Positions 1 to 64,000 of a stretch of DNA of 64,000 bases are shown in pieces. How positions within the stretch are numbered: position 1 is the stretch's first letter; each line of letters begins with the position of its first letter. Position numbers and translations under genes: made by a program. The notes beneath the pieces were generated by a model that was not told the DNA's origin, did not search any database, and worked only from the letters and a program-made list of their open reading frames with translations. Source of the stretch: a virus (lineage: Duplodnaviria > Caudoviricetes). The stretch lies in the IMG/VR virus record IMGVR_UViG_2885358051_000002, positions 26,284 through 90,283 of that record; one strand, given 5' to 3'.

Positions 1-4
1 CACA

Positions 5-1159
5 TTACGCTTCTTGTTCATCATCTTTTGATGATTTTTTTGCTTCAATAGCCGGAATAACGTTGTTGTTGCAATCGTCAATGGCTGCCTGTAGAACAGG
101 TTGATAGACAGCAGCCTCCTGTTCACCCATCAAGGATTTCAATTCCTCGTAACGAGCCTTCATAGTAGATATACGCTTCGGAGTATTCGGTTTGTCCTTG
201 CGAGTAAGGTATTTCACGATGTCAGCCACCTGCTTCTTCTTTATCTCCTCCTGTTCACGGACAGCAGCCTGAGCAGGGTCGTTCGCCTTGATGAAGTCAA
301 TCACCGCCGCCTTGAATGCTTCCTTATCCTCAATCTTGTCCCAATAAGGACGTAGCATGGTACGCAGTTCGGAAGGATTTACCTGTTTTTCCTCCATCTT
401 TTTGATGAAAGTCGTGTCCTCTTTAAGGCGCACATACACAGCGGCCAATTCATCATCCACCCGTTCGTATATGCCTTCGTATTCCTCCACCAGTTTTGCA
501 GCAGCTTGGGCGTGCGGTTCTATGTCCTTCGGATGTTTCCCATCAAGTGCCATCTGTTTTGCAATAGTTGCTTCCTCCGAAGCGCGGTTGCGCAGATCAC
601 GGACGGCATCCACAGCCTCTTGAAGTTTGAGGGGAAGCAGCCATTTCAGTTGGTCAAGATGAAGAAGCGCACCACCGGTTAGCGAGCCAGAGACCGTGGC
701 AGGAGCCGGTGGAGTTTCGATGGGAATGTCCGCTTTCTTTCCGAATAGCGTTTCTTTATCTTCCTCCGCTTTACGTTCCTGTTCCTCCTTCAACGCACGG
801 GCAGCAGCCTCCTGTTTGGTGGGTCGTCCCACATGCCGAACAAGAAGCGCCGGGTCGGAGAGATCCACCTTGGTATTCAACATCTTCTCCGCATCTGCCG
901 TTACCTTGTCCGCATAGCGAGCCAGCGGTTTTATGCGTGAAATATAGTTTTTGAATCGAAGCGACTCTGCCACAAAAGATCGACAATAAGGGAAAGCAGA
1001 CAGAAGAGACAGACCCAACTCGAAATCATTGCGGAATGAAGTCGTCATGGTACGCGCTTTCATCAGTTCCGGCAACACACGGGACTGCCAATTACAGTAA
1101 TCCTTTGTCCACGACTGCCGCTCCTCTTCCGACATCTGAGAGAATAATTTATTTGCCAT
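5..1159 (-). CDS. Hypothetical phage protein (384 aa, charged helical), probably late-expressed
   Basis: Long ORF directly downstream of the shared late-type promoter motif at 1211-1247. Confidence 0.8.
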   Translation of the reverse strand: MANKLFSQMSEEERQSWTKDYCNWQSRVLPELMKARTMTTSFRNDFELGLSLLSAFPYCRSFVAESLRFKNYISRIKPLARYADKVTADAEKMLNTKVDLSDPALLVRHVGRPTKQEAAARALKEEQERKAEEDKETLFGKKADIPIETPPAPATVSGSLTGGALLHLDQLKWLLPLKLQEAVDAVRDLRNRASEEATIAKQMALDGKHPKDIEPHAQAAAKLVEEYEGIYERVDDELAAVYVRLKEDTTFIKKMEEKQVNPSELRTMLRPYWDKIEDKEAFKAAVIDFIKANDPAQAAVREQEEIKKKQVADIVKYLTRKDKPNTPKRISTMKARYEELKSLMGEQEAAVYQPVLQAAIDDCNNNVIPAIEAKKSSKDDEQEA

Positions 1160-1210
1160 GATTTAATGAATTTATGAATGAATGAAACGATTGATTTATG
1201 AATTTATACG

Positions 1211-1247
1211 CAAAAATAGGAACAGGGGAAGAAGAATGCGGGACAAA
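1211..1247 (-). promoter_or_regulatory. Putative late promoter TTTGTCCC-N21-TATTTTTG
   Basis: Bacteroidetes -7 box with TTTGTCCC at a 25-nt TTTG-to-TA spacing; same architecture at 24141, 27823 and 49458. Confidence 0.7.
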
Positions 1248-1285
1248 ACAGGGGAGGAGGGGAAACCATGCAGGGACGGGAATAT

Positions 1286-1319
1286 AAAAAACGTCCCTCG
1301 CTATAGTAAACGAGGAACG
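1286..1319 (-). terminator. Intrinsic terminator after the probable tail tube gene
   Basis: Minus-strand stem CGTTCCTCG/CGAGGGACG followed by T6. Confidence 0.7.
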
Positions 1320-1347
1320 CATTAGGAATATCTAAAAGACAACGGTT

Positions 1348-1905
1348 TTATCCTCCGGTAGTAGCAGCGGAAGCAAGCAGGGAATCCCAACCATCTTCCG
1401 GTGCTTCCACATAGAAGTTCGGGAAAGTGACACCACTAAGTTTGAACTCAAGAGTTGTCTGACGATCATCGCCAGGTGCGGCACCCGTGTCCGTCTTGAT
1501 ACCACCAGACTCCGCTTTGAGACGACGGTTGGGGTCATAGAGGATTTGGTTGTCTTCACCATCGGGTACGATGACACCGATGTTCAGGTTGTTGAAAGAA
1601 CGAGCAAGCTCAGAAGTCTTGCGGTTTACCTTATCGAGGATAGCATTCCACGTCTGGTTGTAGCCACCATTTGGACCCTGACTTTCGCCCTGTACATGCT
1701 GCGAGTCGTCCTTCAGTTCAATTTTGTAGAGACCTTTTCCTGACTTAAAAGTAGGAGTAGAATACACATTCTTTGTGCGAGTAAGCGGTGCTGCAAGGTC
1801 ACTCTTCAAGAAGACATACGCTACCGCAGCGGTGCCGGCTATGTTTTCCTCGCAGAAATCAGAGGTCAAGAAGTCCTCAAGATTCGGGCAATTCTGTTCA
1901 GCCAT
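1348..1905 (-). CDS. Probable major tail/tube-type structural protein (185 aa; start at MAEQ)
   Basis: Directly downstream of the capsid gene; acidic, Gly-rich, beta-strand-like pattern; function inferred from position. Confidence 0.55.
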   Translation of the reverse strand: MAEQNCPNLEDFLTSDFCEENIAGTAAVAYVFLKSDLAAPLTRTKNVYSTPTFKSGKGLYKIELKDDSQHVQGESQGPNGGYNQTWNAILDKVNRKTSELARSFNNLNIGVIVPDGEDNQILYDPNRRLKAESGGIKTDTGAAPGDDRQTTLEFKLSGVTFPNFYVEAPEDGWDSLLASAATTGG

Positions 1906-1950
1906 AATTATGAATGAAATTTGAGTTATACATTGGTAAAATTGATGAGT

Positions 1951-1982
1951 GTCGGGTGACGGCAGTGATTCCGTCACCCGAC
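1951..1982. other. Perfect 12-bp stem hairpin between capsid and probable tail tube genes
   Basis: GTCGGGTGACGG-8 nt loop-CCGTCACCCGAC; no U-tract directly after the stem on the coding strand. Confidence 0.75.
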
Positions 1983-1986
1983 AGAT

Positions 1987-3273
1987 TTACTCACTGAAGA
2001 AAGCTGTGAGGGCCATAGGCATCCCAGAAGCTGTGATGGAAATCTTGGCATCCGTCTTGCCGTTACTCCAAGACTTGAATGTCTTGCCAGTGTTAGGTAC
2101 AGCCTCCAGTTCAATCACATCATTTGCAGCAAAATCAGCCGGCTCAGTGTATGTCTCACCATTAACCTTTACAGAACCGGCACCATCTACAGACACCACC
2201 AGTTTAGAGTTCGTGTAGTCACCGTTTACCACGTCAGGAGCGATGGAGCCGTCGGACATGACAAACGTGCTGGACAGCGGAGAGAGCAGGCGAGTACCCT
2301 GAATGGACTGAACCTGGAAGATTACATCCTGTACATCCTCGTCGGAACCGAAATGCGTCTTGACAAAAGTCTGGTTGCTGAGCGAATCCACACCATACTG
2401 CAGGTTGTCAGGGATTGTAGCCATAAGGCGGTCGCCGACACCAAAGTTGTCAGAAGGAGCAAATTCTACCTTCGGCATTTCAGGGATGATGAAGTTTCCG
2501 TTAGGCTTTCCGTCAGCGCCCTTGAGGTATTCTACCTTGTCATTGCCGTGGAACTTGTTGGAATACCCCTGAGCGATATAGATACCACGCAGGATGTCGC
2601 AGTGGAGGATGACCTTCTTCTGCTTACGCAGACGAGCATCCCACTTTGTCCACCACTCCGCTACGACATCGTAAGGAGTAGAGTCGTGCGCATCAGTAGG
2701 TGCGGTAATGGCCTCGCAAGCGACAAGATTCCCGTTCTGAGAACTGATAATTCCATCAGCCACATCATGAGCGATAACCGTGTGGAAACCATCGTAGAGT
2801 GAGAGTTTCTGGAGGTCTTCGTCCTCTGCTGTCTCGTTCTCCATATTACCGAAGAAAAGGTTAGAAGTCAGATCCTCGGCATAAGACATCAGAATAGCCT
2901 CGCAAGCCTCTGTAGCGAGAGGGTACAGCCCACCAGGTTTACCATCAGTGCCAAAGACCGTCTCGACATAGTTGTCGATGTTGTCTTTGTAACGGTTCCA
3001 GGTCAGTTTAGCCACCAACTCGCGTTCCTTGAGGAAGCCAATCTTGTTTTGTACAGGCGTACCCACCTTCTTACGACGAGTGGTGCCACCCTTGCGGACG
3101 AGGAGGTGGTCAGTCCTCTTGAACTTTACACCGGAAATCACCTTAATGCCCAAACGGGTGAGCAATTCAGGGTCGTAGTAAGCAGGACCCATGACGATCT
3201 GCTTTCCTACTTGGTTGGCCACTTGAGTGAGCGCCTCACGGCCAATGAACACAGGAGCATTATTTTCAGCCAT
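1987..3273 (-). CDS. Major capsid protein with a C-terminal Ig-like/InlB B-repeat-like extension
   Basis: 428 aa ORF right after the prohead protease; C-terminal ~70 aa (LEAVPNTGKTFKSWS...LTAFF) resembles the bacterial B-repeat beta domain. Confidence 0.78.
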   Translation of the reverse strand: MAENNAPVFIGREALTQVANQVGKQIVMGPAYYDPELLTRLGIKVISGVKFKRTDHLLVRKGGTTRRKKVGTPVQNKIGFLKERELVAKLTWNRYKDNIDNYVETVFGTDGKPGGLYPLATEACEAILMSYAEDLTSNLFFGNMENETAEDEDLQKLSLYDGFHTVIAHDVADGIISSQNGNLVACEAITAPTDAHDSTPYDVVAEWWTKWDARLRKQKKVILHCDILRGIYIAQGYSNKFHGNDKVEYLKGADGKPNGNFIIPEMPKVEFAPSDNFGVGDRLMATIPDNLQYGVDSLSNQTFVKTHFGSDEDVQDVIFQVQSIQGTRLLSPLSSTFVMSDGSIAPDVVNGDYTNSKLVVSVDGAGSVKVNGETYTEPADFAANDVIELEAVPNTGKTFKSWSNGKTDAKISITASGMPMALTAFFSE

Positions 3274-3306
3274 TGTTCTAAGAATTTTAGTTTTATACTA
3301 TGATAA

Positions 3307-4863
3307 TTACTTGTGGAGTTTTGCCTTGTATTCGTCAAGAATACGCTTATTCTCCATCGGAGAGAGATTGTCATTGTAGGCCGGCATACCGCCTTCCTTG
3401 GTCAGATTAACACCTCTGCCGTTGGTAGATGGACTTTCATCTGTTGTTTCGGCAGCAGTGTGGGTAAGCGCAGTAATCTGTGCATCACGGTCGGCGATGG
3501 CCTGCTGTGCCGTAGCCAGTTGTTCCTGCACGTCATGCAGCTGCTGCTCCGCCGTCTGACGAGCCTCCTGTTCAGCCTGGATAGCCTGAGCGTGCTCGTT
3601 ACGAAGTTCGGAGAGCGCCTGCTCATGTGCAGCGTTCAATTCCTGTTCACGATTTGCGATTGCATTCTGACGGTCAGCGGCATTATCGGCCACCTGCTGT
3701 TCCAGTTCTGCAACACGGTTTTCGGCCTTCTGCCTTGCAGCAGCCGAATCAGCGAGCGACGTTTCCATTTGGTCGAGCATGGCCGGCACGAAGTGTGCCC
3801 CCTCCTCATTGACCACCAGTTCCTGTACGCCACACGCCGAAGCGATGTGAGTGTATTCCTTCATTTTGGATTTAGTTTGAGAATTAGAAGTTTCTTGTGA
3901 AGCGCCACCATCGGTGGCGTTAGATTTTGTTTTTCCGGGTGCTTGTTTGGTGCGCGTTATACGTGCCGCCCCATCGTAGAGCGCGAAAGCACGAAGAATG
4001 GTGTCGCCGAAAGAAGCCTGAGCGTCACAGAGCACACCCGCCACATCCTCGGCATTGAATATCTTGCCATGAATATGGTCGTCGGTCGCTGCGGGGAAAG
4101 CAGCAAGCACATCCGAGCGAAACTCCACACCGAGGTCAGAAAGTTCTTTGACCAGAAGTTTGTCGTTGCCCTCATTCGCTATGTCACGGATGCAACGGTT
4201 CTTATCGAACGACTCAGGGTCGTAAATCTCGTGATACGTCTCGTTGGTATATTTGTTCATTTCTCCGTCCTTCTCCGTATAAAAGGCCGCCATCACACCA
4301 ATACAACCTATACGGTTTTTCTGGTGCATGAAATACACCTCATCACACAATGAAGCGAGGTACATACCGGCCGACGCGCACATGCCGTCGATGAAAGCAA
4401 GGACAGGTTGGTTGAGCGAGTGCGCATATTCGATGGCCTGCTGGAAATCATTTTTCGCCCATGCCGATCCACCCGGCGTGTCGATATAGAAGATATGTCC
4501 CCGGCACATCTTATCGTTGGCCGCCCGGACGAGCCAGTCACGAAGTTCTGCAGAACCATAGGAACAAGCACCCCCATTGCGAGTGATAGGTCCCTGAACA
4601 GGCAGCACATTGACGAAAGGAGTCTCCATTGAACCGAGTTTCCAAGAATACTTCACCTTACCATCATCCGTAACCTGATATTCGAGAATATCAGGAACAG
4701 CACCTTGTGTGTGCTGTACAGCCACAAAAGGATGCTTCTTCTCCTTAAAAGAGATGGGCGAATGCGTATTCAAGTTGTGTTCAATCACCGAACGAGAAGC
4801 GTGAACAAAATCCGGAGAAATCATCCACAATTTGGTAGTCAGTATTTCAAGCAATCCATTCAT
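3307..4863 (-). CDS. S49 (SppA/ClpP-like) prohead protease fused to a coiled-coil scaffold domain
   Basis: IDTPGGS, MCASAGMYLAS and IGCIGV motifs of S49 peptidases; Q/E/A-rich coiled-coil C-terminus. Confidence 0.88.
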   Translation of the reverse strand: MNGLLEILTTKLWMISPDFVHASRSVIEHNLNTHSPISFKEKKHPFVAVQHTQGAVPDILEYQVTDDGKVKYSWKLGSMETPFVNVLPVQGPITRNGGACSYGSAELRDWLVRAANDKMCRGHIFYIDTPGGSAWAKNDFQQAIEYAHSLNQPVLAFIDGMCASAGMYLASLCDEVYFMHQKNRIGCIGVMAAFYTEKDGEMNKYTNETYHEIYDPESFDKNRCIRDIANEGNDKLLVKELSDLGVEFRSDVLAAFPAATDDHIHGKIFNAEDVAGVLCDAQASFGDTILRAFALYDGAARITRTKQAPGKTKSNATDGGASQETSNSQTKSKMKEYTHIASACGVQELVVNEEGAHFVPAMLDQMETSLADSAAARQKAENRVAELEQQVADNAADRQNAIANREQELNAAHEQALSELRNEHAQAIQAEQEARQTAEQQLHDVQEQLATAQQAIADRDAQITALTHTAAETTDESPSTNGRGVNLTKEGGMPAYNDNLSPMENKRILDEYKAKLHK

Positions 4864-5060
4864 ATATTTGAATTATTGAATTTTCATATTGCAAAAATAA
4901 GAAAGCGGGATAGGGGAGAATGGAATGGGAAAGAGACAAAAAAGAACGTTTTAGGGAGTAGAAGCAAGTAAATTTCACTACTTACAGAACATTCCAAATG
5001 ATGAAAGAACGACTCACAAGATGGAAAAATACAAGATATAATTACAGAGAAAAACAAAAA

Positions 5061-5082
5061 GGCCGACAGAAAACTGCCGGCC
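5061..5082 (-). terminator. Putative intrinsic terminator
   Basis: GGCCGACAG/CTGCCGGCC stem followed by a T-run on the minus strand. Confidence 0.5.
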
Positions 5083-5168
5083 CAAAACAAAAGTTAAACC
5101 CAACGCCGTCACGCAGACGACCATTATCCAATCTTTTTACCTTGTACCACTATACCTATATATATATA

Positions 5169-5645
5169 TTATGAAAGCGCGATAAGAGCACTCAGAGAAG
5201 ACAACTTTATTTTGATTGTGAGAGAAGAGCTTGATGATTCCGTATTTTCCGTATTGCATACCGAAGTGTTAGCGAGCGAGCGAGACAACCATTTTGTATT
5301 GTCATCACGCGTAAAAACCACATGGAAGTCCTGTAAGTACAAAGGCTCCAAGGCATTTACCACCTCTGCACGCCGTAAGGTCACTGACAATTGGATGTCA
5401 TGCTCATAGACAACACCTGCAGACTGACGAGTATCAGAGACTTTGACCATAGGATAGTCCGCCATCACAAATTCACCATCGTCAGGAGAGAGTGAGAAAG
5501 CTGCCACCGGAGTACCAGACAAAGCCCCCTCTGCAAGTGCCATAGACTTCGAGGAGACATTGAACGGGATAGGGAACGTACATTGGCTATCCAAATAAAT
5601 CTCCATACGGACAATATCTGATATATGGTTTTCGAGACAAGACAT
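5169..5645 (-). CDS. Hypothetical phage protein (158 aa), possibly structural
   Basis: ORF upstream of the head module. Confidence 0.65.
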   Translation of the reverse strand: MSCLENHISDIVRMEIYLDSQCTFPIPFNVSSKSMALAEGALSGTPVAAFSLSPDDGEFVMADYPMVKVSDTRQSAGVVYEHDIQLSVTLRRAEVVNALEPLYLQDFHVVFTRDDNTKWLSRSLANTSVCNTENTESSSSSLTIKIKLSSLSALIALS

Positions 5646-5819
5646 AATATAATACTATTAAAGATTATCAGAAAAACAAGCAAATAAACGAGAACACCCA
5701 ACATCCATAACTGGGAGAGAAGTATGAGCGGACAGACTGCCGCCATAAAAACATCGAAAACATATCATTATTTAACTATTTTTATGTATCAATTTTAATT
5801 TTGTTTACATATCATTTTT

Positions 5820-6566
5820 TCAATCTTCACCATCATATTTTGGTCGTCCACCCGTCAGTTCGTGTTCATCAATGCGAGATACAAGACCATCCTTGATGAT
5901 GGCAGGACTGCTTGCCAAGTATGTCGCTTCATTGTGCCATCTCTGTTTGAGGCGTCTCAATGTTTCCCTTTCGTTAAGATCGTGAGACACTGGAATGTCG
6001 TATTCCATAAAGAACCGTTCCATGATTTCCACGTCAGAACGATGGATATTGTTTGCCTGAGCAAAGATGCGGTTGCGCGTCTCGAAATCGAGGAATACCC
6101 GGATAAACGACTCACGAAGGAGTTTACGCAGTTGGTTTGCCGCCGATGAGTCCAGCGTGTAAGACTTTGTGGTGCGCTCCACATGTCCATTAACATAAAT
6201 CTCCCTTGGAATCTGTACACAAAGGAACTCGTAGGCATCCGTTTTAGTCCGGTTGTTAAGTTGTTCCAACGTACAAATCTCCGCATAAGACAGATAGTCC
6301 TCCGGGTTACGTAAGATGATAGGCTTACCACCCTGCGGCAATCGTCCACGCAACATATTCTGCCAGGCCGACTGCGAGTAGCATGATGCACGATGCTGCT
6401 TGGCTTCCGGAACGATGCGCAATCCATTAGCCAGCACCACGTACTCCTGCGTGTATGGAGAAAACACAACAGGCTGGTGAGCAGGCATTGACATGCCATC
6501 ACCAGTCGCCCGCATGAAAGCAGCAACATATCTGGAAGTACGGATATAAATGTTCGCCATAATCAA
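5820..6566 (-). CDS. Hypothetical phage protein (248 aa)
   Basis: Long ORF in the minus-strand operon with an A-rich leader. Confidence 0.75.
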   Translation of the reverse strand: MIMANIYIRTSRYVAAFMRATGDGMSMPAHQPVVFSPYTQEYVVLANGLRIVPEAKQHRASCYSQSAWQNMLRGRLPQGGKPIILRNPEDYLSYAEICTLEQLNNRTKTDAYEFLCVQIPREIYVNGHVERTTKSYTLDSSAANQLRKLLRESFIRVFLDFETRNRIFAQANNIHRSDVEIMERFFMEYDIPVSHDLNERETLRRLKQRWHNEATYLASSPAIIKDGLVSRIDEHELTGGRPKYDGED

Positions 6567-6605
6567 ATGTAAATATATAGTAAATAGACTTATATAAGAG
6601 ACAAT

Positions 6606-6794
6606 TCATCTGTTATCGCCAGAGCCACTTATCTTATGTCGTTCCATACAAGACTTCAGTTTTTTGATGTTCATAGCGATATTCTTAAATTGGGATCCAG
6701 CATCATTCAACAGTGTGGAACAAGACAAAAAAGCCACACTGACTTCCTTAGCCAGTTTAACCCGTTTATACTGTTGATATTCTTTCAGAGTCAT
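6606..6794 (-). CDS. Small hypothetical protein
   Basis: ORF fits operon spacing. Confidence 0.55.
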   Translation of the reverse strand: MTLKEYQQYKRVKLAKEVSVAFLSCSTLLNDAGSQFKNIAMNIKKLKSCMERHKISGSGDNR

Positions 6795-6817
6795 ATTTGA
6801 ATAAAGTTATTGATTGT

Positions 6818-7144
6818 TCATTCATAACAGAAACGTAAGTTCAACCATCTTGCCACCTCCTTTTCAAGAGCGCAGCCACGAGAACTTTCGTGACCTTTGA
6901 GCAAACAAATCTCATCGCACGAGGCGAGAAAGAGACAGTCGAGTATGACCTGATATTTATATGGTATTCGTTCAAACAACGGTTGCAAGATACCCCACAT
7001 ACGAGTGGGATTAACAGGCTGCTCATCAGACTCACGTATCAGTTGCTCGATTCGATGGAAGTGGAGCATGTAATCCTTTTTTGTACGTCCAGACATAGGA
7101 CCTGATATATAGACCCGAGCCTTTCTCGTTTTTTTATTTCTCAT
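6818..7144 (-). CDS. DUF4406-type nucleoside 2-deoxyribosyltransferase-like protein
   Basis: VYISGPMSG ... LASCDEICLLKGHESSRGCALE pattern. Confidence 0.8.
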   Translation of the reverse strand: MRNKKTRKARVYISGPMSGRTKKDYMLHFHRIEQLIRESDEQPVNPTRMWGILQPLFERIPYKYQVILDCLFLASCDEICLLKGHESSRGCALEKEVARWLNLRFCYE

Positions 7145-7153
7145 TGATTAAAT

Positions 7154-7708
7154 TCATTTTTTCATAAAACATATCCAATGGGTATTACTCCTTTTACCAG
7201 AAATATGTCCAAATACAGGCTTTTCTGATGTCAGTTTCAGAACTTCGGAAACTTTGATGTCTGTTTCATTCCATTTGAATATGAGAAATCCACCGTGCAT
7301 CAGAACTCTGAAACATTCATTGAAACCCTTGGACAACATATCGCGCCAATCTGAATACAATGCACCATATTTGATATGCTGATACCCTTTTGGTGTTGCT
7401 TTCTCATTAAGACTGCCATATATGTCAGCAAATTTTGAATTGCCGACGTTTCGCAACAGATGGGGGGGGTCAAAAACAACCATTGAAAAGTGTTCGTCTT
7501 CATACGGCATATTTGTGAAGTCTGCCTGAATATCAGGATCTACTTCAAATGTTCGTCCATCACACAACGTCGTTTCAAAACTGCGAATGTCTTGAAATAG
7601 CACCCTATCGTCGTTCTTGTCGAAGTAGAACATTTTTCCACCACAACAAGCATCAAGAATTGGCGAAGTATCTGTTTTGTTTATTTCTTTATGGTTTCTC
7701 ATTGACAA
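7154..7708 (-). CDS. Phage SAM-dependent methyltransferase (probable DNA amino-MTase)
   Basis: ILDACCGGKM SAM-binding motif, VVFDPPHL catalytic-type motif, GFLIFKWNE. Confidence 0.85.
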   Translation of the reverse strand: MSMRNHKEINKTDTSPILDACCGGKMFYFDKNDDRVLFQDIRSFETTLCDGRTFEVDPDIQADFTNMPYEDEHFSMVVFDPPHLLRNVGNSKFADIYGSLNEKATPKGYQHIKYGALYSDWRDMLSKGFNECFRVLMHGGFLIFKWNETDIKVSEVLKLTSEKPVFGHISGKRSNTHWICFMKK

Positions 7709-8282
7709 AATCCATTTGAGACAATTTATTATATAGAATCTTTACCGAAAGACGCGCATTGTCCGAAAGCACCAGTTTGTCAGGAGAGATATAAGCATCT
7801 AATGCGTCACGGAGCGAATCGAGAGTAGGGTTAGGCGCACAATCATGGTGTCCGCATCGCTCCATTATCAGCTCATCCATTTTCCGATTATGCTCCTTGA
7901 GTAATTCCAGCATCATATATCCGCACAAGGCTTCGGTACGCATATCCTGATAAGGTGCATTCGGAAGAAGACGACGTATGTCGTTATTCATTGAGCACCA
8001 CAGCACGGTAAAGTCATTTGCCGCTACCTTCAGAAATTTCTGCGATAGGGTAGAAATGCGCTTAATACCCATGTCATCCAAATTCTTTCTGAGTAGTTCA
8101 TCATACCTTTTATACAGGACACCTACGGTGCGTGAAAGTTTTTTAAGCACCTCTATACGGTATTTTGCTGCCAGTTCCGTGGTACGAACCGCATACTGCC
8201 ATGCTATGTCCGCTATTACCAATGGTCCCAATGCCATAAAGTAATTCTCCTGTTTGGTAAAAACCTTCAAGCGTTGTTCCAC
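7689..8282 (-). CDS. Hypothetical helical protein; in frame with the upstream radical SAM gene if the C11 tract at 8322-8332 loses one base
   Basis: GTG-start ORF overlapped 140 bp by the upstream ORF; its frame stays open back to the tract. Confidence 0.65.
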   Translation of the reverse strand: MEQRLKVFTKQENYFMALGPLVIADIAWQYAVRTTELAAKYRIEVLKKLSRTVGVLYKRYDELLRKNLDDMGIKRISTLSQKFLKVAANDFTVLWCSMNNDIRRLLPNAPYQDMRTEALCGYMMLELLKEHNRKMDELIMERCGHHDCAPNPTLDSLRDALDAYISPDKLVLSDNARLSVKILYNKLSQMDFVNEKP

Positions 8283-9237
8283 GCTTTGCCGTACCTGCTG
8301 GCGAAAGACCTCCTCCGAGCAGGGGGGGGGGGCGCATCAATGCCGACTGTAACGGAACCGATGGATTCTTGTCAGATACGGATAGGACAGACTGACAGAT
8401 AGGTTTGGCCGTTTGTGTGGTAGTACGGTCATCAGGAATAGTACTGTGCATATCATCCGGCCTGTTCTCCTTATAGAAACGGTTGATAGATTTCTTCCAT
8501 CGAACTATTACACCATGTTTTAGTGAAAGTTCCGTCACCTTATCTATGAAACGGTCGCACTGTGTCCAGTCGTATCGACGAGGCGAGTAAGGAGAGAGCA
8601 ATCCGATACGCAGTTCACGCACAAAAAGCATTATGTCAATAATACAACTTAGAGAATCATTGAAGTCAATGACCGGTTCGATGGAAGCGAAAACGGAGAA
8701 CTGCATCTCATGCAGCCGAGAAATAGCCTTTATGCGCTCCTGAGTAGAAGGGGCACCAGGTTCCATTTCATCATGTCCGGTCAGTGTGAAACCAATGTGA
8801 AGCAAATGGCGATAGGCATATAGAGAGCCAATATACACATCTTTATACAGCCAATTCACAGCCTTGGTAAGTATATATACCGGAACACCCTGAGATAGTG
8901 CATAATCTATGCACGTCATTGACAGATCCGTTGTCTGCGGAAGAAACGGGTCAGAAGAGAAAGAGAAGAACAAACCGCCATCCTCAATAATCCGCGTGCG
9001 ATACTTATCCAGTTCCTTGCGGAAGATACGGACGGCCGACCACTCATCACCCAACGTAGATTTCAGTACCGCGTGCGGTCCACCCAAAGTATGAGCCATC
9101 GGTCCACGTTTGCAATAGCAATACGAGCAATTATGGTCACAACCCTTGTAAAGGTTACATGCCCATAGGGAATACTCCTCAGCCGCGCCTGCTGGTTGGT
9201 AGATAGCCTTACCCTTTATACGAGATGTTTCTTTCAT
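8143..9237 (-). CDS. Radical SAM protein (SplB/photolyase-like phage family)
   Basis: CNLYKGCDHNCSYCY (CxxxCxxC), FSFSSDPF, ASIEPV; the C-terminus after the homopolymer looks out of frame. Confidence 0.85.
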   Translation of the reverse strand: MKETSRIKGKAIYQPAGAAEEYSLWACNLYKGCDHNCSYCYCKRGPMAHTLGGPHAVLKSTLGDEWSAVRIFRKELDKYRTRIIEDGGLFFSFSSDPFLPQTTDLSMTCIDYALSQGVPVYILTKAVNWLYKDVYIGSLYAYRHLLHIGFTLTGHDEMEPGAPSTQERIKAISRLHEMQFSVFASIEPVIDFNDSLSCIIDIMLFVRELRIGLLSPYSPRRYDWTQCDRFIDKVTELSLKHGVIVRWKKSINRFYKENRPDDMHSTIPDDRTTTQTAKPICQSVLSVSDKNPSVPLQSALMRPPPLLGGGLSPAGTAKRGTTLEGFYQTGELLYGIGTIGNSGHSMAVCGSYHGTGSKIPYRGA

Positions 9238-9521
9238 ATATTATCATTGTTTTGAGCCATCAACAGGGACAACGCCGATACGGAGTTTTCTACAGCCTGG
9301 AGATTAAGTATGACCGAGTGAGTAAGCTGTGCGTAATATGACAGTCTTTTATTCTCAGACATACCTTTGTCTTTTTCTTCACGGAGTTGCAATGCCATTT
9401 TTCTAAGGACATCCTCCACGAATGATTTTGTCATATCGAGTTCCTTCAGACATAATCCTAACTCTGCTGCATACATCATATATATATCTGAATTTTGTGC
9501 CATAAATTTTTGCTCCGCCAT
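9234..9521 (-). CDS. Hypothetical protein
   Basis: ORF with ATGA overlap to the next gene. Confidence 0.65.
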   Translation of the reverse strand: MAEQKFMAQNSDIYMMYAAELGLCLKELDMTKSFVEDVLRKMALQLREEKDKGMSENKRLSYYAQLTHSVILNLQAVENSVSALSLLMAQNNDNI

Positions 9522-9543
9522 ACTCTATTAAACATAATTAGTA

Positions 9544-10068
9544 TTATATCATTTTCTCCACAGTCATTTTTCTGACCTCAGAAACAGGAAGATTGTACAC
9601 ATCAAGATTCGTCCACCACGATTCCTTACCTTTTTCAATATAAAGAGGTTGCAAGGCTTTTTCTTTTTCAGGACGACTTACGGAATCCACCCATTCCTCC
9701 GGTACAAATGTGTTAAATCTATTCTCCACGTACCACGTATTCTGGAAACGATAGCAATACGCACGATGCCTACGGCCATTAGTCCGTCCATTCTCACGGA
9801 AAACGACCGTAGCATAATTATTGCGCTGCATAGCCGCCATGCAATGAAGGAAGTCATCATCTCCACAGAAATGAGACTTACCATCAAAGAAAATAGGCCA
9901 TATATCACGCCGGAGAAAAAACCAAATGTTATCCCTTTCTCTGTCAGACATTTGCGAGATGTACTTCGTGACAATCTCATGCCATATATGCTGCCGGAGA
10001 TGAGAACCTCGAGCGAATCCTTCGATGGCGAAAAGGAAATCGTGCCAATCAAGAACCATTGTAATCAT
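9544..10068 (-). CDS. Hypothetical phage protein (174 aa)
   Basis: ORF in operon. Confidence 0.7.
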   Translation of the reverse strand: MITMVLDWHDFLFAIEGFARGSHLRQHIWHEIVTKYISQMSDRERDNIWFFLRRDIWPIFFDGKSHFCGDDDFLHCMAAMQRNNYATVVFRENGRTNGRRHRAYCYRFQNTWYVENRFNTFVPEEWVDSVSRPEKEKALQPLYIEKGKESWWTNLDVYNLPVSEVRKMTVEKMI

Positions 10069-10079
10069 TGCCGTAACAT

Positions 10080-10775
10080 TTAGATTGGAAATATCTTCGC
10101 ATTGTCGTGAAGATTTATTTTTCTTTCAGTGAATGAAATCACACGGGAATCGTTGTAGGCGTCAATCAGCAGGTGTCCATAGTCCTCTACGCTTCCACCA
10201 AAAAGTTTAACCGTTACAGAACCATAGCATACGATATTCCCTTTCCCAGACACCACTGTTCGATCCATAGCAACGACTTTACCCTTCTCCACGTTAGCCC
10301 GGCACGCATCGGAGAGACGCACACAGGCTTTTTCTGCATTGACAAAAACATTGCAGGCACCCTTTGTCCACACCTTACGGGCACCAAACACATAGACACG
10401 GTGACGACCATCGACAACGAGTGCCGGAGACGGGGTTTCTCCATCCGCATCATCATCTCCTACGAGAATGATAGAAGGAGGTGCGGACAACGGAGGCACT
10501 TCATTGTAGAACACACCCGCGAGATTGATGTCCTCACGATAGATGTCATAGTTCTTTCGGAAAGCCTCCATCACCAGGGATGGCACCTCATGCAGAAAAC
10601 CATCCCAATAGCGTTTCCATGCCGACACCAGTTCCGGTACAGTATGCGCATTGTGGAAAAAAGCCTGCGATTCCTCACAGTTACCCGACTGCGCCAGGAT
10701 GCCTATGCACATCTCCTGAAAACGGGTGAAATACTCATTCTTCTCCACGATTACCCTCCTTTCTGTTCTTATCAA
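10080..10775 (-). CDS. Hypothetical phage protein with a C-terminal beta-repeat-like segment
   Basis: 231 aa ORF; short V/A/G-rich beta repeats at the C-terminus. Confidence 0.7.
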   Translation of the reverse strand: MIRTERRVIVEKNEYFTRFQEMCIGILAQSGNCEESQAFFHNAHTVPELVSAWKRYWDGFLHEVPSLVMEAFRKNYDIYREDINLAGVFYNEVPPLSAPPSIILVGDDDADGETPSPALVVDGRHRVYVFGARKVWTKGACNVFVNAEKACVRLSDACRANVEKGKVVAMDRTVVSGKGNIVCYGSVTVKLFGGSVEDYGHLLIDAYNDSRVISFTERKINLHDNAKIFPI

Positions 10776-11304
10776 TAGCCCGTCTCACCGAATCCCATTC
10801 CGCCATATCCAGCACATCCGTATCAGGGTCATACGTCCCAACCCAAAGGACGGTTGCCTTGTCTCCCACCACATCCTGAACAACAAAAAACTCGAACGGT
10901 TGGATAGTCGGAAAATCCACGTCCTGCATAGATATGCCATCGGCCGTAGTTCTTCTGATACGCTCCACCTCAGCCTTGGTAAGCATAGCCACCTCAGACC
11001 TCCGTCGGCCTACCGCCTTCGTCTGACAGTCGATGATATAATCATTCCACTGCTTCTGTTGCAATCTATACATCTGACAACAATAAAGATTACTGAGAAA
11101 AGTCTTCCAACGGCCCGCACCCTGTGCAATGAAAAACAGCGCGACAGGTTCGGATATAAACACCCGACGTTCCTTGTCATTCCAAGAAACCAATCCCACG
11201 CGAATCATCTTGTCAAAGATGGCAAACACCTTGGACAAAGCGGAGAGCCATTTCAGTCTCTTTTCCTCCTGACGGTGTTCCCGCCATTTTTTCAGCCATT
11301 TCAT
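10735..11304 (-). CDS. Hypothetical phage protein (189 aa)
   Basis: ORF in operon. Confidence 0.7.
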   Translation of the reverse strand: MKWLKKWREHRQEEKRLKWLSALSKVFAIFDKMIRVGLVSWNDKERRVFISEPVALFFIAQGAGRWKTFLSNLYCCQMYRLQQKQWNDYIIDCQTKAVGRRRSEVAMLTKAEVERIRRTTADGISMQDVDFPTIQPFEFFVVQDVVGDKATVLWVGTYDPDTDVLDMAEWDSVRRAIDKNRKEGNRGEE

Positions 11305-11316
11305 ATCCGTATATGA

Positions 11317-12201
11317 TTAAGTCAGAGAAGCATCAGGACCGGCAAACAAACGATGCTGGGAAAGGATTTCCTCGTGTATCAGAGATGCCGCCTGCTTCGC
11401 ATTCGGATGCGGTTTTCCCGTATTACCGAGCAGACGAAGCCGAAAGATATGTCTCCATTCAAACGCCGAGTAGGTATATACCACGCGCGTTGCCGTATCA
11501 AGCGGCAGAAATCCCCGTGCATCCTGTGGAGGAAGACCGAGACGCAGCGCCATGCGATAAGCCCATTCCCCACACTTCCATGCCACGTTAGCCAAGAGTC
11601 GCTTCGTCCAGTGCGCACAATCATACCAGTGAGGCAAACAGATGGTGATACCACGCCCCGGACGGCCGAAGTTCACGTAGCGTGTAGATTGTTCCGCTAT
11701 GCTGTTCGGACTGGTACGGTTCAGTTCACGAGATGTGCTTATCTGCGTCGTCAGACACACCGTATAGCGAAGACACATGAATGCTGTAGGGAAGTGCAGC
11801 TCAAGTGCCCGAGACACGAACCTATCTACCGACACCTCATAGGGGGTAAGAATTTTGGCAATCTTCAGATTATCATTCAAGTACTGTCCGTTTGTGGACA
11901 GGAAATATATACGGCCGTCCATCCCTTTTTTCTTGTAATATACACAGGTCACAAAAGGCGTATTCGTCAGTGCCACGCACAGACATGCCGGAACATCAGA
12001 AGTATTGCCAGATTGGAACACATAATAGTAAGACGCATGTCGGAACATCGAAAGATGTCCACGTGAAGCCAATTCATCACACAGTTCCTCCGGAGATTTC
12101 TTTCCCCCTTCGGACGCATAGCATACGCGTGCTGCACGAGCCACGTGCGCCGGATTAGAATTGTTTACCCACAGTTCTGCGGATGGAAGTATTTTTTTCA
12201 T
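11317..12201 (-). CDS. thyX: FAD-dependent thymidylate synthase ThyX
   Basis: AARVCY, HLSMFRH, RELNRTSPNSIAEQSTRY (ThyX motif variant), QDARGFLP, WRHIFRLR. Confidence 0.88.
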   Translation of the reverse strand: MKKILPSAELWVNNSNPAHVARAARVCYASEGGKKSPEELCDELASRGHLSMFRHASYYYVFQSGNTSDVPACLCVALTNTPFVTCVYYKKKGMDGRIYFLSTNGQYLNDNLKIAKILTPYEVSVDRFVSRALELHFPTAFMCLRYTVCLTTQISTSRELNRTSPNSIAEQSTRYVNFGRPGRGITICLPHWYDCAHWTKRLLANVAWKCGEWAYRMALRLGLPPQDARGFLPLDTATRVVYTYSAFEWRHIFRLRLLGNTGKPHPNAKQAASLIHEEILSQHRLFAGPDASLT

Positions 12202-12478
12202 TATTACATAGATTATACCGTTTTACAAATTTCGCCTCATTGAGACAAATGTGCACATCCGTCCGGTTGCGCAAGAAAGAGTATTTGATGTTCAACTCAT
12301 CCGACAATCCATCCGCTTCCACACACCACTGACCAAGGTAAAAATCGTAATGAACCGGAGCCTTGTATCGAAATGTTGTAAAAAAGCGTTCTCCATTACG
12401 GAGCATGATGTCGATGTCAAGGAATATAAACCGTTGCCCGGTGCCATCGACAAACGAATGTTTCGGAGGAGCTTTCAT
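12155..12478 (-). CDS. Hypothetical protein
   Basis: ORF in operon. Confidence 0.6.
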   Translation of the reverse strand: MKAPPKHSFVDGTGQRFIFLDIDIMLRNGERFFTTFRYKAPVHYDFYLGQWCVEADGLSDELNIKYSFLRNRTDVHICLNEAKFVKRYNLCNNEKNTSIRRTVGKQF

Positions 12479-12485
12479 ATATTCT

Positions 12486-13496
12486 TTAAGACTTTAATGT
12501 GATACCATATTGCGCACAGATGTTAAAGAATGTGCCGATACCTATGCGGTCCGGCCGGCTGAGCGCATTGAACTTCTGATCGCAGAGAGAAGCATTATAC
12601 TTCTGACAGATGGCAGACACACGATGGAAGAAGTTGCGCCCCCACGGATCGGGTAAATTAGCCAGGGCAAATCCGACACGAAACCAGTCTGCATAGTCAT
12701 TAGTGATGTCAATATGGTGCCGCTCCAGTTTCTCCACCAGAATACCCACCTTGTTCACAAGGTCATCCGAGGGCTCCGTATGCGGTTGATATACGGCCGC
12801 CTTTGGCGCCAGCATCTGAGAACCGAGGTCGATACCCGAATACGGGATTACATTCGGGTTAATATACGGATGTTCATCGTAGGAAGCGAAACGGATGCGC
12901 GTCACATCGCCACACTGCTTGTCAATGACGATTCCCAGTGCCGCATATTCGCGGAGCAAGGCACGGAACTGTTCCTTGTGGTACTGCGGATAATCCAGCG
13001 GGATAAGCGCAAAATACCCCGTTCCAGAGCAGGACAGCATCAGGAGTGCCACTTCGGGACGATGACGCAATGTACGAAGGACAGATTTCATATCCGAAAG
13101 CGACTGATTATCCTGCAGGTCGATGTCGATGCAAAGAAAACCCGTATGTTGAAGCAGATGTGCCGTGCGCCGACTCACATGTTCCGTCACTGAAAACAGT
13201 TCTCCTGTCTTCCGGTTCACTTTCTCCGAGGTCACTTCGCGCAGTTCAAAAAGTCCCGAAAGCGTAGCCCCAGGCAGAATCGTTTTCATCTTCTTGTAGT
13301 CCTCCCGTTTCTTCGCCTCCTTTGCCCCATACTGATCCACCAAGCCACGCAACTGCATGACCACCGATTTCCAGCGGTCAGTGAGGCAGAAGTCGCGGAT
13401 GGTCATCTGCCGGATGACACTATTCGTAGTACGGTCGTAGAACCGTCCCACATTATCGTGCGCATCCGTATATATAGAGCAAAGTTTATCAAACAT
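12486..13496 (-). CDS. BT4734/VirE-N-like domain plus PriCT-2 primase C-terminal domain protein
   Basis: TGFLCIDIDL, LMLSCSGTG, DKQCGDVTRIRFASYD; YADWFRVGFALA...FHRVSAICQKY is typical of PriCT-2. Confidence 0.8.
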   Translation of the reverse strand: MFDKLCSIYTDAHDNVGRFYDRTTNSVIRQMTIRDFCLTDRWKSVVMQLRGLVDQYGAKEAKKREDYKKMKTILPGATLSGLFELREVTSEKVNRKTGELFSVTEHVSRRTAHLLQHTGFLCIDIDLQDNQSLSDMKSVLRTLRHRPEVALLMLSCSGTGYFALIPLDYPQYHKEQFRALLREYAALGIVIDKQCGDVTRIRFASYDEHPYINPNVIPYSGIDLGSQMLAPKAAVYQPHTEPSDDLVNKVGILVEKLERHHIDITNDYADWFRVGFALANLPDPWGRNFFHRVSAICQKYNASLCDQKFNALSRPDRIGIGTFFNICAQYGITLKS

Positions 13497-13508
13497 AGAA
13501 AAGGCTAT

Positions 13509-13907
13509 TCAATTCTTATTTCTGTCATTATTCTTTTTAAGTTGCCCGTTATGACAGGCTTTGGGCATTTCCGCATGAAGTCGCTCCTTCATTTTGTCAA
13601 AGAAGCCACAGAACGAGTCCATCATGTCCACCTGACTATTCAGTTCCTGCATGAAGCACATCAGCATCAACATGGAAGAACCCAGGACCTCTATTGAGGT
13701 GAACGGATTGATACCTGCCTCTTTCATAAGAGTCAGTACCTTCGGTGTCATTTCTTGCTGAACCTTCAGCGACTCCTCTATGCGCTTCTGCTCGTTTTTG
13801 GATGTCAGACACCGGTCCTTGTCAATTTTCAATTTCTTAATCATATACACATTTGTATTATAAAGGTGGATTTTTACGTATGAAACGCGCATACAAACAT
13901 TCCACAA
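13509..13907 (-). CDS. Hypothetical protein (true start probably the internal MIKK)
   Basis: ORF in operon. Confidence 0.55.
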   Translation of the reverse strand: MWNVCMRVSYVKIHLYNTNVYMIKKLKIDKDRCLTSKNEQKRIEESLKVQQEMTPKVLTLMKEAGINPFTSIEVLGSSMLMLMCFMQELNSQVDMMDSFCGFFDKMKERLHAEMPKACHNGQLKKNNDRNKN

Positions 13908-14241
13908 TATAGTTGAATGCGAGGGTGACAGCGAATCCCGTCACGACATATAGTACAGATGTGAGCCACCATGCCAGCCAAGCGAAGATCAAGGCTATAA
14001 TCAGTTGAACACAGATTTCCTGTATATAATTTTTTTTGAAATAAGCATTACGCCATCGCCGTGGCTTGTCTGGATCCTTAATTTTGTAGTATCTCCAGGA
14101 TGCGAATCCCCCCGTAAACATAGCAGCCAGTATGGAGCCTACAAGCAGCCAGGGAGCGTTCAGCAACGGCATAATCCAGCATCCAATGCCTAACACGAAG
14201 GCAAGCAGTGACCAGTTGAGAATGAAAAAATACCTGTTCAT
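13858..14241 (-). CDS. Small integral membrane protein (about 4 TM); holin-like role possible
   Basis: Two pairs of hydrophobic segments separated by a basic loop. Confidence 0.65.
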   Translation of the reverse strand: MNRYFFILNWSLLAFVLGIGCWIMPLLNAPWLLVGSILAAMFTGGFASWRYYKIKDPDKPRRWRNAYFKKNYIQEICVQLIIALIFAWLAWWLTSVLYVVTGFAVTLAFNYIVECLYARFIRKNPPL

Positions 14242-14267
14242 CGTGGTTATAATCTGTTATTGTGCTA

Positions 14268-14299
14268 CAAAAATAAAGGTTTTAATCGGATTTACAAAA
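14268..14299 (-). promoter_or_regulatory. Bacteroidetes housekeeping-type promoter overlapping the conserved motif GGTTTTAATCGGATTTACAAAA
   Basis: TTTG-19 nt-TATTTTTG; the 22-mer is identical at 52704-52725 and its 16-bp core recurs at 38483-38498. Confidence 0.7.
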
Positions 14300-15209
14300 T
14301 AAAATCTCTTGTTTTTGCGATTACGCCCCTTATTTTTAACGTTTAAGGTTGATTTCGATGAGGAAAGGATGAAAATCTGTCTGCCTGAGTATGTTTATCA
14401 GATGTCTTCTAATGGGACAACCCGATGACCAGTATTCTCGGAACTTAGCTCTCCGCCTTTGCTCACCACCCCACTCTCCTTATCTTTTTCCTTAGATCCT
14501 CAAAATAACTTTTTGAAGGTTGAGACAATGAAAAGGGGAAAGTCAGAAATGAAATAAAAAGTTGAGCAAAGAGACTAAAAGAGGGGAAAAGTAATTTTGA
14601 AAAATGCTCCAAAACACTGAAAACTATTACCCTTATACAAGTAAAAAGTTATTTTACCCTCTTTTTTACAAACATTCCGCACACAGGAAGAAAAACAAAA
14701 AAAAAGAAAAATCTATCAGAAACAAGCCAAAATCCCCTCATTTTGCTATCCATAATTTTTTCCTAATTATCTAATAGTCAAAAGAGAAAGTGGAACTTTC
14801 GTATATTGCTTTATGCCTTTTGAGGTCTGGGGAAAAGAGGGTCTTGGAGAGACGCAAAATTCGCAAAATAATCAGCAGGGTATGGAGAAAAACCACTTTT
14901 TCTCCTTTTGGACTTGAAAAAGGAGGGATAAAAGGAGGAAAAGTAGCGGAAATACAAGGGATTCCGAAGATGGGAGGACACTCTTAGCCCTCCTCCTTTT
15001 AGTCTCCCTAAGCATCCTTGAAAATCAGGAATGGCAAAACACACACGAACAGGAGTTTTTTTTGCGCGACCGCTTGCACATGTCAGGGGGATTTAGTAAA
15101 TTTGCATTGTATATTAAATTGGGATATTGTTTGCTTTTTGTTTTGTTATAGGAATTGGAGCCTCTCCATTAGGTCAATAGCGGTTAATCCCAATAAGGTG
15201 AGACCAAAA

Positions 15210-15237
15210 GCGCCCCGAAGTCCAAACTTCGAGGCGT
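15210..15237 (-). terminator. Intrinsic terminator ending the ACP/KAS operon
   Basis: ACGCCTCGAAG/CTTCGGGGCGC stem then TTTT on the minus strand. Confidence 0.7.
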
Positions 15238-15267
15238 TGTCTTGTCGATAAGTGGACACCGATTGTC

Positions 15268-16497
15268 CTACGGAAGAAGGTTGAGGAATATGGCCGCGTT
15301 GGTACCACCGAAACCAAAAGAATTGCACAGACAAAGCCCGTGATTGTATTCCTGTGGTCGCGTGGGAATAATGAGAGATGAAGCTGCGCTGTCCTTTTCG
15401 GCAAGATGGGGGTGCGGGGAGACAAAGCCTCCTTGCTGCTGGATGATGGCATAGACGATAGTCGATACCCCGGACATCCAACACTCGTGTCCGGTAAGTG
15501 CCTTGATTGGCACCGTGAGTGGTGGCCGTTCCATCCGCTTCGTCAGTTCAGAGATAGCCTGAGCTTCCGCCGAGTCCCCATCCCTTGTAGAAGTCGCGTG
15601 CGGGAAGATGGTTGTCAGTTGCGGTACGGGTGTCTCCTTGCCCAGCGCCATACGCATTGCCGCGAGAATGCTGTCGGCCGACGGAGACACGATGTTTGGT
15701 GATGTAGAGAAACCATAACCCAGTACCTCCGCCATCGGATAGTGCAATCTGCCGGACATAGAAAACCTTTGCGCGTAATGCTCTTCCGATTCTATCACCA
15801 GTGCCGCTGCACCACCCGACGGAACAAGACCATCACGCGATTTGTCAAACGGCCGGGAGGCTGTGGAGGGGGAAGACTCATTGCGAGAGAACACCCCCAG
15901 CGCATCAAATGCCGTATAAGCCAGTGTACCCACTTCCTGCGCCCCTACCACCACTGCAGCGTCGATGATACCAGATGCTATCAAAGAGTGAGCGATGCCG
16001 ACGGCATGGCCACCACCGGCACATGCCGCAGAAAGCGTCAGCGAAAGCCCGCTGAATCCAAAGATAGATGCCAGTGCCATAGATACCGTAGAGTTCAGCG
16101 AGCGAAAGACCTGAAAGCCCCCTACCCTTCGTGTATCGTGATATGTCTCCATGATGCCCTCCGTCTCGGCATTGGCACAAGCCGTGGAGTCATTGCTTAC
16201 GATGAGCGCATAGCGAGAGCAGTCCGTGATGGACGCCTGTGCAAGCGCCTGTTTCACCGCCATGTAGGCATAGATTGACGGCTCGGAAAGACATTTGCGC
16301 TGTGCGTTACGCAGCGGTTCTTTTGTTAAGTCTGGCATGGAAACCAAGCCCGTGAGAGAAGATTGGTAGCCATATACCTTTCGCGCATGAGATATACCGA
16401 TACCAGGAGTGCCGGAGCGGAGACTTTTCGCCACCTCTCCCTGAGACCGGCCGAGACAGGACCAGATACCTATTCCCGTGATTAAAGATTGTCGCAT
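15268..16497 (-). CDS. Beta-ketoacyl-ACP synthase (FabB/FabF family)
   Basis: Catalytic Cys in SAACAGG, His in FPHATST and GHECW, ASRPFDKSRDGLVPSGGAAAL, C-terminal NSFGFGGTNA. Confidence 0.93.
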   Translation of the reverse strand: MRQSLITGIGIWSCLGRSQGEVAKSLRSGTPGIGISHARKVYGYQSSLTGLVSMPDLTKEPLRNAQRKCLSEPSIYAYMAVKQALAQASITDCSRYALIVSNDSTACANAETEGIMETYHDTRRVGGFQVFRSLNSTVSMALASIFGFSGLSLTLSAACAGGGHAVGIAHSLIASGIIDAAVVVGAQEVGTLAYTAFDALGVFSRNESSPSTASRPFDKSRDGLVPSGGAAALVIESEEHYAQRFSMSGRLHYPMAEVLGYGFSTSPNIVSPSADSILAAMRMALGKETPVPQLTTIFPHATSTRDGDSAEAQAISELTKRMERPPLTVPIKALTGHECWMSGVSTIVYAIIQQQGGFVSPHPHLAEKDSAASSLIIPTRPQEYNHGLCLCNSFGFGGTNAAIFLNLLP

Positions 16498-16751
16498 ACA
16501 GAAGGTTTTTTGGAGATAAGAAAACTGATTACATCACGAATGGTGCGAACATTTTTAACGTCCACGCTGTTCAAATCGACCGAAAAAGCCGTCTCTATCC
16601 CAATGATAAAGTCCACTATGTCGAGCGACTCCATACCTATGTCGCAGGATAGGCTGGAATCAAGAGTGATAGACTCCTTTGGTGGCATGAATGCGCTGTC
16701 GAAACGAGCCAAAAGGATTTCGAGAATCCGAGGGAAAATTTTTTCTTCCAT
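16482..16751 (-). CDS. Acyl carrier protein
   Basis: 89 aa; DIGMESLDIVDFIIGIETAF matches the phosphopantetheine-attachment helix (Ser in ESL); overlaps the KAS start. Confidence 0.88.
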   Translation of the reverse strand: MEEKIFPRILEILLARFDSAFMPPKESITLDSSLSCDIGMESLDIVDFIIGIETAFSVDLNSVDVKNVRTIRDVISFLISKKPSVCDNL

Positions 16752-16771
16752 GAATAAATGAATTGATGAAT

Positions 16772-17188
16772 TTATGATTTTATGAAACGCAAGACTTCAA
16801 GTACACGCAATTCCTCCTTTGTCGCAAACTCTTCAGGTGGCAACGCCCTTACGAGTTTTGCTGTATTACGATTATATTCAGTGATGCAGTATTCAAGTTT
16901 AACGCACACATGTGGGAACGGCCTACTGTTACTGTAATCCATATACTTTCCACACGACTTACGCAGCATCGGTGTGTCATCCGGAATATCGACGATAATG
17001 CAAGCATCATACGACACGATGCCTTTGAGGTACCTCCATGCCGTCTTAGGTTCATCCGGAGAAAAGCAGAACCCCTTTGAGACAGATCCACCTTTTCCAC
17101 CTCTGTAATGGTCGGTATTGTTGATAAGTGTCTCTCCTGCCAAGAATTTGTCAAATTCTTGGCGAGAACAAAATCTTGTGAGTATCAT
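16772..17188 (-). CDS. Hypothetical phage protein
   Basis: 138 aa ORF, ATGA-coupled to the upstream gene. Confidence 0.7.
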   Translation of the reverse strand: MILTRFCSRQEFDKFLAGETLINNTDHYRGGKGGSVSKGFCFSPDEPKTAWRYLKGIVSYDACIIVDIPDDTPMLRKSCGKYMDYSNSRPFPHVCVKLEYCITEYNRNTAKLVRALPPEEFATKEELRVLEVLRFIKS

Positions 17189-18297
17189 TTCTTTTTGGAT
17201 TTCATTTGTTTGTTAATACGCTCCATCTCCTCGTTGTGCCGTGAGATGTCTTCGAGTTGTTGGAGGATAGTCGTATAAGGTTCTCTGTCCACATCACGCG
17301 CCGTCATGGACAGATACTTCTCCATCGTTGCCGTTGTTCGCGTATAGATTTCAAGAGGGTTAGGTTGCCGCTCATTTTTCCCCACAGGTTGTTTCTTGAA
17401 TACCTTGGGAAACATCTTTGCTAAATACATCATCATGGACGACCACCAAAGAAGGACAAGTTGCCAGTCACGATCAGGGAAATTGCGAAAGTAAGGTGCA
17501 TTATCCGACGACTGATTGGACTGATAATGGAAGCGCGTCACGGTACGCCCCGTTTCTTCGTCAATATATGTGATACGCCGCTCGTATATAGTTGCGAGGA
17601 ATAACGCCTTTGCCAAATCCACGTTTTTAGAAGCCATCAGCAAATCATTCGGAGAAATCTTCCGTCCCATCCGTTGCATCTTCACGAGATGGTTCTGTGC
17701 GTTCATATAGTTTTGCATATACTCCTGCGCAAAGCGATACCGCTGCCAGGAGAAGCCATCCATGAGGGGTGCGGGGCCACGAAAGGGCACCTTGCGCAGC
17801 GACAAACCACGGCGCCGACGGATATTGCGAAGAAGAAACAGAAGCAAGCCATTACCCTGCGTCATATCCAGCCAATCCAACATACCCGGTTGCGCCCTAT
17901 TCCTCCCTTTGGCCGGGACGCCGGAAAGCCACGAGTGAATTTGCCACACATAGAGAGAAAACGTATCGTCATATCCACAGATGCGCCGGATGCACCACGA
18001 CCTAAACGACCGCCATGCCCGATAAACGAAGAACCACAAACGCCCCTCATCCTCAATAGAGTAAGAGCGCATCCGGCAAAGGTAATACTGTGCTTCGACC
18101 GGCACACGAGGATTCAGCGGTTCAACCACCTCTATGTTCGTGAGTCGGAAGAACACCGCAATCTTCACCTCCATCATATCAAAAGGACGGAGAGGAGAGG
18201 AAAGGAAAGCCCGCTCCGTCATAATCTCCGCTATTGCCCGAAGTTGTGCGAGCGTACACCTGTTCCACGAAACAGGAAGTCTCAAATCTATCTGCAT
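17185..18297 (-). CDS. Hypothetical protein downstream of the tape measure (tail-associated?)
   Basis: 370 aa ORF; function inferred from position only. Confidence 0.65.
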   Translation of the reverse strand: MQIDLRLPVSWNRCTLAQLRAIAEIMTERAFLSSPLRPFDMMEVKIAVFFRLTNIEVVEPLNPRVPVEAQYYLCRMRSYSIEDEGRLWFFVYRAWRSFRSWCIRRICGYDDTFSLYVWQIHSWLSGVPAKGRNRAQPGMLDWLDMTQGNGLLLFLLRNIRRRRGLSLRKVPFRGPAPLMDGFSWQRYRFAQEYMQNYMNAQNHLVKMQRMGRKISPNDLLMASKNVDLAKALFLATIYERRITYIDEETGRTVTRFHYQSNQSSDNAPYFRNFPDRDWQLVLLWWSSMMMYLAKMFPKVFKKQPVGKNERQPNPLEIYTRTTATMEKYLSMTARDVDREPYTTILQQLEDISRHNEEMERINKQMKSKKK

Positions 18298-18328
18298 ATC
18301 CTATACTATATACAACAAAAGTTACACA

Positions 18329-21300
18329 TCAACCCTTCCATCTACGGTCGCCCGAATTGCGCCGCATGAAGGCAGCACCCGATGCCGCCTCTTCCGTAAC
18401 GGAACCCCGCCCAAACTTATTCACATGAAGACCATTGCGTTGGATAAGCGTCATCATTGCCGCGAAACCATCGAGCGAAGCACGGAGAGACGCCACATCC
18501 TCGGAAGAAAGACCAACAGGATGCGTGTCAGTCGTCGCGGAGAAGTCCTGCACGTTGCCACTGTCGTAAGCACGATATGTCATACCTGAGCGATAGCGGT
18601 CGAACTTCACAATTTCCGCCATAAGGTCAGGCCGTGCCATCATCATGGCCGCTGTCGTCTCACGACCGATAACCATTTCCGGTCCACGTTCCGCCACAAG
18701 TGCCGGCTGTCCATTGATGAGTGTCGTGATAGGATCGCGGACAAGCCCAGTGGACAGTTCACCCCCATCCTTGGCCGCATACACATTACCATCGTTACCC
18801 ACGACCGGATAAGTTTTTCCATCCTCTACACCTCGGAAAGCCTGCACGTTACCACTATCATAAGTCAGCATACCCGTGACCAGTTTCACATTCGGCCCAG
18901 CATCCGAAGACTTGTCGCCGCCACCCCCAAAGAGCGAAGACACCTTGCTCATAGCGAATGATAGCAAGCCATTCAACAAGGCCGTGATGACCGCCACGAG
19001 CGGAATACCCCACCAACCGAGCGAACCAATGATTTTAGACGCGCCACTGGCGATACCCATCGTCGTGTTCGCCTGCGTCTTGGCCGATTCCGTCTGCACC
19101 TCCTGTTGCGTCTGCGTCTGCTGCACCTGCAAGGTCTCCTGACCTATCTCCTGCGTAGCCTGTTTGATATTACCCTGTACCTCCTCATTCAAGAACTCCT
19201 GAGCCTGGCCACCCACCTCTTGTGTTTCGGTGATTTGGTCCTGCTTATCCGCTTCGAGCGCGACCATTTTCTTAGTCGATTTCTTCATTGACACAGAAGT
19301 AAGACGGTCATTCATCTTCTGCATGATGCGCCGTTTAGCATACTCTTTAGTCATCTCGATGGTCTGCTTCATAAAGGCTTTAATCATTTCACGGGTTGCC
19401 TCCTTCATCGCCTCTTGTCCTGCATCCGCATCCTCCGTCATAGTCGCGAAAGCCTCTCCGATGGAAGACCCGAAATCCTCGACCGGAGTCGCCAACTGGT
19501 AGATGTCATTGATACGCTGCTTCATCTGTTCGGCCACAGAGCGAGCATACTCCATTTCAGACCTTAGTATAGCCTGTTCCGCATCGCGGAGCGTTTCTGC
19601 ATCCGCCTGGTGCGCAGCGAGGAAATCATAGTACGCCGCAGCAGCCTCCATCTTGAGCCGATAGGCATCAATTTCAGGGTCGTGCCCCATCGAGGATATG
19701 AATGATGCCGCACCATAAGTATCCTTTCGCGGAATACTCTCCCCATTCTCTTTGCGGGCTTGCACATCCGCAGAATACTGGCCAACACCGGACGACAGCA
19801 TCTCGGTGTAATTCTGCGCAGTCTCGTTTTCATGGAACTCCGGCCGTTTCATCCATTGCTCATCAAGAATCTTCTTCTGTCTCTCGCGCGACTTTTTAAG
19901 GGCTTCGGTATAAGAGTCCGAGTATTTAATAAGTTCGCGATAGAAAACGCGGAGTTCATCACCAGACAGATTAAGGACCTGCGTTAATTCCGTGTCGGAG
20001 TTCTTCCAGTCTTCACCGAAAAGGATTGTCATCAAGTCGTTCTTATCCTTAGCAGCAAAAAGATCCGTGATGTGAGTTCGAGCCGTCAGCAACACACGTT
20101 CGATTTCATTGGCACGGCGTTGCAATAAACGCTCCGCATCTTCACCCCCTGCGAGGAGAGTGTCGGCCTGTGCTTCTGACAAATCGAAGAAACCGAGTTT
20201 CTCCATAGACTGTGTATATTCATCATCCACCTTTGCTGTATAGTTATCATCCAAGAGACGGCTTTGCACCTCTCTACGTCGTCTCTGTTCTACGGTCTCA
20301 TTCGTCTTCTCATTGAGTGAGGCATTCTTCCATATCGCATCAATGGAAGCATTCCCGGGGATTTCAAGATTGGCCGACAAATTCATTATGAGATTCCGAA
20401 GTGCAACGGTATTGGACGCATTGATATTATCAAGCAACACCTTTGACTCATTGTAACCTACTTCATCAGCCTGTTCTATCATGTCCGTTTTCATTGTATC
20501 ACGGAACGATTCCCATGTATTTTCCACACCCGCGATGGATTTACGAGCCTGAGAGAGTGCAAGGTTCATACGGCCTTCCACCGCCCGTACAGCAGATTCC
20601 GTGAGAGCCGTGTCCCAATTCTGTTCGTTTGCCGTGCGGAGCACCTCTGTAATCTGCCTCTGATAGAAGTTTTTTATGTTATCAATGACGGCACGAGCCT
20701 GGTCCTGAGCATCTTTCAAGTCTCTTCTCCACTCCTGCTTTTGCCGCGCCGCTTCCTCCTTGGCACGTTTGAGCGCATCTTTGTCAGGAGCTTCATTGTC
20801 AAGAGTGCCAGGTTCTTCATTTTGAACAGAGACATCGGTAATCGTGTCCTCAAAAGGTTTCCATTTCTTATTGACACGATCCATAGCGTTATTGGCTGAC
20901 ACTATTTGCGAAACATAACGCATTGCACGATAAAGTTGCTGTTCTTTTGCTGTCAAGTTGCGAGTATTCGATTCCCTACTCATCATGCTCATTACAGCAG
21001 ACTCGCCATTATCTACAGCATAAGGAGCAACCGCACTATAATCTTCTTGCGATTTTTCGATGTCTGTCCATTTAGTTGGTACTGCACGAGAACGATTTTT
21101 AATGGCATCACTAATAATTTTAGCATCCACGTTCCATTTTTTACCAAGATCTTTTCCTATCTGTTCAATAGACTTACCGGCTTCCAAGGCATCTTCAACA
21201 TATCCCTTCAACCATTCTCCATTCTGACCCGGATTAGCTCTTTCATCATATTCAGAAAGTCTGTCAGCCGCCCATCCTATACGAGGAGTCACTTGTTTTT

Positions 21301-24112
21301 CTATATCCTTCTCGCGGAGTTGAAGTGCAATCTTCGCTTTCAACTGTTTGACAACCTCCTTATACGCATTAGCAATGTCTTCAGCTGTGGATTTCTCATT
21401 GAGAAGGTTCGTAAGGTAGCCACCAAACTCCTTGTTAAAATTATGTATAGCTGCCTTATGTTCATTAGAACCCTTCTTTGCATTTGTGATAGCATCTGTA
21501 TATCGCTTCAAGCGGTCTTCGGCAACAGCAAAATCACGGTTAAAATCAGACAGAGTAGGATTAAACCCACTCATCCATTCATCCATCTTCTGTCCTTTCT
21601 TCACCACATCATATATGGCCGACCCCAAAGCAACAACAGCGGTAATGACAAGACCTATCACGTTGGCTTTTTGAACTGTATTCAACGCTTTCCATGCTGC
21701 TACGAGTCCATTTGTCTGCAAGGTAGCAAGTACAGAAGCCTTACCCATCAATCCGATAGAAGTAGCCACTCCGGTAACAGCCGCTGCCACCCCTTTGAAC
21801 AGTAAACCAGAAAGAATAGCAGGAAGAAGATAGAGGATGGATTTCATTCCAACCGCTATCATTTCAAGCAATGATTTCAAGACCCAAAGAGCAAACTTGT
21901 TGGATGTCGTATGCTTGGAAAAATCATACCAAGCCCGTGCCATTTCCTTCACCATATCCACCCCTTCCGGATTGACAAAGGCTTTCTCCCAGATATTTCC
22001 GGCACGTTCCATCAATGCCTGAGCCGTCTCCTGCTGAATAGCATATTCCTTTGATACGGCCGTAGCTTCTTCAAAAGCCACCTTAGACGTATTCAAGTGT
22101 TCTTTTAGCATGTCCACATTCTTGCTCATTGTCACCATCACATTGACAAGACGGGCACCATCAGAACCGAGGTCTTTGAATACACCTTGCAGCGCGTTCA
22201 TGTTCCCCTTCTCTCTCATCTTCTCGAAGATAAGCACCATTGCATCAATGGCACGACCAGCAGAATAAAGTTCGTTTATGGTACCGGGTGCTATCTGCAA
22301 TTCATTTTCTATCAGATTGTGCTTGGTCTGTAAAGAAGAAATCAGTTTGTTGAATGCCGTAGAAGCCACCTCCGGCATCAAATACATAGAGTCGGCAGCA
22401 GAACCCAGCGCAAGGAGTTGGTCCGTGGTAATGCCCGCTGTGCGTGCCATACCCGTGAGACGCTTTGCGAACTCCACGATGTTGTTGGAAGTAGCCGTAG
22501 AAGTAGCTGACAGTTGGAACATGGAAGAACCCACGGCCAGCATGGACTTCTCCACACCCATCTTCGGGATAAGACCCATCACCTCCGTTATTTTAGAGAG
22601 AGCCGTAAGTGCATCCGCACCCAGGTCCTCCTTGAGAGCCACGTTCACCTGATTGGCAGCACGGACGAACTGTTCAAGACCTGCTGTGCCATACTTACCG
22701 ATACCCAATTTGGCACCGGCATACGCAATCTCATTCAACTCCTCAATCGTGGTACGAGTGTCGAGCTTAGAAAGAGACTGCGACAAATCATTGACATCCT
22801 TCATGGCCAGACCAGATACCTTGCGAATGTCAGCAAGCTGATCCGAGAATTTCAAGTTCAACCGGAACACGGCCGTAAGTTTCTGTTGAACCATGGAGAA
22901 TAATTGGAAGGCACCAAAGTATGCCGTCATGTTTCTGAGCGTTGTCTGCCATGCGGACGAATGTTTTTTCACCGAATCTGTAGAACGTTCAATTTCCGCA
23001 CGGACTTGTCTCAGTTGTTGTGTCTTTCTGCTATATTCCACCGTGTCCCGCTGGAGCGTTTTCATTTCCGTTTCCAGTTGCTTTGCCGCCTGCTGGAGCT
23101 TGTCAAGCGGTGTGGAACGAAGATTTTTCAGAACCTTGTTCACATCCACCGTTTCGCGATCCACACCATCCAAAGCCTCGCGAAGTGTCTTGGCAGACTG
23201 CACCAACTGGCTGCGCATCGGGTCGTTGATAGCCATATTCTTCAGCTGCTTGTTCACATTATCAAGAGCCGTCTCGATTTCCTTTGGGGTAAACCTTTTC
23301 GGATCCATGGCAATGTCTGACGCTTCCTGTGCTATCTGCTGTGTAGTTTTAGCCACCTCCTTGTTTTTGCCGGCGATAGCATCTAACTGTTCGTCCGCCT
23401 TTTTCAGTTCGTTGTTTACGTTCTTGATTTCCATCGCGGGGTCTGCCACTTGCACTCCACCCGTACCTATGGAGTCACGATAATTTGTCAGGTTCTGACG
23501 AGCTGCACGAAGAGAATCCGCGCTGGGCGTTCCTGAATTTATGGTAGCCACAGAACGATTACGCTGCTCCTGCGAAAGTTGAGAAAGCACATTCTGCTGG
23601 CGGATATATTCCGTAGTGCCCTGCTTCGTCTGTTGGAGCAAGGATTTCGTCTGTTGAATAGCCTTATTGAGCCATGCGTCTGAAGTAGAAGAGAGGTTTC
23701 CGATATGCTTACCAATGTTCAGCATCTCTCCCTGCAGCACTTTTATCTGGTCGGATATTGCCTTGTATTTCGCACGTAGGTCATCCAACTTCGGACTGTC
23801 TGTGCTCACCTTAGCCATCTCCTTTTTCACTTGACGCAGCGCACGGTTAAGTTGTGAAAGCGACGAGTTAGAGAGGTCATTCGTCACCTTCACAATACAA
23901 TCCATATTGTCCTTTCCCTCTTTGACAGCGACAGAGAGCTCCTTAATGTCGTGCGCCATTTTCTTGGCACGTTCGGTACCCGCCTTTCCGGAATCCACGA
24001 GCTGCTTGTAAGTGCCTTGAAGCCTTTTTAGTTCCGTTTCCATAGCCCGGACTGCGGCCACAGGCTGCTTGGTGTTACATGTAATGATGACTTCCTGTTT
24101 TTGAGTACTCAT
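18329..24112 (-). CDS. Tail tape measure protein (1927 aa)
   Basis: Long coiled coils, TP901-like core (FSDQLADIRKVSGL...), central hydrophobic A/G-rich segment. Confidence 0.92.
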   Translation of the reverse strand: MSTQKQEVIITCNTKQPVAAVRAMETELKRLQGTYKQLVDSGKAGTERAKKMAHDIKELSVAVKEGKDNMDCIVKVTNDLSNSSLSQLNRALRQVKKEMAKVSTDSPKLDDLRAKYKAISDQIKVLQGEMLNIGKHIGNLSSTSDAWLNKAIQQTKSLLQQTKQGTTEYIRQQNVLSQLSQEQRNRSVATINSGTPSADSLRAARQNLTNYRDSIGTGGVQVADPAMEIKNVNNELKKADEQLDAIAGKNKEVAKTTQQIAQEASDIAMDPKRFTPKEIETALDNVNKQLKNMAINDPMRSQLVQSAKTLREALDGVDRETVDVNKVLKNLRSTPLDKLQQAAKQLETEMKTLQRDTVEYSRKTQQLRQVRAEIERSTDSVKKHSSAWQTTLRNMTAYFGAFQLFSMVQQKLTAVFRLNLKFSDQLADIRKVSGLAMKDVNDLSQSLSKLDTRTTIEELNEIAYAGAKLGIGKYGTAGLEQFVRAANQVNVALKEDLGADALTALSKITEVMGLIPKMGVEKSMLAVGSSMFQLSATSTATSNNIVEFAKRLTGMARTAGITTDQLLALGSAADSMYLMPEVASTAFNKLISSLQTKHNLIENELQIAPGTINELYSAGRAIDAMVLIFEKMREKGNMNALQGVFKDLGSDGARLVNVMVTMSKNVDMLKEHLNTSKVAFEEATAVSKEYAIQQETAQALMERAGNIWEKAFVNPEGVDMVKEMARAWYDFSKHTTSNKFALWVLKSLLEMIAVGMKSILYLLPAILSGLLFKGVAAAVTGVATSIGLMGKASVLATLQTNGLVAAWKALNTVQKANVIGLVITAVVALGSAIYDVVKKGQKMDEWMSGFNPTLSDFNRDFAVAEDRLKRYTDAITNAKKGSNEHKAAIHNFNKEFGGYLTNLLNEKSTAEDIANAYKEVVKQLKAKIALQLREKDIEKQVTPRIGWAADRLSEYDERANPGQNGEWLKGYVEDALEAGKSIEQIGKDLGKKWNVDAKIISDAIKNRSRAVPTKWTDIEKSQEDYSAVAPYAVDNGESAVMSMMSRESNTRNLTAKEQQLYRAMRYVSQIVSANNAMDRVNKKWKPFEDTITDVSVQNEEPGTLDNEAPDKDALKRAKEEAARQKQEWRRDLKDAQDQARAVIDNIKNFYQRQITEVLRTANEQNWDTALTESAVRAVEGRMNLALSQARKSIAGVENTWESFRDTMKTDMIEQADEVGYNESKVLLDNINASNTVALRNLIMNLSANLEIPGNASIDAIWKNASLNEKTNETVEQRRRREVQSRLLDDNYTAKVDDEYTQSMEKLGFFDLSEAQADTLLAGGEDAERLLQRRANEIERVLLTARTHITDLFAAKDKNDLMTILFGEDWKNSDTELTQVLNLSGDELRVFYRELIKYSDSYTEALKKSRERQKKILDEQWMKRPEFHENETAQNYTEMLSSGVGQYSADVQARKENGESIPRKDTYGAASFISSMGHDPEIDAYRLKMEAAAAYYDFLAAHQADAETLRDAEQAILRSEMEYARSVAEQMKQRINDIYQLATPVEDFGSSIGEAFATMTEDADAGQEAMKEATREMIKAFMKQTIEMTKEYAKRRIMQKMNDRLTSVSMKKSTKKMVALEADKQDQITETQEVGGQAQEFLNEEVQGNIKQATQEIGQETLQVQQTQTQQEVQTESAKTQANTTMGIASGASKIIGSLGWWGIPLVAVITALLNGLLSFAMSKVSSLFGGGGDKSSDAGPNVKLVTGMLTYDSGNVQAFRGVEDGKTYPVVGNDGNVYAAKDGGELSTGLVRDPITTLINGQPALVAERGPEMVIGRETTAAMMMARPDLMAEIVKFDRYRSGMTYRAYDSGNVQDFSATTDTHPVGLSSEDVASLRASLDGFAAMMTLIQRNGLHVNKFGRGSVTEEAASGAAFMRRNSGDRRWKG

Positions 24113-24140
24113 ATTGGCAGAGTTTTATCAGAATTTGACA

Positions 24141-24177
24141 CAAAGATAGAACTCGGAGTATGCGAAAAGGGGACAAA
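24141..24177 (-). promoter_or_regulatory. Putative late promoter TTTGTCCC-N21-TATCTTTG
   Basis: Same 25-nt architecture, 29 bp upstream of the tape measure start. Confidence 0.72.
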
Positions 24178-24184
24178 CAGAAAG

Positions 24185-24205
24185 CCCCGGAAGAGGGCTC
24201 CGGGG
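24185..24205 (-). terminator. Intrinsic terminator after the tail protein gene
   Basis: CCCCGGA/TCCGGGG stem followed by a T-rich tract on the minus strand. Confidence 0.65.
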
Positions 24206-24235
24206 ACAATAGTCATAGAGAATAAACGATAAACA

Positions 24236-26770
24236 TTATACGGAAACTATATTTGTAATCTTCAAATCTCCATAGTTTACCGTAACGATGAAGTTAGCCA
24301 CCTTACCTGACGAACCCCAAGTAGGTGGGAGGTCAGCATTGGTAATGCGCAGGATTCGTGTGGGCACCGATGATGGCCAATGTGCCTTAACCCATCCGAG
24401 GTCAGACTGCTGTTCGGCCGGTGTACGAGAGTCCACCGCTTCCCCATAATTACCGATATATCGCTCCCAGGACCAATCTTTGTCTTTTAGAGAGTCCGTG
24501 ATGTCGTAGTTTCCGCAAAGAAGATGAGGATCGAGGTAGATATTCACATAACCCGGATATGCCGATGCAGAAGTGATACGCTGGCCCGATTCATTGTAAA
24601 AACGTATCTCAAGGTCTTGAAGACCATACACCATGTGCCATACGGAAGACAGCGGATGCGGTTCGTCGGCCACAGAAGATGGTGACACGAGATACCACTT
24701 GCAGCCCCCATAGGTAACGGTTGGATAAGTGCGAGAAGAGCGTTCATAATTCATTGCCGGGTCCCATTCACCCAAAAACACCTCCTGCGCATAGGCACGT
24801 GTCAGGACAAAAGAAGCGGAAGTGGTGTATGTCTCTGTTGAAGAATCCGTTTGCACGTCACGCGATGCCGCCACGATATAAAGCGCCCCATTCTCCGGAA
24901 TATCCGTGAAGAAAAACTCCAAAGCAGAAGGAATGCCATCGGGATATTTTGCGGCCATGACATCGTTCCACGCCTTATCAGCAACATCATCGCCAGACTG
25001 CCGTGTGATGGTAAGTTTATAGCCACCAGAAATGATGCTGCCCTCCACATCCTGCAAGACAAAATCCGCACGGAGATGTTCGTCTTCGGCTATGGTTCCA
25101 TCCGGCCGAGAAAGTCGGATGTCAATGCGGTCGGAGAAGCGAGTGAACTGGTCGAGAATACCATATATATGCGCATTTTTCGTGACGAACCCCTCTCCAT
25201 CAAATTCTTTGCGAGAGACAACCCCGTTGTCGTCGACCCGCAGCATGACAAATCCAGTAAGGTCGCCCCATCCTCCCATAAAAGTATGCTCCTCCCATTC
25301 CCAAGTATTGACCCCCTCGAAACGTGCTGTATAGGAAGTCGTATAGACAAAGAATTTCTGTCGTTCAGGATGGTCAGTTCCGAAGAATCCAGAAACGGAG
25401 AGTACCGCCCACTGCTGTGGAGAAGGCGAATAAGAACCATCGGAGAACTGTCGCGCCTGTACCGTTACCAAACCCGCAGTGAGGACTTTATCATCAGGAT
25501 GCGGGATGTAGTCCGCATCCTGCGCAATATAGGAAACCGTGTCATTCTCCGTGCGCTCCACCACATTGTCCACTGCAATGACCCGACAATAGATAGACTC
25601 GAACCCTGCGCGGGAGATATTACCCCGGCGGTCATCTGCATTAGCTGACGCATTTTTAGAGCCATCCATATTGTGCCAGAACCCACGAAGAATGTCGTGA
25701 ACCAGGAACTCACCCGGTTCCCCGTCATTCAAGTCAAGCACAAACTGGCAGGTGTGTGCCGAAGCATCTACGGCTATCACCTCCTTAACACGACCCTTAC
25801 CGGCCGAGTCCCAGCGTGTACCCGCCAACACTTCAATAGAGTTATATTTCAGCGTAGGAACGGATAGCGACTGCGAAAGTTCGAGGTTACGCGCGAAGAT
25901 AGTTCCATCCGGCAAAAAACGCATACCCTCGCGAGCACCGATCCCCACCTGGCCATCCTTCTCAAAATCGCCCACAGTAACCGTCTTCTTCAGTACCGTC
26001 TCTCCCTTAACCAAGATAGAGTTATTGAATGTGATTTTGCCGTTGGCCACATCATCGTGCGTCTTGGAGAGCCAATGATTCTCGGCATAGGCCGGCGTAA
26101 CGAGATGGTCGTCGGAGTCCTCTTTCGTACCATCCCCCGCCACCCCGTTGATGATATTACCATTAAGAACAAGCTGCTTTAAGGATGCCCATGTAACCGT
26201 CAGTTTCTCAAATGTCGCTTCCGCTATCGTCTTGATAAAGCGTACCATATCAGCAGAAGCCACATATTCCCACCATGTATCAGATCCACCTGCGGCGATG
26301 GACTCATCAGATGCCAGTTGTCCACTGTTGATGACCTGTTGCCAAGTGCGGTCCTGTACCACACCTCCCACTTCGGACGGAGAGATGATGCCCTGCGTAA
26401 AGATATAGTAATGCGTATTAGGCCCTACCTGCGTTCCGCTCTCATTGCATCCATAGATGTCAATCAGCTCAGAGGGAAACACCACCTGCGCATTAGCATC
26501 GGCATCCTCAGACTTCGGAATGGCAATGTACACATAACGGATAAGATTGTCGTGAAAAAACGTAGGCGATGCTACCAACGGCCATCTGCGGTAGTTGTGC
26601 GCATTGTCATATCCAAGTCCGGATATGCCACGCATATAGCACATGACCATGGAACCGGAAGAGCAGTTGGCATGGATGTAGTTGCGGTCTCCAGTAGCGT
26701 TAAGCTGTATGAAGATAGCATAATTGGAAAACCAATAGTCAGCAGGACGAGCGAGAGTCATATCAATCAA
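24236..26770 (-). CDS. Tail/baseplate structural protein (844 aa)
   Basis: Acidic, beta-rich, upstream of the tape measure; resembles Bacteroidales phage tail proteins. Confidence 0.7.
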   Translation of the reverse strand: MIDMTLARPADYWFSNYAIFIQLNATGDRNYIHANCSSGSMVMCYMRGISGLGYDNAHNYRRWPLVASPTFFHDNLIRYVYIAIPKSEDADANAQVVFPSELIDIYGCNESGTQVGPNTHYYIFTQGIISPSEVGGVVQDRTWQQVINSGQLASDESIAAGGSDTWWEYVASADMVRFIKTIAEATFEKLTVTWASLKQLVLNGNIINGVAGDGTKEDSDDHLVTPAYAENHWLSKTHDDVANGKITFNNSILVKGETVLKKTVTVGDFEKDGQVGIGAREGMRFLPDGTIFARNLELSQSLSVPTLKYNSIEVLAGTRWDSAGKGRVKEVIAVDASAHTCQFVLDLNDGEPGEFLVHDILRGFWHNMDGSKNASANADDRRGNISRAGFESIYCRVIAVDNVVERTENDTVSYIAQDADYIPHPDDKVLTAGLVTVQARQFSDGSYSPSPQQWAVLSVSGFFGTDHPERQKFFVYTTSYTARFEGVNTWEWEEHTFMGGWGDLTGFVMLRVDDNGVVSRKEFDGEGFVTKNAHIYGILDQFTRFSDRIDIRLSRPDGTIAEDEHLRADFVLQDVEGSIISGGYKLTITRQSGDDVADKAWNDVMAAKYPDGIPSALEFFFTDIPENGALYIVAASRDVQTDSSTETYTTSASFVLTRAYAQEVFLGEWDPAMNYERSSRTYPTVTYGGCKWYLVSPSSVADEPHPLSSVWHMVYGLQDLEIRFYNESGQRITSASAYPGYVNIYLDPHLLCGNYDITDSLKDKDWSWERYIGNYGEAVDSRTPAEQQSDLGWVKAHWPSSVPTRILRITNADLPPTWGSSGKVANFIVTVNYGDLKITNIVSV

Positions 26771-27800
26771 GTGAAGGCGTTACGAAGATGACAGATGACG
26801 GCCCGTTGTTCTCGAAGAGCGGAGCCGTTTCCGGCTTAGGCAATTCAGGTTCAACATACAATGGTGAAGACTTGAGCGCATCAAGAGCCACGGATGGGAG
26901 AGCAGACTGGTGAAGAGCAATATATTCAGTCAGTTTGTCGGTGATTGATACCGCCTCATTGTGTGCAACCGTGCGCCGGTCATTCTCCACACGAATAACC
27001 TTTGTACGTGCTTCGAGATAGCGAGAAGCAGCCTTGCGCAGGGTGTGGAGGACACGAGAAAGCAACGATTTCTCCGAGTTGGTGATGTCGGTCACGGAAC
27101 CTTGTGAGAACATCACTATAAAGTCCATGAAGTCTTCCCCTATGACCGGAGCCAACACATCCTCATGAATGAAGCGCAAATCAGGAAGCATGGAGATAAA
27201 TTTCTCACGAGAGTCGTAGATATTCAGATATTCCTGAAGGACTTTCGCCGATGGGATAACGAGAGAGCCAGCAAGATAGAAGAAGCGAGACTCCTGCCAC
27301 AGACGGACAATCTCCATCTGTTCTTCATCTGCATCATCGTCCTGCGCCCAGTCTTCAAGCAACACGAGAAGCCTATTAAGCGCAGCATGTGCCTCTTTGG
27401 TACATGTAGCCTTATACGCGACGACCGCCTCGCGATCCGCCTTCTGGTAATCATCTGCCACAGACATGTTGATGCCAGATCCATTGATGGAGATGGCCTG
27501 CATGTCGATGGCACGGGAGAGAGCATCGAATACCAGGATGCGCTGTGCTACCGTGAGGAGACGGGCGTATGGAGGGAGGTCAGTCCCGTCTGTGATTTGA
27601 TGAATATAAGTACCAATGCCAGAATCCGAATTGCGGAGATTGCGATAGTAATCCGTGAGCGAACGATGGAGAGACATCCCGAGCTTGTCTGACAGGAAAT
27701 CATGTTCAGAGGAATCGAAGAAGCCAGAAAAGACTTCAATATGGTCAATGGCGTTGGCCGGAGCGTAGAGCCTTAACTCTTCAACAGTAGATATAAGCAT
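26763..27800 (-). CDS. Probable head-tail/structural protein (DUF6712-like; start at MLIST)
   Basis: MLISTVEELRLY...SEHDFLSDKLG N-terminus; first gene after a late-type promoter. Confidence 0.6.
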   Translation of the reverse strand: MLISTVEELRLYAPANAIDHIEVFSGFFDSSEHDFLSDKLGMSLHRSLTDYYRNLRNSDSGIGTYIHQITDGTDLPPYARLLTVAQRILVFDALSRAIDMQAISINGSGINMSVADDYQKADREAVVAYKATCTKEAHAALNRLLVLLEDWAQDDDADEEQMEIVRLWQESRFFYLAGSLVIPSAKVLQEYLNIYDSREKFISMLPDLRFIHEDVLAPVIGEDFMDFIVMFSQGSVTDITNSEKSLLSRVLHTLRKAASRYLEARTKVIRVENDRRTVAHNEAVSITDKLTEYIALHQSALPSVALDALKSSPLYVEPELPKPETAPLFENNGPSSVIFVTPSLD

Positions 27801-27822
27801 GGGCGATGAAATTTTGTTTCCA

Positions 27823-27859
27823 CAAAGGTAAGAGGAAGAACGAAGAAAATGGGGACAAA
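27823..27859 (-). promoter_or_regulatory. Putative late promoter TTTGTCCC-N21-TACCTTTG
   Basis: Same 25-nt architecture. Confidence 0.72.
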
Positions 27860-27887
27860 ACAAAACCCGAAAAACAGAAAGACGGAT

Positions 27888-28096
27888 TCAAAAAAAGTAT
27901 TCAAAAAAGACTACCGTCTTCGGAAAATGAGCCAAAGATATAATATCCGATGCTGCCAAATACTCATAACGAGTATTCAGCGTGCAAGCTACTCCACCGT
28001 CCGCAGTATTGACAGGAACAATTTGCCCCCCCGAACAAACTTCGGAGAAGCGGAGGACGTGATGAAAAGTTTTAGGCAAGACGAATTACATTTCAT
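27888..28096 (-). CDS. MTase variable-region-like mini-module M8; G7 tract (28026-28032) needs +1 to join the coupled ATG frame
   Basis: MKCNSS...FVRGG|QIVPVNTADGGVACTLNTRYEYLAASDIISLAHFPKTVVFFEYFF; paralogous to M2; a TTG start at 28079 is an in-frame alternative. Confidence 0.6.
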
Positions 28097-28261
28097 GTTC
28101 TACAACTATATAGTGCATATTTCTATAAAATACTCCAGCAAGAAGTGTAGATGCTACCCCCCCATAGAACGCATATTATACAAATCCAGGAACTCTGCAT
28201 GATGTGTCGGAGTCCAACCCTTCTGTATGAGTTGTGTCAAGTTCTTATTATTCGCAGCCAT
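28086..28261 (-). CDS. Mini-module M7; G7 tract (28157-28163) gives ATG GGG GGG TAG, +1 restores the ORF
   Basis: MAANNKNLTQ...LDLYNMRSMGG|VASTLLAGVFYRNMHYIVVEHEM; 176 bp. Confidence 0.6.
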
Positions 28262-28429
28262 AATCATCATACTCTACCAATAAACACATAGGACATCTAT
28301 AGTCCGATGTACGTAAACAAGGACAAACAGGCTTCCACATAGGATGGTCAATCCCCCCCCCCCATGTCGCCATTCAAAGAAATGCCCCCAAATGTGCGGA
28401 GCACATTTATAGCCAGATACTATCATCAT
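28248..28429 (-). CDS. Mini-module M6; G11 tract (28353-28363) needs +1
   Basis: MMIVSGYKCAPHIWGHFFEWRHGGG|IDHPMWKPVCPCLRTSDYRCPMCLLVEYDDYGCE; 182 bp. Confidence 0.6.
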
Positions 28430-28588
28430 ATTCAATCAATATACCGGCATCCTGCATGTTGGCGCGGATGGTACGAGACAAGTTCCACAACGGACCACGG
28501 TTGAAATCCGGTGTACATTGACAATATACCCCCCCATTCGATATGGTAACGGAGTAGATGCCATCATTAAAGCAAACGTTCTATCCAT
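28407..28588 (-). CDS. Mini-module M5; G7 tract (28529-28535) needs +1
   Basis: ...RMGG|VYCQCTPDFNRGPLWNLSRTIRANMQDAGILIEYDDSIWL; 182 bp. Confidence 0.55.
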
Positions 28589-28776
28589 AAAAGGTTATCT
28601 TTTTGAACTGATGTAATTGTATTTGTAAACTTCTCGGAGCCCAATTCAATAACCTGATGAAAACGACGATCAGCATGAGCGCCGCGAAACGAAAGGTTGT
28701 CGAGATCACGATTGACAGAAGTTGCAATACGAACACCTGCAGAAGATTCTTCGGGGTATCGGTCATAGATATACAT
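28567..28776 (-). CDS. Mini-module M4 (TRD-like NTITSVQKDNL motif); frame stays open upstream through CACRGR without a start
   Basis: EKFTNTITSVQKDNLLWIE; the coupled ATG at 28855 is out of frame and there is no long G tract. Confidence 0.6.
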   Translation of the reverse strand: MYIYDRYPEESSAGVRIATSVNRDLDNLSFRGAHADRRFHQVIELGSEKFTNTITSVQKDNLLWIERLL

Positions 28777-28841
28777 ATTATCTTTACATCTGCCACGACA
28801 CGCACAAATGCAGACATAAGTAATACGTGCCGTTGGGGATT

Positions 28842-29042
28842 TTAATTAGTATCATACTCAACAAGAATAAGATTATCCTTCAAGACAGAAGTTATCGTGT
28901 TGGAGTACGAAGACAGGGAAGGAAGCAACTGCCGGTCAGAAAATCGACAAAAGCCCCCCCTATCACCATGTATGCGTCGCAAAAGACGAGCGTGTTCCGT
29001 GCGAACCGGAATAAGGACAGAAAAACACCTAACACAATCCAT
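28842..29042 (-). CDS. Mini-module M3, in frame across its G7 tract (28954-28960)
   Basis: ...HGDRGGF...SNTITSVLKDNLILVEYDTN; start overlaps the MTase stop. Confidence 0.7.
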   Translation of the reverse strand: MDCVRCFSVLIPVRTEHARLLRRIHGDRGGFCRFSDRQLLPSLSSYSNTITSVLKDNLILVEYDTN

Positions 29043-30177
29043 GCTCCTTGCGAAATGCAGCTATCTCATCATCAGACAACTTATGATCCGTATAAACGTA
29101 GATGATGTGAGCAGATTTATCTGCCTCGTTTGTCTGAAGAAACTTGATGACACTATCCGGTTTAAGGAAATAAGATTCGTCCACCTCTTCATCCAGTACA
29201 TCAGCAATACATTTCAACAACTTGAAAGATTTTGGGAAACGATAAACAGGAAGACCGAGGTCACGACGGACGGACAACATGAAAACTCGCTCACGGTTTT
29301 GCGGAACTCCATAGTCCTTAGCGTTGAGTATAGCCCAATAGTTATCATATCCACAATCACTGCACACCTGCTGCCAGGCACGGAAATCATCAATGTTCAC
29401 CTCATTAACCAATGCACGCACATTCTCTTGAAGCAAGAACTTCGGGTGCAAAGCACGGATGGCTTCCTCTGTGTACCACAAAATAGAAGAACGAGTACCA
29501 GAGCCTTTCTTAAGGCCTGCACGCTTGCCAGCCTGACTGATACTCTGACAAGGTGTAGAATAAGTGAGCATGTCAATGTCATCCTCTCCCTGTTCCTTGA
29601 GATGCTTACAGAAAGAATGCCAATCAATCTTCGTCATATCGCCGAGATTGCGGTCTTTCCATTGCGGGAAGAGCAAATTATGCGCTACCACAGCCGGCTG
29701 CCGTTCGAGAGGGACATTCGCTTTTTCCGGGTCAAATTCAGACCATGCCATCAACTCATAAGAAACGGTGTGCCCACCCTGGTTCGCGGCATCCACTAAC
29801 TGCTGCATAGCAATAGCTTGCGAGTCATAACCGGAACAAAGCGTGACAAGCCTTATTTTGGATGGCAACGGAGCACGGAATGTAGGGTCAGGAAACAAAT
29901 TATAGGCATCATCGGGGTCATCCTCCGTCAGCCAAATGTTGCGAAAGATATAGTAAAGGCAAGAGACCACAATACTGTTTCCTGCCAACTTGTATATAGA
30001 CGAGCGGGAAAGAGAAGAATCCTCACACATAGTAATGATGTCAGGCTCTGGTACATCCATCAGACGCAGGCACTCACGTTCAGTAAGTTTGCGAATGTCA
30101 AAATACCGGACAGGATGAGATGGGTCACGCTTTCCCTGTAAGTCAGGATGATTATCCGGGTATATTTTTGCAATCAT
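29029..30177 (-). CDS. Circularly permuted C5-cytosine DNA methyltransferase core (motif order IX-X-I...VIII) lacking a TRD
   Basis: RKLTERECLRLMD (IX), IYKLAGNSIVV (X), LCSGYDSQ (I), STPCQSISQAG (IV), QENV (VI), PQNRERVF (VIII). Confidence 0.9.
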   Translation of the reverse strand: MIAKIYPDNHPDLQGKRDPSHPVRYFDIRKLTERECLRLMDVPEPDIITMCEDSSLSRSSIYKLAGNSIVVSCLYYIFRNIWLTEDDPDDAYNLFPDPTFRAPLPSKIRLVTLCSGYDSQAIAMQQLVDAANQGGHTVSYELMAWSEFDPEKANVPLERQPAVVAHNLLFPQWKDRNLGDMTKIDWHSFCKHLKEQGEDDIDMLTYSTPCQSISQAGKRAGLKKGSGTRSSILWYTEEAIRALHPKFLLQENVRALVNEVNIDDFRAWQQVCSDCGYDNYWAILNAKDYGVPQNRERVFMLSVRRDLGLPVYRFPKSFKLLKCIADVLDEEVDESYFLKPDSVIKFLQTNEADKSAHIIYVYTDHKLSDDEIAAFRKEHGLC

Positions 30178-30211
30178 TTTTTTATTCTTTTATATCAAAA
30201 ATCTATTCAAA

Positions 30212-30398
30212 TTATAACTCATATTCATAAAGGACAACAGTCATAGGATAATGAGCCATTGAAATGATATTGCCACTTCCTATGGCTTCATAACGGGTTG
30301 TAAGCGTAGCCGAACAACCATCCGCTGTGGTATTGCAAGGTGTGATTTTACCCCCCGAAGAAGCGTGTAGTTCCTATATAAGTAATACTAAAAATCAT
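30212..30398 (-). CDS. Mini-module M2; G6 tract (30351-30356) gives GGG GGG TAA, -1 restores the ORF
   Basis: MIFSITYIGTTRFFG|GKITPCNTTADGCSATLTTRYEAIGSGNIISMAHYPMTVVLYEYEL; 187 bp. Confidence 0.6.
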
Positions 30399-30565
30399 AT
30401 TCAATCATAACTGCGGTTGCAAAAAAACCATTTCCTTTTGCAAACAAAAAGTTATAGACTCCCATTTTATAGTAATTCGCTTTAATGGTACGTACATTTT
30501 TCCCCCCCCCCATCTGCATTAAGGACAAATAATCTCTTAATGTTACGGTATCTTGCCCAAATCAT
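30388..30565 (-). CDS. Mini-module M1; G10 tract (30502-30511) needs -1
   Basis: MIWARYRNIKRLFVLNADGGG|KNVRTIKANYYKMG...ATAVMIEYDF; 178 bp. Confidence 0.62.
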
Positions 30566-30816
30566 TGAGGTGTTATTTCTTCGATGGTCACAGTATATCC
30601 TTCACCCTCTTCCGTCCGCCATTCTTTGCACCGAGGCAAATCTATCAACGTGTCGCCACATTGCTCATTGAATGTTCCCCTGCAATCAGCAAGTTCTTTT
30701 TCAAAAGCCCTCATTACATCATCCAGAGAGATGAAAAGATTATGTCTATCCGAAACATTTTCATGTGTTTCAAGGAGTGTCGCAAGAAGATAAAATTTCT
30801 GTTTCATTGTATTCAA
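30562..30816 (-). CDS. Hypothetical protein embedded in the module array
   Basis: 84 aa acidic ORF, coupled to the flanking modules. Confidence 0.65.
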   Translation of the reverse strand: MNTMKQKFYLLATLLETHENVSDRHNLFISLDDVMRAFEKELADCRGTFNEQCGDTLIDLPRCKEWRTEEGEGYTVTIEEITPQ

Positions 30817-30939
30817 TTAAAATTTTCGGTTTATCCATGTCATGTCCTTTACCCCCCCAGCCAAGCATAGTGCGATGCCGATGGGAGAAACTACGATGCC
30901 GTTCTGCGAAGGAGAATAGTAACCAAGAATTACCGGCAT
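30770..30939 (-). CDS. Mini-module M0b; G7 tract (30852-30858) needs +1
   Basis: MPVILGYYSPSQNGIVVSPIGIALCLAGG|GKGHDMDKPKILIEYNE; both halves read as MTase variable-region-like sequence; 170 bp. Confidence 0.65.
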
Positions 30940-30941
30940 GT

Positions 30942-31298
30942 TCACAGGCGATTGGACTGGCTTGCGGACCATACGAGGTTTTTATAATGATTATTGGAGC
31001 GATTACCATCCTTGTGCAGCACATGCGGGAGATTATCATCGTTGCGGACAAAAGACATGGCCACCAAACGGTGAACCTTAAAGTTCTTTCCCTGAATGCG
31101 AACGCGCCGATACCCCTTTCCATTGAAAGAGGCAATAGGACGAAAGTCCTGAAAAAACCTTGCAGCATCCATGTCGTAATAGCACAACGGCGAAGAACAG
31201 CCTGCACTGACCGTTCGGGAGGAATAAACCTCCCCACTGTCAGAAATGAAATAAGAGGTCCGGCCAACCTCATAGAATTTTCTCACTCTACAATTCAT
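30942..31298 (-). CDS. HNH (NUMOD4/HNH_3-type) endonuclease
   Basis: GKGYRRV...KVHRLVAMSFV...VLHKDGNRSNNHYKNLVW. Confidence 0.88.
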   Translation of the reverse strand: MNCRVRKFYEVGRTSYFISDSGEVYSSRTVSAGCSSPLCYYDMDAARFFQDFRPIASFNGKGYRRVRIQGKNFKVHRLVAMSFVRNDDNLPHVLHKDGNRSNNHYKNLVWSASQSNRL

Positions 31299-31471
31299 GT
31301 TCTATCAATATGTATGGTGTAGTATTATACATGTCCGTATTCTTGTCCTTGCATATACCCCCCCCCGGAGAATGAGGTAATGGTGTTGCATATATGTTTG
31401 AAGTGATAACGCAACACCGTCCCCCGTTTTTCTCCGGAGCGAGTCCACCCTATGAAATGACAGTCATTCAT
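31288..31471 (-). CDS. Mini-module M0; G9 tract (31358-31366) needs -1
   Basis: MNDCHFIGWTRSGEKRG...ICNTITSFSGG|GICKDKNTDMYNTTPYILIEHEL; 184 bp. Confidence 0.62.
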
Positions 31472-32603
31472 CAATGCGCATGGGCATTATCAATTCTATC
31501 AGTGAAGAATTGGTAGCATCCTCACGAACAGTCACTGCACGTTCAGGAGCAGACAATTCGAGACGAACATTATCCGTAGAGACGACAGAAAGAACCGTCA
31601 GGAAGTGACTCGAACGAAGACCAATAGCAAATCCGTCAGGAAGCGTACAATCATCAGAAGACAGGTCTTCGCGGGCCTTGCGTGAAAAGTCCACATCCTC
31701 GGCACAGAGAGAAACAGCACCATCCTGTTTGCGTATAGACACAATCTGTGTGGCAGAATTAGACATAAGGGACACGCGCTTGAGTGCATTTACAAGGTCA
31801 CGCACCGGCATGACAAGATGGTAAGGCGACTGTGCAGGAATGACCGAGTTGTAGTTCGGATATTTTCCCACTACATCCGTCACATAAAGTGTGGTGTCAT
31901 CAGCCGAAATGATCAGTTTCTTACCATCATGCCGCAAAGACACCATTTCCACATTTGCGAAGGCGGCATCAATCGCAGGAACAGCCTTTTTATATAATAG
32001 GATAAGACACGGTTTACCATTTGTAACAAACGGAATCCCATTCGTATAAACATACTTATAAAGCATGTGCCCGGATGTGGCAACAAAAGTAACCCCCTCG
32101 TTTGACACATCAAGCGCCACGGCACTCAGTTGTGGGCGCAAATCATCATCGGCTGTACAGGCAGATGCGGCCTTGACCGAAGGCAGAAAGACCGACAGAG
32201 GCAAAGAAAACTCAACCGTGGTGTTCTCCTGCTCAACTGGCAGAGGAAAGTCTGCACCATTAAAAGCCGGAACAGAGAAGTCACCACCCTTGTAACGAAA
32301 CGAAGCAAGAAAAGAGGTGTCATCTATTATCATTTCTACAGGCTGCTCCGGAAGCGTAGCCAAAATGGGTGAAACCATTGCCACTGGGAGGCAGAAAGGG
32401 CGAAAAACACCATTGTCCATGCGACGCAAGTCTATCGGCATTGTCAGTGTATTTTCGGATGACGAACCCGTAATGAAAAACTTATCATCCTTGAAAGACA
32501 CCAGCGCATTGTCAAGCAAAGGGAGCGTGTTTCGCTTGAGGATGACCTTAGAAACCGTGCTCAGCGCACGTAAAAGTTCTTTGGAAGAAACAGAAAATTT
32601 CAT
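31464..32603 (-). CDS. dnaN: DNA polymerase III beta sliding clamp homolog
   Basis: MKFSVSSKELL, DDDLRPQLSAV, VATSGHML, GKYPNYNSVIP, C-terminal LIMPM; 379 aa. Confidence 0.93.
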   Translation of the reverse strand: MKFSVSSKELLRALSTVSKVILKRNTLPLLDNALVSFKDDKFFITGSSSENTLTMPIDLRRMDNGVFRPFCLPVAMVSPILATLPEQPVEMIIDDTSFLASFRYKGGDFSVPAFNGADFPLPVEQENTTVEFSLPLSVFLPSVKAASACTADDDLRPQLSAVALDVSNEGVTFVATSGHMLYKYVYTNGIPFVTNGKPCLILLYKKAVPAIDAAFANVEMVSLRHDGKKLIISADDTTLYVTDVVGKYPNYNSVIPAQSPYHLVMPVRDLVNALKRVSLMSNSATQIVSIRKQDGAVSLCAEDVDFSRKAREDLSSDDCTLPDGFAIGLRSSHFLTVLSVVSTDNVRLELSAPERAVTVREDATNSSLIELIMPMRIDE

Positions 32604-32628
32604 ATTTAACAGTTTTTATGTCTTATAC

Positions 32629-33231
32629 TTAGAATGGCAAATCTTCATCAGCCGGTGCCCACTGTCCGCTGTTGTCATCAATCGGGACTGCAGAAGAATA
32701 TCCCGTCACACCTTGTGCAACAGGTGCCGAAACATTCATGTGCGTATTCGCTTGGGTCTGTTCCTCGATAAGATAAGAGTCACCCATCTGGAACGGCATC
32801 ATCGTGGATATAGCCCGGGCGAGATCAGTGCCACTCGTGTCCGTCTGTTCTGCCCATTCCGGATGTTCTGCCTTGATACGCTTCTCCAAAGCCGCACGAA
32901 TCTTCGTGCGTTTCTCTTCCGGAAGCATGTAGCACACCTGATAGGCAGGAACATTATAAAGCGTCACCTGCTCACCCTTCCGCATCAATCCCTGCTTGAC
33001 CGCCTCGATGTAACGATTAGAGCATGAGCGTTGCTGCGTGTTGATAAAAGCACGGAAGCCAGAAGCATTGCGTTTTGTCTCATCACGATTGTCCGCACGC
33101 ACATCGATGCCATTGATGGCTGCGGGGATGAAGATTCCAGGAACAGGAGCCTGCCCCTCCCCACGCGGAAGATTTATAAACTGCGCCCCGATGAATATGC
33201 CGAGGTCTTGAGAATTTCTGTAACGTGCCAT
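32629..33231 (-). CDS. Probable single-stranded DNA-binding protein
   Basis: 200 aa in the replication module; flexible acidic tail ending DEDLPF. Confidence 0.55.
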   Translation of the reverse strand: MARYRNSQDLGIFIGAQFINLPRGEGQAPVPGIFIPAAINGIDVRADNRDETKRNASGFRAFINTQQRSCSNRYIEAVKQGLMRKGEQVTLYNVPAYQVCYMLPEEKRTKIRAALEKRIKAEHPEWAEQTDTSGTDLARAISTMMPFQMGDSYLIEEQTQANTHMNVSAPVAQGVTGYSSAVPIDDNSGQWAPADEDLPF

Positions 33232-33249
33232 AATTGCTTTATTTTTATA

Positions 33250-36200
33250 TTAAAACGGTAAATCTTCTTGTGACGGATCAACCGGGTTTCCCGGAGCTGG
33301 ATTCCCGGAAACAGGAGATGCGGGTGCCGAAATCAGCGCCCGTTTTCGCTGCCGTGAATCAAGGTAGTTGCGCCAGCGTTCCTGCTCCTCCAAAGATAGA
33401 GAGACCACGTTTCCCTCATCATCCACGATTGGTGTCGGGTCTGGCAGGGAGAGAAAATGCGTATAGACCTTCATCAGTTCATCGTTATTCTCAGGTATGC
33501 TATCCTTGCCCTGTCGATAGAAATACACTGCGTGCTCCGTGCGTTGCAGTTCGCGTATCTGCTTGGGATGAATGGTGGTATCATCCTCCCACTCACGTCC
33601 CACAAAGTAGCGTCGCGTACACCAGGCCTGGTGTGCAAAATAATTTGTCTCGACCGCTTTCTTGAGCGTCTTTCCATCCGCACGCTTGAAAAGTTGCGGA
33701 GGATTCATCAGGATGCCAGCCGTCTCGCAATAATCGAGCACGCGCCGTTTGAACGCCTTTGGAGAAAAGCTGTCCGTCTTATTTTTAGAGGCTTCTGCAA
33801 AATCAGACTTATATTCCTCAAGCATAGAGTCAAGGTCAATGGGGATGCCATAAACCTCCCGCTCGAAGAAGACACGCGCAAAGCGGAGGAAAGCCTCGCC
33901 GAGCGACTGAGTAAGTGTTCGTTGCTCCATATATTTTTTCTGTGCATCCACCTTCTCATCGTAGCGCATAACAAACTGTACCGAAAGCGCACAAATCATG
34001 GCTATCTGGTTACGTGAAGATGCGGACAACTTATCGGGCGAGACCGCATTAAAATCCGGCATAATGTCAGAAATATAACGGGCCGCCTTATTCTTCATAA
34101 TGTTCTGCCCGCAGAAACGATGAGAGAAGCCACCAAGACAGACACGACGCATGGTAGAGTCGTCAAGGTCGTGAAGCGGATAATTAGATGTGACCACATG
34201 ACCTGGACCTTCAGACAGCGGTATTGTGATGCGATCCTTGTACATATATCTCACGGAAAAATCACCTGTCGTGAGATTATATAATTTTCCGAAGTCAAGA
34301 GTTTGATCTACGTCCTCCCAATGCACGATACGATGCTTATGGTGCTGGTATTCGGCAAGGTTAGACGAAAACTCCTTATTGGAAATCAGGTCGCGACCAT
34401 TTACGTTCAAAATATGCGCCGCACAACCCGCGAAGATGCGCACGAAAGTAGATTTTCCAGAGCCACCCTCAGCGCGGTTGGCAGCAGTCACCACATTCTC
34501 TATCAGATAAGAAATGCAATTAGACTTAGAATCACGATAGCGCCACAACATACGGCCGAGACAGAAGACAAGATTGGCAAAGCGGCAATCCAGTTCCATC
34601 TGCTCCTCAGAAGAGAACTCACGACCATCATGCAGCAGTTCCTGCTCATGTTCCCATTCCTCATTGGCAAAGCCACGCAACACACGAAGCGTAGGCCACA
34701 ATTCAGCCTCCTTCTTTCCTTTCCAATCCACTATCCAACGATGAGACTGTGCCCATAGAGCAAGTTCATTTTCTTCCTGCGCCAGTTGTTGAAGCGTATA
34801 AAGCGGTTTGCCAAGATCGTCTTTCTGCGTGCGTTTCCGCTGAATATCGTCCTTACGCTTGCGGTAAGCAGGATTTTCTGAAATATCAAAAGGAAGGTTA
34901 CGGATAGGTGTCATGTTCCAGTGAAGCAATGCCGCACGATCCACATTGAAGTCGATGCTGTCATAAGTGCACATGGATATTTCTTTCTCCGTGATGCGCA
35001 ATGCCCCATTATCGTAGAAAAAGTGCTCCACATGTCGTCCATAACCATCTGTATAGTTCAGTTTTACAGCAGGAAGAGAAGCTATCGTCTTCTCGTTAAT
35101 CTCCTTATTCGCCCGGAGAACAGCCTGCACCATCTTCTCGTATTCGTCCGGGGTGGAACGTTCATCGTTCACCTGGCGAGCATACTCCTTGAGCTTCTCA
35201 ATCGTAGCCTGCACCATAGATGCAGCATCCAGTTCGTCGGCAAAAGGACCATCGATGTGGATATATCGTCCAATCTTATCCGGCTCATCAGTCCGCACAT
35301 CACGAGCATAACCCGCAGAAGCCATAAACTCCCATAAAGTAGCAGGATTGATGGTATAGAAAACCTCCTTAACAATGCCATTCCTGTCACGCTTCTCCTT
35401 GCGCTCGAACGGGTCAGAGCAAAGGGCCGAAGTGATGCAGGCAGAGAAAAGGCGGTTGATGTCATAATCGTACTGAGAACCCTCACGTGGCAACATACGA
35501 TAAGAAAGAAAAAAGTCGCGAACGGAAGACACCGGATTACAGTAGAGCCGAGGAAAAAACAAGTGCGCCCGGTCGGAGACTGTCCCAGGTAGTTCCGCCC
35601 GCATTATAGAGCGGTATCGGCAGCTTATGTCACGCGCATGGAGACGCTGCTTGTTAGACGATGGAAACAACGTATAAAGATTATCCGCAAAACGGTACAT
35701 TTTGTTGTAATGAACCGAAGAAAACGGCACATCTCCATAGGGGAAACAAACATGAAACCATCGAGATCCAAATTGTGAGGGATAAGTATGACGGAGCGCC
35801 TTCAAATGATAGTATGTGGCAATAGCATCAGGAGCAGTAGCACAGAAGATGATGTTACGCGCCTTGATGTCCTTCTCCTTGATTTTCTCTTCCTTTTGCT
35901 CAGCCTTGAGTGTCCCACGTTCATTCACATCCTCCATCCATATTGTACGAGAATGCTCATATACCTCAGACGCGTCCGTCTCCTGTATGGCATCAAATAC
36001 ACCTGTATTGTCCGATGTGCGCAATTCAACAGCCCGTTTGAACATCTTGTCACCAGCCAGCCAGCGAGAAACCTTAGAAGAAGAATGCTCGTCCGTATTA
36101 GAGAACACCATGGGAGTAAGGTGGTCGTTAGCCGGAAAAAAAACACATCCGCAGTCCTCGCGTTCGTCATCAGCCAGGCAGATAAAGATAGGCGACCACG

Positions 36201-36885
36201 GAGTAGAAACAAGCACCTCAGACCGAGGCGTGCCCTGACGAGACACCTGCGGCAACGTTACTTTCAGCACGGCATAGACATGGAAATCCTGTTGAATCAT
36301 AGATGGATGAAAATGCCATGAAGACTGTTTATTTGGAGACTCGAAGCCATAATGCTCAATGCCATTGTGGTCGAGCCATGTGGTACATCCGAGTGCCGCG
36401 AGGTCCTGTGGGGTGAAGTCCGTCTTAGGCTCAAAAGAAAGCACCGACTGCGGGCGCTGAGCCATAATACGGTAGTCACGCTGGAGAAGTTCAGGCCACT
36501 TCTCAGTTATCTCCTCCATGGTATGCCCGGCCCGGATTGCCAGTTCGAGACAGGCGCGACGCAAATCCTCCCCCACGCAGATGAACGTAGAAGGAGAAAC
36601 ATCATCCCTTTTCCACCAATAACCATAGCCATTGATAGCTGCAAACAGTTCTATTGCCCCGAATCCGGCACGAGAAGACCTGGTACACCGCCAATACTCC
36701 ACCGGCCTGCCATATAGTCCTCCCCTCCGCTGCTTGTAGATGATAAAATGCGGCGTGCCGTTCTGCATCTTACAGAACGGACACCAACAAGCCACCTGTC
36801 CCTCCTCCGTCTGTTGGTCTGAAGGATTGACAAGCAACGTAAGCGGGAGAGCCGCCAGTTCATCTATAAGAGGGTCGTAAATCAT
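33250..36885 (-). CDS. Large primase/helicase-type replication protein (N-terminal Zn finger, C-terminal P-loop NTPase)
   Basis: CWCPFCK...HF Zn-binding motif; EGGSGKSTF Walker A; WED and VTSN motifs; ends EDLPF. Confidence 0.78.
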   Translation of the reverse strand: MIYDPLIDELAALPLTLLVNPSDQQTEEGQVACWCPFCKMQNGTPHFIIYKQRRGGLYGRPVEYWRCTRSSRAGFGAIELFAAINGYGYWWKRDDVSPSTFICVGEDLRRACLELAIRAGHTMEEITEKWPELLQRDYRIMAQRPQSVLSFEPKTDFTPQDLAALGCTTWLDHNGIEHYGFESPNKQSSWHFHPSMIQQDFHVYAVLKVTLPQVSRQGTPRSEVLVSTPWSPIFICLADDEREDCGCVFFPANDHLTPMVFSNTDEHSSSKVSRWLAGDKMFKRAVELRTSDNTGVFDAIQETDASEVYEHSRTIWMEDVNERGTLKAEQKEEKIKEKDIKARNIIFCATAPDAIATYYHLKALRHTYPSQFGSRWFHVCFPYGDVPFSSVHYNKMYRFADNLYTLFPSSNKQRLHARDISCRYRSIMRAELPGTVSDRAHLFFPRLYCNPVSSVRDFFLSYRMLPREGSQYDYDINRLFSACITSALCSDPFERKEKRDRNGIVKEVFYTINPATLWEFMASAGYARDVRTDEPDKIGRYIHIDGPFADELDAASMVQATIEKLKEYARQVNDERSTPDEYEKMVQAVLRANKEINEKTIASLPAVKLNYTDGYGRHVEHFFYDNGALRITEKEISMCTYDSIDFNVDRAALLHWNMTPIRNLPFDISENPAYRKRKDDIQRKRTQKDDLGKPLYTLQQLAQEENELALWAQSHRWIVDWKGKKEAELWPTLRVLRGFANEEWEHEQELLHDGREFSSEEQMELDCRFANLVFCLGRMLWRYRDSKSNCISYLIENVVTAANRAEGGSGKSTFVRIFAGCAAHILNVNGRDLISNKEFSSNLAEYQHHKHRIVHWEDVDQTLDFGKLYNLTTGDFSVRYMYKDRITIPLSEGPGHVVTSNYPLHDLDDSTMRRVCLGGFSHRFCGQNIMKNKAARYISDIMPDFNAVSPDKLSASSRNQIAMICALSVQFVMRYDEKVDAQKKYMEQRTLTQSLGEAFLRFARVFFEREVYGIPIDLDSMLEEYKSDFAEASKNKTDSFSPKAFKRRVLDYCETAGILMNPPQLFKRADGKTLKKAVETNYFAHQAWCTRRYFVGREWEDDTTIHPKQIRELQRTEHAVYFYRQGKDSIPENNDELMKVYTHFLSLPDPTPIVDDEGNVVSLSLEEQERWRNYLDSRQRKRALISAPASPVSGNPAPGNPVDPSQEDLPF

Positions 36886-36895
36886 TTCATAAGGA

Positions 36896-37543
36896 CTAAC
36901 TTATATAAGACAAGCAAGTGTTTACGTTCCACGATGTACGCAAGGCATCGTAAAACGCATTATGCGGTTGTCCGTCAGCAACAGCCTCTTGTGGCAAAGG
37001 TGGAAGACACTCATACAACTTCTCTGTATCAGCCGGAACAGAAGCATACCCGTTATTTATAGCCACCAGTTCAAGAATAAAAGAACGAGCATCGCGGAAA
37101 TCCTGATGAGAGACAGGTAAAGGTATGTCATATTTGTTGCACACATGACGCAAGATGGCGATGTCGAAGTCAGCACCCTGTGCCCAAAGTGAAACCGTTT
37201 CGGCCTTTGTCAGTCCCTTGATGTCGGCAATCCATACGCAAAACTCACGGAACACCTCGTCGATAGGGTAACAATCACCATCCGCCAAGTTGTCACGCAA
37301 TTCCTTTTGTTGCCCAGACCACCACTGTATCGTATTCCTGTCAAAGTCAAATCCATCCATCACGCAAGAACGAAGATCCACCTTTGACTCAAACGTAGGC
37401 AACTCGTCTGGAAACAAATCCGTGAGAGTCTTGGAACCACGCACCCAAGGCAATGCAGCAATCTGTATGACCGCAGCATGGGGATCGAGAGAACACGTTT
37501 CGAGGTCAAATGTTATATCTATGTGTGTCAATTTCATTGTCAT
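36896..37543 (-). CDS. DEDDh 3'-5' exonuclease (Rv2179c-like)
   Basis: FDLETCS, WAQGADFD, HNAFYDA. Confidence 0.87.
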   Translation of the reverse strand: MTMKLTHIDITFDLETCSLDPHAAVIQIAALPWVRGSKTLTDLFPDELPTFESKVDLRSCVMDGFDFDRNTIQWWSGQQKELRDNLADGDCYPIDEVFREFCVWIADIKGLTKAETVSLWAQGADFDIAILRHVCNKYDIPLPVSHQDFRDARSFILELVAINNGYASVPADTEKLYECLPPLPQEAVADGQPHNAFYDALRTSWNVNTCLSYIS

Positions 37544-37929
37544 TATATATTTAGGAATTTATTTATAGTGAACCAAGTCACCGTGCAAGGATGCAGCCTA
37601 TGCAGTGTGGCCTCAATCAGCAGCGTCATATCCTTAAGAGAGCAAAAATGATAGTTAGGCCGAATCATAGACACCGCTATGCGCCAGAAGCCTTTACCAT
37701 TCCTACGTATGCAGTCATGTTCTATAAGTACCTCTGCTCCAGCAGCAATCCCATAACCGCGACCCACCAAAAAGCGGAATGTGTCAATAACAAGTTGCTT
37801 GTATGCCCCACGAAAGACAAAGACCAACTCATCATCGTTATCCCCACGGTAGTCTATGGTGGCCGCAATGGAAAGGCAAATGCGACGGTCTTTCGGTGGA
37901 CGGCCTCTATGATACAGCTTTCTTTTCAT
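37543..37929 (-). CDS. Hypothetical protein
   Basis: Coupled ORF in operon. Confidence 0.6.
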   Translation of the reverse strand: MKRKLYHRGRPPKDRRICLSIAATIDYRGDNDDELVFVFRGAYKQLVIDTFRFLVGRGYGIAAGAEVLIEHDCIRRNGKGFWRIAVSMIRPNYHFCSLKDMTLLIEATLHRLHPCTVTWFTINKFLNI

Positions 37930-38417
37930 GCGTTCTCAATTTGCCCCCCCCGGTCAATACACGAGACTTCTCGCTCAAACTCCTCCATAATGGCATAGAT
38001 ACCTACACGCTCAAAGTCCTCCCAATCATCCATCGAAAAGCGTTTAAGCGACGTAGTTATACTCATGCCCAATTCAGAGATATAGGCATGGAAAATCTTT
38101 TTCAATCCATAAGAGCGACCGAGCAGCCGGTAAAACTCCCCATTGACCGCATCAATTCCAGCTATCACCTTCTCAATATCCTCCGGCTCATGCTCCGGAA
38201 AAAGCTCTTTCACGTGAGTGCGGATAAAGTCATGTTTGATTGCCGTAATGCCCATCAGTTCCCACCGGAAAAAACCCTTCTCGAAAAATCGGTCATAGGA
38301 AAAACCCTGTTTAGCCCCATGACGTGCCATGACTTCCCACAGAAAGACCTTCTGATTAGGAGTCAGATCATCGCAGTTCAGATGTGTACGTGGTTGTGAT
38401 AATTTGTCTGCTATCAT
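37926..38417 (-). CDS. Hypothetical protein, first gene of the leftward operon (possible Cro-like regulator)
   Basis: Divergent from the HTH repressor gene. Confidence 0.65.
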   Translation of the reverse strand: MIADKLSQPRTHLNCDDLTPNQKVFLWEVMARHGAKQGFSYDRFFEKGFFRWELMGITAIKHDFIRTHVKELFPEHEPEDIEKVIAGIDAVNGEFYRLLGRSYGLKKIFHAYISELGMSITTSLKRFSMDDWEDFERVGIYAIMEEFEREVSCIDRGGQIENA

Positions 38418-38451
38418 ATTGTAATCTGAGCGAGTTTTCGTAATTTTGCGG

Positions 38452-38498
38452 CAAAGATAAGTATTTTATTTTGTAAAACAAAGGTTTTAATCGGATTT
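38452..38498 (-). promoter_or_regulatory. Leftward promoter (TTTG-19-TATCTTTG) with adjacent conserved operator-like motif
   Basis: -7 box at 38452-38459, -33 box at 38479-38482, GGTTTTAATCGGATTT at 38483-38498. Confidence 0.7.
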
Positions 38499-38609
38499 TC
38501 TATCAAAATTAACATCAAATCTTTGTTTTAGTCGGAAATAAACTTATTCTTAATAGAAATAACAAGGCAGAAATATAATGGTTCAAATCAATCCACGCAA
38601 CACGAATCA

Positions 38610-39383
38610 ATGTTAAATAAGTATAAAAATAAAATGGATTACTCTTACAATTACGGTTTTCTCCGTGAGTTCATGGAGAGTCACAAACTACAAAAGAGGG
38701 ACTTACTTGAAGCCCTCGGATGCAGCGACTATGTGTCGCTAAACAAATGGCTGGACGGCAAAGTGCCAGTGCATGTAACCGCCATGCTCAGGTTCTGCAA
38801 CTACTACAACATCCCCATGGACGGCTTCTTCTATGACGGAGACAGCATACCCTGCATCCGGCCCTCGCTTCCTACGGCAGACAGCCAAACACTACCTACG
38901 GATGGTTACGGCATTAAAGAGGGACGAGGGAGAGGAATTGTAGAGACCCGTGTGGGAGCGCGTAAAATCACCTCACCCAACCAAGCCAAAGCGGTAGCAG
39001 AAGGGCTGGAACGTCAGAACGACCAACAACGGTTACGGGATGAGTTGTTGATACAGCAAAAAGAGATGGAAGAAAAAGACGGTGAAGCAGAAGACACGAG
39101 CATCTCCTACCCCACTTCTACGAATAGCACCAGTGTGACCGAGCACATCCTGCGCCTGCAGTTGGAACACGCAAACGATATGCGTAGGATAGAGAGTGAG
39201 CACCACGACCGCGAAGATCGCATCAGGAGAGACTGCCAGGCAAACTTCGATGCAGAAAGAAATCGACTGATGGACATCATAGAGCGACAAAACAGCGAGC
39301 TATCGAGTCTCTATGCACAGATGCGGAAAGGTGGAGCCAGATATGACTACGTGAGAGAAAGCGGTGAAGAGAACGAAGATTAG
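38610..39383 (+). CDS. XRE-like HTH repressor candidate with a C-terminal coiled coil
   Basis: LREFMESHKLQKRDLLEALG...SLNKWLDGK...AMLRFCNYYNIPMDGFF; divergent switch layout. Confidence 0.72.
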   Translation: MLNKYKNKMDYSYNYGFLREFMESHKLQKRDLLEALGCSDYVSLNKWLDGKVPVHVTAMLRFCNYYNIPMDGFFYDGDSIPCIRPSLPTADSQTLPTDGYGIKEGRGRGIVETRVGARKITSPNQAKAVAEGLERQNDQQRLRDELLIQQKEMEEKDGEAEDTSISYPTSTNSTSVTEHILRLQLEHANDMRRIESEHHDREDRIRRDCQANFDAERNRLMDIIERQNSELSSLYAQMRKGGARYDYVRESGEENED

Positions 39384-40198
39384 TTCTCTTTCCCGCCGCT
39401 CTCAATCTGCGCAAAGCGTTTGCGATAATTGAACTCAGCCATATTCGTAGCCTGTAATTCATCGGCCTTGCACGGCACACGGCTACGGATATAGAAATTA
39501 TCACCCTGCAAAAAGAATATAGGCGTTTCCACAGAAAGTTGGGACGCCTTTTTTGCATCATCCGGAACATCGAGCTGCATATCAAGCAACAGGAATAGTT
39601 CCTGGGCATCCACCACTGGCAAACGTTGCCGTTCTTTCTCGGCACGGATCGCCTTCCGAAGGCTTTGCGGAACACGCTTTGCGTTCACCACCACCTCTTC
39701 GCCAAAGTATTCAAGATATGGTATAAAAAATTTCCCAGACAGGAGTTCATCAATAAGACACGCATCCTTCTCCTTATCCTTTATCAATACACAGCCTGCA
39801 ACCGCAGCCCACTCTTTCATTGACTTTTTGCCACGCACCAAAGTCCACGGAAAACGCGCAGGCAAATACGTTCGATTCCATGTATCATACGGCGTGAAGT
39901 TTTCACCATCCACCACCAAAAAGTCAGAGCGCACCATACAATTAGGTTCATATTCGTCTATGCCATCCGGTGTGGTGATGCGTTTACGCCATACAGCAGG
40001 GTCAGGAGCCTTATCAAACTCCAGAAAGTCCACACCACCAGCGAAGAACTGAGACGGTTGGACATAAGAAGACGCAGCGAACTTTTTAGCATAGTTCTCA
40101 GCCCGTTCATCCGCCCGTAGCGCCTTTTTGAAAAACGAGCAAAGGCGTCGGCCCACGACGGAAGTCTTTTTGCATACATAATAATACATTTCAGCCAT
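39380..40198 (-). CDS. Hypothetical phage protein (272 aa)
   Basis: Long ORF with its own promoter-like TAATTTTG upstream. Confidence 0.75.
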   Translation of the reverse strand: MAEMYYYVCKKTSVVGRRLCSFFKKALRADERAENYAKKFAASSYVQPSQFFAGGVDFLEFDKAPDPAVWRKRITTPDGIDEYEPNCMVRSDFLVVDGENFTPYDTWNRTYLPARFPWTLVRGKKSMKEWAAVAGCVLIKDKEKDACLIDELLSGKFFIPYLEYFGEEVVVNAKRVPQSLRKAIRAEKERQRLPVVDAQELFLLLDMQLDVPDDAKKASQLSVETPIFFLQGDNFYIRSRVPCKADELQATNMAEFNYRKRFAQIESGGKEN

Positions 40199-40331
40199 GA
40201 TGTAAGAGTTTTAATTTTGTCATTCAGGTACAAAATTAAAATAATTCATTTATTTGTGCAAGTAAATAGAAATTTATTTGTGATATTTTTTACTTATTAC
40301 TACCTTTGCATCATGTTTTTAATCAGTTTAT

Positions 40332-40655
40332 ATGACAAAGAAGAAAGATCCATTAGAAGGTGCATCGGAACAGGGAACTGTTTTATCCGATTTCGTCATT
40401 GAGCAAAAGATTACCGCCTTCGAGGAAGCATACCACCCTTGCGAGAATGAGAAACTGGCGAGCAAATGGTTTGACGAAACGAAGTTGCGCACTTTTTTCA
40501 AGGCTTATCCCTGTTCGCTGGGCGACCCACTGACCCTCTACCTGGACAGACTGCAGGACAAGGGGTTCAGAATGAAAGTGGGAGCCATGGAAGAACCTGT
40601 CATATTCGTGACTGAGCGTGTGACAGAAAGCACTGGATTGCTGGAGAAACTATAA
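40332..40655 (+). CDS. Hypothetical protein, first gene of the rightward operon
   Basis: Follows TTTG-20-TACCTTTG at about 40277-40308. Confidence 0.7.
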   Translation: MTKKKDPLEGASEQGTVLSDFVIEQKITAFEEAYHPCENEKLASKWFDETKLRTFFKAYPCSLGDPLTLYLDRLQDKGFRMKVGAMEEPVIFVTERVTESTGLLEKL

Positions 40656-40666
40656 CACCAGATTAT

Positions 40667-41131
40667 ATGAGACCAAAAGAAAAACGGACAAAGAAACTTA
40701 CCCTACGAGACATACACGTAGGCGACTGGGTACAGGTGTGGAGTCCTATCCCAGAAAGATATTCTCCACCCATGAAGATTACAGCCATCCACGATGACGG
40801 TACGATATACCTTACCATCGATGACGAATGCTGTTGCGATCCGTGGGAAGAGGATATAAAAAACATAGATGCCCTTCCAATAACAATAGATCTACTCAAA
40901 GGATTCGGCTTTCAAGTTGAAGAAAAAAACTACACAATACATTATAAAGATTATTGCATCGGCTGTATCAGTGACCCAAAGTCCAAGTATGCCAAACCAA
41001 ACTTTTATATATACGGATGCCACTGCAGGCACATGCACGAATTGACGGACACCCTATATAAAAAAATTGACAATATCAGATTAGAATGGAACGGCATGGA
41101 CAAAACAAAGGAAGAACATGAAACGGTATAA
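40667..41131 (+). CDS. Hypothetical phage protein
   Basis: LRDIHVGDWVQV...PITIDLLKGFGF pattern common in Bacteroidales phage ORFs. Confidence 0.7.
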   Translation: MRPKEKRTKKLTLRDIHVGDWVQVWSPIPERYSPPMKITAIHDDGTIYLTIDDECCCDPWEEDIKNIDALPITIDLLKGFGFQVEEKNYTIHYKDYCIGCISDPKSKYAKPNFYIYGCHCRHMHELTDTLYKKIDNIRLEWNGMDKTKEEHETV

Positions 41132-41330
41132 TAAATACAGAGGGAATCAAAGGAAGAAAACACGGCGGAGTATTGGGAATCTGGAATGGAAAATGAACCC
41201 CAAGAAACACATAGCGATATATAACAGACTGTATCATGCCGCTGAATGGTTTGCACAAGCCATAAGCGAATGCACTGGGAAAGATATTGATCCGAAGACC
41301 ATCCTCCGGCAGTCCGGGTACAAAATATAA
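41118..41330 (+). CDS. Small hypothetical protein
   Basis: Coupled ORF. Confidence 0.6.
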   Translation: MKRYNKYRGNQRKKTRRSIGNLEWKMNPKKHIAIYNRLYHAAEWFAQAISECTGKDIDPKTILRQSGYKI

Positions 41331-41342
41331 CATCAGAAAGAA

Positions 41343-41531
41343 ATGAGTTACGACATCACCATGTGCCGCTGCGCTTGCAGCAAAGCAAAAAAGTGCCATA
41401 GATGGCAAATGTTCAGACGATACATAAAAGACAAAAATCCAAATAAGCCGAGATACATATCCATGCACACGGCTGCTAATGGTCAGATAGACGATAATTG
41501 TTCAATATACTGGGAAGAAAAGAAAAACTAA
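41343..41531 (+). CDS. Small Cys-containing hypothetical protein
   Basis: DITMCRCACSKAKKCHR...C pattern. Confidence 0.6.
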   Translation: MSYDITMCRCACSKAKKCHRWQMFRRYIKDKNPNKPRYISMHTAANGQIDDNCSIYWEEKKN

Positions 41532-41547
41532 ATGGCACAGAAAGATT

Positions 41548-42575
41548 ACCTGTTGGCGGAATTAATTTAGTGCATACTTAATTCTGCCAATGGGCTTGTC
41601 GTTAATGAAGTTTACGTATTGCAGAATGGTAAGTGCACTAATTTTGCCAATGATCCTGGCAAACAAACCATTCGTTATTTTCGCATAGTTCCTGATGACC
41701 AAGAACTGGTCTGTAAGTTGTGAGAATATTGTCTCAATCCTCTTTCTTGCCTTTGCAAACGGAATGAATGTCGGTTTCCAATCCTTTTGGTTGAGCCGAT
41801 ACGGACACTCCAGTCTTATGTGTGCGGTTTCGAACAAGTCAAGCTGTACGTCAGCTCCAATATACCCTTTGTCACCATAGATGCTACAGTCGTGATAAGT
41901 ATGTTTTACATCCTTCATATAATGGAGGTCCGCCACACTTGCCTTTGACAGATCATAGGAATGGATAACTCCACTTAACCCACAGAGAGCGTGTAACTTA
42001 TAACCAAAATAATACGTGTTCTGCGAAGCACAGAAGCCGAAGTCGGGAGCTTGCGAGAAATTGCCGGTACGTCCCATCTTGCAACGTTTTCCTCTTGCAA
42101 CCCTACAGACCTCTATCGGCTTGGAGTCAACAAAGAATTGTTCCTCTCCGCCATCCATTTCCATGGCAATCCGCTTGCGCAGTTCCTCACACAGGCCTGC
42201 CGTTTTCTTCCTGCGGTCATTGAACTGTCTCCTTGATATGAGATTAGGAATGTTGTCCTTGTACTCTTGCAATTTATAGTCGAACAACCACTTCTCACTA
42301 TCAATGCTCTCGGTCTCTGCCGTCAAGGATAGCGCCACCACTTCCAAATCCGAAAACTTGGGAACAGGACCACGACGTGGAACATTACCCGATTCATTGA
42401 CGAGATTTTCAGAGAATTGCTTGCATATCTCGAGTATTTTGACGAATTTTGTATAAAGGTTGTACATACGATGGTTTGGACTTAATGTTTTGAACACCAC
42501 TAGGTTACTAAAAATCAGCGATATGTGCAACTTTTTACTCATATTTATCAACTTAAATTAATTCCGCCAACGGGT
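41548..42575 (-). mobile_element. IS982-family insertion sequence (1028 bp)
   Basis: 22-bp inverted repeats ACC(T/C)GTTGGCGGAATTAATTTA at 41548-41569 and 42554-42575; 7-bp target duplication AAAGATT at 41541-41547 and 42576-42582. Confidence 0.95.
41562..42551 (-). CDS. IS982-family DDE transposase
   Basis: FVDSKPIEVC, YFGYKLH, YGDKGYIG, RKRIETIFSQL. Confidence 0.95.
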   Translation of the reverse strand: MINMSKKLHISLIFSNLVVFKTLSPNHRMYNLYTKFVKILEICKQFSENLVNESGNVPRRGPVPKFSDLEVVALSLTAETESIDSEKWLFDYKLQEYKDNIPNLISRRQFNDRRKKTAGLCEELRKRIAMEMDGGEEQFFVDSKPIEVCRVARGKRCKMGRTGNFSQAPDFGFCASQNTYYFGYKLHALCGLSGVIHSYDLSKASVADLHYMKDVKHTYHDCSIYGDKGYIGADVQLDLFETAHIRLECPYRLNQKDWKPTFIPFAKARKRIETIFSQLTDQFLVIRNYAKITNGLFARIIGKISALTILQYVNFINDKPIGRIKYALN

Positions 42576-42992
42576 AAAGATTATATAAAAATTCGCAGAG
42601 AAGATCTTGTTTTGGTGCAGCGAAAATATAAACTCTCACAAGAAGAGGTTGATCGAGTTCCCATAAACACAACGAAACAAGACATTGCTATCGAAATAGG
42701 TCAATATCTATTTGACCAAGGTTTACTTGCATTCGAGCAAAAAGGAATCGTTCTGACAGCCAGTTTATATGTGGCAAAAAATCCGATGGAAGAAACAAAT
42801 GACACAGAAAGAAATACAATTAAAAAAGGGGGACAACAATGAGAAAGAAAAAGATAACTATTATCATATCATACGATTATGATAACAAACATGTTGTGAG
42901 CAATGATAAGATTTCCTATCGGATTAAGAGCGACTTAATGAAAGGAACCGATCCAAGACATGAGCGTATAGAATCTATCACTGTAGAAGACA

Positions 42993-43328
42993 ATGAATCC
43001 GACTGAACAACAACCAAATGAATTTATTTCCATTAAGATAGACAATGGAAATGTGTCATTACACCGATACAATGACAGACCCGATGATATTATTCTCACA
43101 TCCCTATATGTCAGAAAAAAACGGAAACAAGGTAATGGCACAAAACTGTTGTTACGAGCAGAACAAATAGCTCGCGGTTTACATGCGAAACAAATTTTTC
43201 TACAGGCAAAAAAACACTCATGGCAAAAACAATGGTACAATCGGCGCAAATATGATGATTATGAAGACAATGGTAAATTTATATGGATGAAGAAAGTGTT
43301 GAATGACTCAACATCCGAGCAAGTGTAA
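42993..43328 (+). CDS. GNAT-fold acetyltransferase-like protein
   Basis: ILTSLYV...RKQGNGTKLLLRAEQIA...IFLQA...WYNR acetyl-CoA-binding pattern. Confidence 0.65.
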   Translation: MNPTEQQPNEFISIKIDNGNVSLHRYNDRPDDIILTSLYVRKKRKQGNGTKLLLRAEQIARGLHAKQIFLQAKKHSWQKQWYNRRKYDDYEDNGKFIWMKKVLNDSTSEQV

Positions 43329-43345
43329 CTTAACTGTATCCATAC

Positions 43346-43930
43346 ATGAAGAAGATAATGTTTAACAATAGATACGGGCTTACGCAAGCCGTATTAAACC
43401 TACTCAAAACAATGACAAGGAGAATAATCTCCGAAAAAGAGTGGGATAAAATACGCAAGTTCAAAGAAGAGTATTACGAACAAACCTTTGACAGATTAGA
43501 GGATAAAGAGTTGATTAAGACTTATTTTGATACCTATCCCGAACGTATGCCTTATCAAGTCGGTGAAGTCGTTGCCATCGCGCAAAAGTATTCTGAAATA
43601 GGGATAGAGCCTTTTCCATTCTGCGAAGCAGGATGGGATAACAAGATGTTTGTACGTGCCGACCTTATGCCCCATCACATCCGTATAACAGACATTAAGG
43701 TAGAGCGGTTGCAAGATATATCGGACGAGGATTGCATCAAGGAGGGGATAGAATGGGACCACAAAGCGCAAAGATTTTATGTGCGGTATGATAGAAAAAC
43801 ACATTCTCGTATGTGGTTTGCATCCACTCCTCGTGAAACCTATTCCGCGCTGATAGATTCCATATCCGGCAAGGGCACATGGAAGAGTAACCCTTGGGTG
43901 TTCACATACAAATTTGAATTAGAGAATTAG
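43346..43930 (+). CDS. Conserved phage protein (ASCH/PUA-like family)
   Basis: MKKIMFN...KTMTRR, ITDIKVERLQDISDEDCIKEGI, TWKSNPWV. Confidence 0.75.
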   Translation: MKKIMFNNRYGLTQAVLNLLKTMTRRIISEKEWDKIRKFKEEYYEQTFDRLEDKELIKTYFDTYPERMPYQVGEVVAIAQKYSEIGIEPFPFCEAGWDNKMFVRADLMPHHIRITDIKVERLQDISDEDCIKEGIEWDHKAQRFYVRYDRKTHSRMWFASTPRETYSALIDSISGKGTWKSNPWVFTYKFELEN

Positions 43931-44098
43931 CATGAAGCGGTACAGAATAGTACAAGGAAAAAGTTATAACGGCTGTATTCCAATAACGATATTTTGGGTA
44001 CAGGTCCGATGCGATAAGAGCTTTTCTACAGAGTATGTGAATGTGAAAGGTTTTGAATCATACAGGCGTGCCGAAGAATTGTTGAACTACTTGAATAA

Positions 44099-44296
44099 TT
44101 GATTATGACAAAAGCCAACTTAACCAACAAGAAGCAATATGAATGTATAGTGGAATGTTTAGATATTGATTTTTCAAATCTTACACCTAAAAAAAGGTAC
44201 ATACCGGGTAAACTATACGAGTTTCAGTACACTCCAGACAAAAGGTATTTCAAACGAGCATCAAAACAAAAGAAACATCCGAATAATGACAAGTGA
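44099..44296 (+). CDS. Small hypothetical protein
   Basis: ORF in operon. Confidence 0.5.
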   Translation: MIMTKANLTNKKQYECIVECLDIDFSNLTPKKRYIPGKLYEFQYTPDKRYFKRASKQKKHPNNDK

Positions 44297-44395
44297 TATA
44301 AACTTATTATATATACAAGGTTTAGAGCAAATGCACATGGGATAGTAACCCTTGGATGCTCGCATACGAGTTTGAACTGGTAAAATAATAAAGTT

Positions 44396-44815
44396 ATGAA
44401 GAATAAGGATTATGTAACCTTTGAGTTATCCCAGTTGCTGAAGAAAAACGGATTCAGAGAACCGTGCCTTAGCCATTAAACAGCAACAGGGACGGTTTGG
44501 AGGTGCAATGATGAAGAGGATTTTAACAGCGAAAGTGAACTGAAAGTCTATTCACGTCCGGCGATGTGGCAGGTGACAAAGTGGCTGAGAGAGGTTCATG
44601 GGCTACACATAAGCATATCCACTGTAATTGGTGGCAGATGGACTTATGAACTTCAAGACTTGTGGCAAAAATCGAATATAGACGGAGAGTATAACACTCG
44701 CATACCAGAAAGAGACGGCTATCCATGTATTGACACCTACGAAGCTGCACTACATGCTGGAATAGAATCAGCATTGGAACTGATTAACAACAACGGAAAT
44801 ACCATACTGCGATAA
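44396..44815 (+). pseudogene. Phage hypothetical gene with an internal in-frame TAA (44477-44479)
   Basis: MKNKDYVTFELSQLLKKNGFREPCLSH*TATG... continues in frame into WQVTKWLREVHGLHI. Confidence 0.7.
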
Positions 44816-44816
44816 A

Positions 44817-45413
44817 ATGGCAAAAAAAGATTGGAAGGGAGGGAAAGCCTCTGTATTCAAAACCATAGGAGCCAGTAACCACGTGGATCATGAAAGGGCT
44901 CATGCGGACTACTATGCCACAGAACCAAAGGCAACAGAATGGCTGTTGAAATTAGAAAAATTCGATGGGCCAATCCTTGAACCCGCCTGTGGAGAGGGAC
45001 ATATCTCCGATGTTTTAATCAGGGGGGGCCATTCTGTAACATCGAGAGACCTTATAGACCGAGGTTATGGAGAAGTGGCAGACTTCCTTTCCATCGACAA
45101 CCAGGAATGGAACGGAAACATTGTCACCAATCCACCATACGCCTACGCACAAGAGTTTGTGGAAAAAGCTCTCTCAATCGTACCAGACGGGAAAAAAGTG
45201 TGCATGTTTTTGAAACTGACATTCCTCGAAGGAAAAGGAAGAAAGCACTTATTCAGGACTCAGCCACCGAGCAGAGTATGGGTAAGCTGCTCGCGACTTC
45301 TATGCGCCATGAACGGAAAATTTGATGAGATAAGCGGAAGCGCCACAGCCTATGGATGGTTCGTATGGGAAAAAGGCTACAAAGGAGAGACCATTATCAA
45401 ATGGTTTAATTAG
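44817..45413 (+). CDS. Phage DNA adenine methyltransferase-like protein
   Basis: DYYATE, ILEPACGEGHIS, IVTNPPY, WFVWEKG. Confidence 0.88.
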   Translation: MAKKDWKGGKASVFKTIGASNHVDHERAHADYYATEPKATEWLLKLEKFDGPILEPACGEGHISDVLIRGGHSVTSRDLIDRGYGEVADFLSIDNQEWNGNIVTNPPYAYAQEFVEKALSIVPDGKKVCMFLKLTFLEGKGRKHLFRTQPPSRVWVSCSRLLCAMNGKFDEISGSATAYGWFVWEKGYKGETIIKWFN

Positions 45414-45423
45414 AAAACAATCC

Positions 45424-45680
45424 ATGACAGGAAAAGTACGACATTTCAAAGCGACAAGACCCTTACTCACTACTTCTGTCCGGGGGGGGGGCAAATGTGG
45501 CTATTGATACGCCAAGCCACAGAAAAAGGCTATATAGAATGTTGCGACAAAGGTGTTTTCGATATAGCCTACCCCAATTCCGAGTTGCGCAGAGCGAGGG
45601 TAAAGGATGATGGAAAGAGCGCATCCGCACTCATGGCTGGAGAACCTTCGCAATGCGTGTTTGTAGAATACGAAATATAA
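45424..45680 (+). CDS. Mini-module M9 (C5-MTase variable-region-like); G10 tract (45482-45491) needs +1, internal ATG at 45495
   Basis: IRQATEKGYIEC...VFDIAYPNSELRRARV...VFVEYEI resembles the phage Dcm variable-region segment; same hydrophobic-EY ending as the other modules. Confidence 0.65.
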
Positions 45681-45689
45681 CAAAAAACA

Positions 45690-46502
45690 ATGGAAATAGA
45701 ACCCAACCATATCTACCTTGGTGATTGCCTCGAAGTCATGGCAGGCATGAAAAATGGAAGCGTGGATGCCATCATCTGCGATCTGCCATACGAGGTACTG
45801 CACAAGAACAACCCACATGCCAAATGGGATAAAATGTTACCACTGGATAAACTGTGGGAACAATACGAACGTATCATCAAGGAAGATGGAGCCATTATCT
45901 TGTTCGGGCAAGGTATGTTTACTGCCAAACTTATGACGAGCAATCCGAAAATGTGGCGGTACAATCTGGTATGGGACAAAATGCGAAGTACTGGGTTTCT
46001 GAATGCCAACAGGATGCCATTGCGTTGCCATGAAGTGATAAGCGTGTTTTACAAACAGATGCCAGTATATCACCCCCAGATGATGATAGGCGACTGCAAC
46101 CATTCAAGAGGAAGACAAGAATGGGAACAGACGAACAACTGCTACGGGCAATACAAAACCGGCAGGACAGACGACTACGACAAGAAAATAAAAAAGGTAG
46201 TACCTACCAGACCGAATGAAAAATTCCCCACCAGCATTATCCGTATAGCAAAGGAACATGAGACCACCGTATTTCATCCGACACAGAAACCCATAGACCT
46301 GATAAGATACCTGATAAGGACCTATACAGACAAGGGAGATGTAGTATTAGACAATACGATGGGAAGTGGAACAACCTGCATAGGCTGCATCATGGAAAAC
46401 CGACGATATATCGGCATCGAAAAAGACATGAAGTATTTTGAAGTAGCGAAAAAGCGGATAGAAGCACAAAAGAGACAATATAAATTGGAATTAGATATAT
46501 GA
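45690..46502 (+). CDS. Site-specific DNA methyltransferase (N4-C/N6-A, beta class)
   Basis: IICDLPY, HPTQKP, VVLDNTMGSGTT, IGIE. Confidence 0.92.
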   Translation: MEIEPNHIYLGDCLEVMAGMKNGSVDAIICDLPYEVLHKNNPHAKWDKMLPLDKLWEQYERIIKEDGAIILFGQGMFTAKLMTSNPKMWRYNLVWDKMRSTGFLNANRMPLRCHEVISVFYKQMPVYHPQMMIGDCNHSRGRQEWEQTNNCYGQYKTGRTDDYDKKIKKVVPTRPNEKFPTSIIRIAKEHETTVFHPTQKPIDLIRYLIRTYTDKGDVVLDNTMGSGTTCIGCIMENRRYIGIEKDMKYFEVAKKRIEAQKRQYKLELDI

Positions 46503-47657
46503 AAACAAATATAACCTTGGAAGAAGCTATGGAACGTGCTACTGGTAGATTACGCAGGAAGATGGAATACTCCATTTCCTTGCTGCGTAAAGCGGAACGA
46601 ATTGCACAATCCTATGACAAAGAGAACGGTTTTTACCTCGCCTTCAGCGGAGGTAAAGACAGCCAGACACTCTTCCATATCACCGAACTGGCAGGTGTAA
46701 AATTCCAGGCACACATGAGCCTGACGAGCGTGGATCCACCAGATGTGATACGTTTCGTGAAGCGGAACTACCCAGAAGTAGAACTTATCGCCCCTAAAAA
46801 AAGCATCTATGCAGTAGCGGTAGAAAAACAGATACTGCCCACCATGAGAGTAAGATGGTGCTGTAACGAATACAAAGAGGGTGCCGGAGCAGGGAAAGTA
46901 ACACTCATCGGCATACGGCACGAGGAAAGTAGCCGCAGAAAAGCACGCAAGGAAGTGGAAATATCGAGCAAAAAGTTCAGCGGGACACTGGAAGGACTTG
47001 ATGTGTATAGGGCAAAACAGAAAAAGAAGACACATTCTAAAGAAACCAATATCACCAATGCCGAAGAAGAAAGTACAGCCGGCTGCATACACGGTAAGGA
47101 AAGTCTGCTCATCTCCCCTATCATCCATTGGACGGAAAGAGATGTGTGGGAGTTCCTGAATGATGTGATGCAGGTGGCACATTGCAACCTGTATGATGAG
47201 GGGTACAGAAGGATAGGTTGCATCGGGTGCCCAATGGCAAATCTAAAACAAAAACAAAGAGAAAACCAACGTTGGCCACACGTGAAGCGCAACTGGATAA
47301 AAGCCATTATAGCCATCCGAACCGGGGGGGGTATAAGAAAGAACTCTTATCAGAAAAACATTTGGAATCCATCTGGTACGGCATCGGGAAAGAATGGACA
47401 CCCATCAACAGCAGGAAAGAGCGATGCCGGCTACATCCTACACCCAGACCCATCCCATTGGGGGGGGAAAAAAAGCGAGAAAACAGAGGATTATGGAAGG
47501 GTTTTCCGAATGCTCGTCATCTGACGGCTTGACTGACGAGCAAGAGCGGAAAATAGCCGAAAATATCTACGACTGGTGGATAAGCGGGATGTCCTACAAA
47601 AAATGGTATGCAAAAAAGTTCCTACAATACCAATTTAATTTTTCAGAAAAAGAATAA
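46499..47657 (+). CDS. PAPS reductase family protein; C-terminus shifted at the G8A7 tract (47460-47474)
   Basis: AFSGGKDS, RWCCNEYKE, GIRHEES, LYDEGYRRIGCIGCP; as given it stops at 47524, and -1 at the tract joins the WWISG...QYQFNF tail. Confidence 0.8.
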
Positions 47658-47753
47658 CCTTTTTTATAATCACCGCAAAGAAATCCCCAAAGAGAAGAAA
47701 CATCCGTCAGGAATGTTCATAAGAATAATTGAAGATGAATAATGTAACAAGGA

Positions 47754-48770
47754 ATGGCTTGTATTATGAAAAAGATAGGACTTGTGGATGTGGACGGCCA
47801 CGCCAAGAAAAAGAAATGGGGAGCAACCATTTACCCCAACCTCGCACTGGGAAAGATCGCAAGATATTGGAAAATCCATGGAGCAATGGTCGAGTGGGCA
47901 TCCAAAATGGAACACTATGATGTCGTGTACATGTCAAAGGTCTTCAATTTCACACCTGATGACCTAAGCATCTATGATGCCAACAAAATCATCCGAGGAG
48001 GTACCGGTTACGACATCAATAGTACACTCCCGGAAGAAATAGACCGACTGCAACCAGACTATTCCATCTATCCACATGTGCCCAAAGACACTGCGTATGG
48101 TTTCCTGACCAGAGGATGCCAAAACAAATGCCCGTGGTGCGTGGTACCGAAGAAAGAAGGGCACATACGGCCATACATGGATGTGGATGAAATAGCCATC
48201 GAGGAAAGGGTGAAACTCATACTGATGGATAACAACATTTTGGCCGCAGGAGATTACTGCATGGAACAGTTAGAAAAGATTATAGAGCGAAGGTATAGGA
48301 TAGACTTTAACCAGGCACTCGATGCAAGGCTGGTGAATGATGACAATGCCCGGATGCTTGCCAGGATAAAATGGCTTGACAACCGAAGAATACGTTTCGG
48401 ATGTGACACACACGGACAAATAGCAGAATGCGAACGTGCGATGGAACTTATCAACTCATACGGGTTCAAAGGCGAGTATTTCCTTTACACAATGATTGGA
48501 GGTAAGAACGACTTTAAGGAGTGCTACGAACGCATAAATTATTGGTGGAAGCGCACATGGAAATCAAGAGCTGAGCAGAAGGGCATATACATATATCCCT
48601 ACGCGCAGCCATATAGAGACCCCAACAATCCACACCACCCTATACCACAATGGCAGAAAGACCTTGCAGGATGGGTGAACAAACGAAATCACTTCATGGC
48701 ACATTCGTTTTCAGACTTTATGCCGAGAAAAGGATTCAGATGTGAGACCTATCTGAAGAAATATCTATGA
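47754..48770 (+). CDS. Radical SAM protein (phage family)
   Basis: FLTRGCQNKCPWCVVPKKEG, LMDNN, DFNQALDARL. Confidence 0.88.
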   Translation: MACIMKKIGLVDVDGHAKKKKWGATIYPNLALGKIARYWKIHGAMVEWASKMEHYDVVYMSKVFNFTPDDLSIYDANKIIRGGTGYDINSTLPEEIDRLQPDYSIYPHVPKDTAYGFLTRGCQNKCPWCVVPKKEGHIRPYMDVDEIAIEERVKLILMDNNILAAGDYCMEQLEKIIERRYRIDFNQALDARLVNDDNARMLARIKWLDNRRIRFGCDTHGQIAECERAMELINSYGFKGEYFLYTMIGGKNDFKECYERINYWWKRTWKSRAEQKGIYIYPYAQPYRDPNNPHHPIPQWQKDLAGWVNKRNHFMAHSFSDFMPRKGFRCETYLKKYL

Positions 48771-48845
48771 GATCCAACATAATAAAAAGCGCATTCTATA
48801 TCCGAATACGCTTTTATTATTTCATCAATCAATGAATGTATGAAA

Positions 48846-49430
48846 TCATCTTTTATTGGCTTTCCTGATAAGCCTGACACCATATAAAATTCCAAACACA
48901 GAGAAGATAATACATATAAATGTAAAAACTTCACTCACCGTAGAAAAACAAGAAACATCCTTGTCCTTTGTAGCAGCAGAACTAATGGAGTCCGCATTCT
49001 GTGATTTTTCTCTCTCGTACAAAGCCTGAAACAAGGAATCGTAATGTTCCTGCATCGTAGTGTACTTATGCTGCAATAAAGTGAGTTGCTGCTGATAAAG
49101 TTGTTCCCTATTACGAGATTCCGAACGACTAATGGTACGCTGTTCATTACGTACTTCACGACCCAAAGAATCAATGTAAGAAGTGATAGTCTCCGATATG
49201 TGCTCAGAGGCAGAATCTTTACTTACCATTCTTTCCATAGAATACTGCAAGAATAAAGACAAAATGCTGTCAATACTTGTATATGATTGCCACGCACCAC
49301 TCCGGATTTCATAATGAGTAGAGTCGGAAAAAGAAGTGCTTTTCTCATTAAAATGCTCTGTTCGATGAGTGGTGGCACAGGCAGAGAACAAAACAAAGAA
49401 GACCAACACATAAAAAATGATTTTTGCCAT
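48846..49430 (-). CDS. Lipoprotein with C-terminal TM helix; spanin-like lysis protein candidate
   Basis: Signal peptide with lipobox LFSAC, central coiled coil, C-terminal hydrophobic helix plus basic tail; under a late-type promoter. Confidence 0.68.
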   Translation of the reverse strand: MAKIIFYVLVFFVLFSACATTHRTEHFNEKSTSFSDSTHYEIRSGAWQSYTSIDSILSLFLQYSMERMVSKDSASEHISETITSYIDSLGREVRNEQRTISRSESRNREQLYQQQLTLLQHKYTTMQEHYDSLFQALYEREKSQNADSISSAATKDKDVSCFSTVSEVFTFICIIFSVFGILYGVRLIRKANKR

Positions 49431-49457
49431 AATAACTTATTTTTAATTTTACTATGG

Positions 49458-49494
49458 CAAAGATAGCAAAACAGATATGCAGAACGGGGACAAA
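49458..49494 (-). promoter_or_regulatory. Putative late promoter TTTGTCCC-N21-TATCTTTG
   Basis: Same 25-nt architecture. Confidence 0.72.
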
Positions 49495-49498
49495 CTAA

Positions 49499-49521
49499 GG
49501 CCTCGGACAATATCCGAGGCC
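49499..49521 (-). terminator. Terminator after rep
   Basis: GGCCTCGGA/TCCGAGGCC perfect stem. Confidence 0.6.
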
Positions 49522-49534
49522 GTTTGCATTACTT

Positions 49535-51043
49535 TTAATGTTCTACACCGCGTTTGAGCACCCGACCTGCAGAACCAAGTACATCCGTCATTATCACATG
49601 AAGTTTCTTTTCCTCCTTTGGATTTTCAGTCTCCAACTTATTGTACTCATCGCACATTTCTTTTGTTGGGAACAAAATCAAAATGAAACCAAGAGAAGTA
49701 CCGAAATGACGAGCTTTGAGCAGAAACGGTTTAAGGATGCCATCATAGCGTTCCAAAATCTGTTTCCATTCTTCCGCATATTGTCCAGGTATATCCTTGG
49801 GTTCTTCCTTTTCCGGCTCAAGAATGACAGGAGAATAGTCGAACAAGGTAGGCTGCGGAACATGGATATTTTCTCTTTTCCATTTTCGCAGAATACCCAT
49901 GACATAAGAAGCCACATCATCCGGCTGCTTTCGTTCAACAATACGCCGCACATCAGTAAGCGCGAAATATATAAAATCCTGCAATTTTTCTTCCGGAATA
50001 GACTCAATTATATCACGAAGTGAATGAATAGACAAGTCCGGACACCATGATACATACGTATCAATAAAATTGTATATGCTATTGGAACGACGATCCTCTT
50101 CCGCTTTCATGTTGCCCATATCGGAGTTCTTCATTGTAAACAAAACCTCCAATGGAATGCCACGCGACTTCCCAGGTGGGAAAATAGGTTCATAATCAAA
50201 ACTGAAATTTATTTCCCCACTACGGGCCAAATCATCCATTTCCTGTTTTACAGGTTCAAGCACCAGTTTCTTGACTTTGGACCAAGAAGTATAAGGATTT
50301 TTACCATCGTTAGTCTCATAATAATACTCGTCCGTAAGACCAAGAAATTCCACGAGGTCAGTATATGGAACCTTTTTATGACCCACATCCTTAAAACGCG
50401 AGAGATAAATGTATAAGCGAGGTGTCCGCTTTTTTAGAGCAACACGCGCAATATGAGACACATGCTTCACAAATCCATGCTGCATGGTAAATATATCACG
50501 GATATTTTCAGTCAGCATTACCACACGCAGGACACCAGTACGACGCAACTCACTTTCCGTCATAGCTATTTCGATGCGCGGGAACAGCGCAGCAGCTACA
50601 TGCCGTGTTACCTTGCCTTTTGTATCAAATTTAGGATATTTCATTGTAATACGACTCAATGCAAGTGCAGCCTGCTCCAATTGTTCATAATGAGCAGGGA
50701 TAACCCCCAAATCTGCCGCAGAGAGATTAAGGTCGATGGTTTCCCGCTTCATCAATTCCGAATCGTCAAATATAGCAGGAAAAGATTTCTGTTTATGCTG
50801 TGAATCAACAGAATCAATAATACGATGCTGTAACTTCTCGATGATGCCCAAGAGAATGCGCTGCTGCATGAGTGTGAAGTCACCGGAAATTTGGGAATAC
50901 ACCACAGGATTGTAGAGCCATCGCATGTCCCTGAGTTCCGAATACATGGAGTTGGAAGACACCATCAACTTATCCTGTTTAGATGACTGTTTACCCTGTT
51001 TTTCCTTTTTACCCTTCATAGGTTTATCCTTATTTTCATTCAT
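49535..51043 (-). CDS. Plasmid-type replication initiator (Rep_3/RepB family)
   Basis: FTLMQQRILLGII, KRTPRLYIYLSRFKD, LVEFLG, KKLVLEPVKQEM winged-helix pattern; iterons upstream. Confidence 0.8.
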   Translation of the reverse strand: MNENKDKPMKGKKEKQGKQSSKQDKLMVSSNSMYSELRDMRWLYNPVVYSQISGDFTLMQQRILLGIIEKLQHRIIDSVDSQHKQKSFPAIFDDSELMKRETIDLNLSAADLGVIPAHYEQLEQAALALSRITMKYPKFDTKGKVTRHVAAALFPRIEIAMTESELRRTGVLRVVMLTENIRDIFTMQHGFVKHVSHIARVALKKRTPRLYIYLSRFKDVGHKKVPYTDLVEFLGLTDEYYYETNDGKNPYTSWSKVKKLVLEPVKQEMDDLARSGEINFSFDYEPIFPPGKSRGIPLEVLFTMKNSDMGNMKAEEDRRSNSIYNFIDTYVSWCPDLSIHSLRDIIESIPEEKLQDFIYFALTDVRRIVERKQPDDVASYVMGILRKWKRENIHVPQPTLFDYSPVILEPEKEEPKDIPGQYAEEWKQILERYDGILKPFLLKARHFGTSLGFILILFPTKEMCDEYNKLETENPKEEKKLHVIMTDVLGSAGRVLKRGVEH

Positions 51044-51063
51044 AACTACAATTTACAAAAGTT

Positions 51064-51449
51064 GTTACCAAAATTAGCCGAAACAGTTACCACGTTTTAC
51101 CAAAACAGTTACCAAGATTTTCCTTCCATAAATGATAAAACCCATAAATACAGGGGGATTGAATACATAAATACACCCTATATAAATAATATATCATAAT
51201 AAAATGAAGTACTACCATTGATTATGTTGAATAAATAAGAATAACCATATATATGCTCACTTTTGGTAAAACGTGGTAACTATATTGGCAAAAAGTAGAA
51301 ATAAGAATGGAAAAGAAAGAAATGTTTTGGTAAAACATGGTAACTATCTATTATCCGCTCTCAATTCCTATATTCACCGCACATACAAGCCTACAACACC
51401 TCAGATAGCATAATTGGGTGTATTTAGTTTTGGTAAAACGTGGTAACTA
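51064..51449. repeat. Iteron-like repeats TTTTGGTAAAAC(G/A)TGGTAACTA (putative plasmid origin)
   Basis: Direct copies at 51261-51282, 51325-51346 and 51428-51449; inverted copy at 51085-51105; half sites at 51064 and 51107; AT-rich spacer. Confidence 0.85.
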
Positions 51450-51782
51450 TTGTACAGGATGACGCTCAACAAACTCTGTGATGGCACGAGAAAGAATATC
51501 GCCAATAGAAGTACGCTGCCCGGCAAAGTACTTCATACGATTCAATTTCTCATAGACAGAAAGCGGAATACGTGTCTGCACATTTTTCATCGGCTCCGCG
51601 TTCATCTGCTGTGAAAATACACCCACATATTGCTGTGTGGATGAAACCATGGGATTTTCTGGTGCAGAAGTTTCAGTCTCTGTAACAACAGATCCCACCG
51701 CATTTACCTGTACCATCATCTCTTCGTGTTCCTTAGCAGCCGGAGAACCAGCAACTATACTTTTCTTCTTGTAAGATTTCAT
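51447..51782 (-). CDS. Ribbon-helix-helix ParB/ParG-like partner of ParA
   Basis: Disordered N-terminus, then KNVQTRIPLSVYEKLNRM...SIGDILSRAITEFV. Confidence 0.68.
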   Translation of the reverse strand: MKSYKKKSIVAGSPAAKEHEEMMVQVNAVGSVVTETETSAPENPMVSSTQQYVGVFSQQMNAEPMKNVQTRIPLSVYEKLNRMKYFAGQRTSIGDILSRAITEFVERHPVQ

Positions 51783-51817
51783 ATTTCAGTGATTTTTAAT
51801 TTTACCATAAAAGATAT

Positions 51818-52672
51818 TCAATCGGATGGAGAAGTCGTTTCAAGCAATTCCGTAATAAAGTCGTCATAGTCGTGTGCAGCGGTACAATCCGGGGCATAAG
51901 AGAAAATGTCCTGATGCTGGAATTGGCTCTCCCCTACCTTTACGCACTGGCGTATGCGCGTGTGGAACATTTCTGCCTCATAATTATATCGCAGGAACTC
52001 TGTAGTCTCTCGTGTAAGGTTGGTACGCTCATCAGCCATGACGATGAGCAAGCCCCGCATTACCAAATCAGAGTTGAGTTTACGCTGCACATTACGATAA
52101 GCCTCTATCATACGACCGATACCATCCACAGAAAGAGAACCAAGCTGCACAGGAATGATAACACCAGATGCTGCACCAAGCGCATTGTATGTAAGTTCGG
52201 AAAGTGCCGGAGCACAGTCAATAAGTACATAATCAAAACACTCCTCTATAAGAGAACCGCCCAGGTTTTCCGCTCCGAGATACAACGCATCCATATATGA
52301 GATGTCGTTGCCAAAGAGCGAAGCCAGAACAAGTTTAGATTGCATTTGGCGATGTAAATCTGGATCGATGTCCGCAAGAGAAGTAGATGCAGGACTATAG
52401 AAAAGTCCATTGTCGCTCTTATATACTGGAAGATGATTTTTATCACCATCTCTAAGTGCGTCAGCTACAGTGGAGATGATAGACATCTGTTTTATTTTTT
52501 CCCTCCATCCGAGCAGAGATGAAAGATTGCCCTGTGGATCGAGGTCGATGCACAGAATACGAAGAGACGGGTCACGACGAAGCAGGCCGGCCGCTACGTT
52601 CTGCACAGTAGTGGTCTTTGCTACCCCACCCTTATTATTGGCAAAAGCCAAAACTTCTTTGAGTCTATTCAT
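51818..52672 (-). CDS. parA: ParA/Soj partition ATPase
   Basis: NNKGGVAKTTT, IDLDPQGNL, YVLIDCAP, VIIPV. Confidence 0.95.
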   Translation of the reverse strand: MNRLKEVLAFANNKGGVAKTTTVQNVAAGLLRRDPSLRILCIDLDPQGNLSSLLGWREKIKQMSIISTVADALRDGDKNHLPVYKSDNGLFYSPASTSLADIDPDLHRQMQSKLVLASLFGNDISYMDALYLGAENLGGSLIEECFDYVLIDCAPALSELTYNALGAASGVIIPVQLGSLSVDGIGRMIEAYRNVQRKLNSDLVMRGLLIVMADERTNLTRETTEFLRYNYEAEMFHTRIRQCVKVGESQFQHQDIFSYAPDCTAAHDYDDFITELLETTSPSD

Positions 52673-52693
52673 AATGATATAATTTATATGTTA

Positions 52694-52725
52694 CAAAATT
52701 AACGGTTTTAATCGGATTTACAAAA
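52694..52725 (-). promoter_or_regulatory. parA promoter with the conserved 22-bp operator-like motif
   Basis: TTTG-19-TAATTTTG; 22-mer identical to 14278-14299. Confidence 0.72.
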
Positions 52726-52842
52726 CATTCATGTATTTATTTCTTCATTTATTCATAAATTCATTGATTTATGTATGTATGAAATTCTGATTTCAAAAAA
52801 TACCCGGACACTTTTGATGCCAGGGCACACTTTTTCTCAAAA

Positions 52843-53238
52843 TTATTTAGCTGTTGATACAGTCGTGGTATCAGTGCCCCAAGTGAAGTCTGCATCAATG
52901 GAGAACTGTGCAGATATGGGAGCAAGAGGAATTGCGCGTACAGGTTTGATGGAGTAACTTGTTTTCTCGCCTGCCACGGTAGTGCCACCCGTGTTGGAAT
53001 CAGACCATGTGAAGGTGTAATACTTTTCAGTTCCGTATTCCGTAGAGCCTACCTTGCGATAATCTTCAGGACGATCGTAGCAAAGACAGCGGGCACCGCT
53101 CCAATAGTCAGTATGGAGGACATAACGACGCATGGCAGCAGCCTCAATGCGTGTAGGCATACGGTAAGGTTTGATTTGGTTGCCATACTTTACGATAGGG
53201 TCTGGAGTAGTTGAAAGCACCACACCTGTTATTTCCAT
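52843..53238 (-). CDS. Small protein with a CLec/DUF1566-like C-terminus
   Basis: YRMPT...YWS...YSIKPVRAI resembles C-type lectin-fold ends. Confidence 0.45.
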   Translation of the reverse strand: MEITGVVLSTTPDPIVKYGNQIKPYRMPTRIEAAAMRRYVLHTDYWSGARCLCYDRPEDYRKVGSTEYGTEKYYTFTWSDSNTGGTTVAGEKTSYSIKPVRAIPLAPISAQFSIDADFTWGTDTTTVSTAK

Positions 53239-53281
53239 CTTTCAGAAATTGGTGATTTTTTACAGGTTCTATAACGTAGGA

Positions 53282-54106
53282 TTATTTACCATAGTTTTCC
53301 GGCGCTATGCCATCGGAAGCCAGGGATGCCGTAGTATGCTTGATGAGTTTGACAATCTCATGGTTGTTTTTGTCGAACACCGGGGCCTTAGAGTACAGCA
53401 GATCAGGCCGGCGGGACGGGTCGATGAAGGTGTGTCCAAGGCCCTGCTTTCGTGTCATCATTGGACGAATTTCCGGATCGTAGTCTTCCTTCCATTCCTG
53501 CAATGGCTGCTCATCGGATGAACGAGAGCCGCGCGGCCGGCGGTCGTGCCTGTCCCATACGTTCTGCGCCCAGAGAGCCATGTAATTGAGCGTCCCGAAG
53601 ATTCCCTTATCACCTTCCCATGCAATGTCGGACTCGTCGATGCTGTCCAGACATCCAATCAGTTCAAGGTAGGCATTCATGCCAGGTACCTTCACAACCA
53701 GACGCGGTTCATCAAATTCCTCGTCATATACCCTACCCTGCTGCTCGATATACTCGCGCACGGATGTGCCCAGGCGGTACGCCTCTTTGATGTTGTCAAA
53801 CGCCTGCGCACGCTGCGCAAGGTATGCCATACGGTTCTCGTTCTCACGATCCGTAATCTCGCGAAACTTCATATTATAACCATCCTTGCCGGGTTTCGGC
53901 TCGAAATTGGTCTTAAACGCATGGATTTTGCAGACGATGTGCGGGGCGAAAGTACTGATGATACATTGCCCCAGATCATTGCGGGCCTGGACGGTAGTTG
54001 CGATGAACGGTCCATGAAACTGCATACCCGTGTTGAAAGCCAAACTGCGGGGAGAAAGTTCCCCATCCCAGAAAGGGAGAGCTTGAAGTTTTTTTTCTGT
54101 ACTCAT
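53282..54106 (-). CDS. Hypothetical phage protein (274 aa)
   Basis: Long ORF. Confidence 0.75.
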   Translation of the reverse strand: MSTEKKLQALPFWDGELSPRSLAFNTGMQFHGPFIATTVQARNDLGQCIISTFAPHIVCKIHAFKTNFEPKPGKDGYNMKFREITDRENENRMAYLAQRAQAFDNIKEAYRLGTSVREYIEQQGRVYDEEFDEPRLVVKVPGMNAYLELIGCLDSIDESDIAWEGDKGIFGTLNYMALWAQNVWDRHDRRPRGSRSSDEQPLQEWKEDYDPEIRPMMTRKQGLGHTFIDPSRRPDLLYSKAPVFDKNNHEIVKLIKHTTASLASDGIAPENYGK

Positions 54107-54125
54107 AGATTTATGTATGTATGAT

Positions 54126-55640
54126 TTAATGAATTGATGAATTTATGAAAGAATTGTTGAAAACAGGAATGCCAAAAGCCGCAAGAGCCAGTGAAATGGG
54201 GAGCAAGAAAAAGATTAAAACGACGGAAAAGAATAGTGTAGCCAATTTTGCAACCATTCCTGTCTGTTCAGGTTCTTCTTCATCATCTTCTTCTGTTGGA
54301 ACAGTGGTAGATGTTGCAGGAGACATATTTTCTTCCACTGCCGGTTTCAATTGAGCAGATTCTGATGGAACCATATTGGGGATGATATGCAAGGTTACTT
54401 CCTCCTCAAATTCATCTGTAGTCTCCGACTCAGGATCAGGAATAAGTGCAACACAAGGATTGTTTTGGTGATTTTCTGCATTATCTATAACGCGGAACAC
54501 TTTTGGTGTAATATCATTAGAAAGTCCCACTTCAATGATGGAGCCCTCTTCGATGCCAAGTTTTTCGGCCGTGGCTTCAGAATAAAGTGAAGCGCGGGAA
54601 ACTTCACGTCCCATGATGGTGACGGAGTTGAAATATGCCACAGGTGTACGACGGCCTGTCTTTCCCACTGTAATTTCGATACGTGTGCAGGTAGTGATAA
54701 CCGTCTCCGGAGAAAACTTATAAGCGATGTTGCCATGCGGATGATGAGCGGTTGAACCGAGAGAGTCAGCAAGGTTTTTATCATCCACTTTGATAACAAG
54801 TCCATCAATAGGATAGGGCAGAGAGTTCCTGTTTTCCCGATCATCAAATAGCGAAATATACTCGATAATTCCATCAATATATGAAGCATCAAAGCAAGAG
54901 GGGCACTCAACATTGAAGCCAAGGGAATGTACTGCAAACATCATCGACTCGAAGTGCGATCCGTTGGCAGAGAAGCAAGGAGCGTTCACTTTCCATGGAA
55001 CGAAAGCGAGCAGAGCACAGTCAGGAGTCGCTACTTCCATATTGCACAATGAACTTGCAGCTGTACGACAATCGGTATAAAGACGGCTTATTTTATTGAG
55101 ATTGGCTTTTGGGCAAACAATTTCCCCATATATTTCTATTCTACCCAGCTTCAATCCTATCAGGGCAGGAAGCTGCTGAGGGATTCCGGAGATAAGGCCG
55201 GCATGGGCTGTGATGTCCTGACCCTGCAAACCATTGCCACGAGTAGAAGCACTGATGAGTTGTCCATCCTGATATACCAAAGAGCAACTTATGCCATCAT
55301 ATTTGTATTCGATGGAAACTTGAAAATTGTCATGTCCTATCTTACTGATTGTATTATTCAGCCAAGTAAGAACAGCATCACGTGTTTTTGCCTTTTGGCA
55401 AGAACGCATGGGGGTGCGGTGTGCAATAGTGCGTCGGCCGTTGTCGGAGAGGTCAGAGCCTACTTTCTGAGTAGGAGAATCCGGCAATGTCCATTCCGGG
55501 TGCTGTTGCTCACATTGCTCTATCTGAGAAATGAAAACATCAAAAGCTGCGTCCGTAATGGAAGGGTTCGATAGAACGTAATAATCGTAAGAGGCTTTGT
55601 TCGCCTGATTGACTAAGGAAATATATTCTTGCTGTGTCAT
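54126..55640 (-). CDS. ligA: NAD+-dependent DNA ligase-like protein (Ia, adenylation and OB domains) with an acidic linker and C-terminal TM helix
   Basis: YYVLSNPSITDAAFD, EYKYDGIS, GEI, IDGLVIK, IAYKF, OB VGKTGRRTPVA; no Zn finger, HhH or BRCT. Confidence 0.85.
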   Translation of the reverse strand: MTQQEYISLVNQANKASYDYYVLSNPSITDAAFDVFISQIEQCEQQHPEWTLPDSPTQKVGSDLSDNGRRTIAHRTPMRSCQKAKTRDAVLTWLNNTISKIGHDNFQVSIEYKYDGISCSLVYQDGQLISASTRGNGLQGQDITAHAGLISGIPQQLPALIGLKLGRIEIYGEIVCPKANLNKISRLYTDCRTAASSLCNMEVATPDCALLAFVPWKVNAPCFSANGSHFESMMFAVHSLGFNVECPSCFDASYIDGIIEYISLFDDRENRNSLPYPIDGLVIKVDDKNLADSLGSTAHHPHGNIAYKFSPETVITTCTRIEITVGKTGRRTPVAYFNSVTIMGREVSRASLYSEATAEKLGIEEGSIIEVGLSNDITPKVFRVIDNAENHQNNPCVALIPDPESETTDEFEEEVTLHIIPNMVPSESAQLKPAVEENMSPATSTTVPTEEDDEEEPEQTGMVAKLATLFFSVVLIFFLLPISLALAAFGIPVFNNSFINSSIH

Positions 55641-55740
55641 TGTTTTATGATTTCATTGTCAATTTCAAACAGATACTTATATTTTTCCATATATTTAACT
55701 TGTTAGTGTGATCTATGGATTTAATTTCGGTGATTATTGA

Positions 55741-56637
55741 TTAGTATATAACGGAACAATCCAATGCAATATCGTATGTCCAGACATCTTCATAGTAATG
55801 GGATGCCTTGAGATCGATGAGTTCGTAGGCGTTCCAATCGTCGCATGGGACCAGAAAAAACTTACCATCCGTATTTTCGTTCGTAACTTGATCTTTGAGA
55901 GACTGCATACGTGACATGAAGTCTGAGTAATCATCCTCATAATCTTCCTCATCAGTCTCAGACATAACCATATCAATTGTCTCTACGAACTCGCTGGAAT
56001 CAGTATATATGGAATAATTGCCATCATTCTCATAGACATCCATCATGTCATAATTATTATAAACGGCGCCTTGGCTCTCATAGAAATGCCACCCATCACG
56101 ACGACGAAGAGAAACCACCTCTACACCATACAATTCTGTAATTTTTGCTGCCTGCTCATAAGAATAAAAGCCAACAACAGCACCATGCAAATTGCGTGGA
56201 TAGCCATTGATGCCGCTGGTAATCTCTACGGAGGTAAGGTCATCATGATCTTCTACTATCATATCACGCAGCTCATAGGAATTTACATACATAAATGGAT
56301 CTATCATCACCTGTATGCGGAAAGGATTCATGCCAGTTTCTGACAGTTCGTAAAAGTCAAGTGACTTATCAAAGTAATCAGAATCCTTCCAGTCCTCACA
56401 AAGTTCTTCATGGTCATCGACATCAAGACTCTTCACGCGAGCAAAGTGAAGCAAGTGTTTTCTCAATTCCATGTCCTCGTCAGATGGTCTCCAAAAACCA
56501 AATCCAGAGCCACCATTACCGGTTGAAACGTATGCCACACAGTCACCACGTCGAAGAGTATTGATGATTGCATTGACTACCTTGTACTGTTCATCTGAAT
56601 GTCTTGTATTCATAATTAAATGTTTTATGCCTCTCAA
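55741..56637 (-). CDS. Acidic hypothetical early protein
   Basis: 298 aa ORF after a TTTG-19-TACCTTTG promoter. Confidence 0.75.
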   Translation of the reverse strand: MRGIKHLIMNTRHSDEQYKVVNAIINTLRRGDCVAYVSTGNGGSGFGFWRPSDEDMELRKHLLHFARVKSLDVDDHEELCEDWKDSDYFDKSLDFYELSETGMNPFRIQVMIDPFMYVNSYELRDMIVEDHDDLTSVEITSGINGYPRNLHGAVVGFYSYEQAAKITELYGVEVVSLRRRDGWHFYESQGAVYNNYDMMDVYENDGNYSIYTDSSEFVETIDMVMSETDEEDYEDDYSDFMSRMQSLKDQVTNENTDGKFFLVPCDDWNAYELIDLKASHYYEDVWTYDIALDCSVIY

Positions 56638-56747
56638 AGGCGGTTAATACTTTTATATTCTTGTTTCTGATGCAAAGGTATTGCTTTTTCTTTAATCATC
56701 AAAACAAAAAGAGAAATAATTTCGCTTTTTGTTGAAAATAATCTGAT

Positions 56748-57086
56748 TTATGGTTGTTTGCTCGTTTTTATAGCCCAAAAGTCGGCTGCTGCCTGCATAC
56801 AATCACATATTGCTCGGTCGATAGATTTGTAATTATCCTGAGTAATGTGCAGTTGGTGTCCATCCTTAGTGCCTCCAGCCTGTATGATGCAGAAGTCCGT
56901 GCGGCCTTTTGCGGTTACAATATACTCTCCACGCTGGTGCAAGGCTTTCATCACTGTGTCATACTGGTCAGGAAGGGTAGGAACTACCTGACAGCGGATA
57001 AAAGGGAACTCGTTGGCAGAGAGTAGAGGGAAACGGTGTCCGTATTCCCCTGTCACTTCTGTTATTTCAAAAGTAAATTTCATCAT
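56748..57086 (-). CDS. Hypothetical protein
   Basis: 112 aa ORF. Confidence 0.7.
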   Translation of the reverse strand: MMKFTFEITEVTGEYGHRFPLLSANEFPFIRCQVVPTLPDQYDTVMKALHQRGEYIVTAKGRTDFCIIQAGGTKDGHQLHITQDNYKSIDRAICDCMQAAADFWAIKTSKQP

Positions 57087-57118
57087 AATATGAATTTATG
57101 ATTACGTGAATATATGAA

Positions 57119-57991
57119 TTACGCTGCCAGTTCGTACAAGTCGGAAACAGTCAGTCCATTCTGTACAGCCCAGAAAATCATACTCATGGCCTCGTTCTTA
57201 GAATATATGGTAATGCTATTATCTACCTTACTGTTTAACCAATCACAACCTCGCCACACACGTCCTTGCTTTTCGTATAAGTTGTGGTAAAGTTCATCCA
57301 CCCTGTAGTCATTGTTATATAATTCCTGATACTTCATCCCATCGACCTCTCCAACATACTCATCAAGTACATTTTTGTCAGAGCACGCAGAGGAGTTCTC
57401 GTACAGCCAGTCTGCCGTTTCATTCATAAATTCATCCTGTAAGTCTATGGCATCCTCATTGAGCAGGCAGAGCGTGAGGTATGCACCTATGCACCGCTGT
57501 TCATCGCCGAATGCTTCTATCTCGTCAAAGTTCTGTGGCATAAATGACCAAAAACCATCATGGTCGTGATAATGTTCGTGAATGTAGTCGGAGAATTTTT
57601 GTTCCTGGCGAAATTTTGACAACCACTCGTGCATTTTTGTACGCCATTCCTCTGCCATATAGACCGTGAAATACATGCAGTCATTTTCAAAATTGTAGTA
57701 CTTTGGAGAATGTATCGTTTCCACCTGAATGCTATCAAGACCATATTTTTTGAGAATTGGGACCACGTGCTCATCAATAAAATCACATGCGCGGTCGATA
57801 ATTTCCAGTTCCCATTTATCGCGATCCACGGTGAAATAAGAGAATGGGTGCTCATCATCCGCGTAGCATTCCGACATGCTTTCCTCGTAATCGGAAGGGG
57901 ATAATCGTGTGCCATACATCCCCACGAATACACATGGGAATAGATTGGAACTGATGGAAAAACTCTCGATGTGATTGTTGTTTGTTTGCAT
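57119..57991 (-). CDS. Acidic hypothetical early protein (start at MQTNN)
   Basis: ORF downstream of the TACCTTTG promoter at about 58053. Confidence 0.72.
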   Translation of the reverse strand: MQTNNNHIESFSISSNLFPCVFVGMYGTRLSPSDYEESMSECYADDEHPFSYFTVDRDKWELEIIDRACDFIDEHVVPILKKYGLDSIQVETIHSPKYYNFENDCMYFTVYMAEEWRTKMHEWLSKFRQEQKFSDYIHEHYHDHDGFWSFMPQNFDEIEAFGDEQRCIGAYLTLCLLNEDAIDLQDEFMNETADWLYENSSACSDKNVLDEYVGEVDGMKYQELYNNDYRVDELYHNLYEKQGRVWRGCDWLNSKVDNSITIYSKNEAMSMIFWAVQNGLTVSDLYELAA

Positions 57992-58116
57992 TTTCTTTTG
58001 ATTTGTGAGCCATTTGCGGCTCGGTGAAACATCTTTGTTATTGAATATGTGCAAAGGTAACATCTTTATTTCAATTCTACAAGAAAATAAAGAAAAACAT
58101 TCTTGTTTTCTTGAAA

Positions 58117-58668
58117 TTATTGATGTTTTCTTATGCTTTCGGCCAATTCCGGACATCTCCGGCACAGATTTTCGATAATAACCTCAATAGAAGTCACTTC
58201 CTCGACGACGTTGCCAAAACCATTCATGTCTCCGATGGATCCGGGTTGATAATCTCCTGTCGTCTCGCCGCTATCAATATAGACCGCTCCATCCGGTCCA
58301 GGTGTAAAGACGAGCGATGCTATAGTCTCATTATTTTCGTTGATGGCGAAAACAGGACATTCCGCTCTAAGCCCGAAACAAGCCATGCCTCTTTCCTTGG
58401 TCATCTCGTAGAAGTTCAGACCGGTACGCTTATCCACTTCCCGCAGGATAGGAAGCACAAGGGCATCGGTCCAATGAAGCGTGACGGATCTATATGACTT
58501 AGAGGATAGTTTGTGGTACTCACCCATCTTTTTCGCGGATAACTTCTGGTATCTCAATGAAGCTGCATGGGCTTTTTCGGCTTCTTTCTTGATGCTTTCC
58601 TCTACTTTCTTTTGCTCGGCATAGGCGTTCAAATAAGCCTCCTTAATGCTCTGTATCGTATTGCTCAT
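58117..58668 (-). CDS. Hypothetical protein
   Basis: 183 aa ORF. Confidence 0.7.
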   Translation of the reverse strand: MSNTIQSIKEAYLNAYAEQKKVEESIKKEAEKAHAASLRYQKLSAKKMGEYHKLSSKSYRSVTLHWTDALVLPILREVDKRTGLNFYEMTKERGMACFGLRAECPVFAINENNETIASLVFTPGPDGAVYIDSGETTGDYQPGSIGDMNGFGNVVEEVTSIEVIIENLCRRCPELAESIRKHQ

Positions 58669-58871
58669 ATTTGTATTCCTTTCTCGTCATAAATACTTAT
58701 CACATTGTGATTTTGAATGTAAAAACTATAATTCAATTTTTTCTTCAGTGAGTACAAAAAATCACTAATATATCCTCTGTACTTGGAAAGATTTTCTTTT
58801 GTGGGCTTTTCCAACTCGGAAGATAGATCCACATCGAGTTCCAAGGTTACGTAAAAACATTTTCTTGCCAT
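58665..58871 (-). CDS. Small hypothetical protein
   Basis: Coupled ORF. Confidence 0.55.
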   Translation of the reverse strand: MARKCFYVTLELDVDLSSELEKPTKENLSKYRGYISDFLYSLKKKLNYSFYIQNHNVISIYDEKGIQI

Positions 58872-58913
58872 AAATGTATGTATGATTTAATGAGTTTATG
58901 AATTTATGAAAAG

Positions 58914-59234
58914 TCAGAGTTCACCAAGAGAATTAAGCGTGGCTTCTATATAAGAATAATTCGTACTCCATGAGCATGTAGAAGCACGACTCATCAGTTC
59001 AAGCAAAATGTCATCAACAACAACCTCTTTTTTCTCATCTTTAGTCTTACAATCGCCAAAATCATATCCCATGCCGACTGCATCGTTTAGATGACTTTTG
59101 GCTCTCTCACGGATAAGTTCCCGTGAATTTATCCTCAAAGTGTCGATGTCTGTAAATATGCCCATAAGGACTAAACTACCAGTTGATAACCATTGGTCGC
59201 CCTCATACAGCAGATATACTTTTTTTTGTTCCAT
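58914..59234 (-). CDS. Hypothetical protein
   Basis: 106 aa ORF. Confidence 0.65.
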   Translation of the reverse strand: MEQKKVYLLYEGDQWLSTGSLVLMGIFTDIDTLRINSRELIRERAKSHLNDAVGMGYDFGDCKTKDEKKEVVVDDILLELMSRASTCSWSTNYSYIEATLNSLGEL

Positions 59235-59387
59235 ATCTTAATGAATTTATGAATGTATGAAATAATGATTTTATGAAATTATGAATTATCGCCACCACTT
59301 TCGCAAAAATGCTATATCTTTCTTTGTAAGTTTCATATCACTAAAAAATCATTTGTTATTAAATAAATTCAGTTCGTAATTAGAGGG

Positions 59388-59561
59388 TTAGTATAGCACT
59401 AAGACATCTCGATGCCTATCTTCGCAGGGCTTGACACATAACTCAACAATCTCTTCATAGCGGTAGAAAGGCATTTGTCCTGTTTCGTCCAGAGTTGGAT
59501 ATGTCACCTCCATTTCCTGGTCAAACTTTGATAATTCTTGTATCAATTCTTTGATAGTCAT
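59388..59561 (-). CDS. Small hypothetical protein (MTIKELIQELSKFDQEMEV...)
   Basis: 57 aa ORF below the track threshold; common phage N-terminal pattern. Confidence 0.6.
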   Translation of the reverse strand: MTIKELIQELSKFDQEMEVTYPTLDETGQMPFYRYEEIVELCVKPCEDRHRDVLVLY

Positions 59562-59594
59562 AAGTATTCTTGTTATTAGTTAATAATGTCTTCT

Positions 59595-61880
59595 TTAATC
59601 AGTGATTTCGCCCCCCCCATATAACGTGGGGGATTCTGGCTTATCTTCTTTGATAACTACCTCATGCCCGGCATCCTCAAGGCATCGGACATAGTGCCCT
59701 ATCTGGTCGGCCGCCAGAGGCAGGAGAACAAAAAGATAAGGATAGTCTTCTGCATCCTCTGTAAACACACGCGGAGCGATAGCCGGGAAATGATTAAGCA
59801 CTACTGAAGCTATTTGGGCATCCCGTCCGTAAAGTTCGTAATACTCGCCCATTAGGAAAAAAAATATGGTGGAATGATTCGCCTTTTTCAGTTCGTGGAA
59901 TCGCTTGTAATTTCGGCCGTAATGCTCGCGTGCCATATCCAGCGTGTAGCCATACTTGGCAGCGATGGCAGCGTCTTCCTCGGTGATTTTCTGTGATTTC
60001 GCAGACACGCTATAACGGGGTGCATCCTGTACTGTTTCCGTTGCTTCCGACACCTCGGCCGGGGTTGGAGAGGGTGCAACCTCTCCCGTGTCCGTGTCTG
60101 CCTCCTGCTGCTCACCCTGACCAAACCATGCACGCACGGTGGCGATGGCGTAAGGCTCCGTAGCCTGCCACTGCTTCGCCTCCTTGTTCCAGATGCAGCC
60201 ATGCGCCTTGATCTCGCGCTTATGGAAATACGTATCTTTCCAATCGGCACCCACTACGGCCACACCGCCTTCCGGTAGTTCTACCAGTGACAAACCGGGC
60301 GCGGGGGCTGCGTTGCTCTCTGTTGCCTCGTTTTCTTTGCTCTGGCGGCTTTTCTTGCCGCGTGTGGTGGTCGGGTTGGGCGTGGGTGCTTCGGGCTTCT
60401 TATAGTAACTTGTATGAACAAAAACACGGTGTGCAATCTCACCCGTATATACACGGCTGTAGTCTCCGTGGGGAAATACCGTACACACGGAAAGTCCAAA
60501 GGCCTCAGACACGGCGCGTACTTCCGCATCCGTATAGTCGTGCGGCTTCTCATAGTTGCCGTCCTTGCCTTCGTCGGCGGCGGGTGCTGCTGCGTAAATG
60601 GTAGCAATGAGTTCGGCGCGTTTCTCGTCGCTCATCGTGCGGTTAGTCTCGATGGAGTTTGAAGTACCAATAAACTTGTCGGCAAAGTCCGTGTGCTCTT
60701 CCCTGACGGTATATGCCATGTCCTGCATACCGTCGAAGGAGTCGTGGAATGTTACAAACAGGTTCAAATCGGTGGCGGCGTCAAATTCTTCTTTGGTCGG
60801 TCCATCCTGCCAGCTTACCACATAGTCTTTACCCCATCCGTCGTACTTCTTTACTGAGAATTTAACACCGGGGAAGGCCGCCTGAGCCATCGCCAATATA
60901 TTGCGTTTGCGGGCGTTGTTGCGCTTCGTCTCGGCACTCCTGAGTGCTTTTGCTTCGCGAGAGTTCCGGCGGTGGCGATAGTCTAATTTTTCGTAGGATC
61001 TATAACAAGAGGCCACGGCGTCATCGTAGGGCTTAATCGGATCCATGATGCCCTCCCATTTCTGGCAGCGTGCGCGGTAGTCTGCCAGACGGTCGGCGGC
61101 TTCCTGTTCCTTCTGGCGCTCCTCCTCGGCCTTCTGTTCAGCAAACAGGCGGCGGAACTCTGCAACCTCGGAGGCCATAACCTCCTCCCATGTCAGGGGA
61201 CTATAATAGTAGCGCACATAGTCGTAACCCTCAGCGTCTGCCAGATACCAGCGGCCGGACTTATCCACGACGGCGGCGGCGATGGTATAAAATGTGGATA
61301 ACTCCTCCTTTGTCGGGTTGAACTCGCAGAAGTCGTCACCGACATCCTCGGAACGGCATCCGCCATGCAGCGCGTAGTCAGCAACCAGGCGGTCGCAGTC
61401 CTCGGGAGATGTGGGCAGCTCATCAACGCGGATCACCTTCTCAATACAGCACAGGCGGGGGAGGTCTTCGCGTTCCTCGTCCTTGAACTTAACAAGGTAC
61501 TTTAATTCATCCCTGTAGCCTCCGTCACCCTTAAAATAGGTGGACACAGCCCACACGAATTGTCCTTCACGTATAGGGGCGGGGCAGCCGGCGCCCTTGT
61601 GCTCGTCGGCTTCCAGTTCGTGCGCATGGAACTGGCTACGCTCGTATGCTTCGGCCTTTTCATGGATAGCCTTGCGGGCCTCACTTTCGGCGGCAAGTAC
61701 AGTTTTTTCACCAAAGGTTTTAAGGAATGCCGGACGGCTCAGTGGAGCCATGACGCCGGCCCATCCACATATACCTTCATATTGTTCGTTTTCCGTGTGA
61801 TATGCAGCGGAAAGTATAGGATTAGACAATACTTCGGCCAAACGGGCCACTATCTGCTCAAATGATACTGAATTTTTCAT
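59595..61880 (-). CDS. Polyvalent-type early protein with LPD29-like and C-terminal MutS-I-like domains (start at MKNS)
   Basis: AAFPGVKFSVKK...VSWQDGPT (LPD29-like); YKRFHELKK...IFFFLMGEYYELYGRDA (MutS domain I-like). Confidence 0.72.
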   Translation of the reverse strand: MKNSVSFEQIVARLAEVLSNPILSAAYHTENEQYEGICGWAGVMAPLSRPAFLKTFGEKTVLAAESEARKAIHEKAEAYERSQFHAHELEADEHKGAGCPAPIREGQFVWAVSTYFKGDGGYRDELKYLVKFKDEEREDLPRLCCIEKVIRVDELPTSPEDCDRLVADYALHGGCRSEDVGDDFCEFNPTKEELSTFYTIAAAVVDKSGRWYLADAEGYDYVRYYYSPLTWEEVMASEVAEFRRLFAEQKAEEERQKEQEAADRLADYRARCQKWEGIMDPIKPYDDAVASCYRSYEKLDYRHRRNSREAKALRSAETKRNNARKRNILAMAQAAFPGVKFSVKKYDGWGKDYVVSWQDGPTKEEFDAATDLNLFVTFHDSFDGMQDMAYTVREEHTDFADKFIGTSNSIETNRTMSDEKRAELIATIYAAAPAADEGKDGNYEKPHDYTDAEVRAVSEAFGLSVCTVFPHGDYSRVYTGEIAHRVFVHTSYYKKPEAPTPNPTTTRGKKSRQSKENEATESNAAPAPGLSLVELPEGGVAVVGADWKDTYFHKREIKAHGCIWNKEAKQWQATEPYAIATVRAWFGQGEQQEADTDTGEVAPSPTPAEVSEATETVQDAPRYSVSAKSQKITEEDAAIAAKYGYTLDMAREHYGRNYKRFHELKKANHSTIFFFLMGEYYELYGRDAQIASVVLNHFPAIAPRVFTEDAEDYPYLFVLLPLAADQIGHYVRCLEDAGHEVVIKEDKPESPTLYGGGEITD

Positions 61881-61942
61881 AACTCGATATTGTTTTATGA
61901 TTTTTGAAAATCGGTGAATTTTTGGATATGCTATAAAAGGGA

Positions 61943-62263
61943 TTATTTTACGTTTTGACGACGAACAGACGGGAAGTCGCAACTGGAGAAAGATGCGGGT
62001 AGGGCGTATGTGTCGTATAAGTCACAACCATGCACAAAATGAAAGCAATCATCATGCCGTAACTCATACACGGCGATACCTGCAGAACGTCGGAATATCT
62101 TTACCGTGGCAGACATGCTATAGGCGTTAGAAATCATTTTATTAGAGGTTCCCCACCATTCTTTAGCAATTAAGCTCCATAGGTGGCCAGAAATGGCGAT
62201 AAAGTAGGCATAACATCGGCGACCGCCTTTTTCCTCAATAGCAACATACTTTTTTTCTTCCAT
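61943..62263 (-). CDS. Hypothetical protein (uncertain)
   Basis: ORF fills the operon gap. Confidence 0.4.
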   Translation of the reverse strand: MEEKKYVAIEEKGGRRCYAYFIAISGHLWSLIAKEWWGTSNKMISNAYSMSATVKIFRRSAGIAVYELRHDDCFHFVHGCDLYDTYALPASFSSCDFPSVRRQNVK

Positions 62264-62277
62264 AATAATATGATGTT

Positions 62278-62559
62278 TTATTGTTTTTGGAGATTGGAAT
62301 ATACACTTTGCGGGTATTTTTTTAAGCTCATCGCGTTTAACAGCCGTTCAGCCGTTTTCTCACGTCCCGAAATTACATTACCCGATATGTTGTAATGACA
62401 TTTCATGTATAACCTATAAGCCCTCTGGTTGTACTCTGTATTGCTCATTCGTTCGTTATATAACAATACAAGCGATAATGCCCTATTATAAAGCCGATGG
62501 TTCCCAAAGGCCCTGTATATACGGTTTATCTGAACAGATAAATCTTTTTTACTTTTCAT
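62278..62559 (-). CDS. Basic hypothetical protein
   Basis: 93 aa ORF. Confidence 0.6.
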   Translation of the reverse strand: MKSKKDLSVQINRIYRAFGNHRLYNRALSLVLLYNERMSNTEYNQRAYRLYMKCHYNISGNVISGREKTAERLLNAMSLKKYPQSVYSNLQKQ

Positions 62560-62571
62560 ACTCGTTACTTT

Positions 62572-62901
62572 TCAGTCAATAGGGGCGAAAAAGAAAATTT
62601 CCAGGATAAAAACCACACCCATGAAGACAAGGGCTAAATTAGTGGCCTTCTCGTGCCGTTCCATCCATTCGGCGGCAGCATAGGAAACGCGGAGCTGCAG
62701 GCGGTAGATACGCGGAAGCGTGGTGAAGTGGTAACGGCACCAGCGTGCAGCGTTACGACAAGACTGGATAAAACGGGCCAGAAGTACAACGACAACAGCA
62801 GTAAAGGACATAAGGGTCTTTTTTGTGAGGGCTGCAAGGTTTACATCGGCAACCGAGTCTATAAATGACAAGGAAGAACTTTGATTTACTTTTGCTTTCA
62901 T
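62572..62901 (-). CDS. Small membrane-associated hypothetical protein (start at MKAK)
   Basis: Two hydrophobic segments. Confidence 0.55.
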   Translation of the reverse strand: MKAKVNQSSSLSFIDSVADVNLAALTKKTLMSFTAVVVVLLARFIQSCRNAARWCRYHFTTLPRIYRLQLRVSYAAAEWMERHEKATNLALVFMGVVFILEIFFFAPID

Positions 62902-62978
62902 TGTTTTATGATTTTTGAAAATCGGTGAATAATTAGAGGAAATATAACGGGGATAGCCGGAACCATCCCCGGTCAGTA

Positions 62979-63632
62979 TTAGCAACATGCGGCCTTTAGG
63001 CATCCGCGTTCGGTGTCCAAATTCTCGTAAATGGCTTCGCCGTTGCTAAATGTGCCAATACACGCCAAGAGGTTTTCGCTGCATTGCTCGAAAACGTCTT
63101 CACACTCTTCCACGAGGTTGCGGAATGTTTCATAAATTCGTTTGATGATGTTTTTTGCCTGTATCTTACACATGCCCCGATTCTCCAGCCACTCATCCTT
63201 TATAACGTCCTCAGCAGTCAAAGCATAACGGCCTGTGAGTTCGTACTCATCATAGATAGAGTCAAGTTCCACAGAGGCGGACCAATCAAAATTAGCACCG
63301 GAATAATAACCGGATGTTGCACCCGCTTGCACCTTCACGTATGCAGTTATACCGGCTATTTCCACGGCCTTCACACGTTCGGCAAAATAATGGGTGTTAT
63401 AGGAGCGGTCCCCATCGTTTTCGTCTATCTCGCCCCATCCCAGGCGCAGCAAAGCGGCTTTGCAAGACTCGATGGAAAAATCAAAATCATCTTGTGTGCG
63501 GCACTCATCATATTCACCCAACCATTCTTGGGGGTAGTTGTTGGCGTCTATAGTCTCCTGATCGTAATACTTGTTAAACCCAAAAGCAAAAATCTTGCTT
63601 GCGTTTGCGGTTGCAAAATTCGGTGTACTCAT
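62979..63632 (-). CDS. Acidic hypothetical protein, first gene of the early operon
   Basis: 217 aa ORF after TTTG-20-TACCTTTG at about 63683-63714. Confidence 0.75.
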   Translation of the reverse strand: MSTPNFATANASKIFAFGFNKYYDQETIDANNYPQEWLGEYDECRTQDDFDFSIESCKAALLRLGWGEIDENDGDRSYNTHYFAERVKAVEIAGITAYVKVQAGATSGYYSGANFDWSASVELDSIYDEYELTGRYALTAEDVIKDEWLENRGMCKIQAKNIIKRIYETFRNLVEECEDVFEQCSENLLACIGTFSNGEAIYENLDTERGCLKAACC

Positions 63633-63864
63633 ATTTTTTTGTTTTATGCCTCACTGGAGGCGGTTATTTATTTTTGTTGATGCAAAGGTACGGACTTTAT
63701 TTGATACCGCCAAACATTTTGAGAAAAAAATTCGCGTTTTCTTGAAAATAATTTCTTTTTGTCCGTTTTTAAAATTTGAAAGGGCATTTTTAGAAACATA
63801 AAACAGTGAAAATTCACATGTTCTATAATGAAGGTATATGTATAGGCACACGCTCTCGCCTGCT

Positions 63865-64000
63865 GGACATGTAGCCACATGGCGGGTATTCTTCCGGACA
63901 TGGATCACCCACGGCGGGCACTCTTCCAGACATGCAGCACCACGGCGGGCACACCCTGCCGGACATGCAGCACCACCGGGCACACCTTGCCGGACATGCA
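63865..64000. repeat. GC-rich degenerate tandem repeat with a 31-33 bp unit (GGACATGCAGCACCACGGCGGGCACACC...), running off the window
   Basis: Units start at about 63865, 63896, 63928, 63961 and 63992. Confidence 0.8.

Follow-up and report, generated by a model that had tools for sequence, protein, structure and literature searches.

A diverged acyl carrier protein–ketosynthase pair of probable Bacteroidota pigment-pathway ancestry in the tail gene block of large Bacteroidales phages

An overlapping ACP–KAS gene pair with conserved active sites

The window (the whole 64,000-nt stretch of phage DNA analysed) carries on its minus strand a gene for an 89-aa acyl carrier protein (ACP; 16482–16751), followed by a gene for a 409-aa beta-ketoacyl synthase (KAS; 15268–16497), which we annotate as KAS I-like and of the aryl-polyene/flexirubin type. 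In the list of open reading frames (ORFs), the start of the KAS gene and the end of the ACP gene share 16 nt. The KAS matches both ketosynthase domains of Pfam (PF00109, ketoacyl-synt N, 78.8 bits; PF02801, ketoacyl-synt C, 40.2 bits), passing the cut-off of 20.8 bits with each, and its residues 1–405 align with solved FabB structures (E values of 1e-54 to 1e-55); the PHROG library holds no family for it. The ACP, with its serine in the motif GMESLD, matches PF00550 (PP-binding, 34.3 bits; cut-off 20.8) and PHROG 5934, ‘acyl carrier protein’ (4e-8). Against the AcpP-type families of NCBIfam it reaches 44.7 bits, under the 71-bit cut-off, and by this measure it is a divergent, dedicated carrier protein.

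Residues needed for catalysis are preserved throughout. Cys159, His300, Lys332, His337, Thr302/304, Glu311 and the GFGGTN loop of the KAS are invariant across 23 relatives, as is the gating loop F394-G-F396-G-G in every phage sequence compared. Expressed as FabB equivalents, Cys163, His298, Thr300, Thr302, Glu309, Lys328, His333, Phe390, Phe392 and Asn396 are invariant in 20 of 20 phage sequences, and Ser42 of the ACP is invariant in all 27 aligned ACPs, phage and cellular. Judged by these domains and residues, the KAS should be an elongating Cys-His-His ketosynthase (KAS I/II, thiolase superfamily). The ORFs, Pfam and the FabB structure alignment thus bear out the sequence-only reading, which had described an overlapping ACP–KAS pair with its Cys-His-His residues and ACP serine intact. 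The basic residues of FabB that dock ACP are partly replaced in the KAS of the window (R62, K63 and R66 by N, A and K). Both genes are under purifying selection, with dN/dS values of 0.09–0.19 for the KAS and 0.03–0.30 for the ACP (11–12 pairs, both phage groups), and the relaxed selection that had been considered from the sequence is not seen.

Position at the end of a tail gene unit

From the tape-measure gene through to the KAS, genes follow one another closely on a single strand, with the pair as the last genes of the putative unit. The first is a gene for a 1,927-aa tape-measure-like protein (18329–24112, minus strand), upstream of the pair on the same strand and recognized by PhageMin_Tail (1e-10) and by PHROG tape-measure families (to 6e-28). 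A candidate promoter, the Bacteroidetes-type -7 box TATCTTTG (24141–24148, minus strand), lies 29 nt ahead of the start of the tape-measure gene; in this pattern search it shows no enrichment relative to shuffles and only its position is suggestive, and no -7 box was found ahead of the ACP from 16752 to 17700. At the far end, a terminator-like hairpin (15236–15211, minus strand; 11-bp stem with 7 G-C pairs, 4-nt loop and T-rich tail; a consensus match only) starts 32 nt past the KAS stop. Hairpins in the region are no more numerous than in shuffles, and here too position alone is suggestive. From the gene packing and the positions of the -7 box and hairpin, the pair seems to share a transcript with the tape-measure gene, which agrees with the earlier proposal that it ends the tape-measure transcription unit ahead of a terminator. 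RNA libraries (two runs) gave short, scattered contigs over the region, including the KAS, at a depth of ~1–3; DNA carry-over is possible, and they point neither for nor against transcription.

Two further ORFs lie between the tape-measure gene and the ACP. One encodes a 370-aa conserved phage protein (17185–18297, minus strand) with homologues in both phage groups. The other, just upstream of the ACP, is a lineage-specific 138-aa ORF (16772–17188, minus strand) that has no match in Pfam, NCBIfam or PHROG and is missing at the equivalent position in an 84%-identical relative (L009) and in other arrangements. In the ESM Atlas, both the 370-aa protein and a 353-aa protein that neighbours the pair elsewhere match viral hypothetical clusters only. 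An 844-aa tail protein (24236–26770, minus strand), encoded upstream of the tape-measure gene, is homologous to the N-terminal part of the giant tail-fibre proteins of related phages; these homologues are 2,000–2,800 aa long, have a Peptidase_S74 chaperone domain at the C terminus and are recognized by tail families of PHROG. Beyond the hairpin, ~1 kb without a plausible ORF (14242–15210) separates the terminator from the next operon, which includes a 127-aa gene and has a -7 box at 14268–14275. No Rfam family was found in the window.

A phage-borne accessory cassette

The source contig, a phage of 90 kb, was assigned to a Bacteroidales MAG (92% complete), phage and MAG being linked by binning. 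Tape-measure and tail genes border the pair on one side, primase and ThyX genes on the other, and the pair occurs again in no fewer than 79 phage contigs of IMG/VR (85–110 kb), in four gene arrangements. All four place the cassette in the tail/structural block, on its coding strand, beside tape-measure, 844-aa tail-fibre-type, 370-aa or 353-aa Ig-like structural proteins. This placement is not accounted for by a purely metabolic role. The neighbourhood is found again in viral contigs of 85–108 kb, one of them from another MAG of the same genus, and a 23.6-kb contig from another study covers the whole 15-kb stretch around the pair.

Several ‘phage’ records with FabB/FabF, such as NC_049343, are host flanks, and an error of assembly or binning that fused host DNA with a phage contig might be suspected here as well. 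We regard this as scarcely credible: phage genes lie on both sides, the junctions repeat in dozens of independent assemblies as well as in contigs of other studies, and the pair is far from the host copies (29% identity between the KAS and host FabF, 25% between the ACP and host AcpP). Neither near-identity to a host locus nor absence from related phages, both named by the sequence-only reading as grounds for refuting it, was found; the pair is present in many relatives. It is also absent from others. At the 949|351 gene junction, 18 related loci lack the cassette and 33 have it, and the KAS is absent from five relatives scored as 100% complete by CheckV, with positive controls giving matches. 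The cassette is an accessory (auxiliary metabolic) gene set: phage-borne, of cellular metabolic ancestry and dispensable in relatives.

A megablast search with 12 kb against GenBank phages returned no match. A tblastn search of a phage collection gave 27 matches, nearly all of them FabB/FabF at 25–33% identity in records resembling host DNA; the ‘phage’ fabB of NC_049343, for example, was rejected as E. coli fabB beside mnmC, a host flank. We found no description in the literature of a comparable phage ACP–KAS pair or of the phage family, and the Benler 2021 gut-phage paper makes no mention of acyl, ACP or ketoacyl. The earlier statement that such genes are unusual in tailed phages needs qualification, the pair being common within its own phage family. 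A contig present in two DNA runs was considered as a possible cassette swap, and this reading was rejected: it shares with the window only islands of ~30 nt (14266–14298 and 16750–16777), separated by 972 other letters, and the flanks are too short.

Ancestry of the KAS

FabB is the best NCBIfam match of the KAS (233.2 bits, far under the cut-off of 630), and the score against the FabF family is 186 bits (cut-off 493.75). Among solved structures, E. coli FabB (PDB 1FJ4, 1DD8) comes top at 181–190 bits and ~33% identity over the full length, with an equal catalytic constellation. Orthology was nonetheless rejected for both families: for FabB (KAS I) on the score under the cut-off, a position outside the FabB clade and the replacement of pocket residues G107, F229, L335 and G336, and for FabF (KAS II) on the score under the cut-off and the 29% identity with host FabF.

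The closest cellular kin of the KAS, at 39–43% identity, all belong to Bacteroidota KR-KAS-ACP trios, whose clusters also encode ApeP/ApeI dehydratases, a 4HBT thioesterase, LolA, MMPL and additional KS. The phage KAS form a clade in the tree (SH-aLRT 95), on a long separate branch, sister to the Bacteroidota trio clade (94) and not nested in it; FabB lies outside both, split off by a branch with SH-aLRT 99. The substitutions G107S, 135F, F229L, L335C and G336W relative to FabB are common to phage and pigment-cluster KAS, and both have the pocket S104, F131, L224, C339 and W340 and the motif GHECWM. This evidence traces the pair to the KR-KAS-ACP core of aryl-polyene/flexirubin-type clusters in Bacteroidota and away from housekeeping FabF/AcpP, and the cassette was probably captured long ago from a pigment-lipid pathway of the host phylum. 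The sequence-only reading, which spoke of fatty-acid or polyketide-type genes, needs correction on this point: the KAS is not a fatty-acid gene of the FabB/FabF type and branches with the aryl-polyene/flexirubin-type ketosynthases of Bacteroidota. Across phage lineages, the KAS have diverged down to 38% identity. Separate origins (group 1 with the Bacteroidota clade, excluding group 2) were not rejected by the AU test (p = 0.119, delta lnL 27.7), and a single acquisition of the cassette is therefore favoured but not proven.

Clusters of this kind include the flexirubin cluster of Chitinophaga pinensis (PMC3992019) and aryl-polyene-like clusters in Bacteroides, Prevotella and Alistipes. The likeness of C. 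pinensis FlxC to the phage KAS was drawn from the gene order KR-KS-ACP; the KAS at the FlxC position of Bacteroidota, like that of the phages, adjoins a small ACP. Compared with these clusters, the phages have lost the KR, the ApeP/ApeI dehydratases, the thioesterase, the second KS/CLF, LolA and MMPL, and in the phage group of the window the order is inverted to an overlapping ACP and KAS.

Partner enzymes and proposed mechanism

Searches of the 90-kb contig yielded no PPTase, FabD, PlsC-type acyltransferase, KR or DH. Nor were aryl-polyene cluster genes (KR, ApeP/ApeI, thioesterase, LolA/MMPL, second KS) found there or next to the pair, whichever the arrangement, and no acyltransferase adjoins the pair in any phage gene arrangement. 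The earlier observation that no reductase, dehydratase, acyltransferase or PPTase lies nearby extends to the whole contig, bar one lone acyltransferase candidate, a sub-threshold GNAT-like 111-aa ORF that is 27 kb off, next to an IS element, and unlinked to the pair. With no partner enzymes on the phage, the pair would have to rely on those of the host. The host MAG holds one PPTase (contig C203), one FabD and FabG-like reductases, and its single elongating KAS is FabF. No aryl-polyene genes were found in this phage-holding MAG (92% complete), and therefore only FASII enzymes could serve in that host.

We consider it moderately probable that the pair is an active, phage-owned condensing module, lengthening an acyl or polyenoyl chain inside infected cells. 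Transcription would begin at the promoter before the tape-measure gene, run through the tail genes and the pair, and stop at the hairpin beyond the KAS. A host PPTase would convert apo-ACP to holo-ACP, host FabD would load malonate, and the phage KAS, predicted to be of the homodimer type and served by its dedicated ACP, would condense malonyl-ACP with an acyl or enoyl primer on Cys159. Host FabG/FabZ-type enzymes would then process the beta-keto product or, in hosts with an aryl-polyene cluster, the KR and dehydratases of that cluster could do so, and the outcome would be a chain assembled on a phage-controlled carrier. Because the pocket signature, as read from sequence, matches that of pigment-lipid ketosynthases, a precursor of envelope lipids that is unsaturated or polyene-like would be a more likely product than a saturated fatty acid made in bulk. 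We infer that the cassette is directed at the host and is not a virion building block; among the options first put forward from the sequence, remodelling of host lipids would be the most plausible candidate.

Alternative explanations

The pair might instead be an extra FabB/FabF with an AcpP that keeps up or raises host FASII flux and membrane lipid during infection. FabB is its best match among solved structures and in NCBIfam, FabF is the only elongating KAS of the host, and predicted Rhodobacteraceae prophages with fabG-acpP-fabF have been interpreted in this way (PMC8224337). Such a role is unlikely here, given that the scores fall far under the family cut-offs (233 against 630 bits for FabB and 186 against 494 for FabF), that the KAS groups with pigment-cluster ketosynthases and has their pocket substitutions, and that a private ACP, 25% identical to that of the host, would be superfluous for a simple boost. 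A protein that makes no product and acts by binding or titrating host factors (an ACP-sensing defence or FASII regulators) is a very improbable reading. The canonical ACP-docking patch is partly changed and nothing direct speaks for it, and the invariance of catalytic residues, malonyl-binding threonines, gating loop and carrier serine at 38% identity is the pattern of a working enzyme; the decoy for ACP-using defences proposed by the sequence-only reading found no support.

In a further reading the pair serves the virion: a protein of the tail, the tape measure or the ejection machinery would receive the chain, or ACP and KAS would ride in the particle, aiding membrane penetration or assembly. 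The cassette lies within the tail/structural block on the coding strand in four of four arrangements and is apparently co-transcribed with the tape-measure gene, but no acyltransferase stands alongside it in any of them. The 353-aa gene right after the ACP in group 2 encodes an all-beta structural fold: its AlphaFold model (pLDDT 68) has no Foldseek PDB match at E ≤ 0.001, its top matches are Ig/FN3-type beta-sandwiches, and we read it as a probable structural protein, not an enzyme. Complete relatives with equal structural genes also lack the cassette, which is hence not required to build or fire the virion, and this weighs against virion acylation as an essential role. Lipidation in the service of the virion or of entry is on balance distinctly unlikely. 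We give similarly little credence to a private phage chain, possibly polyene-like, placed either on a protein involved in the tail, tape measure or ejection or in the outer membrane of the host, where it would alter adsorption or block superinfection. A private lipidation pathway would explain the constant placement of the cassette in the tail block and, if true, would be previously undescribed.

Significance and relation to known systems

Phage auxiliary genes are usually copies of host housekeeping steps. In this case large phages of gut and rumen Bacteroidales, an abundant family, keep only what appears to be the C–C bond-forming core of a secondary lipid/pigment pathway. Its retention in hundreds of related phages, across deep divergence and under strong selection, suggests that phages may steer or use the envelope-lipid or polyene chemistry of gut bacteria. 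In other bacteria, aryl-polyene-type lipids are described as affecting oxidative-stress tolerance and biofilm formation (PMC8253772, PMC13532178). If true, a phage hand in an aryl-polyene-type pathway would bear on gut colonization.

The NodF and NodE proteins of rhizobia are a dedicated ACP and KAS that borrow the housekeeping FAS to make a special unsaturated acyl chain, whose known acceptor is reached via the acyltransferase NodA. By gene content, with no other fatty-acid enzymes on the phage, the pair may be a comparable two-gene ACP and KAS unit, and its presumed reliance on host enzymes would be a further parallel; the two differ in that no acceptor or transferase has been identified for the phage. 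ApeR of Acinetobacter baumannii and Paraburkholderia (PDB 7F27, 4EWG; PMC8358021) is a FabB-like homodimeric aryl-polyene KS with dedicated ACPs. It matches the phage KAS at 107–109 bits, below the 181–190 bits of FabB, and by context it would be a functional analogue; it is not the orthologue. Phage ACPs and fabG-acpP-fabF sets in predicted prophages (PHROG 5934; PMC8224337) are likewise listed as auxiliary metabolic genes. These consist of lone ACPs or of fragments of host-like operons, whereas the cassette described here is a diverged pair, apparently of pigment type, that is inherited within a phage family and sits in its tail block.

An ACP–ketosynthase pair in a phage genome

The window forms the final 64 kb of contig C204 (90,283 bp) from a 2.95-Mb MAG of 225 contigs. 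C204 is phage along its entire extent. GC is 45.7%, against 47.1% for the genome, and the phage turns up in gut metagenomes of rats and mice across several studies. The contig encodes structural and lysis genes (a tape-measure-like gene, tail proteins, head maturation protease, holin and endolysin), replication genes (DnaN, primase-helicase, ThyX and NAD ligase), a DGR reverse transcriptase, many DNA methyltransferases and a ParA-like partition ATPase matching AAA_31/CbiA and PHROG 164. No integrase was present among the matched families listed, and the phage may be kept as a plasmid-like prophage. Amid the DNA-modification genes lies an IS-type DDE transposase (41562-42551, minus strand; DDE_Tnp_1, 2e-23). 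The adjoining 111-aa ORF (42993-43328, plus strand), 27 kb from the ACP–KAS pair, is below full GNAT size and matches GNAT acetyltransferases below threshold (19.5 bits; cut-off 20.7).

ORF calling placed an acyl carrier protein (ACP; 89 aa) at 16482-16751 and a beta-ketoacyl synthase (KAS; 409 aa) at 15268-16497, both on the minus strand and overlapping by 16 nt, as the sequence-only reading had proposed. Pfam matches above cut-off comprised PP-binding on ACP and both ketoacyl-synthase domains on KAS. Among solved structures, KAS residues 1-405 align with FabB (E 1e-54 to 1e-55; 181-190 bits), compared with 136 bits for FabF and 107-109 bits for the aryl-polyene ketosynthase ApeR (PDB 7F27 and 4EWG; PMC8358021). 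The catalytic Cys-His-His and ACP serine, previously claimed to be intact, are present and invariant in our alignments: using the E. coli FabB from host DNA inside NC_049343 for numbering, KAS retains the equivalents of Cys163, His298, Thr300, Thr302, Glu309, Lys328, His333, Phe390, Phe392 and Asn396, all unchanged across the phage sequences compared, and the serine of GMESLD is invariant across aligned phage and cellular ACPs.

The KAS stop is followed 32 nt later by a hairpin (11-bp stem, T-rich tail), a consensus match that is suggestive by position, not by statistics. Bacteroidetes-type -7 boxes occur 29 nt upstream of the tape-measure start and ahead of the next operon. Because one precedes the tape-measure gene and none was found ahead of ACP, co-transcription from tape measure through KAS is the simplest reading of the sequence. 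The ~1 kb past the putative terminator (14242-15210) is without a plausible ORF, has abundant pyrimidine and A/T tracts and yielded no Rfam family; a 163-aa or 202-aa gene occupies this position in related phages (L006 and L009).

Origin of the phage ketosynthase

In a cellular search with one genome per species, the best KAS matches (39-43% identity) were exclusively from Bacteroidota (Flavobacteriaceae, Chitinophagaceae, Dyadobacter, Alistipes, Prevotella and Bacteroides fragilis), followed by proteobacterial FabB (31-35%). These Bacteroidota loci are aryl-polyene/flexirubin-type clusters: KAS adjoins ACP in all of them and directly follows a ketoreductase (KR) in most, and most carry several of ApeP/ApeI-type dehydratases, 4HBT thioesterase, further ketosynthase (KS), LolA, MMPL and FAD oxidoreductase. 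The KR–KS order is that of flxB-flxC in Chitinophaga pinensis (PMC3992019).

Maximum-likelihood phylogeny, with FabF and the other cluster ketosynthases as the root, placed both phage groups (that of the window and a second, more distant one) in one clade (SH-aLRT 95). Its sister is the pigment-cluster clade of Bacteroidota (94), and FabB forms one separate clade. A topology with separate origins for the two phage groups was 27.7 lnL units worse and was not rejected (AU p = 0.119). Relative to FabB, phage and pigment-cluster enzymes have G107S, 135F, F229L, L335C and G336W in common, the last two within a GHECWM motif. The phage KAS is not orthologous to FabB, to FabF or to the ApeR of Proteobacteria.

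No aryl-polyene genes were found in the phage's own MAG (92% complete). Of 24 genomes from the host genus, however, nine gave high-scoring KAS matches (E ≤ 1e-160), and all 14 loci examined from those nine are chromosomal aryl-polyene/flexirubin-type clusters. Two layouts were seen (L268-L281), together in some genomes: KR-KAS...ACP-ApeP-4HBT-KS-KS-LolA-ApeI, and KAS-ACP-ApeP-ApeI-MMPL-FAD oxidoreductase-KR-LolA, which is compact and lacks a second ketosynthase.

The RefSeq record of Escherichia phage 500465-2 (NC_049343.1; L261, 25409-32620) ends in ordinary E. coli chromosome (mnmC, fabB, MFS transporter and flk), so that the FabB ascribed to this phage belongs to the host; a similar artefact seems to account for several other FabB/FabF matches among the collected phages. 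Very divergent KAS on long branches occur in two other viral contigs, the 160-kb IMG/VR contig L151 (34% identity), where no ACP was detected beside KAS, and the GVMAG giant-virus contig L169 (32%).

An accessory cassette under selection

A protein search recovered at least 120 relatives (55-97% identity), many on 85-108-kb contigs, and at least 79 IMG/VR contigs carry one. The pair occurs in four arrangements, always on the coding strand of the tail/structural block: tape measure–370 aa–(138 aa)–ACP–KAS, genes being named by product length (window, L009 and L098); tape measure–ACP–KAS (L006 and L100-L105); 844-aa tail protein–~2 kb–ACP–KAS–370 aa (L099, L106 and a 104-kb contig of another MAG from the host's genus); and, in the second large group (37-44% identity), 949 aa–KAS–ACP–351 aa–giant tail fibre. 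In this last arrangement, the gene directly 3' of ACP encodes a predicted all-beta protein whose best PDB matches, all weak, are Ig/FN3-type beta-sandwich proteins; the model fits a structural protein rather than an enzyme.

Across both phage groups, Nei–Gojobori dN/dS was 0.09-0.19 for KAS and 0.03-0.30 for ACP. KAS was absent throughout five relatives of CheckV 100% completeness, in a search that matched its positive controls, and loci with the 949/351 junction comprised 33 with the cassette, 18 without and one with ACP only. Given the low dN/dS and the complete relatives lacking KAS, the pair is an accessory cassette under selection. In one related phage, an ACP-like ORF (L200:5711-5995; IMGVR_UViG_3300045988_124897) sits alone between the 949-aa and 351-aa genes, and no KAS was found in that record (66 kb, 80% complete). 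Contigs from two rodent-gut DNA runs match the window only in ~30-nt islands at 14266-14298 and 16750-16777, which flank the cassette and spacer and enclose 972 unrelated letters in those contigs; the flanks are short, and the islands could be a conserved promoter/junction motif or reflect cassette replacement in another phage.

Proposed function and alternatives

The earlier observation that partner enzymes are missing near the pair extends to the contig: in a Pfam census of 83 contig ORFs, the 25 families listed of the 29 matched included no acyltransferase, reductase, dehydratase or PPTase, and targeted searches of the phage for PPTase and for FabD-type or PlsC-type acyltransferase were negative. 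The host MAG has one PPTase and one FabD, and its FabF and AcpP (contig C211) are 29% and 25% identical to phage KAS and ACP. We propose that ACP and KAS work as an active condensing module with a carrier of their own, one that would rely on host PPTase, FabD and reductive enzymes. Presumably expressed together with late tail genes, it would extend an acyl or enoyl chain, probably of pigment-lipid type, in the infected cell, to the presumed benefit of the phage. The data establish what the genes encode, that their key residues are intact, the selection on them, their ancestry, their accessory status and the missing partner genes; when the pair is expressed, what it needs from the host, which substrates it takes and how the phage gains are inferences.

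A general boost to host FASII is an unlikely alternative, since phylogeny, pocket signature and a private ACP all speak against it. Slightly less probable still is lipidation of virion or ejection proteins, which would suit the constant tail-block position but lacks any transferase and sits poorly with complete relatives that do without the cassette. We consider a non-catalytic decoy highly improbable, and misassembled host DNA, contradicted by repeated independent assemblies, barely credible.

Single phage ACPs are already known (PHROG 5934), and predicted prophages have been reported to contain fabG-acpP-fabF sets (PMC8224337). The PHROG library holds no family for the phage KAS, and our literature searches returned no description of it. 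In function, the nearest precedent for a condensing module of this kind is NodFE, in which a dedicated ACP and KAS draw on borrowed housekeeping enzymes; in ancestry, it is the KAS at the FlxC position together with its ACP.

Follow-up and report, generated by a model that had tools for sequence, protein, structure and literature searches.

On the minus strand of the window, which is the 64,000-nucleotide stretch of DNA analyzed here, positions 27888-31474 of this phage hold the gene for a circularly permuted C5-methyltransferase (C5-MTase) core and ten co-directional mini-ORFs (Table 1). An earlier note on this DNA had described ten ORFs flanking the methyltransferase, and this layout was recovered, with four modules upstream (U1-U4) and six downstream (D1-D6). 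The modules measure roughly 45-70 aa. Each has its own start and its own stop, the start overlapping the preceding stop, and for most of the mini-ORFs the overlap with the neighbor's stop or start is 4-31 nt. The variable-region-like motifs quoted in that note are present in the modules. Its description of a C-terminus ending in a hydrophobic residue, E and Y/H fits every module except D2, which ends in LLWIERLL. Assigned by eye, the ten modules represent about eight of at least 12 types named from relatives.

Table 1. Features of the locus, with coding-strand G tracts and the state of each module in the window consensus
Feature	Type and sequence	Positions	Strand	G tract	State or basis
U1	type A; CNTITSF.GGG ... 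ILIEHEL	31288..31474	-	G9 31358-31366	out of frame
U2	type B; YSPSQNGIVVSP.GIALCLAGGG.GHD..KPKILIEY	30770..30972	-	G7 30852-30858	out of frame
U3	type C; RTIKANYYK ... VMIEYDF	30388..30565	-	G10 30502-30511	out of frame
U4	type D; ATLTTRYE ... VVLYEYEL	30212..30398	-	G6 30351-30356	out of frame
MTase core	382 aa; order IX-X-I-IV-VI-VIII, without TRD proper	29029..30177	-		PF00145, M.HhaI alignment
D1	type E; RIHGDRGG ... SNTITSVLKDNLILVEYD	28842..29042	-	G7 28954-28960	in frame (ON)
D2	69 aa; NTITSVQKDNLLWIE	28567..28776	-	none	intact
D3	type F; ...SRTIRANMQDAGILIEYDD	28407..28588	-	G7 28529-28535	N- and C-parts in different frames
D4	type G; ...CPCLRTSDYRCPMCLLVEYDD	28248..28435	-	G11 28353-28363	long form out of frame, short ATG (28373) form in frame
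D5	type H; GWTPTHHAEFLDLYN..GG VASTLLAG..YRNMHYIVVEHEM	28086..28270	-	G7 28157-28163	out of frame
D6	type D, paralog of U4; ACTLNTRYE ... VVFFEYFF	27888..28096	-	G7 28026-28032	conserved N-part (ATG 28096) out of frame

The catalytic core and the modules

The core matches PF00145 (E=3.5e-44). Its translation contains TPCQ, QENV, QNRER, RKLTEREC and AGNSIVV, and the features of a C5-MTase (the Pro-Cys of motif IV, ENV of VI, QxRxR of VIII, and motifs IX and X) are all present. When searched against the PDB with phmmer, core residues 28-82 aligned with residues 271-319 of M.HhaI (motifs IX-X), and core residues 194-343 with M.HhaI 65-213 (motifs IV-VIII and the first part of the variable region). 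Because of this alignment, motifs IX-X are placed before I-VIII, which bears out the permuted order claimed for the 382-aa enzyme. The claim that its target-recognition region (TRD) is missing also stood, since no TRD was found between VIII and IX in the core chain and M.HhaI 214-270 had no counterpart in the alignment. Just 39 aa of the core lie beyond the aligned part, and the 27 aa ahead of motif IX begin with MIAKIYP, so that the chain does not begin with a TRD.

Comparing profiles of the modules with the C5-MTase variable region had been proposed as a check, and one of them, the type B/J profile, matches residues 224-257 of the HhaI TRD (E=4.5e-4), inside the segment missing from the core. 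This profile retrieved 1112 representatives at E<=1e-3; among the best 150 of these 1112, 49 are stand-alone proteins of 37-126 aa, and PF00145 enzymes that the profile matches 2-7 times in tandem are numerous. All nine modules used as queries (every one but D3) have matches among the internal units of tandem-TRD PF00145 proteins. Units homologous to U3 and D4 are found in P0212, to U4 in P0260, to D1 in P0168 and P0240 (the library searched was small; E about 3e-10), and to D2 in P0253, P0197 and P0163. In P0212, motifs I-VIII are followed by about 9 TRD units and then by IX-X, and in P0168 and P0260 a TRD array precedes IX-X. In some relatives a module is naturally fused in frame to the N-terminal end of the core, type A (as U1) in P0009 and type H (as D5) in P0033 and about 20 further homologs. 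There is no Pfam-based annotation of the modules, and neither of the two tested against PHROG (D1 and D2) gave a match. Homology to the HhaI TRD and to tandem units, together with the natural module-core fusions, argues for the proposal that the modules are C5-MTase specificity units. Judged from these alignments, the segment absent from the core is exactly what the modules supply.

Poly-G tracts, reading frames and conservation

Nine of the 12 C runs of at least 6 nt on the plus strand of the window fall in positions 28026-31366, where about 0.2 would be expected from the rate outside. As previously claimed, nine of the ten modules carry a tract of G6-G11, D2 being the tract-less one, and the runs usually lie at Gly-Gly(-Gly) codons. 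By homology to intact relatives, D1 is the only tract-bearing module in frame; one additional G is needed in U2, D4 (long form) and D6, and two (equivalent to -1) in U1, U3, U4 and D5. The earlier frame calls were corrected by this homology. Only D1 and D2 are intact in the window consensus and eight of the ten modules are out of frame, with ON/OFF calls blurred at U3, D4 and D6 because of short in-frame starts. The conserved N-part is absent from the ATG-initiated short forms of U3 and D4 and from the in-frame 63-aa TTG ORF at D6. With eight modules out of frame, the system would be largely silent in the window genome.

Tract lengths per module were tabulated in related genomes, a check that the earlier note had suggested, and the relatives show a mixture of in-frame and out-of-frame states. 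In total, 145 tracts were classified as in frame (59), needing one more G (45) or needing two (41), a classification biased towards "in frame" because the library was built from intact modules. The modal length is G8, seen in 37 of the 59 in-frame tracts, with G7 and G9 neighbors.

Lengths read from assembled consensus sequences of different samples differ in seven of eight tracts shared by the window and L004, a 96-97% identical phage from another sample. In L004, U1 and U4 are in frame with G8 and U3 is in frame with G6 and three fewer A; D3 and D6 have G9, D5 has G6, and D1 has the G7 of the window. U2 is in frame with G8 in two other relatives (L001/L043). At the position of D4, L004 carries a different module, with the swap boundaries at module ends. 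In four near-identical pairs, an indel difference affects 18 of 34 G/C runs versus 1 of 14 A/T runs, with only seven further short indels in about 25 kb. The contrast between variable tracts and DNA with hardly any indels agrees with the claimed poly-G slippage. On the evidence of these assemblies the tracts behave as hypermutable switches, which probably allow a phage population to turn single methylation specificities on or off.

A split multi-TRD methylase might be real without heritable switching, if slippage of RNA polymerase or ribosome gave a constant low level of every module. Transcription over long G runs can slip, and both module halves are conserved although most modules of the window are out of frame. 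However, the shifts required go both ways, near-identical genomes differ in whether a given module is in frame, and G6-G7 is short for efficient transcriptional slippage. Moreover, the clustering at an in-frame G8 with G7/G9 neighbors is the pattern of a DNA-level contingency locus. We therefore regard programmed slippage as unlikely.

It is also quite unlikely that the length differences are sequencing or assembly errors and that all modules are in frame and constitutive, in a split multispecific methylase that does not switch. Homopolymers are error-prone, and the lengths come from metagenome assemblies, one of them at about 11x coverage. Yet several tracts shared with L004 differ by at least two bases, A/T runs of equal length are stable, and no long gene of the window is broken, not even at the A8 runs in the primase and in a 795-aa gene. 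Dozens of independent assemblies show this pattern again, and the in-frame length is consistent among them. Low-GC relatives have the same free-standing modules with almost no tracts and encode the same glycines without G runs, so that the runs are a selected codon choice. At least three coding-strand G runs are present in about 19 of 44 examined loci, with a maximum of 13 per locus. Since the low-GC relatives are nearly tract-free, the split architecture is the basic feature and poly-G switching an add-on in some lineages.

The swap at D4 and the fused forms in relatives would also suit silent cassettes, one of which recombination moves into an expression site fused to the core N-terminus, with no free subunits made. 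We consider this very unlikely, because the modules have no long repeats in common (only a 14-nt stretch encoding IEYD is shared), no inverted repeats flank them and there is no recombinase within the array. In addition, every module begins at a start codon of its own that overlaps the stop before it, and many loci keep arrays of intact stand-alone ORFs without a fused copy.

The same layout recurs in 42 related viral contigs, and starts, stops and module order are kept among relatives with MTases of only 47-82% identity. Intact relatives of type F (as D3) were found in L015, L017 and L025, and of D6 in L013, L017 and L043; D2 is kept in L001/L043 at 75% identity with pN/pS 0.22. Purifying selection, for which a check had been proposed, is seen on both module halves, with pN/pS of 0.19-0.39 for N-parts and 0.23-0.32 for C-parts compared to 0.16-0.40 for the MTase, values that are approximate because pS is almost saturated and protein similarity was used to find the pieces. 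Tandem-TRD ancestors exist and most modules of the window are out of frame, but with selection equal to that on the MTase, the conserved layout, 41% of tracts in frame and breaks restricted to G runs, it is highly improbable that the modules are functionless, frameshift-broken fragments of such a gene.

A proposed split and switchable enzyme and its relation to known systems

We propose, with a probability of about 0.6, that the locus encodes a split, multispecific, poly-G-switched C5-MTase of a tailed phage, composed of a permuted core and ten free-standing TRD-unit genes. The earlier interpretation is supported overall at the level of sequence, where every element that could be tested in silico held up. 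The core would supply the SAM-binding and catalytic motifs and IX-X but no TRD, and each module gene would encode one TRD unit of its own type as a separate protein, the kind of unit that multispecific enzymes have in tandem within one chain. We infer that the TRD mini-protein docks in trans, non-covalently, onto the core and completes the small domain. The likely contact would involve the conserved C-terminal hydrophobic-IEY strand of the module and two conserved core segments, the N-terminal MIAKIYP and the C-terminal I.Y..TDH. The docked module would then set the sequence to be methylated. Replication slippage would alter the length of a G run and shift the module halves in or out of frame, so that each specificity could be switched independently and heritably. 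The role may be bet-hedging, in which protection from host Type II restriction is set against exposure to methylation-dependent restriction.

Slightly better than even, in our judgment, are the odds of a broader version, in which the holoenzyme is the permuted core plus any one of about ten interchangeable TRD mini-proteins of ~60 aa, each with its own poly-G switch. The logic would be Type-I-like, with a separate specificity subunit, would have arisen independently within the C5 family and would be widespread in gut/rumen phages. With a contingency switch in each TRD gene, the methylome states open to one lineage could number in the hundreds (2^9 here).

In the textbook view, a C5-MTase is a single chain that owes its specificity to an internal TRD. 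If the proposal is true, C5 specificity can be supplied in trans by a free, exchangeable subunit of 45-70 aa, which would represent a ready-made toolkit for programmable 5mC writers. The arms race that involves restriction and methylation-dependent restriction would gain a phage-encoded, combinatorial form of epigenetic bet-hedging. Many unannotated tiny ORFs and "frameshifted" regions of gut/rumen phage genomes would also be accounted for, and the proposal offers a directly testable link from genotype (tract lengths) to methylation motif in metagenomes. A literature search found no published description of such a system.

The multispecific C5-MTases of Bacillus phages carry contiguous TRDs in one polypeptide and are always expressed; in M.phiBssHII the TRDs are at separated locations. 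References for these enzymes (M.SPRI, M.Phi3TI, M.Rho11sI, M.H2I; M.phiBssHII) are among those listed in PMC8936443. The window system resembles them in having one core for several TRD units, each presumably with its own target, in a phage setting and with a presumed anti-restriction role. Its modules are sequence homologs of tandem TRD units in uncharacterized relatives of multispecific type (P0126, P0148, P0212). It differs in its permuted core and in that every TRD has a separate gene, leaving both of its ends free; a G run is found in most of these genes.

Circular permutation occurs naturally in the "type H" C5-MTases M.BssHII, M.Alw26I, M2.Eco31I, M.Esp3I and M2.BsaI (PMC5944983). The window core shares with them the position of IX-X ahead of I-VIII, and the exact type H order, TRD-IX-X-I..VIII, is seen in fused relatives (P0033, P0069 and others). 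The N-terminus of type H enzymes lies between VIII and the TRD, and here only the fused relatives (P0009, P0033, P0069 and others) begin with a TRD. The window chain, in contrast, starts after it, so the TRD would not be part of the enzyme.

Split and permuted C5-MTases cut near the TRD are known to complement (PMC5944983; PMC3404938), and experiments show that fragments of the two-subunit enzymes M.AquI and M.EcoHK31I complement each other (PMC3404938). As in these, activity would be divided over polypeptides with the cut in or near the variable region. The small subunit of M.AquI holds half the variable region and IX-X, and that of M.EcoHK31I only motif IX. Unlike the window system, neither has a TRD-only subunit, alternative subunits or repeat tracts, and IX-X, on the small subunit in M.AquI, is on the core here. 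AquI-like proteins with a TRD array plus IX-X do occur among the relatives (P0130, P0168, P0260).

Campylobacter phages carry hypermutable poly-G tracts in receptor-binding genes, which are likewise contingency tracts in a phage genome, although their target is host recognition and not DNA modification. Phasevarions are SSR contingency loci in bacterial R-M genes (Type III mod, Type I hsdS/hsdM), concern N6-adenine and have one or few switches. In both phasevarions and the window locus a homopolymer inside an ORF sets the frame, its length is polymorphic between near-identical genomes, and the outcome, here by inference, is a switchable methylome. Unlike phasevarions, the system proposed here would be a phage C5 enzyme with up to 13 independently switchable specificity genes.

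The core methyltransferase and its flanking mini-genes

The genomic context is that of a tailed phage (1927-aa tape-measure protein, sliding clamp (PF00712/PF02768), 1211-aa primase-like protein and HNH endonuclease), and the minus strand carries every gene within about 24-37 kb of the window. No match to the region came up in a blastn search of the phage collection. Aligned with PDB sequences, residues 194-343 of the C5-methyltransferase core correspond to residues 65-213 of the reference enzyme M.HhaI, and residues 28-82 to HhaI 271-319. This alignment bears out the permuted motif order proposed in the earlier note, with IX-X ahead of I-VIII. It also confirms that the core is devoid of a target-recognition region, since the equivalent of HhaI 214-270, which is the target-recognition domain (TRD) proper, has no counterpart in it. 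Both termini of the core are invariant (N-terminal MIAKIYP, C-terminal I.Y..TDHKLS).

A large subfamily (P0050, P0062, P0091, P0095 and their relatives) has the same permuted core with two inserts: an acidic one of about 100-150 aa, probably helical, that separates IX from X, and one of about 19 aa ahead of motif VIII. Intein domains (PF14890, PF13403) occur in some homologs of the core (P0026, P0028).

Three-frame reading of both flanks upheld the ten coupled small ORFs described previously: ten mini-genes run co-directionally with the core, mostly with overlapping stops and starts. The presence of a G6-G11 tract in nine of them also stood, D2 being the only one without. The plus strand of the whole 64-kb window has twelve C runs of at least six nucleotides, and nine lie within positions 28026-31366, an interval for which the rest of the window would predict about 0.2. 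D1 is the only tract-bearing module of the window that is in frame, that is, whose N- and C-parts read as one ORF through the tract.

Core and mini-genes of the window, with module types and with G-tract lengths in the window and in L004, a contig from another sample
Feature	Coordinates	Strand	Type	Tract, window	Tract, L004	Match
U1	31474->31288	-	A	G9	G8	
U2	30972->30770	-	B	G7	G6	
U3	30565->30388	-	C	G10	G6	
U4	30398->30212	-	D	G6	G8	
C5-MTase core, 382 aa	29029-30177	-				PF00145, E=3.5e-44
D1	29042->28842	-	E	G7	G7	
D2	28776->28567	-		no tract		
D3	28588->28407	-	F	G7	G9	
D4	28435->28248	-	G	G11		
D5	28270->28086	-	H	G7	G6	
D6	28096->27888	-	D	G7	G9	

Other ORFs are interspersed in the array. 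A 118-aa HNH_3 homing-type endonuclease (PF13392, phrog_59; 30942-31298, minus strand) lies between U1 and U2 and overlaps both, and is found at the same position in the related loci L001, L004 and L005. In another frame, a 167-aa ORF (30770-31273) covers this gene entirely and extends into the C-part of U2. An 84-aa ORF (30562-30816, minus strand) between U2 and U3, whose stop overlaps the U3 start (ATGA), had no Pfam match; L001 has an additional TRD module in its place. D1, D2 and the 84-aa ORF all lacked a PHROGs family, and an ESM Atlas search with D2 gave no usable match.

Modules as target-recognition units

At least 12 sequence types of module could be defined from intact copies in relatives. 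All contain a T/S-L/I dipeptide, often followed by Gly-Gly-Gly, and nearly all end in a hydrophobic ...IEY[DE] strand. Their proposed homology to the variable region of C5-methyltransferases was substantiated by profile matches to HhaI and to tandem-TRD enzymes. The type B/J profile (alignment A2) matches M.HhaI 224-257 (E=4.5e-4), within the segment missing from the core, and retrieved 1112 proteins at E<=1e-3 from 1.84 billion representatives. Among the best 150 of these, 49 were stand-alone proteins of 37-126 aa, and most of the remainder combined C5-methyltransferase motifs with two to seven tandem matches; PF00145 was found in nine of ten scanned matches that have such motifs. The top match, P0124 (2128 aa), had none of the methyltransferase motifs searched for. 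Ankyrin/DARPin matches of the same profile were dismissed as repeat noise, and a type I module profile found no meaningful match in the PDB.

The multi-TRD proteins show either the canonical order (e.g. P0126, P0148) or chains in which a TRD array precedes IX-X (e.g. P0130), and the other module types queried from the window (those of U1, U3, U4, D1, D2 and D4-D6) all match their internal units. In P0212 (777 aa), motifs I-VIII are followed by units like types J/B, D, C, G and A and then by an IX-X region with close similarity to the N-terminal portion of the core in the window. P0009, P0033 and some 20 other homologs have a module joined in frame to the core at its N-terminal MIAKIYP; for type A, such fusion is seen in one lineage only. 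These proteins are Rosetta-stone fusions with the "type H" permuted topology already known for C5-methyltransferases (PMC5944983). Free modules could not be positioned on a fused protein with MAFFT. One low-GC relative (L010:3001-3315) has a single 104-aa ORF that joins a type C to a type D module, showing that module boundaries are fluid. Taken together, TRD homology, tandem units and natural fusions argue that the window holds a multispecific C5-methyltransferase in parts, with every TRD encoded by its own gene.

Tract variation, constraint and exchange of modules

L004 is about 96-97% identical to the window over 6.8 kb. Summed over four near-identical pairs, indel differences affected 18 of 34 G/C runs of at least six nucleotides versus 1 of 14 A/T runs, with only seven further short indels across about 25 kb. 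Tracts were classified as requiring +0, +1 or +2 G by comparing their read-through with intact modules of unrelated loci; of 145, 59 were in frame, 45 needed +1 G and 41 needed +2 G. G8 occurred most often, in 50 tracts, and made up 37 of the 59 that were in frame; G7 (43) and G9 (28) lay on either side. The earlier note had proposed tabulating tract lengths across related genomes, and they indeed vary between near-identical phages, with frames mixed. This pattern is characteristic of contingency loci operating at the DNA level. Neither random decay nor a fixed programmed frameshift matches the distribution of tract lengths and frames.

Purifying selection on the modules, also named beforehand as a test, was found. 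Pairwise pN/pS against five relatives was 0.19-0.39 for N-parts, 0.23-0.32 for C-parts and 0.16-0.40 for the methyltransferase, values that are approximate as synonymous sites are near saturation and pieces were picked by similarity. Both module halves are clearly under constraint, despite their different frames in the window genome. A related core is encoded by 42 viral contigs, and about 19 of 44 loci examined have at least three coding-strand G runs beside it (up to 13 per locus, with few C runs). Low-GC relatives keep the free-standing module array almost without G runs. The split architecture is therefore basal, and the G tracts are a lineage-specific overlay arising from GGG codon use.

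At D4 (type G; window 28274-28426), L004 has an unrelated module type (RYPHGYFSGG...FIVFEYDD; L004:5254-5392). The limits of the swap are the module ends, homology returning exactly at the common ...EYDD / ATG junction. This swap between phages of 96-97% identity shows that modules also undergo cassette exchange. A search for repeats, inverted ones included, able to drive cassette recombination or inversion turned up a 14-nt IEYD-coding match and nothing else.

Further long G/C runs lie at 7462-7469, 8322-8332, 37944-37951, 45022-45028, 45482-45491, 47324-47331, 47460-47467 and 59611-59618, in or beside four genes: a radical-SAM gene (8143-9237), whose neighbouring ORFs at 7154-8282 resemble frame-shifted continuations; an N6/N4 DNA methyltransferase (45690-46502) with G10 directly upstream; a PAPS-reductase-domain gene (46499-47524) with two G8 close to its end; and a 795-aa LPD29/MutS_I protein with a long run at or beside its 3' end. 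Other DNA-modification genes of the phage may be subject to poly-G switching as well.

Proposed mechanism and relation to known systems

We propose that a translated module would dock on the core, completing the small domain, and would then determine the target sequence, while slippage would switch every module independently. Docking is plausible given the IEY tails, the invariant core termini and the precedent of C5-methyltransferase fragments, which complement one another when split at the TRD boundary (PMC5944983; PMC3404938). AlphaFold2 models of the natural fusion P0033 gave pLDDT 80-97 for the core and below 50 for the module in both runs (residues 1-49 with a shallow alignment, 1-57 with an N-terminal module alignment about 20 sequences deep). 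The role of the system might be bet-hedging, in which protection from Type II restriction is balanced against avoidance of methylation-dependent restriction.

Full-text literature searches brought up no account of C5 enzymes with free-standing TRD arrays or with TRDs switched by poly-G. Four kinds of known system come closest. The TRDs of the window do not share one chain, unlike those of the multispecific C5-methyltransferases of Bacillus phages; its core chain has no TRD at the start, unlike the type H permuted enzymes; and its small subunits have no conserved motif, unlike those of the two-subunit M.AquI and M.EcoHK31I. The fourth kind comprises SSR-switched methyltransferase and specificity genes of R-M systems. 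The window system merges features of all four, but departs from each of the first three in a feature that defines it.

Follow-up and report, generated by a model that had tools for sequence, protein, structure and literature searches.

Simple sequence repeat (SSR) contingency loci, which include phase-variable methyltransferases (phasevarions), are known from Neisseria, Haemophilus, Helicobacter, and Campylobacter. In the phasevarions, the switch lies on the bacterial chromosome and acts on a whole mod or hsdS gene. Work from the Trautner laboratory reportedly described multispecific C5 methyltransferases of the Bacillus phages SPR, phi3T, rho11s, and SPbeta, which are said to carry tandem, unswitchable target recognition domains (TRDs) between motifs VIII and IX of one polypeptide. 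Poly-G tracts have been described in receptor-binding genes of Campylobacter phages (Sorensen 2021, cited in PMC12823448), and poly-A tracts in agt and rIIA are contingency loci of phages T2/T4; in T2, toggling of agt, a DNA modification gene, permits escape from modification-dependent restriction (bioRxiv 10.1101/2025.10.21.683753). Type H C5 methyltransferases (M.BssHII, M.Alw26I, and M.Esp3I) are naturally permuted and have the order TRD-IX-X-I...VIII in one chain (PMC5944983). Natural two-subunit enzymes (M.AquI and M.EcoHK31I) are divided within or close to the variable region and are active as heteromers, and complementation between fragments is also known (PMC3404938).

Here, we analyzed a 64-kb stretch of DNA (referred to below as the window) from a 90-kb gut phage or phage-plasmid. 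Its G/C homopolymers resemble those of phasevarions in that they lie in coding regions, toggle frames by ±1 nt, differ in length between near-identical genomes, and target DNA methylation, but they are carried by a phage or phage-plasmid and fall in about ten TRD minigenes for one C5 core and in other modification enzymes. As in the Campylobacter phage and T2/T4 loci, hypermutable homopolymers in phage genes may serve as a bet-hedge, and T2 agt is likewise a modification gene; those systems, however, each confine one or two tracts to a single gene, whereas the window has 16 to 18 tracts and a modular array conserved across dozens of uncultured phages. With the SPR/phi3T-type enzymes the locus shares one phage-encoded catalytic framework, several short side-by-side TRDs, and a presumed anti-restriction role. 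It is not an enzyme of that type: the array modules are not tandem TRDs in one polypeptide but separate open reading frames (ORFs), each with its own ATG and stop, that bear poly-G tracts, and the core is permuted. The core has motifs IX-X ahead of I-VIII, as in type H, and relatives such as P0033 (TRD-IX-X-I-VIII) are exactly type H. The TRD is attached in P0033, P0009, P0063, and L017, in each case as a module naturally fused to the N-terminus of the core, whereas in the window it is unattached, and the type H definition is met only in motif order. Type H and two-subunit enzymes have a single TRD attached to one subunit; the window instead has a TRD-less core and a detached TRD library, a combination of which we found no description in the searchable literature.

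The window contains 16 G/C runs of at least 7 nt (lengths, 7 to 11 nt) and two 6-nt runs. The rest of the assembly (2.86 Mb) has only 36 runs of at least 7 nt, so that contig C204 holds 16 of the 52, every one within the window, and is ~14-fold denser in them than the remainder. The heptamer GGGGGGG matched 37 times in the window, compared to 4.1 ± 2.2 matches expected from dinucleotide shuffles, and none of 100 shuffles attained 37. An earlier note on this DNA had proposed that frameshift tracts concentrate in modification-related genes; indeed, 14 of the 16 runs lie in DNA modification genes. One criterion for SSR contingency loci, a homopolymer inside a coding region that is overrepresented relative to base composition, is therefore satisfied. 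GGG is the least used glycine codon of the phage (14%), and of the 43 Gly-Gly dicodons found in long genes just one is GGGGGG, yet this is the dicodon of every module tract. Because this use runs against codon preference, we infer selection for the tract itself.

Eleven tracts break genes, each separating two conserved reading frames, and every break was checked through the homology of both flanks to relatives (Table 1). The set recovered in this way (nine modules, the PAPS reductase gene, and the radical SAM gene) is the one that the earlier note had listed, at the same positions and with the same division into five breaks that need −1 nt and six that need +1 nt. Its observations that the tape measure and primase genes are whole and that the G/C runs of the methyltransferase at 7154 and of the gene at 37926 are in frame also held. 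The broken genes include nine minigenes of 53 to 85 aa, eight of which flank the core methyltransferase gene, with the ninth (the orphan module) 15 kb away.

Table 1. Genes of the window discussed here, with their tracts and frame states (on, in frame; off, frame broken at the tract)
Feature	Coordinates	Strand	Tract	State and remarks
DNA methyltransferase (phrog_954)	7154..7708	-	C8 (coding strand), 7462-7469	In frame
Radical SAM gene (PA0069-like) run together with C-terminal domain	7689..9237	-	C11 (coding strand), 8322-8332	Broken; needs -1 nt
Tape measure	18329-24112			1927 aa, intact
Putative TRD minigene m10	27888..28096	-	G7, 28026-28032	Off; needs +1 nt; N-part MKCNSSCLKLFITSSASPKFV
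Putative TRD minigene m9	28086..28270	-	G7, 28157-28163	Off; needs +1 nt
Putative TRD minigene m8	28248..28429	-	G11, 28353-28363	Off; needs +1 or -2 nt
Putative TRD minigene m7	28407..28588	-	G7, 28529-28535	Off; needs +1 nt
TRD-like minigene m6	28567..28776	-	None	69 aa; predicted constitutive
Putative TRD minigene m5	28842..29042	-	G7, 28954-28960	On; 66 aa
C5 cytosine methyltransferase core, circularly permuted (IX-X then I-VIII)	29029..30177	-	None	382 aa; without TRD
Putative TRD minigene m4	30212..30398	-	G6, 30351-30356	Off; needs -1 or +2 nt; MIFSITYIGTTRFF-GG-KITPCNTTADGCSATLTTRY...VVLYEYEL
Putative TRD minigene m3	30388..30565	-	G10, 30502-30511	Off; needs -1 nt; MIWARYRNIKRLFVLNAD-GGG-KNVRTIKANYYKMG...MIEYDF
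Putative TRD minigene m2	30770..30972	-	G7, 30852-30858	Off; needs +1 nt; YYSPSQNGIVVSPIGIALCLA-GG-KGHDMDKPKILIEY
HNH (HNH_3/NUMOD4-like) endonuclease ORF, array insertion	30942..31298	-		PF13392, 8.6e-06
Putative TRD minigene m1	31288..31471	-	G9, 31358-31366	Off; needs -1 nt; N-part MNDCHFIGWTR...NTITSFS, C-part ...TTPYILIEHEL
Primase	33250-36885		A8, 36136	1211 aa, intact; A8 in frame
163-aa gene, function unknown	37926..38417	-	G8 (coding strand), 37944-37951, 15 nt before stop	In frame
DNA methyltransferase (phrog_799)	44817..45413	+	G7, 45022-45028	In frame
Orphan TRD minigene, modification operon	45424..45680	+	G10, 45482-45491	Off; needs +1 nt
PAPS reductase family gene	46499..47654	+	G8, 47324-47331; G8A7, 47460-47474	First in frame; second breaks conserved 50-aa tail, needs -1 nt
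LPD29/MutS domain I protein, 795 aa	59595..61982	-	G8 (coding strand), 59611-59618, 13 nt before stop	In frame

Outside the array, the PAPS reductase orthologue of G301, a syntenic relative of 106.6 kb, has its tail in frame, and the broken tail in the window shares 72% identity with it; the G301 orthologue of the phrog_954 methyltransferase gene is itself frame-broken, at a C7 in the same place. The evidence for the radical SAM break is weaker than for the others. The relative has its C-domain in a separate gene, and homology to that gene begins exactly at the tract, 13 codons ahead of the earliest available start codon (GTG 8282). In G301, the radical SAM and C-domain genes are separate and in reverse order, and a G7 sits at the same spot in the C-domain gene.

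The core translation shows C5 motifs I, IV (PCQ), VI (ENV), VIII (QxRxR), IX, and X, and relatives of the core carry PF00145 (6,630 hits). The best fold match to an AF2 model of the fused relative P0033 was M.HhaI (1.4e-14). By motifs and modeled fold, the core is a C5 cytosine methyltransferase (PF00145) of the M.HhaI type; that it methylates DNA is inferred. No TRD is present inside the core polypeptide: the chain stops ~80 aa past motif VIII, and stop codons part the core from every module. The ends of the array modules share a short GAR-TAT-GA junction with the next ATG embedded in it, and the HNH ORF has an ATG that lies inside the end of m1.

A profile of the orphan-module family (A3) matched 629 protein clusters, comprising stand-alone proteins of 50 to 110 aa and internal segments of C5 methylases. 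Ten large hits were tested; all 10 were PF00145 methylases, and in each the match fell after motif VIII and before motif IX, in the gap from profile position ~228 to ~234. Because these are canonical C5 methyltransferases and the family occupies this gap in every one of them, we identify the orphan module as a TRD. One A3 match, P0142, is a canonical-order relative of the window's core, and some distant hits of 545 to 672 aa have long variable regions. For the other minigenes, the assignment rests on position, on fusions in relatives (an m1-type module in P0009 and an intact m9 equivalent in P0033, for example), and on a TL-type motif; sequence homology was established for one family only. In an AF2 model of a natural fusion, the module part had a pLDDT of only 30 to 43, and no solved structures matching module profiles A3, A4, and A5 were found.

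Tract-bearing arrays recur among relatives. Around related cores in IMG/VR, 45 of 76 nonredundant loci have coding-strand G runs of at least 7 nt; these loci contain 228 G runs versus 22 C runs, with a modal length of 8, and JGI and ENA metagenome contigs contain further arrays. G301 has 15 tracts, again concentrated at two places, the array and the modification operon, and its orphan module is also placed 15 kb from the core. We fixed the frames of 164 tracts by homology and found 58 on (35%), 42 in need of −1 nt (26%), and 64 in need of +1 nt (39%). G8 was the commonest in-frame length and mostly on, G7 mostly needed +1 nt, and G9 mostly needed −1 nt.

The earlier note had called for a comparison of strains, and tract lengths did differ between near-identical genomes. 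Two metagenome contigs, L101 and L102, have no substitutions over ~2.4 kb but differ at three of six tracts and have different modules on: the m4 orthologue is an intact 62-aa ORF in L101 (G8) and off in L102 (G7), whereas the m5 family is off in L101 (G7) and on in L102 (G8). Between L023 and L028, which are 96.7% identical, 7 of 14 indels fall in 13 tracts. Across other phages, the m2 orthologue of L014/L101, with G8, is an intact 53-aa ORF, while that of L017 is off in the opposite direction to the window's; the orthologues of m8 in L017 (G9) and of the orphan module in G301 (G9) are in frame; and m6 homologues in L014 and L023 have a tract upstream. The N-part frame of m10 was set from an in-frame orthologue (L014, 4754). 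Two further criteria for SSR contingency loci, tract length changing far more often than the flanks between close relatives and conserved ORFs toggled on and off between phages, are thus met. These lengths are consensus values without read-level data, and short-read metagenome assemblies may carry some length error.

Formally, recoding (programmed ribosomal frameshifting or RNA polymerase slippage) could keep off-frame alleles expressed, making DNA tract length of little import. Runs of 8 to 11 G could permit the polymerase or ribosome to slip, the sequence G GGG GGN formally qualifies as a −1 heptamer, and about two-thirds of tracts are out of frame in the consensus, with both halves nonetheless conserved. 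However, orthologous tracts show both directions as well as in-frame states; thus, there is no fixed programmed shift, and the sites fail the requirement for one direction and the same arrangement in all relatives. Moreover, identical genomes differ in tract length at the DNA level, and a length distribution centered on in-frame G8 is expected of switching rather than of obligatory frameshifting. Recoding is therefore unlikely to be the main explanation. The earlier note had taken breaks in both directions as an argument against base-calling bias and in favor of contingency loci or recoding; recurrence, length differences, and frame states near one-third support the former, and the latter is neither needed nor favored. 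The slippery heptamer that it proposed is not favored on the same grounds, although a secondary leak is not excluded.

We think it very unlikely that the minigenes are debris of a former multi-TRD methyltransferase, or silent cassettes recombined beside the core at the GAR-TAT-GA junctions, with the tracts incidental. The shared junctions and the fusion of one module to the core in some relatives would suit such an origin. The consensus genome, in which eight of the nine tract-bearing array modules are off, would yield few specificities; this is a point against contingency switching and is also compatible with decay. N-parts and C-parts, however, remain conserved as open frames of their own across phages of ~70% nucleotide identity (those of m1 are conserved, in separate frames, in L014 and L017), intact stand-alone homologues are abundant, every module has its own start codon, the distant orphan module is conserved in both the window phage and G301, and the codon bias speaks for selection on the tract.

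It is barely credible that these genuine tracts lie in intact genes and only seem to break them because sequencing or assembly misjudged their lengths: although the assembly, of 225 contigs, is a metagenome-assembled genome whose sequencing platform is unknown and long G runs are difficult on several platforms, the 25 A/T runs of at least 7 nt break no gene (except the A7 joined to G8 at 47468), long genes are intact, tract-free orthologues are intact where tract-bearing counterparts are broken (some G301 tracts break genes that are intact and tract-free in the window phage), and only 35% of the 164 tracts, over many independent assemblies, are in frame, versus the ~100% expected from occasional error, so the platform error that the earlier note had named as its refutation does not fit.

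We consider it likely that the G/C homopolymers are contingency loci in which slippage of DNA switches trans-acting TRD subunits and other modification genes, although heterogeneity within a population and reversibility have not been shown. We hypothesize that a tract gains or loses a base through slipped-strand mispairing during phage or phage-plasmid DNA replication; slippage at the DNA rather than the RNA level is an inference. At an in-frame length, usually G8, the TRD peptide would be made and would dock on the core between its C-terminus (after motif VIII) and its N-terminus (before motif IX), giving an enzyme with the sequence specificity of that TRD. Assembly in trans and the specificities are likewise inferred. 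About ten TRDs would switch independently, as would the two further DNA methyltransferases, the PAPS reductase-like enzyme, and the radical SAM enzyme, and the phage population would therefore carry many DNA modification patterns. Such variety may be a bet-hedge against the differing restriction systems of hosts, methylation-blocked and methylation-requiring alike, but the selective benefit is inferred as well. For the most specific version of this proposal, a modification “phasome” in which a TRD-less permuted C5 core is programmed in trans by about ten poly-G-switched TRD peptides while N6/N4 methyltransferases, the PAPS reductase-like enzyme, and the radical SAM enzyme switch themselves, we regard the case as evenly balanced. 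If true, the epigenetic variants arising from one genome could number roughly a thousand, with an HsdS-like (type I) specificity-subunit architecture for C5 enzymes and a new form of bet-hedging in viral counter-defense.

In phages, contingency loci are so far known only from individual genes for receptor binding or modification, and phase-variable methyltransferases are known as bacterial devices. Here, more than 12 switches are concentrated on the DNA modification machinery of a phage, and a C5 methyltransferase is split into a constant core and putatively switchable recognition peptides. Such regions will be labeled junk or pseudogenes by gene callers, and a polishing pipeline may “repair” the tracts in error. 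If the peptides work in trans, they would represent a previously undescribed specificity-subunit form of C5 methyltransferases and a set of short, portable DNA recognition modules with natural on/off switches, and gut and rumen phages of restriction-rich hosts could keep infecting across strains.

G/C homopolymers are strongly overrepresented in the window. There are 16 runs of 7 to 11 nt in addition to two 6-nt runs, and the string GGGGGGG occurs 37 times compared to 4.1 ± 2.2 times in dinucleotide shuffles. The 90,283-bp contig from which the window derives (C204, bases 26284 to 90283) belongs to a 225-contig, 2.95-Mb metagenome-assembled genome; C204 carries 16 of the 52 G/C runs of at least 7 nt in that assembly, all 16 inside the window, a 14-fold enrichment. 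Fourteen of the 16 are inside DNA modification genes, which make up ~15% of the window. Across 23 long genes in the window, GGG is used least among the glycine codons (14%) and GGGGGG encodes only 1 of 43 Gly-Gly dicodons; thus, we infer that the G runs are selected at the nucleotide level. A/T runs of at least 7 nt broke no gene and were located at gene ends or in frame. A crude metric, whether an open reading frame (ORF) spans the run, did not separate A/T from G/C runs and was used only to place the A/T runs.

The window also encodes phage proteins, namely a tape measure protein (1,927 aa), a primase (1,211 aa), and a sliding clamp, for which no relatives were found in the viral contigs searched. 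The sole GenBank phage match to a 20-kb span by megablast was MT837464.1, a fragment of human fecal origin labeled “Bacteriophage sp.” and lacking annotation, which is 99.1% identical over 864 bp (window positions 41731 to 42594). When 300 same-family genomes were searched with the methyltransferase core, only distant methyltransferases were returned.

Features of the window discussed in the text
Feature	Position	Strand	Remarks
C5 cytosine methyltransferase core	29029-30177	-	Motif order IX-X-I-IV-VI-VIII, without TRD
84-aa ORF, function unassigned	30562-30816	-	Between m2 and m3; no family match
HNH_3/NUMOD4-like homing-endonuclease ORF	30942-31298	-	Fills a module slot; ATG within last codons of m1
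163-aa gene, function unassigned	37926-38417	-	G8 15 nt ahead of stop
Orphan (eleventh) module	45424-45680		Between two amino-methyltransferase genes; needs +1 nt
Radical-SAM-domain protein, phrog_9298	47754-48770	+	Intact in window
795-aa protein, LPD29 and MutS domain I matches	59595-61982	-	G8 13 nt ahead of stop

A group of tracts on the minus strand at 27.9 to 31.5 kb surrounds the C5 methyltransferase core. This core has thousands of PF00145 relatives, many of ~380 aa and beginning MIAKIYPD; an AlphaFold2 model of one relative was mostly above pLDDT 85 in the core (mean of the whole model, 81.5) and had M.HhaI as its top fold match (1.4e-14). The core is preceded by four small minus-strand ORFs and followed by six (m1 to m10). 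Each starts at its own ATG within the final codons of the preceding ORF and consists of an N-part of 14 to 38 aa and a C-part ending in (V/I)EY(D/E), and in 9 of the 10 a coding-strand G run encodes Gly-Gly(-Gly). When the frames of the two parts were assigned by homology to other phages, m1, m3, and m4 required -1 nt to be joined and m2, m7, m8, m9, and m10 required +1 nt; the G7 of m5 was in frame, and m6 had no tract. The C-part of m2 lacks the usual stop after ILIEY and reads 10 more codons into the start of the 84-aa ORF.

Pfam recognized none of the modules, BLAST of the modules against 120 core homologues gave no matches, and three module-family profiles matched no solved structure. The m2 sequence may resemble the M.HhaI target-recognition domain (TRD) loop (SQ.G...TL.A.GGG). 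Identification of the modules came instead from profile A3, built from the orphan-module family: among 1.84 billion representatives, it matched 629 protein clusters, both as stand-alone proteins of 50 to 110 aa and as internal segments of larger proteins. All 10 of the larger matches tested were PF00145 methylases in which the segment follows motif VIII and precedes motif IX. In P0142, a relative of the window core in canonical motif order, module sequence occupies the TRD position and its LIYVEE strand runs into motif IX. The N-part seen in the window also occurs in stand-alone homologues (for example, P0121 and P0125), so the two halves of the orphan module belong together. Other module types are fused to the core N terminus in relatives (P0033, P0009, P0063, and L017), and the resulting order, TRD-IX-X-I-VIII, is the type H permutation of M.BssHII (PMC5944983). 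A model of the natural fusion P0033 was uninformative on docking (module pLDDT of only 30 to 43). We therefore read the minigenes as TRDs, on the basis of sequence homology for the orphan-module family and of position and natural fusions for the other families.

Tracts also interrupt modification genes outside the C5 system. In the PAPS-reductase-family gene, a first G8 is in frame, and a conserved 50-aa tail, 72% identical to the in-frame tail in G301 (a syntenic relative genome), is lost after G8A7 at 47460 to 47474. A radical SAM gene is open up to a C11 tract on its coding strand, directly beyond which a second domain resumes in a different frame; homology of this domain to G301 starts at the tract, and every possible start codon lies farther downstream. 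The two domains occur in opposite order in the window (7689 to 9237, run together) and in G301 (60154 to 61930, separate), and the coding-strand tract where they meet is poly-C in the window and poly-G in G301. The alignment of the 163-aa protein with its G301 orthologue stops at the tract; thus, this tract may switch a short tail at the C terminus on and off. The MutS-like 795-aa protein, encoded in so tract-rich a genome, might influence repeat stability. With frames set by homology, five breaks require -1 nt and six require +1 nt, as counted in the earlier note, and the tracts it listed as in frame are indeed so.

The G301 genome (IMG/VR; 106,650 bp) is rated complete and shares synteny with the window at ~70% nucleotide identity. 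Of its 15 G/C runs of at least 7 nt, six belong to the methyltransferase array and another six to the operon orthologous to the modification operon of the window. Tracts break its N6/N4 methyltransferase, the N terminus of its PAPS reductase, and its phrog_9298 gene, the last by a G8 insertion at codon 31; the window orthologues of all three are intact and have no tract at that spot. The G301 orthologue of the methyltransferase at 7154 is broken at a tract that is in frame in the window, and the orphan module has an in-frame G9 in G301 versus an out-of-frame G10 in the window. Because the sites differ in this way, tracts have been both gained and lost, always within modification genes.

A search of IMG/VR with a core alignment gave 504 relatives, from which 80 loci (76 nonredundant) were kept. 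Coding-strand G runs of at least 7 nt were present in 45 of the 76 loci, with three or more in 29, and G runs outnumbered C runs 228 to 22. Lengths of 7 (n = 58), 8 (n = 86), 9 (n = 64), and 10 (n = 16) were found, up to a maximum of 17 (L074, at 4942). Locus L069 has 17 coding-strand G runs inside 3 kb downstream of the core. The same arrays are present in metagenome contigs of other projects. In a census of 164 tracts, with frames chosen by cross-locus homology, 58 were in frame, 42 needed -1, and 64 needed +1; G8 was mostly in frame, G7 mostly needed +1, and G9 mostly needed -1. Since lengths scatter around the in-frame length, with about one-third in frame, neither occasional base-calling error nor a fixed programmed shift would yield this pattern. 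Two loci from separate sequencing projects (L101 and L102) had no substitutions in ~2.4 kb and yet differed in length at 3 of 6 tracts, such that a family-A module was on and an m5-like module off in one and the reverse held in the other. In the pair L023 and L028 (96.7% identity), 7 of 14 indels fell within 13 tracts. The core gene itself has a C8 to C10 run ~95 nt past its start in L021, L022, L023, L027, and L028 (about 3095 to 3127), and the length of this run differs between L023 and L028; for this reason, the core may also be switchable in this subgroup. An invariant in-frame G7 is present in the core of the L014 group.

The earlier note read the breaks as contingency loci or recoding. 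Our data best support slippage at the level of DNA, by which every TRD minigene and several further modification genes are switched independently. Slippage within a tract would turn a single minigene on or off regardless of the others, and the TRD peptide would bind the core in trans to form an enzyme. This last step, including binding in trans, is inferred; two precedents make it plausible, namely that some C5 methyltransferases naturally consist of two subunits (M.AquI and M.EcoHK31I) and that pieces separated close to the variable region complement one another (PMC3404938). Recoding, through slippage during translation or transcription, may contribute some leaky expression but is not the organizing principle, and a fixed -1 shift at a slippery heptamer is ruled out by the occurrence of shifts in both directions. 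Platform error fits poorly with the conservation of the tracts and the one-third frame distribution. Simple pseudogene decay also fits poorly, as conservation extends to both halves and intact homologues that stand alone are common.

By analogy, the benefit of independent DNA-level switching is likely a bet-hedge between restriction systems that are blocked by methylation and those that attack methylated DNA; the same logic has been shown by experiment for the poly-A tract of T2 agt (bioRxiv 10.1101/2025.10.21.683753). The literature describes bacterial methyltransferases subject to phase variation, contingency loci of phages with poly-G or poly-A tracts, C5 methyltransferases that are permuted or split, and phage enzymes with multiple specificities. 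Our literature search found no description of a set of separate TRDs that are each switched individually, or of a phage with homopolymer switches concentrated on DNA modification. The window shows such switches reaching modification genes other than those of the C5 system, with breaks balanced in both directions and with turnover of tracts relative to a syntenic genome.

Follow-up and report, generated by a model that had tools for sequence, protein, structure and literature searches.

A large family of phage-borne minimal NAD+-type ligases with a predicted C-terminal membrane anchor

We describe here a 504-aa NAD+-type ligase (P0001), carried on a 90-kb gut phage-plasmid, that keeps the catalytic core of bacterial LigA and has a tether and a predicted membrane anchor in place of the DNA-clamping modules. 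The window, i.e., the whole stretch of 64,000 nucleotides that was analysed, corresponds to positions 26,284 to 90,283 of the IMG/VR record IMGVR_UViG_2885358051_000002, and the ligase gene lies at 54126-55640 on its minus strand, as do the other features of the ligase neighbourhood given with coordinates below. Ligases of this kind make up a large, undescribed phage family, a deep clade that has discarded all the DNA-clamping modules and in which the gene is locked to ParA and Rep. From the sequence we infer that the protein is, with a probability somewhat better than even, a genuine ligase that seals nicks, is tethered to the inner membrane and forms part of a module for the maintenance or replication of the episome. 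If so, it would provide a new minimal scaffold for NAD+ ligases and a way to learn where gut phage-plasmids replicate; we know of no other membrane-anchored DNA ligase and this would be the first. If it does not seal nicks, a ligase fold has been put to a new use.

The ligase gene and its catalytic core

The open reading frame is intact and runs in a single frame without a break, and its assignment comes from the ORF list, the translation and matches to Pfam, NCBIfam and PHROG. The N-terminal residues (ca. 1-65; 55446-55640) form domain Ia, the NMN/NAD+-binding module, recognized by a weak Pfam match (Nlig-Ia, residues 14-50) and modelled by AlphaFold2 as two helices (residues 3-21 and 30-46) with pLDDT >90. 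The NMN-binding set of E. coli LigA (Y22, D32, Y35, D36) reads Y20, D30, F33 and D34 here, and the first, second and fourth of these were invariant in 100 of 100 family rows. Next comes the nucleotidyltransferase (adenylation) domain at residues 70-312 (54705-55433; Pfam DNA_ligase_aden PF01653, E 5.9e-41). Its motif I (KxDG) is EYKYDG at 55293-55310, with the codon of K113 at 55302-55304, and motifs III, IV and V are present as well. The residues K113, D115, G116, R134, E173, R192, R271, D279, K284 and K308 are conserved in the family, and the catalytic residues are present in every member. An OB fold (residues 316-391; 54468-54695; Pfam DNA_ligase_OB PF03120, E 4.2e-16) closes the core at about residue 391; it is strongly conserved throughout the family, including G329, T332 and P333, and its loop has the family-specific sequence LSNDITP where the canonical one is (K/R)AGDVIP.

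Beyond this point the resemblance to LigA stops. The NCBIfam LigA models match only over the first ca. 390 of their 652-664 positions, and the scores fall below the whole-protein cut-offs (280 bits vs. 444 for TIGR00575, 275 vs. 369 for NF005932). No Pfam matches to a Zn finger, HhH or BRCT were found in the 504 aa. We also considered a split ligase with a hidden HhH/Zn subunit elsewhere on the phage; a six-frame Pfam search of the whole genome gave no ligase Zn-binding domain (PF03119) or HhH_2 (PF12826) on the phage contig, and both occurred solely in the LigA (691 aa) of the host itself, on contig C221.

The acidic linker and the hydrophobic tail

The OB fold is followed by a disordered acidic linker (residues ca. 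392-461; 54258-54467), with a pLDDT <50 at residues 390-460 and a net charge of -18 across the 84 residues after the OB fold. Linkers of the homologs are hypervariable in sequence and length (29-210 aa, median 107). A short motif resembling W-L-A-P-S-L-F-acidic or QLSLF appeared in 22 of 71 linkers, vs. 1.4 expected from shuffles; it is degenerate in the 504-aa ligase (LHIIPNMVPSE) and missing in many relatives. A beta-clamp motif was rejected as a general feature of the linker, a clear QLxLF being confined to a few members of the TM2 class, with an S-L-F relative in about one third of the linkers. The linker-coding DNA contained nothing notable in the way of repeats or hairpins.

Behind the linker, translation, hydropathy and the AlphaFold2 model agree on a C-terminal hydrophobic helix, the predicted membrane anchor (residues 462-494; 54159-54257), with the sequence MVAKLATLFFSVVLIFFLLPISLALAAFGIPVF. 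It contains a stretch of 29 uncharged residues (L466-F494) whose best Kyte-Doolittle 19-mer averages 2.73, and residues 463-494 are modelled as a helix at pLDDT 81-93. Residues 460-494 are the sole hydrophobic window of the protein, whose N-terminus is the polar helix of domain Ia. There is thus one hydrophobic segment near the C-terminus, no N-terminal signal and no other transmembrane segment, the sequence pattern of a tail-anchored protein. Since only 10 residues come after the helix and no N-terminal signal sequence precedes the core, we predict that the ligase is tail-anchored, with its N-terminal core in the cytoplasm; membrane insertion and topology are part of this prediction. No other protein of the window has a tail of this kind.

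The helix could instead be an oligomerisation or partner-binding element, buried for example in a phage protein complex. What speaks for this is the end of the tail, whose conservation exceeds what a mere anchor would call for. It usually finishes in F-x-x-P-h-h-x-G-x-[FL]-K and, anchored on the conserved proline (45/45), the counts were 44/45 for F(-3), 43/45 for G(+4) and 35/45 for K/R(+7). The last 10 residues of the 504-aa ligase, NNSFINSSIH (54126-54158 with the stop codon), are a degenerate copy of the terminal x-G-x-[FL]-K, with N for G and I for K. In addition, K/R residues stand at both ends of the helix, and in the TM2 class the tail is interrupted mid-helix by a polar W-[QEHK]-T-G, as would fit a hairpin or an interface. 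However, tail anchors classically have this layout, a disordered tether and then a long run of uncharged, strongly hydrophobic residues at the very C-terminus, and the helix sequence varies freely among relatives yet stays hydrophobic. We regard a role other than anchoring as very unlikely.

An earlier note, made from the letters of this stretch, had described domain Ia, the KxDG adenylation domain and the OB fold, followed by an acidic linker of about 80 aa and a hydrophobic helix of about 28 residues in place of the Zn, HhH and BRCT modules. Our analysis bears out this architecture, and the lengths were accurate to within a few residues (29-33 for the helix).

Distribution and phylogeny

The linker and the hydrophobic tail are retained in 119 of 146 relatives, down to about 31% core identity, and the tail occurs in 52 IMG/VR loci. 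In the tree all the tailed forms fall into one clade (support 100), apart from the cellular LigA and from the T5-type phage ligases, and this clade spans dozens of clusters at 50% identity. Among the sister forms, two have a BRCT domain instead of the tail (P0041, P0049), one has both (P0126), and a tail-less one adjoins a gene for a pyrimidine-dimer glycosylase (Pyr_excise).

These data also dispose of the trivial explanation, i.e., that a frameshift broke a LigA gene, that the gene was fused to a membrane gene downstream of it, or that it is a pseudogene in decay. Apart from the unusual architecture itself nothing suggests it. The frame is open, a 97%-identical copy exists on three other contigs, the tail persists in the 119 relatives and in a clade at 31% identity, and no Zn/HhH coding potential was found on the contig. 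The earlier note had asked whether homologs keep the transmembrane tail or continue into HhH/BRCT domains, in which case the tail would be an artefact; they keep the tail and do not run on into such domains. The homolog survey rules out a frameshift or a fusion, and we give this explanation practically no weight.

No close relatives were found among the INPHARED isolate phages, the PLSDB plasmids, 185,579 species-representative genomes and 200 genomes of the host family, where the matches were only to canonical LigA, at ≤35% identity. Likewise, no account of an NAD+ ligase with a membrane anchor turned up in the papers that we searched or in the phage and plasmid collections.

Genomic neighbourhood

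The most constant companion of the tailed ligases is a ParA gene, which in 49 of the 52 tailed loci on IMG/VR contigs shares their strand and lies 0.04-2.4 kb downstream, usually followed by Rep. None of the 28 untailed ligases on IMG/VR contigs has ParA downstream. In the window, the ligase is followed after 19 nt by a conserved gene for a 274-aa protein (53282-54106), then by the ParA partition ATPase (51818-52672; Pfam AAA_31/CbiA, PHROG 164) and by a small protein (51447-51782) without a family match, presumed from its position to be a ParB/RHH-type partner and conserved in both position and sequence (41-60% identity). The module ends with a 502-aa putative replication initiator (49535-51043), assigned from its position, with no Pfam or PHROG match, and kept downstream of ParA in most loci at 22-75% identity. 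ParA downstream of the ligase recurs in the loci L003, L004, L007 and L009. The phage also carries replisome genes (DnaN, at 31464-32603, a DUF5906 primase-helicase, a PriCT primase and an exonuclease), and DnaN is encoded by 4 of 5 related phage records.

The 274-aa protein is a possible partner of the ligase. Copies with 44-65% identity occupy the same position in L003, L004, L009 and about 20 IMG/VR loci, and its family comprises 46 clusters, although it is absent from the TM2 clade and from the distant clade. It has no Pfam match and no PDB sequence match even at E 10. Its AlphaFold2 model is good (pLDDT 89.7), but Foldseek gave no match for it, and a wide structural search no significant one, whether to a DNA-binding fold or to a ligase subunit. 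The best of the wide search, the anti-CRISPR AcrIIC2 (Z 5.4 and 5.2, the next row being 3.6), is weak and below the level at which the tool is reliable. A relationship to the second subunit of the T5 ligase, LigB, was rejected (hhalign probability 0.2%).

The wider context allows another interpretation, in which the ligase would belong to the first-expressed block of genes and act in protection or anti-defence, at the membrane site of DNA entry, by resealing nicks or ends, whether due to host nucleases or already there in the virion DNA, before double-strand breaks could result. The gene is indeed within a long co-directional block of small genes without assigned function, which starts with a polyvalent protein (LPD29 + MutS_I, 59595-61982) and whose reading direction is inward from the end of the contig, 8.4 kb away. 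In related loci, polyvalent proteins with LPD1/LPD5/LPD11 are encoded upstream. The AcrIIC2 match of the adjacent protein would be in line with such a role, and T5-like phages, whose genomes are nicked, carry their own NAD+ ligase. On the other hand, the constant neighbour is ParA-Rep and not any known anti-defence gene, PADLOC detected no defence systems in the neighbourhood, and the AcrIIC2 similarity is below the reliable level. Nicks in the virion DNA find no support here either, and the contig end is a tandem-repeat array and not a proven physical terminus. We consider this interpretation unlikely, if by no means negligible.

Changed basic positions

While the residues of the adenylation chemistry are intact, some basic positions of cellular LigA have changed. 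In E. coli numbering, L takes the place of R379, in the loop next to the nick, in 96% of the family and throughout the distant clade; R208 has become N family-wide, R218 and R333 are variable and I384 is mostly T. In cellular LigA, 85-100% of the sequences have a basic residue at these arginine positions, and we take R208, R333, R379 and I384 to be essential in E. coli LigA from mutational and DNA-complex work. The 504-aa ligase has, besides, a Y instead of the conserved R before the G-E of motif III, a change seen in 2 of 146 relatives overall. Nothing in the core, neither a basic surface nor an insertion, was seen to make up for the lost clamp. The core is no more basic than usual, with a family median pI of 6.2 (5.4 for the 504-aa ligase) vs. 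5.7 for LigA cores.

Such replacements, together with the loss of every DNA-clamping module, could mean that the enzyme is a NAD+-dependent adenylyltransferase that stops after step 1 or 2. It might then, for example, add AMP caps to 5'-phosphate DNA ends at the membrane (superinfection exclusion in lysogens), AMPylate some other molecule, or act as a sensor or consumer of NAD+. This reading would suit the presence of a complete LigA in the host and the place of the gene in a cassette whose expression is expected in the plasmid state. Nevertheless, the OB fold and its loop, though altered, are strongly conserved, and NAD+ hydrolysis alone would not need an OB fold. The sister forms gain a ligase-type BRCT and the tail-less one adjoins the DNA glycosylase gene. 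The T5 catalytic subunit also has R208 -> N, a change that is consequently tolerated, at least, as well as R333 -> A, and the ligase of PR1, a close relative, has been solved on nicked DNA. Moreover, a pure sensor might show lost catalytic residues, and no member does. An enzyme that does not seal is, in our opinion, quite unlikely.

The earlier note had gone further and suggested a nucleotidyltransferase "rather than a standard ligase". As stated this does not hold up, as the conserved OB fold, the BRCT sisters, the glycosylase neighbour, the link to ParA-Rep and the phage beta clamps all point to DNA as the substrate. The family-wide replacement of LigA-conserved basic positions nonetheless keeps the doubt about standard activity alive.

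A membrane-tethered ligase in episome maintenance?

The reading that we prefer, a nick-sealing enzyme at the membrane, would work as follows. An NAD+-dependent polynucleotide ligase descended from LigA, of which it keeps only domain Ia, the adenylation domain and the OB fold, would be held on the cytoplasmic face of the inner membrane by the disordered acidic tether of 70 residues and the single C-terminal helix. It would charge itself with AMP from NAD+ at K113 and most likely seal nicks in the phage-plasmid's own DNA, those of the lagging strand and/or those left to close in the incoming genome. With the modules by which LigA encircles DNA lost, and no unusual basicity in the core to make up for them, the enzyme probably needs a partner to capture its substrate; the candidates are the phage beta clamp, by means of the short linker motif of many relatives, and the 274-aa protein. 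The ligase would be a fixed part of a maintenance cassette made up of ligase, 274-aa protein, ParA, small partner and Rep.

More speculatively, and with a low probability, the tailed ligase could be the obligatory third element of a phage-plasmid cassette (ligase, ParA, Rep) that couples nicked or clamp-loaded episome DNA to the inner membrane, providing the sealing activity and, at the same time, a site of attachment to the membrane for replication, establishment or partition; or else it could be an abortive ligase that caps the DNA ends of incoming rivals with AMP in lysogens.

Comparison with known ligases

The closest cellular counterpart is bacterial LigA (E. coli LigA, PDB 2owo, 5tt5), to which the protein is homologous over domain Ia, the adenylation domain and the OB fold (31-35% identity; Foldseek E 1e-32 to 1e-37), with all the residues of adenylation chemistry and NMN binding kept. 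In contrast to LigA, the phage ligase has no Cys4 Zn finger, four HhH motifs or BRCT, has gained the acidic linker and the hydrophobic helix, is changed at R208, R218, R333, R379 and I384, and is phage-borne beside a normal host LigA.

Small ligases are also known among the ATP-dependent ones. Chlorella virus ligase and the periplasmic Lig E work with only nucleotidyltransferase and OB domains, and Lig E is targeted to a non-cytoplasmic or envelope location through export by an N-terminal signal peptide (PMC6144786, PMC7470946). They differ from the phage ligase in their cofactor, in the lack of domain Ia and in the type of OB fold; the phage ligase has no N-terminal signal, and neither a compensating latch nor a basic surface was seen in it. 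Another shortened form is the truncated ND-ligase of high-light Prochlorococcus, likewise derived from LigA, horizontally mobile and coexisting with other ligases; it has <260 aa, with domain Ia and the adenylation domain only, is probably inactive according to its authors and, unlike the phage ligase, has no OB fold, linker or hydrophobic tail (bioRxiv 10.1101/2020.05.11.089284).

A further parallel is with the two-subunit ligases of T5-like phages (T5 ligA/ligB; PR1, PDB 9hu3, 9i5i), in which the catalytic polypeptide also ends after the OB fold (323 aa in the T5 LigA subunit); Foldseek matched our protein to 9hu3_E of PR1 with E 1.8e-23 and a TM(target) of 0.69. The T5 subunit shares the R208 -> N change and the loss of R333, and its gene is directly followed by another of similar size to that found here (259 aa vs. 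274 aa). However, the T5 second gene is annotated with a BRCT match (InterPro IPR001357) and the 274-aa neighbour has no similarity to LigB, while the T5 catalytic subunit keeps R218, R379 and I384, has neither linker nor hydrophobic tail and falls outside the tailed clade in the tree. The heterodimeric ligase of PR1 and the ligA/ligB pair of T5 offer a precedent for a short NAD+ ligase core that acts on nicked DNA together with a helper subunit.

Architecture of the phage ligase

The ligase gene (window 54126-55640, minus strand) was recovered by ORF calling and translation as an uninterrupted frame of 504 codons. An earlier note had described its product as a minimal NAD+ ligase in which an acidic linker and a hydrophobic C-terminal helix take the place of the Zn finger, HhH and BRCT modules. 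The Pfam matches agree with the three domains it listed, a NAD-ligase adenylation domain (residues 70-312, E 5.9e-41), an OB fold (316-391, E 4.2e-16) and, weakly, domain Ia (14-50). PHROGs labels the protein as NAD-dependent DNA ligase, its Foldseek matches were LigA structures (E 1e-32 to 1e-37), and only the first ca. 390 of the 652-664 positions of the NCBIfam LigA equivalog models align to it, with a score below the cut-off. The AlphaFold2 model, computed from 100 family sequences, had a mean pLDDT of 85 (>90 in the core), with residues 390-460 disordered (pLDDT <50) and then a single long helix (463-494, pLDDT 81-93; sequence MVAKLATLFFSVVLIFFLLPISLALAAFGIPVF) followed by 10 residues. 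The linker has a net charge of -18, and the helix is the sole strongly hydrophobic window of the ligase (Kyte-Doolittle 19-mer mean 2.73). By domain models, structure prediction, hydropathy and structural matches, the earlier description is thus accurate. Facing such hydrophobicity, we find a non-membrane role for the helix very improbable.

A family of tailed ligases

A word-indexed search gave 908 relatives, and the best 120 of them contain domains Ia, adenylation and OB only. In an exhaustive HMMER search, ca. 35-45 clusters (50% identity) score above ca. 205 bits, with canonical LigA starting below. Homologs keep the tail, as 119 of 146 members have a linker (29-210 residues in tailed members, median 107, mostly acidic) and a hydrophobic C-terminal segment, while 25 end directly after the OB fold and two in a BRCT domain. 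A scan of IMG/VR added 52 more tailed genes. The tailed ligase is a family and not an accident, and we give practically no credence to an artefact. In the sister ligases P0041 and P0049 (loci L008 and L023) a BRCT domain forms the C-terminal module, and in P0126 (L012) a BRCT domain precedes the linker and hydrophobic tail; these three proteins may be intermediate stages on the way from LigA to the tail-anchored form.

There are two styles of tail. TM1, to which the window ligase belongs, ends in ...AAFGIPxLNGSFK, and TM2 in ...W[QE]TGLLIPLGLIGLATSGLLK. The TM1 motif is anchored on a conserved Pro (45/45), with F at -3 (44/45), G at +4 (43/45), F/L at +6 and K/R at +7, and the protein stops 1-3 residues later; the window ligase has a slightly degenerate version (N replaces G, I replaces K, and there are five additional residues). 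A distant clade among the IMG/VR genes, with only ca. 31% identity in the core, still ends in ...AAVFFLPLLGGAFK. The linkers of this clade (loci L050-L089) carry a variable number of acidic EEP(L/I)(V/I)I(D/E) repeats, with a conserved basic island, PKPKRKRNYPQVGEPTLRE, right before the predicted membrane helix. Hydrophobic C-terminal segments are also found in the products of two small genes of the window (48846-49430 and 62572-63003, both minus strand), the former with an N-terminal hydrophobic segment as well; the terminal motif of the ligase is absent from both.

In the FastTree trees, which give local support only and include long branches, the short family split from cellular LigA (support 99) and all tailed rows fell in one clade (support 100), with no full-length LigA and no T5 subunit inside. 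Given these limits of the trees, a single origin of the tail is likely rather than proven. Tail-less members are scattered inside the tailed clade, pointing to repeated loss of the tail. One of the ligases that has lost it, in the phage locus L010, lies directly downstream of a Pyr_excise (T4 endonuclease V-type) pyrimidine-dimer glycosylase gene (L010:5517-5960, plus strand), the two making up a two-gene excision-repair pair.

Active site and altered basic positions

We aligned the family with E. coli LigA (MG1655), 40 cellular LigA and the T5 catalytic subunit. The adenylation and NAD+-binding residues are conserved (E. coli numbering: Y22, D32, D36, K115, D117, G118, R136, E173, R200, R277, D285, K290 and K314), and the first step, self-adenylylation from NAD+, appears intact. 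At several sites where 85-100% of cellular LigA have a basic residue, the family as a whole has changed: R208 is replaced by N, R333 by K, A or E, R218 by A, S or E (by K in the distant clade) and R379 by L, the last in 96% of the family and throughout the distant clade. At I384 the usual residue is T, and the OB loop reads LSNDVTP (LSNDITP in the window ligase) versus (K/R)AGDVIP. Work of the Shuman laboratory reportedly found R208, R333, T334, R379, V383 and I384 essential in E. coli LigA, with the loop adjoining the nick. The T5 subunit has R208 to N and R333 to A as in the family, but keeps R218, R379 and I384. A Y for the conserved R before the G-E of motif III was seen only in the window ligase and its 97% twin. 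Family cores do not exceed those of LigA in basicity and have no notable insertion. The hold on DNA must differ from that of LigA, and sealing cannot be taken for granted. Selection on the OB fold speaks for a nucleic acid as the substrate. With replaced basic positions on one side and a selected OB fold on the other, a non-sealing adenylyltransferase or end-capping role appears to us distinctly improbable.

Linkage to ParA and a putative initiator

All longer loci retrieved for tailed members show one arrangement on the ligase strand, with ParA downstream of the ligase, then a small protein and a putative initiator of ca. 370-500 aa; in TM1 loci a conserved 274-aa gene comes directly after the ligase and precedes ParA. 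Tail-less and BRCT-ending members are without this arrangement. Among 80 IMG/VR loci, ParA was found 0.04-2.4 kb downstream of 49 of the 52 tailed ligases (in two of the three exceptions the contig runs out) and within 6 kb of none of the 28 untailed ones (18 full-length LigA, 7 short and 3 other). These loci are related, and therefore do not represent 52 independent events of linkage. Even so, the linkage recurs in three deeply separated groups: TM1, where the 274-aa gene is present, TM2, which lacks that gene, and the distant clade.

An early protective or anti-defence role in nick repair, to be weighed against this persistent neighborhood, seems to us rather unlikely. On balance we favor a LigA-derived ligase that a flexible tether and a C-terminal anchor would hold on the cytoplasmic side of the inner membrane, and that would act as part of a ParA-Rep cassette on the phage-plasmid's own DNA. 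The reasons for such a location could be nearness to DNA entry or to episome replication close to the membrane, a limit on how far the enzyme can reach, or a tethering function in its own right.

The phage-plasmid and its host

The window is the final 64 kb of a 90,283-bp contig (L182) in an assembly of 2.95 Mb (92% complete). The contig represents a tailed phage that also carries genes of plasmid type: on the phage side a 1927-aa tape-measure protein, an S49-type protease, ThyX, a PriCT primase, a DUF5906 primase-helicase, its own DnaN beta clamp, an exonuclease and a C5 methyltransferase, and on the plasmid side ParA and, after it, a small protein and a putative initiator of 502 aa. A normal 691-aa host LigA is encoded on another contig and has the only ligase Zn-binding and HhH_2 domains genome-wide; the genome search found no such second half on the phage contig. 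The phage enzyme is therefore an extra ligase, without a hidden half on the phage.

A tandem array of 31-bp repeats (unit about CCGGACATGCAGCACCACGGCGGGCACACCCTG) lies at the contig end (window 63865-64000) and resumes at its start (L182:1-60), so the 90,283-bp genome is probably closed and the assembly broke inside the array. Contigs break 2-13 kb upstream of the ligase in 29 of 42 related IMG/VR contigs of at least 40 kb, and the array or a terminus is thus a conserved landmark. The co-directional block containing the ligase is headed by a gene (window 59595-61982, minus strand) for a 795-aa protein with an LPD29 polyvalent-protein domain (366-450) and a MutS domain I fragment (693-731); LPD1, LPD5 or LPD11 proteins occupy the equivalent position in related phages.

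Candidate partners of the ligase

The linker is otherwise hypervariable, but an island such as EE-W-L-A-P-S-L-F-[DE] recurs in many TM1 members, and several TM2 linkers contain QLSLF, QLDLF or QLELF. The tripeptide [SLYD]LF occurs in 22 of 71 linkers, versus 1.4 expected from shuffles. The bacterial beta-clamp-binding motif is QL[SD]LF, and four of five related phage records carry a DnaN gene of their own; this resemblance and the phage-encoded clamp suggest that the linker may recruit the clamp. The island is degenerate in the window ligase (LHIIPNMVPSE), and the distant clade has a basic island, KPKRKRNYPQVGEPTLRE, instead.

That the core of a phage NAD+ ligase can depend on another polypeptide is shown by the "PR1 phage heterodimeric DNA ligase" on nicked DNA (PDB 9hu3/9i5i) and by T5 ligA/ligB. 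The 274-aa gene (window 53282-54106, minus strand) starts 19 nt after the ligase stop. Its product is confined to these phages, where it is better conserved than the ligase (44-78% identity across 46 clusters), and its AlphaFold2 model is confident (pLDDT 89.7). It had no match in Pfam, PHROG, PADLOC or PDB sequence searches, no similarity to T5 LigB and no likeness to solved DNA-binding folds. Its only above-background matches, to the anti-CRISPR AcrIIC2 (Z 5.4/5.2, 90-97 residues aligned), are below the reliable range. As a universal ligase subunit it is ruled out by its absence from the TM2 and distant clades.

Comparison with known ligases

Close relatives of the window ligase were absent from INPHARED phages, PLSDB plasmids, 185,579 species-representative genomes and 200 genomes of the host's family, and no membrane-anchored NAD+ ligase was found in the literature searched. 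According to a 2020 review of ligase architectures, NAD+ ligases are uniform in build and few of them are viral. Shortened NAD+ ligases are known, namely the T5-type split enzyme and the Prochlorococcus Ia+NT fragment, but unlike the family described here both are without a tail.
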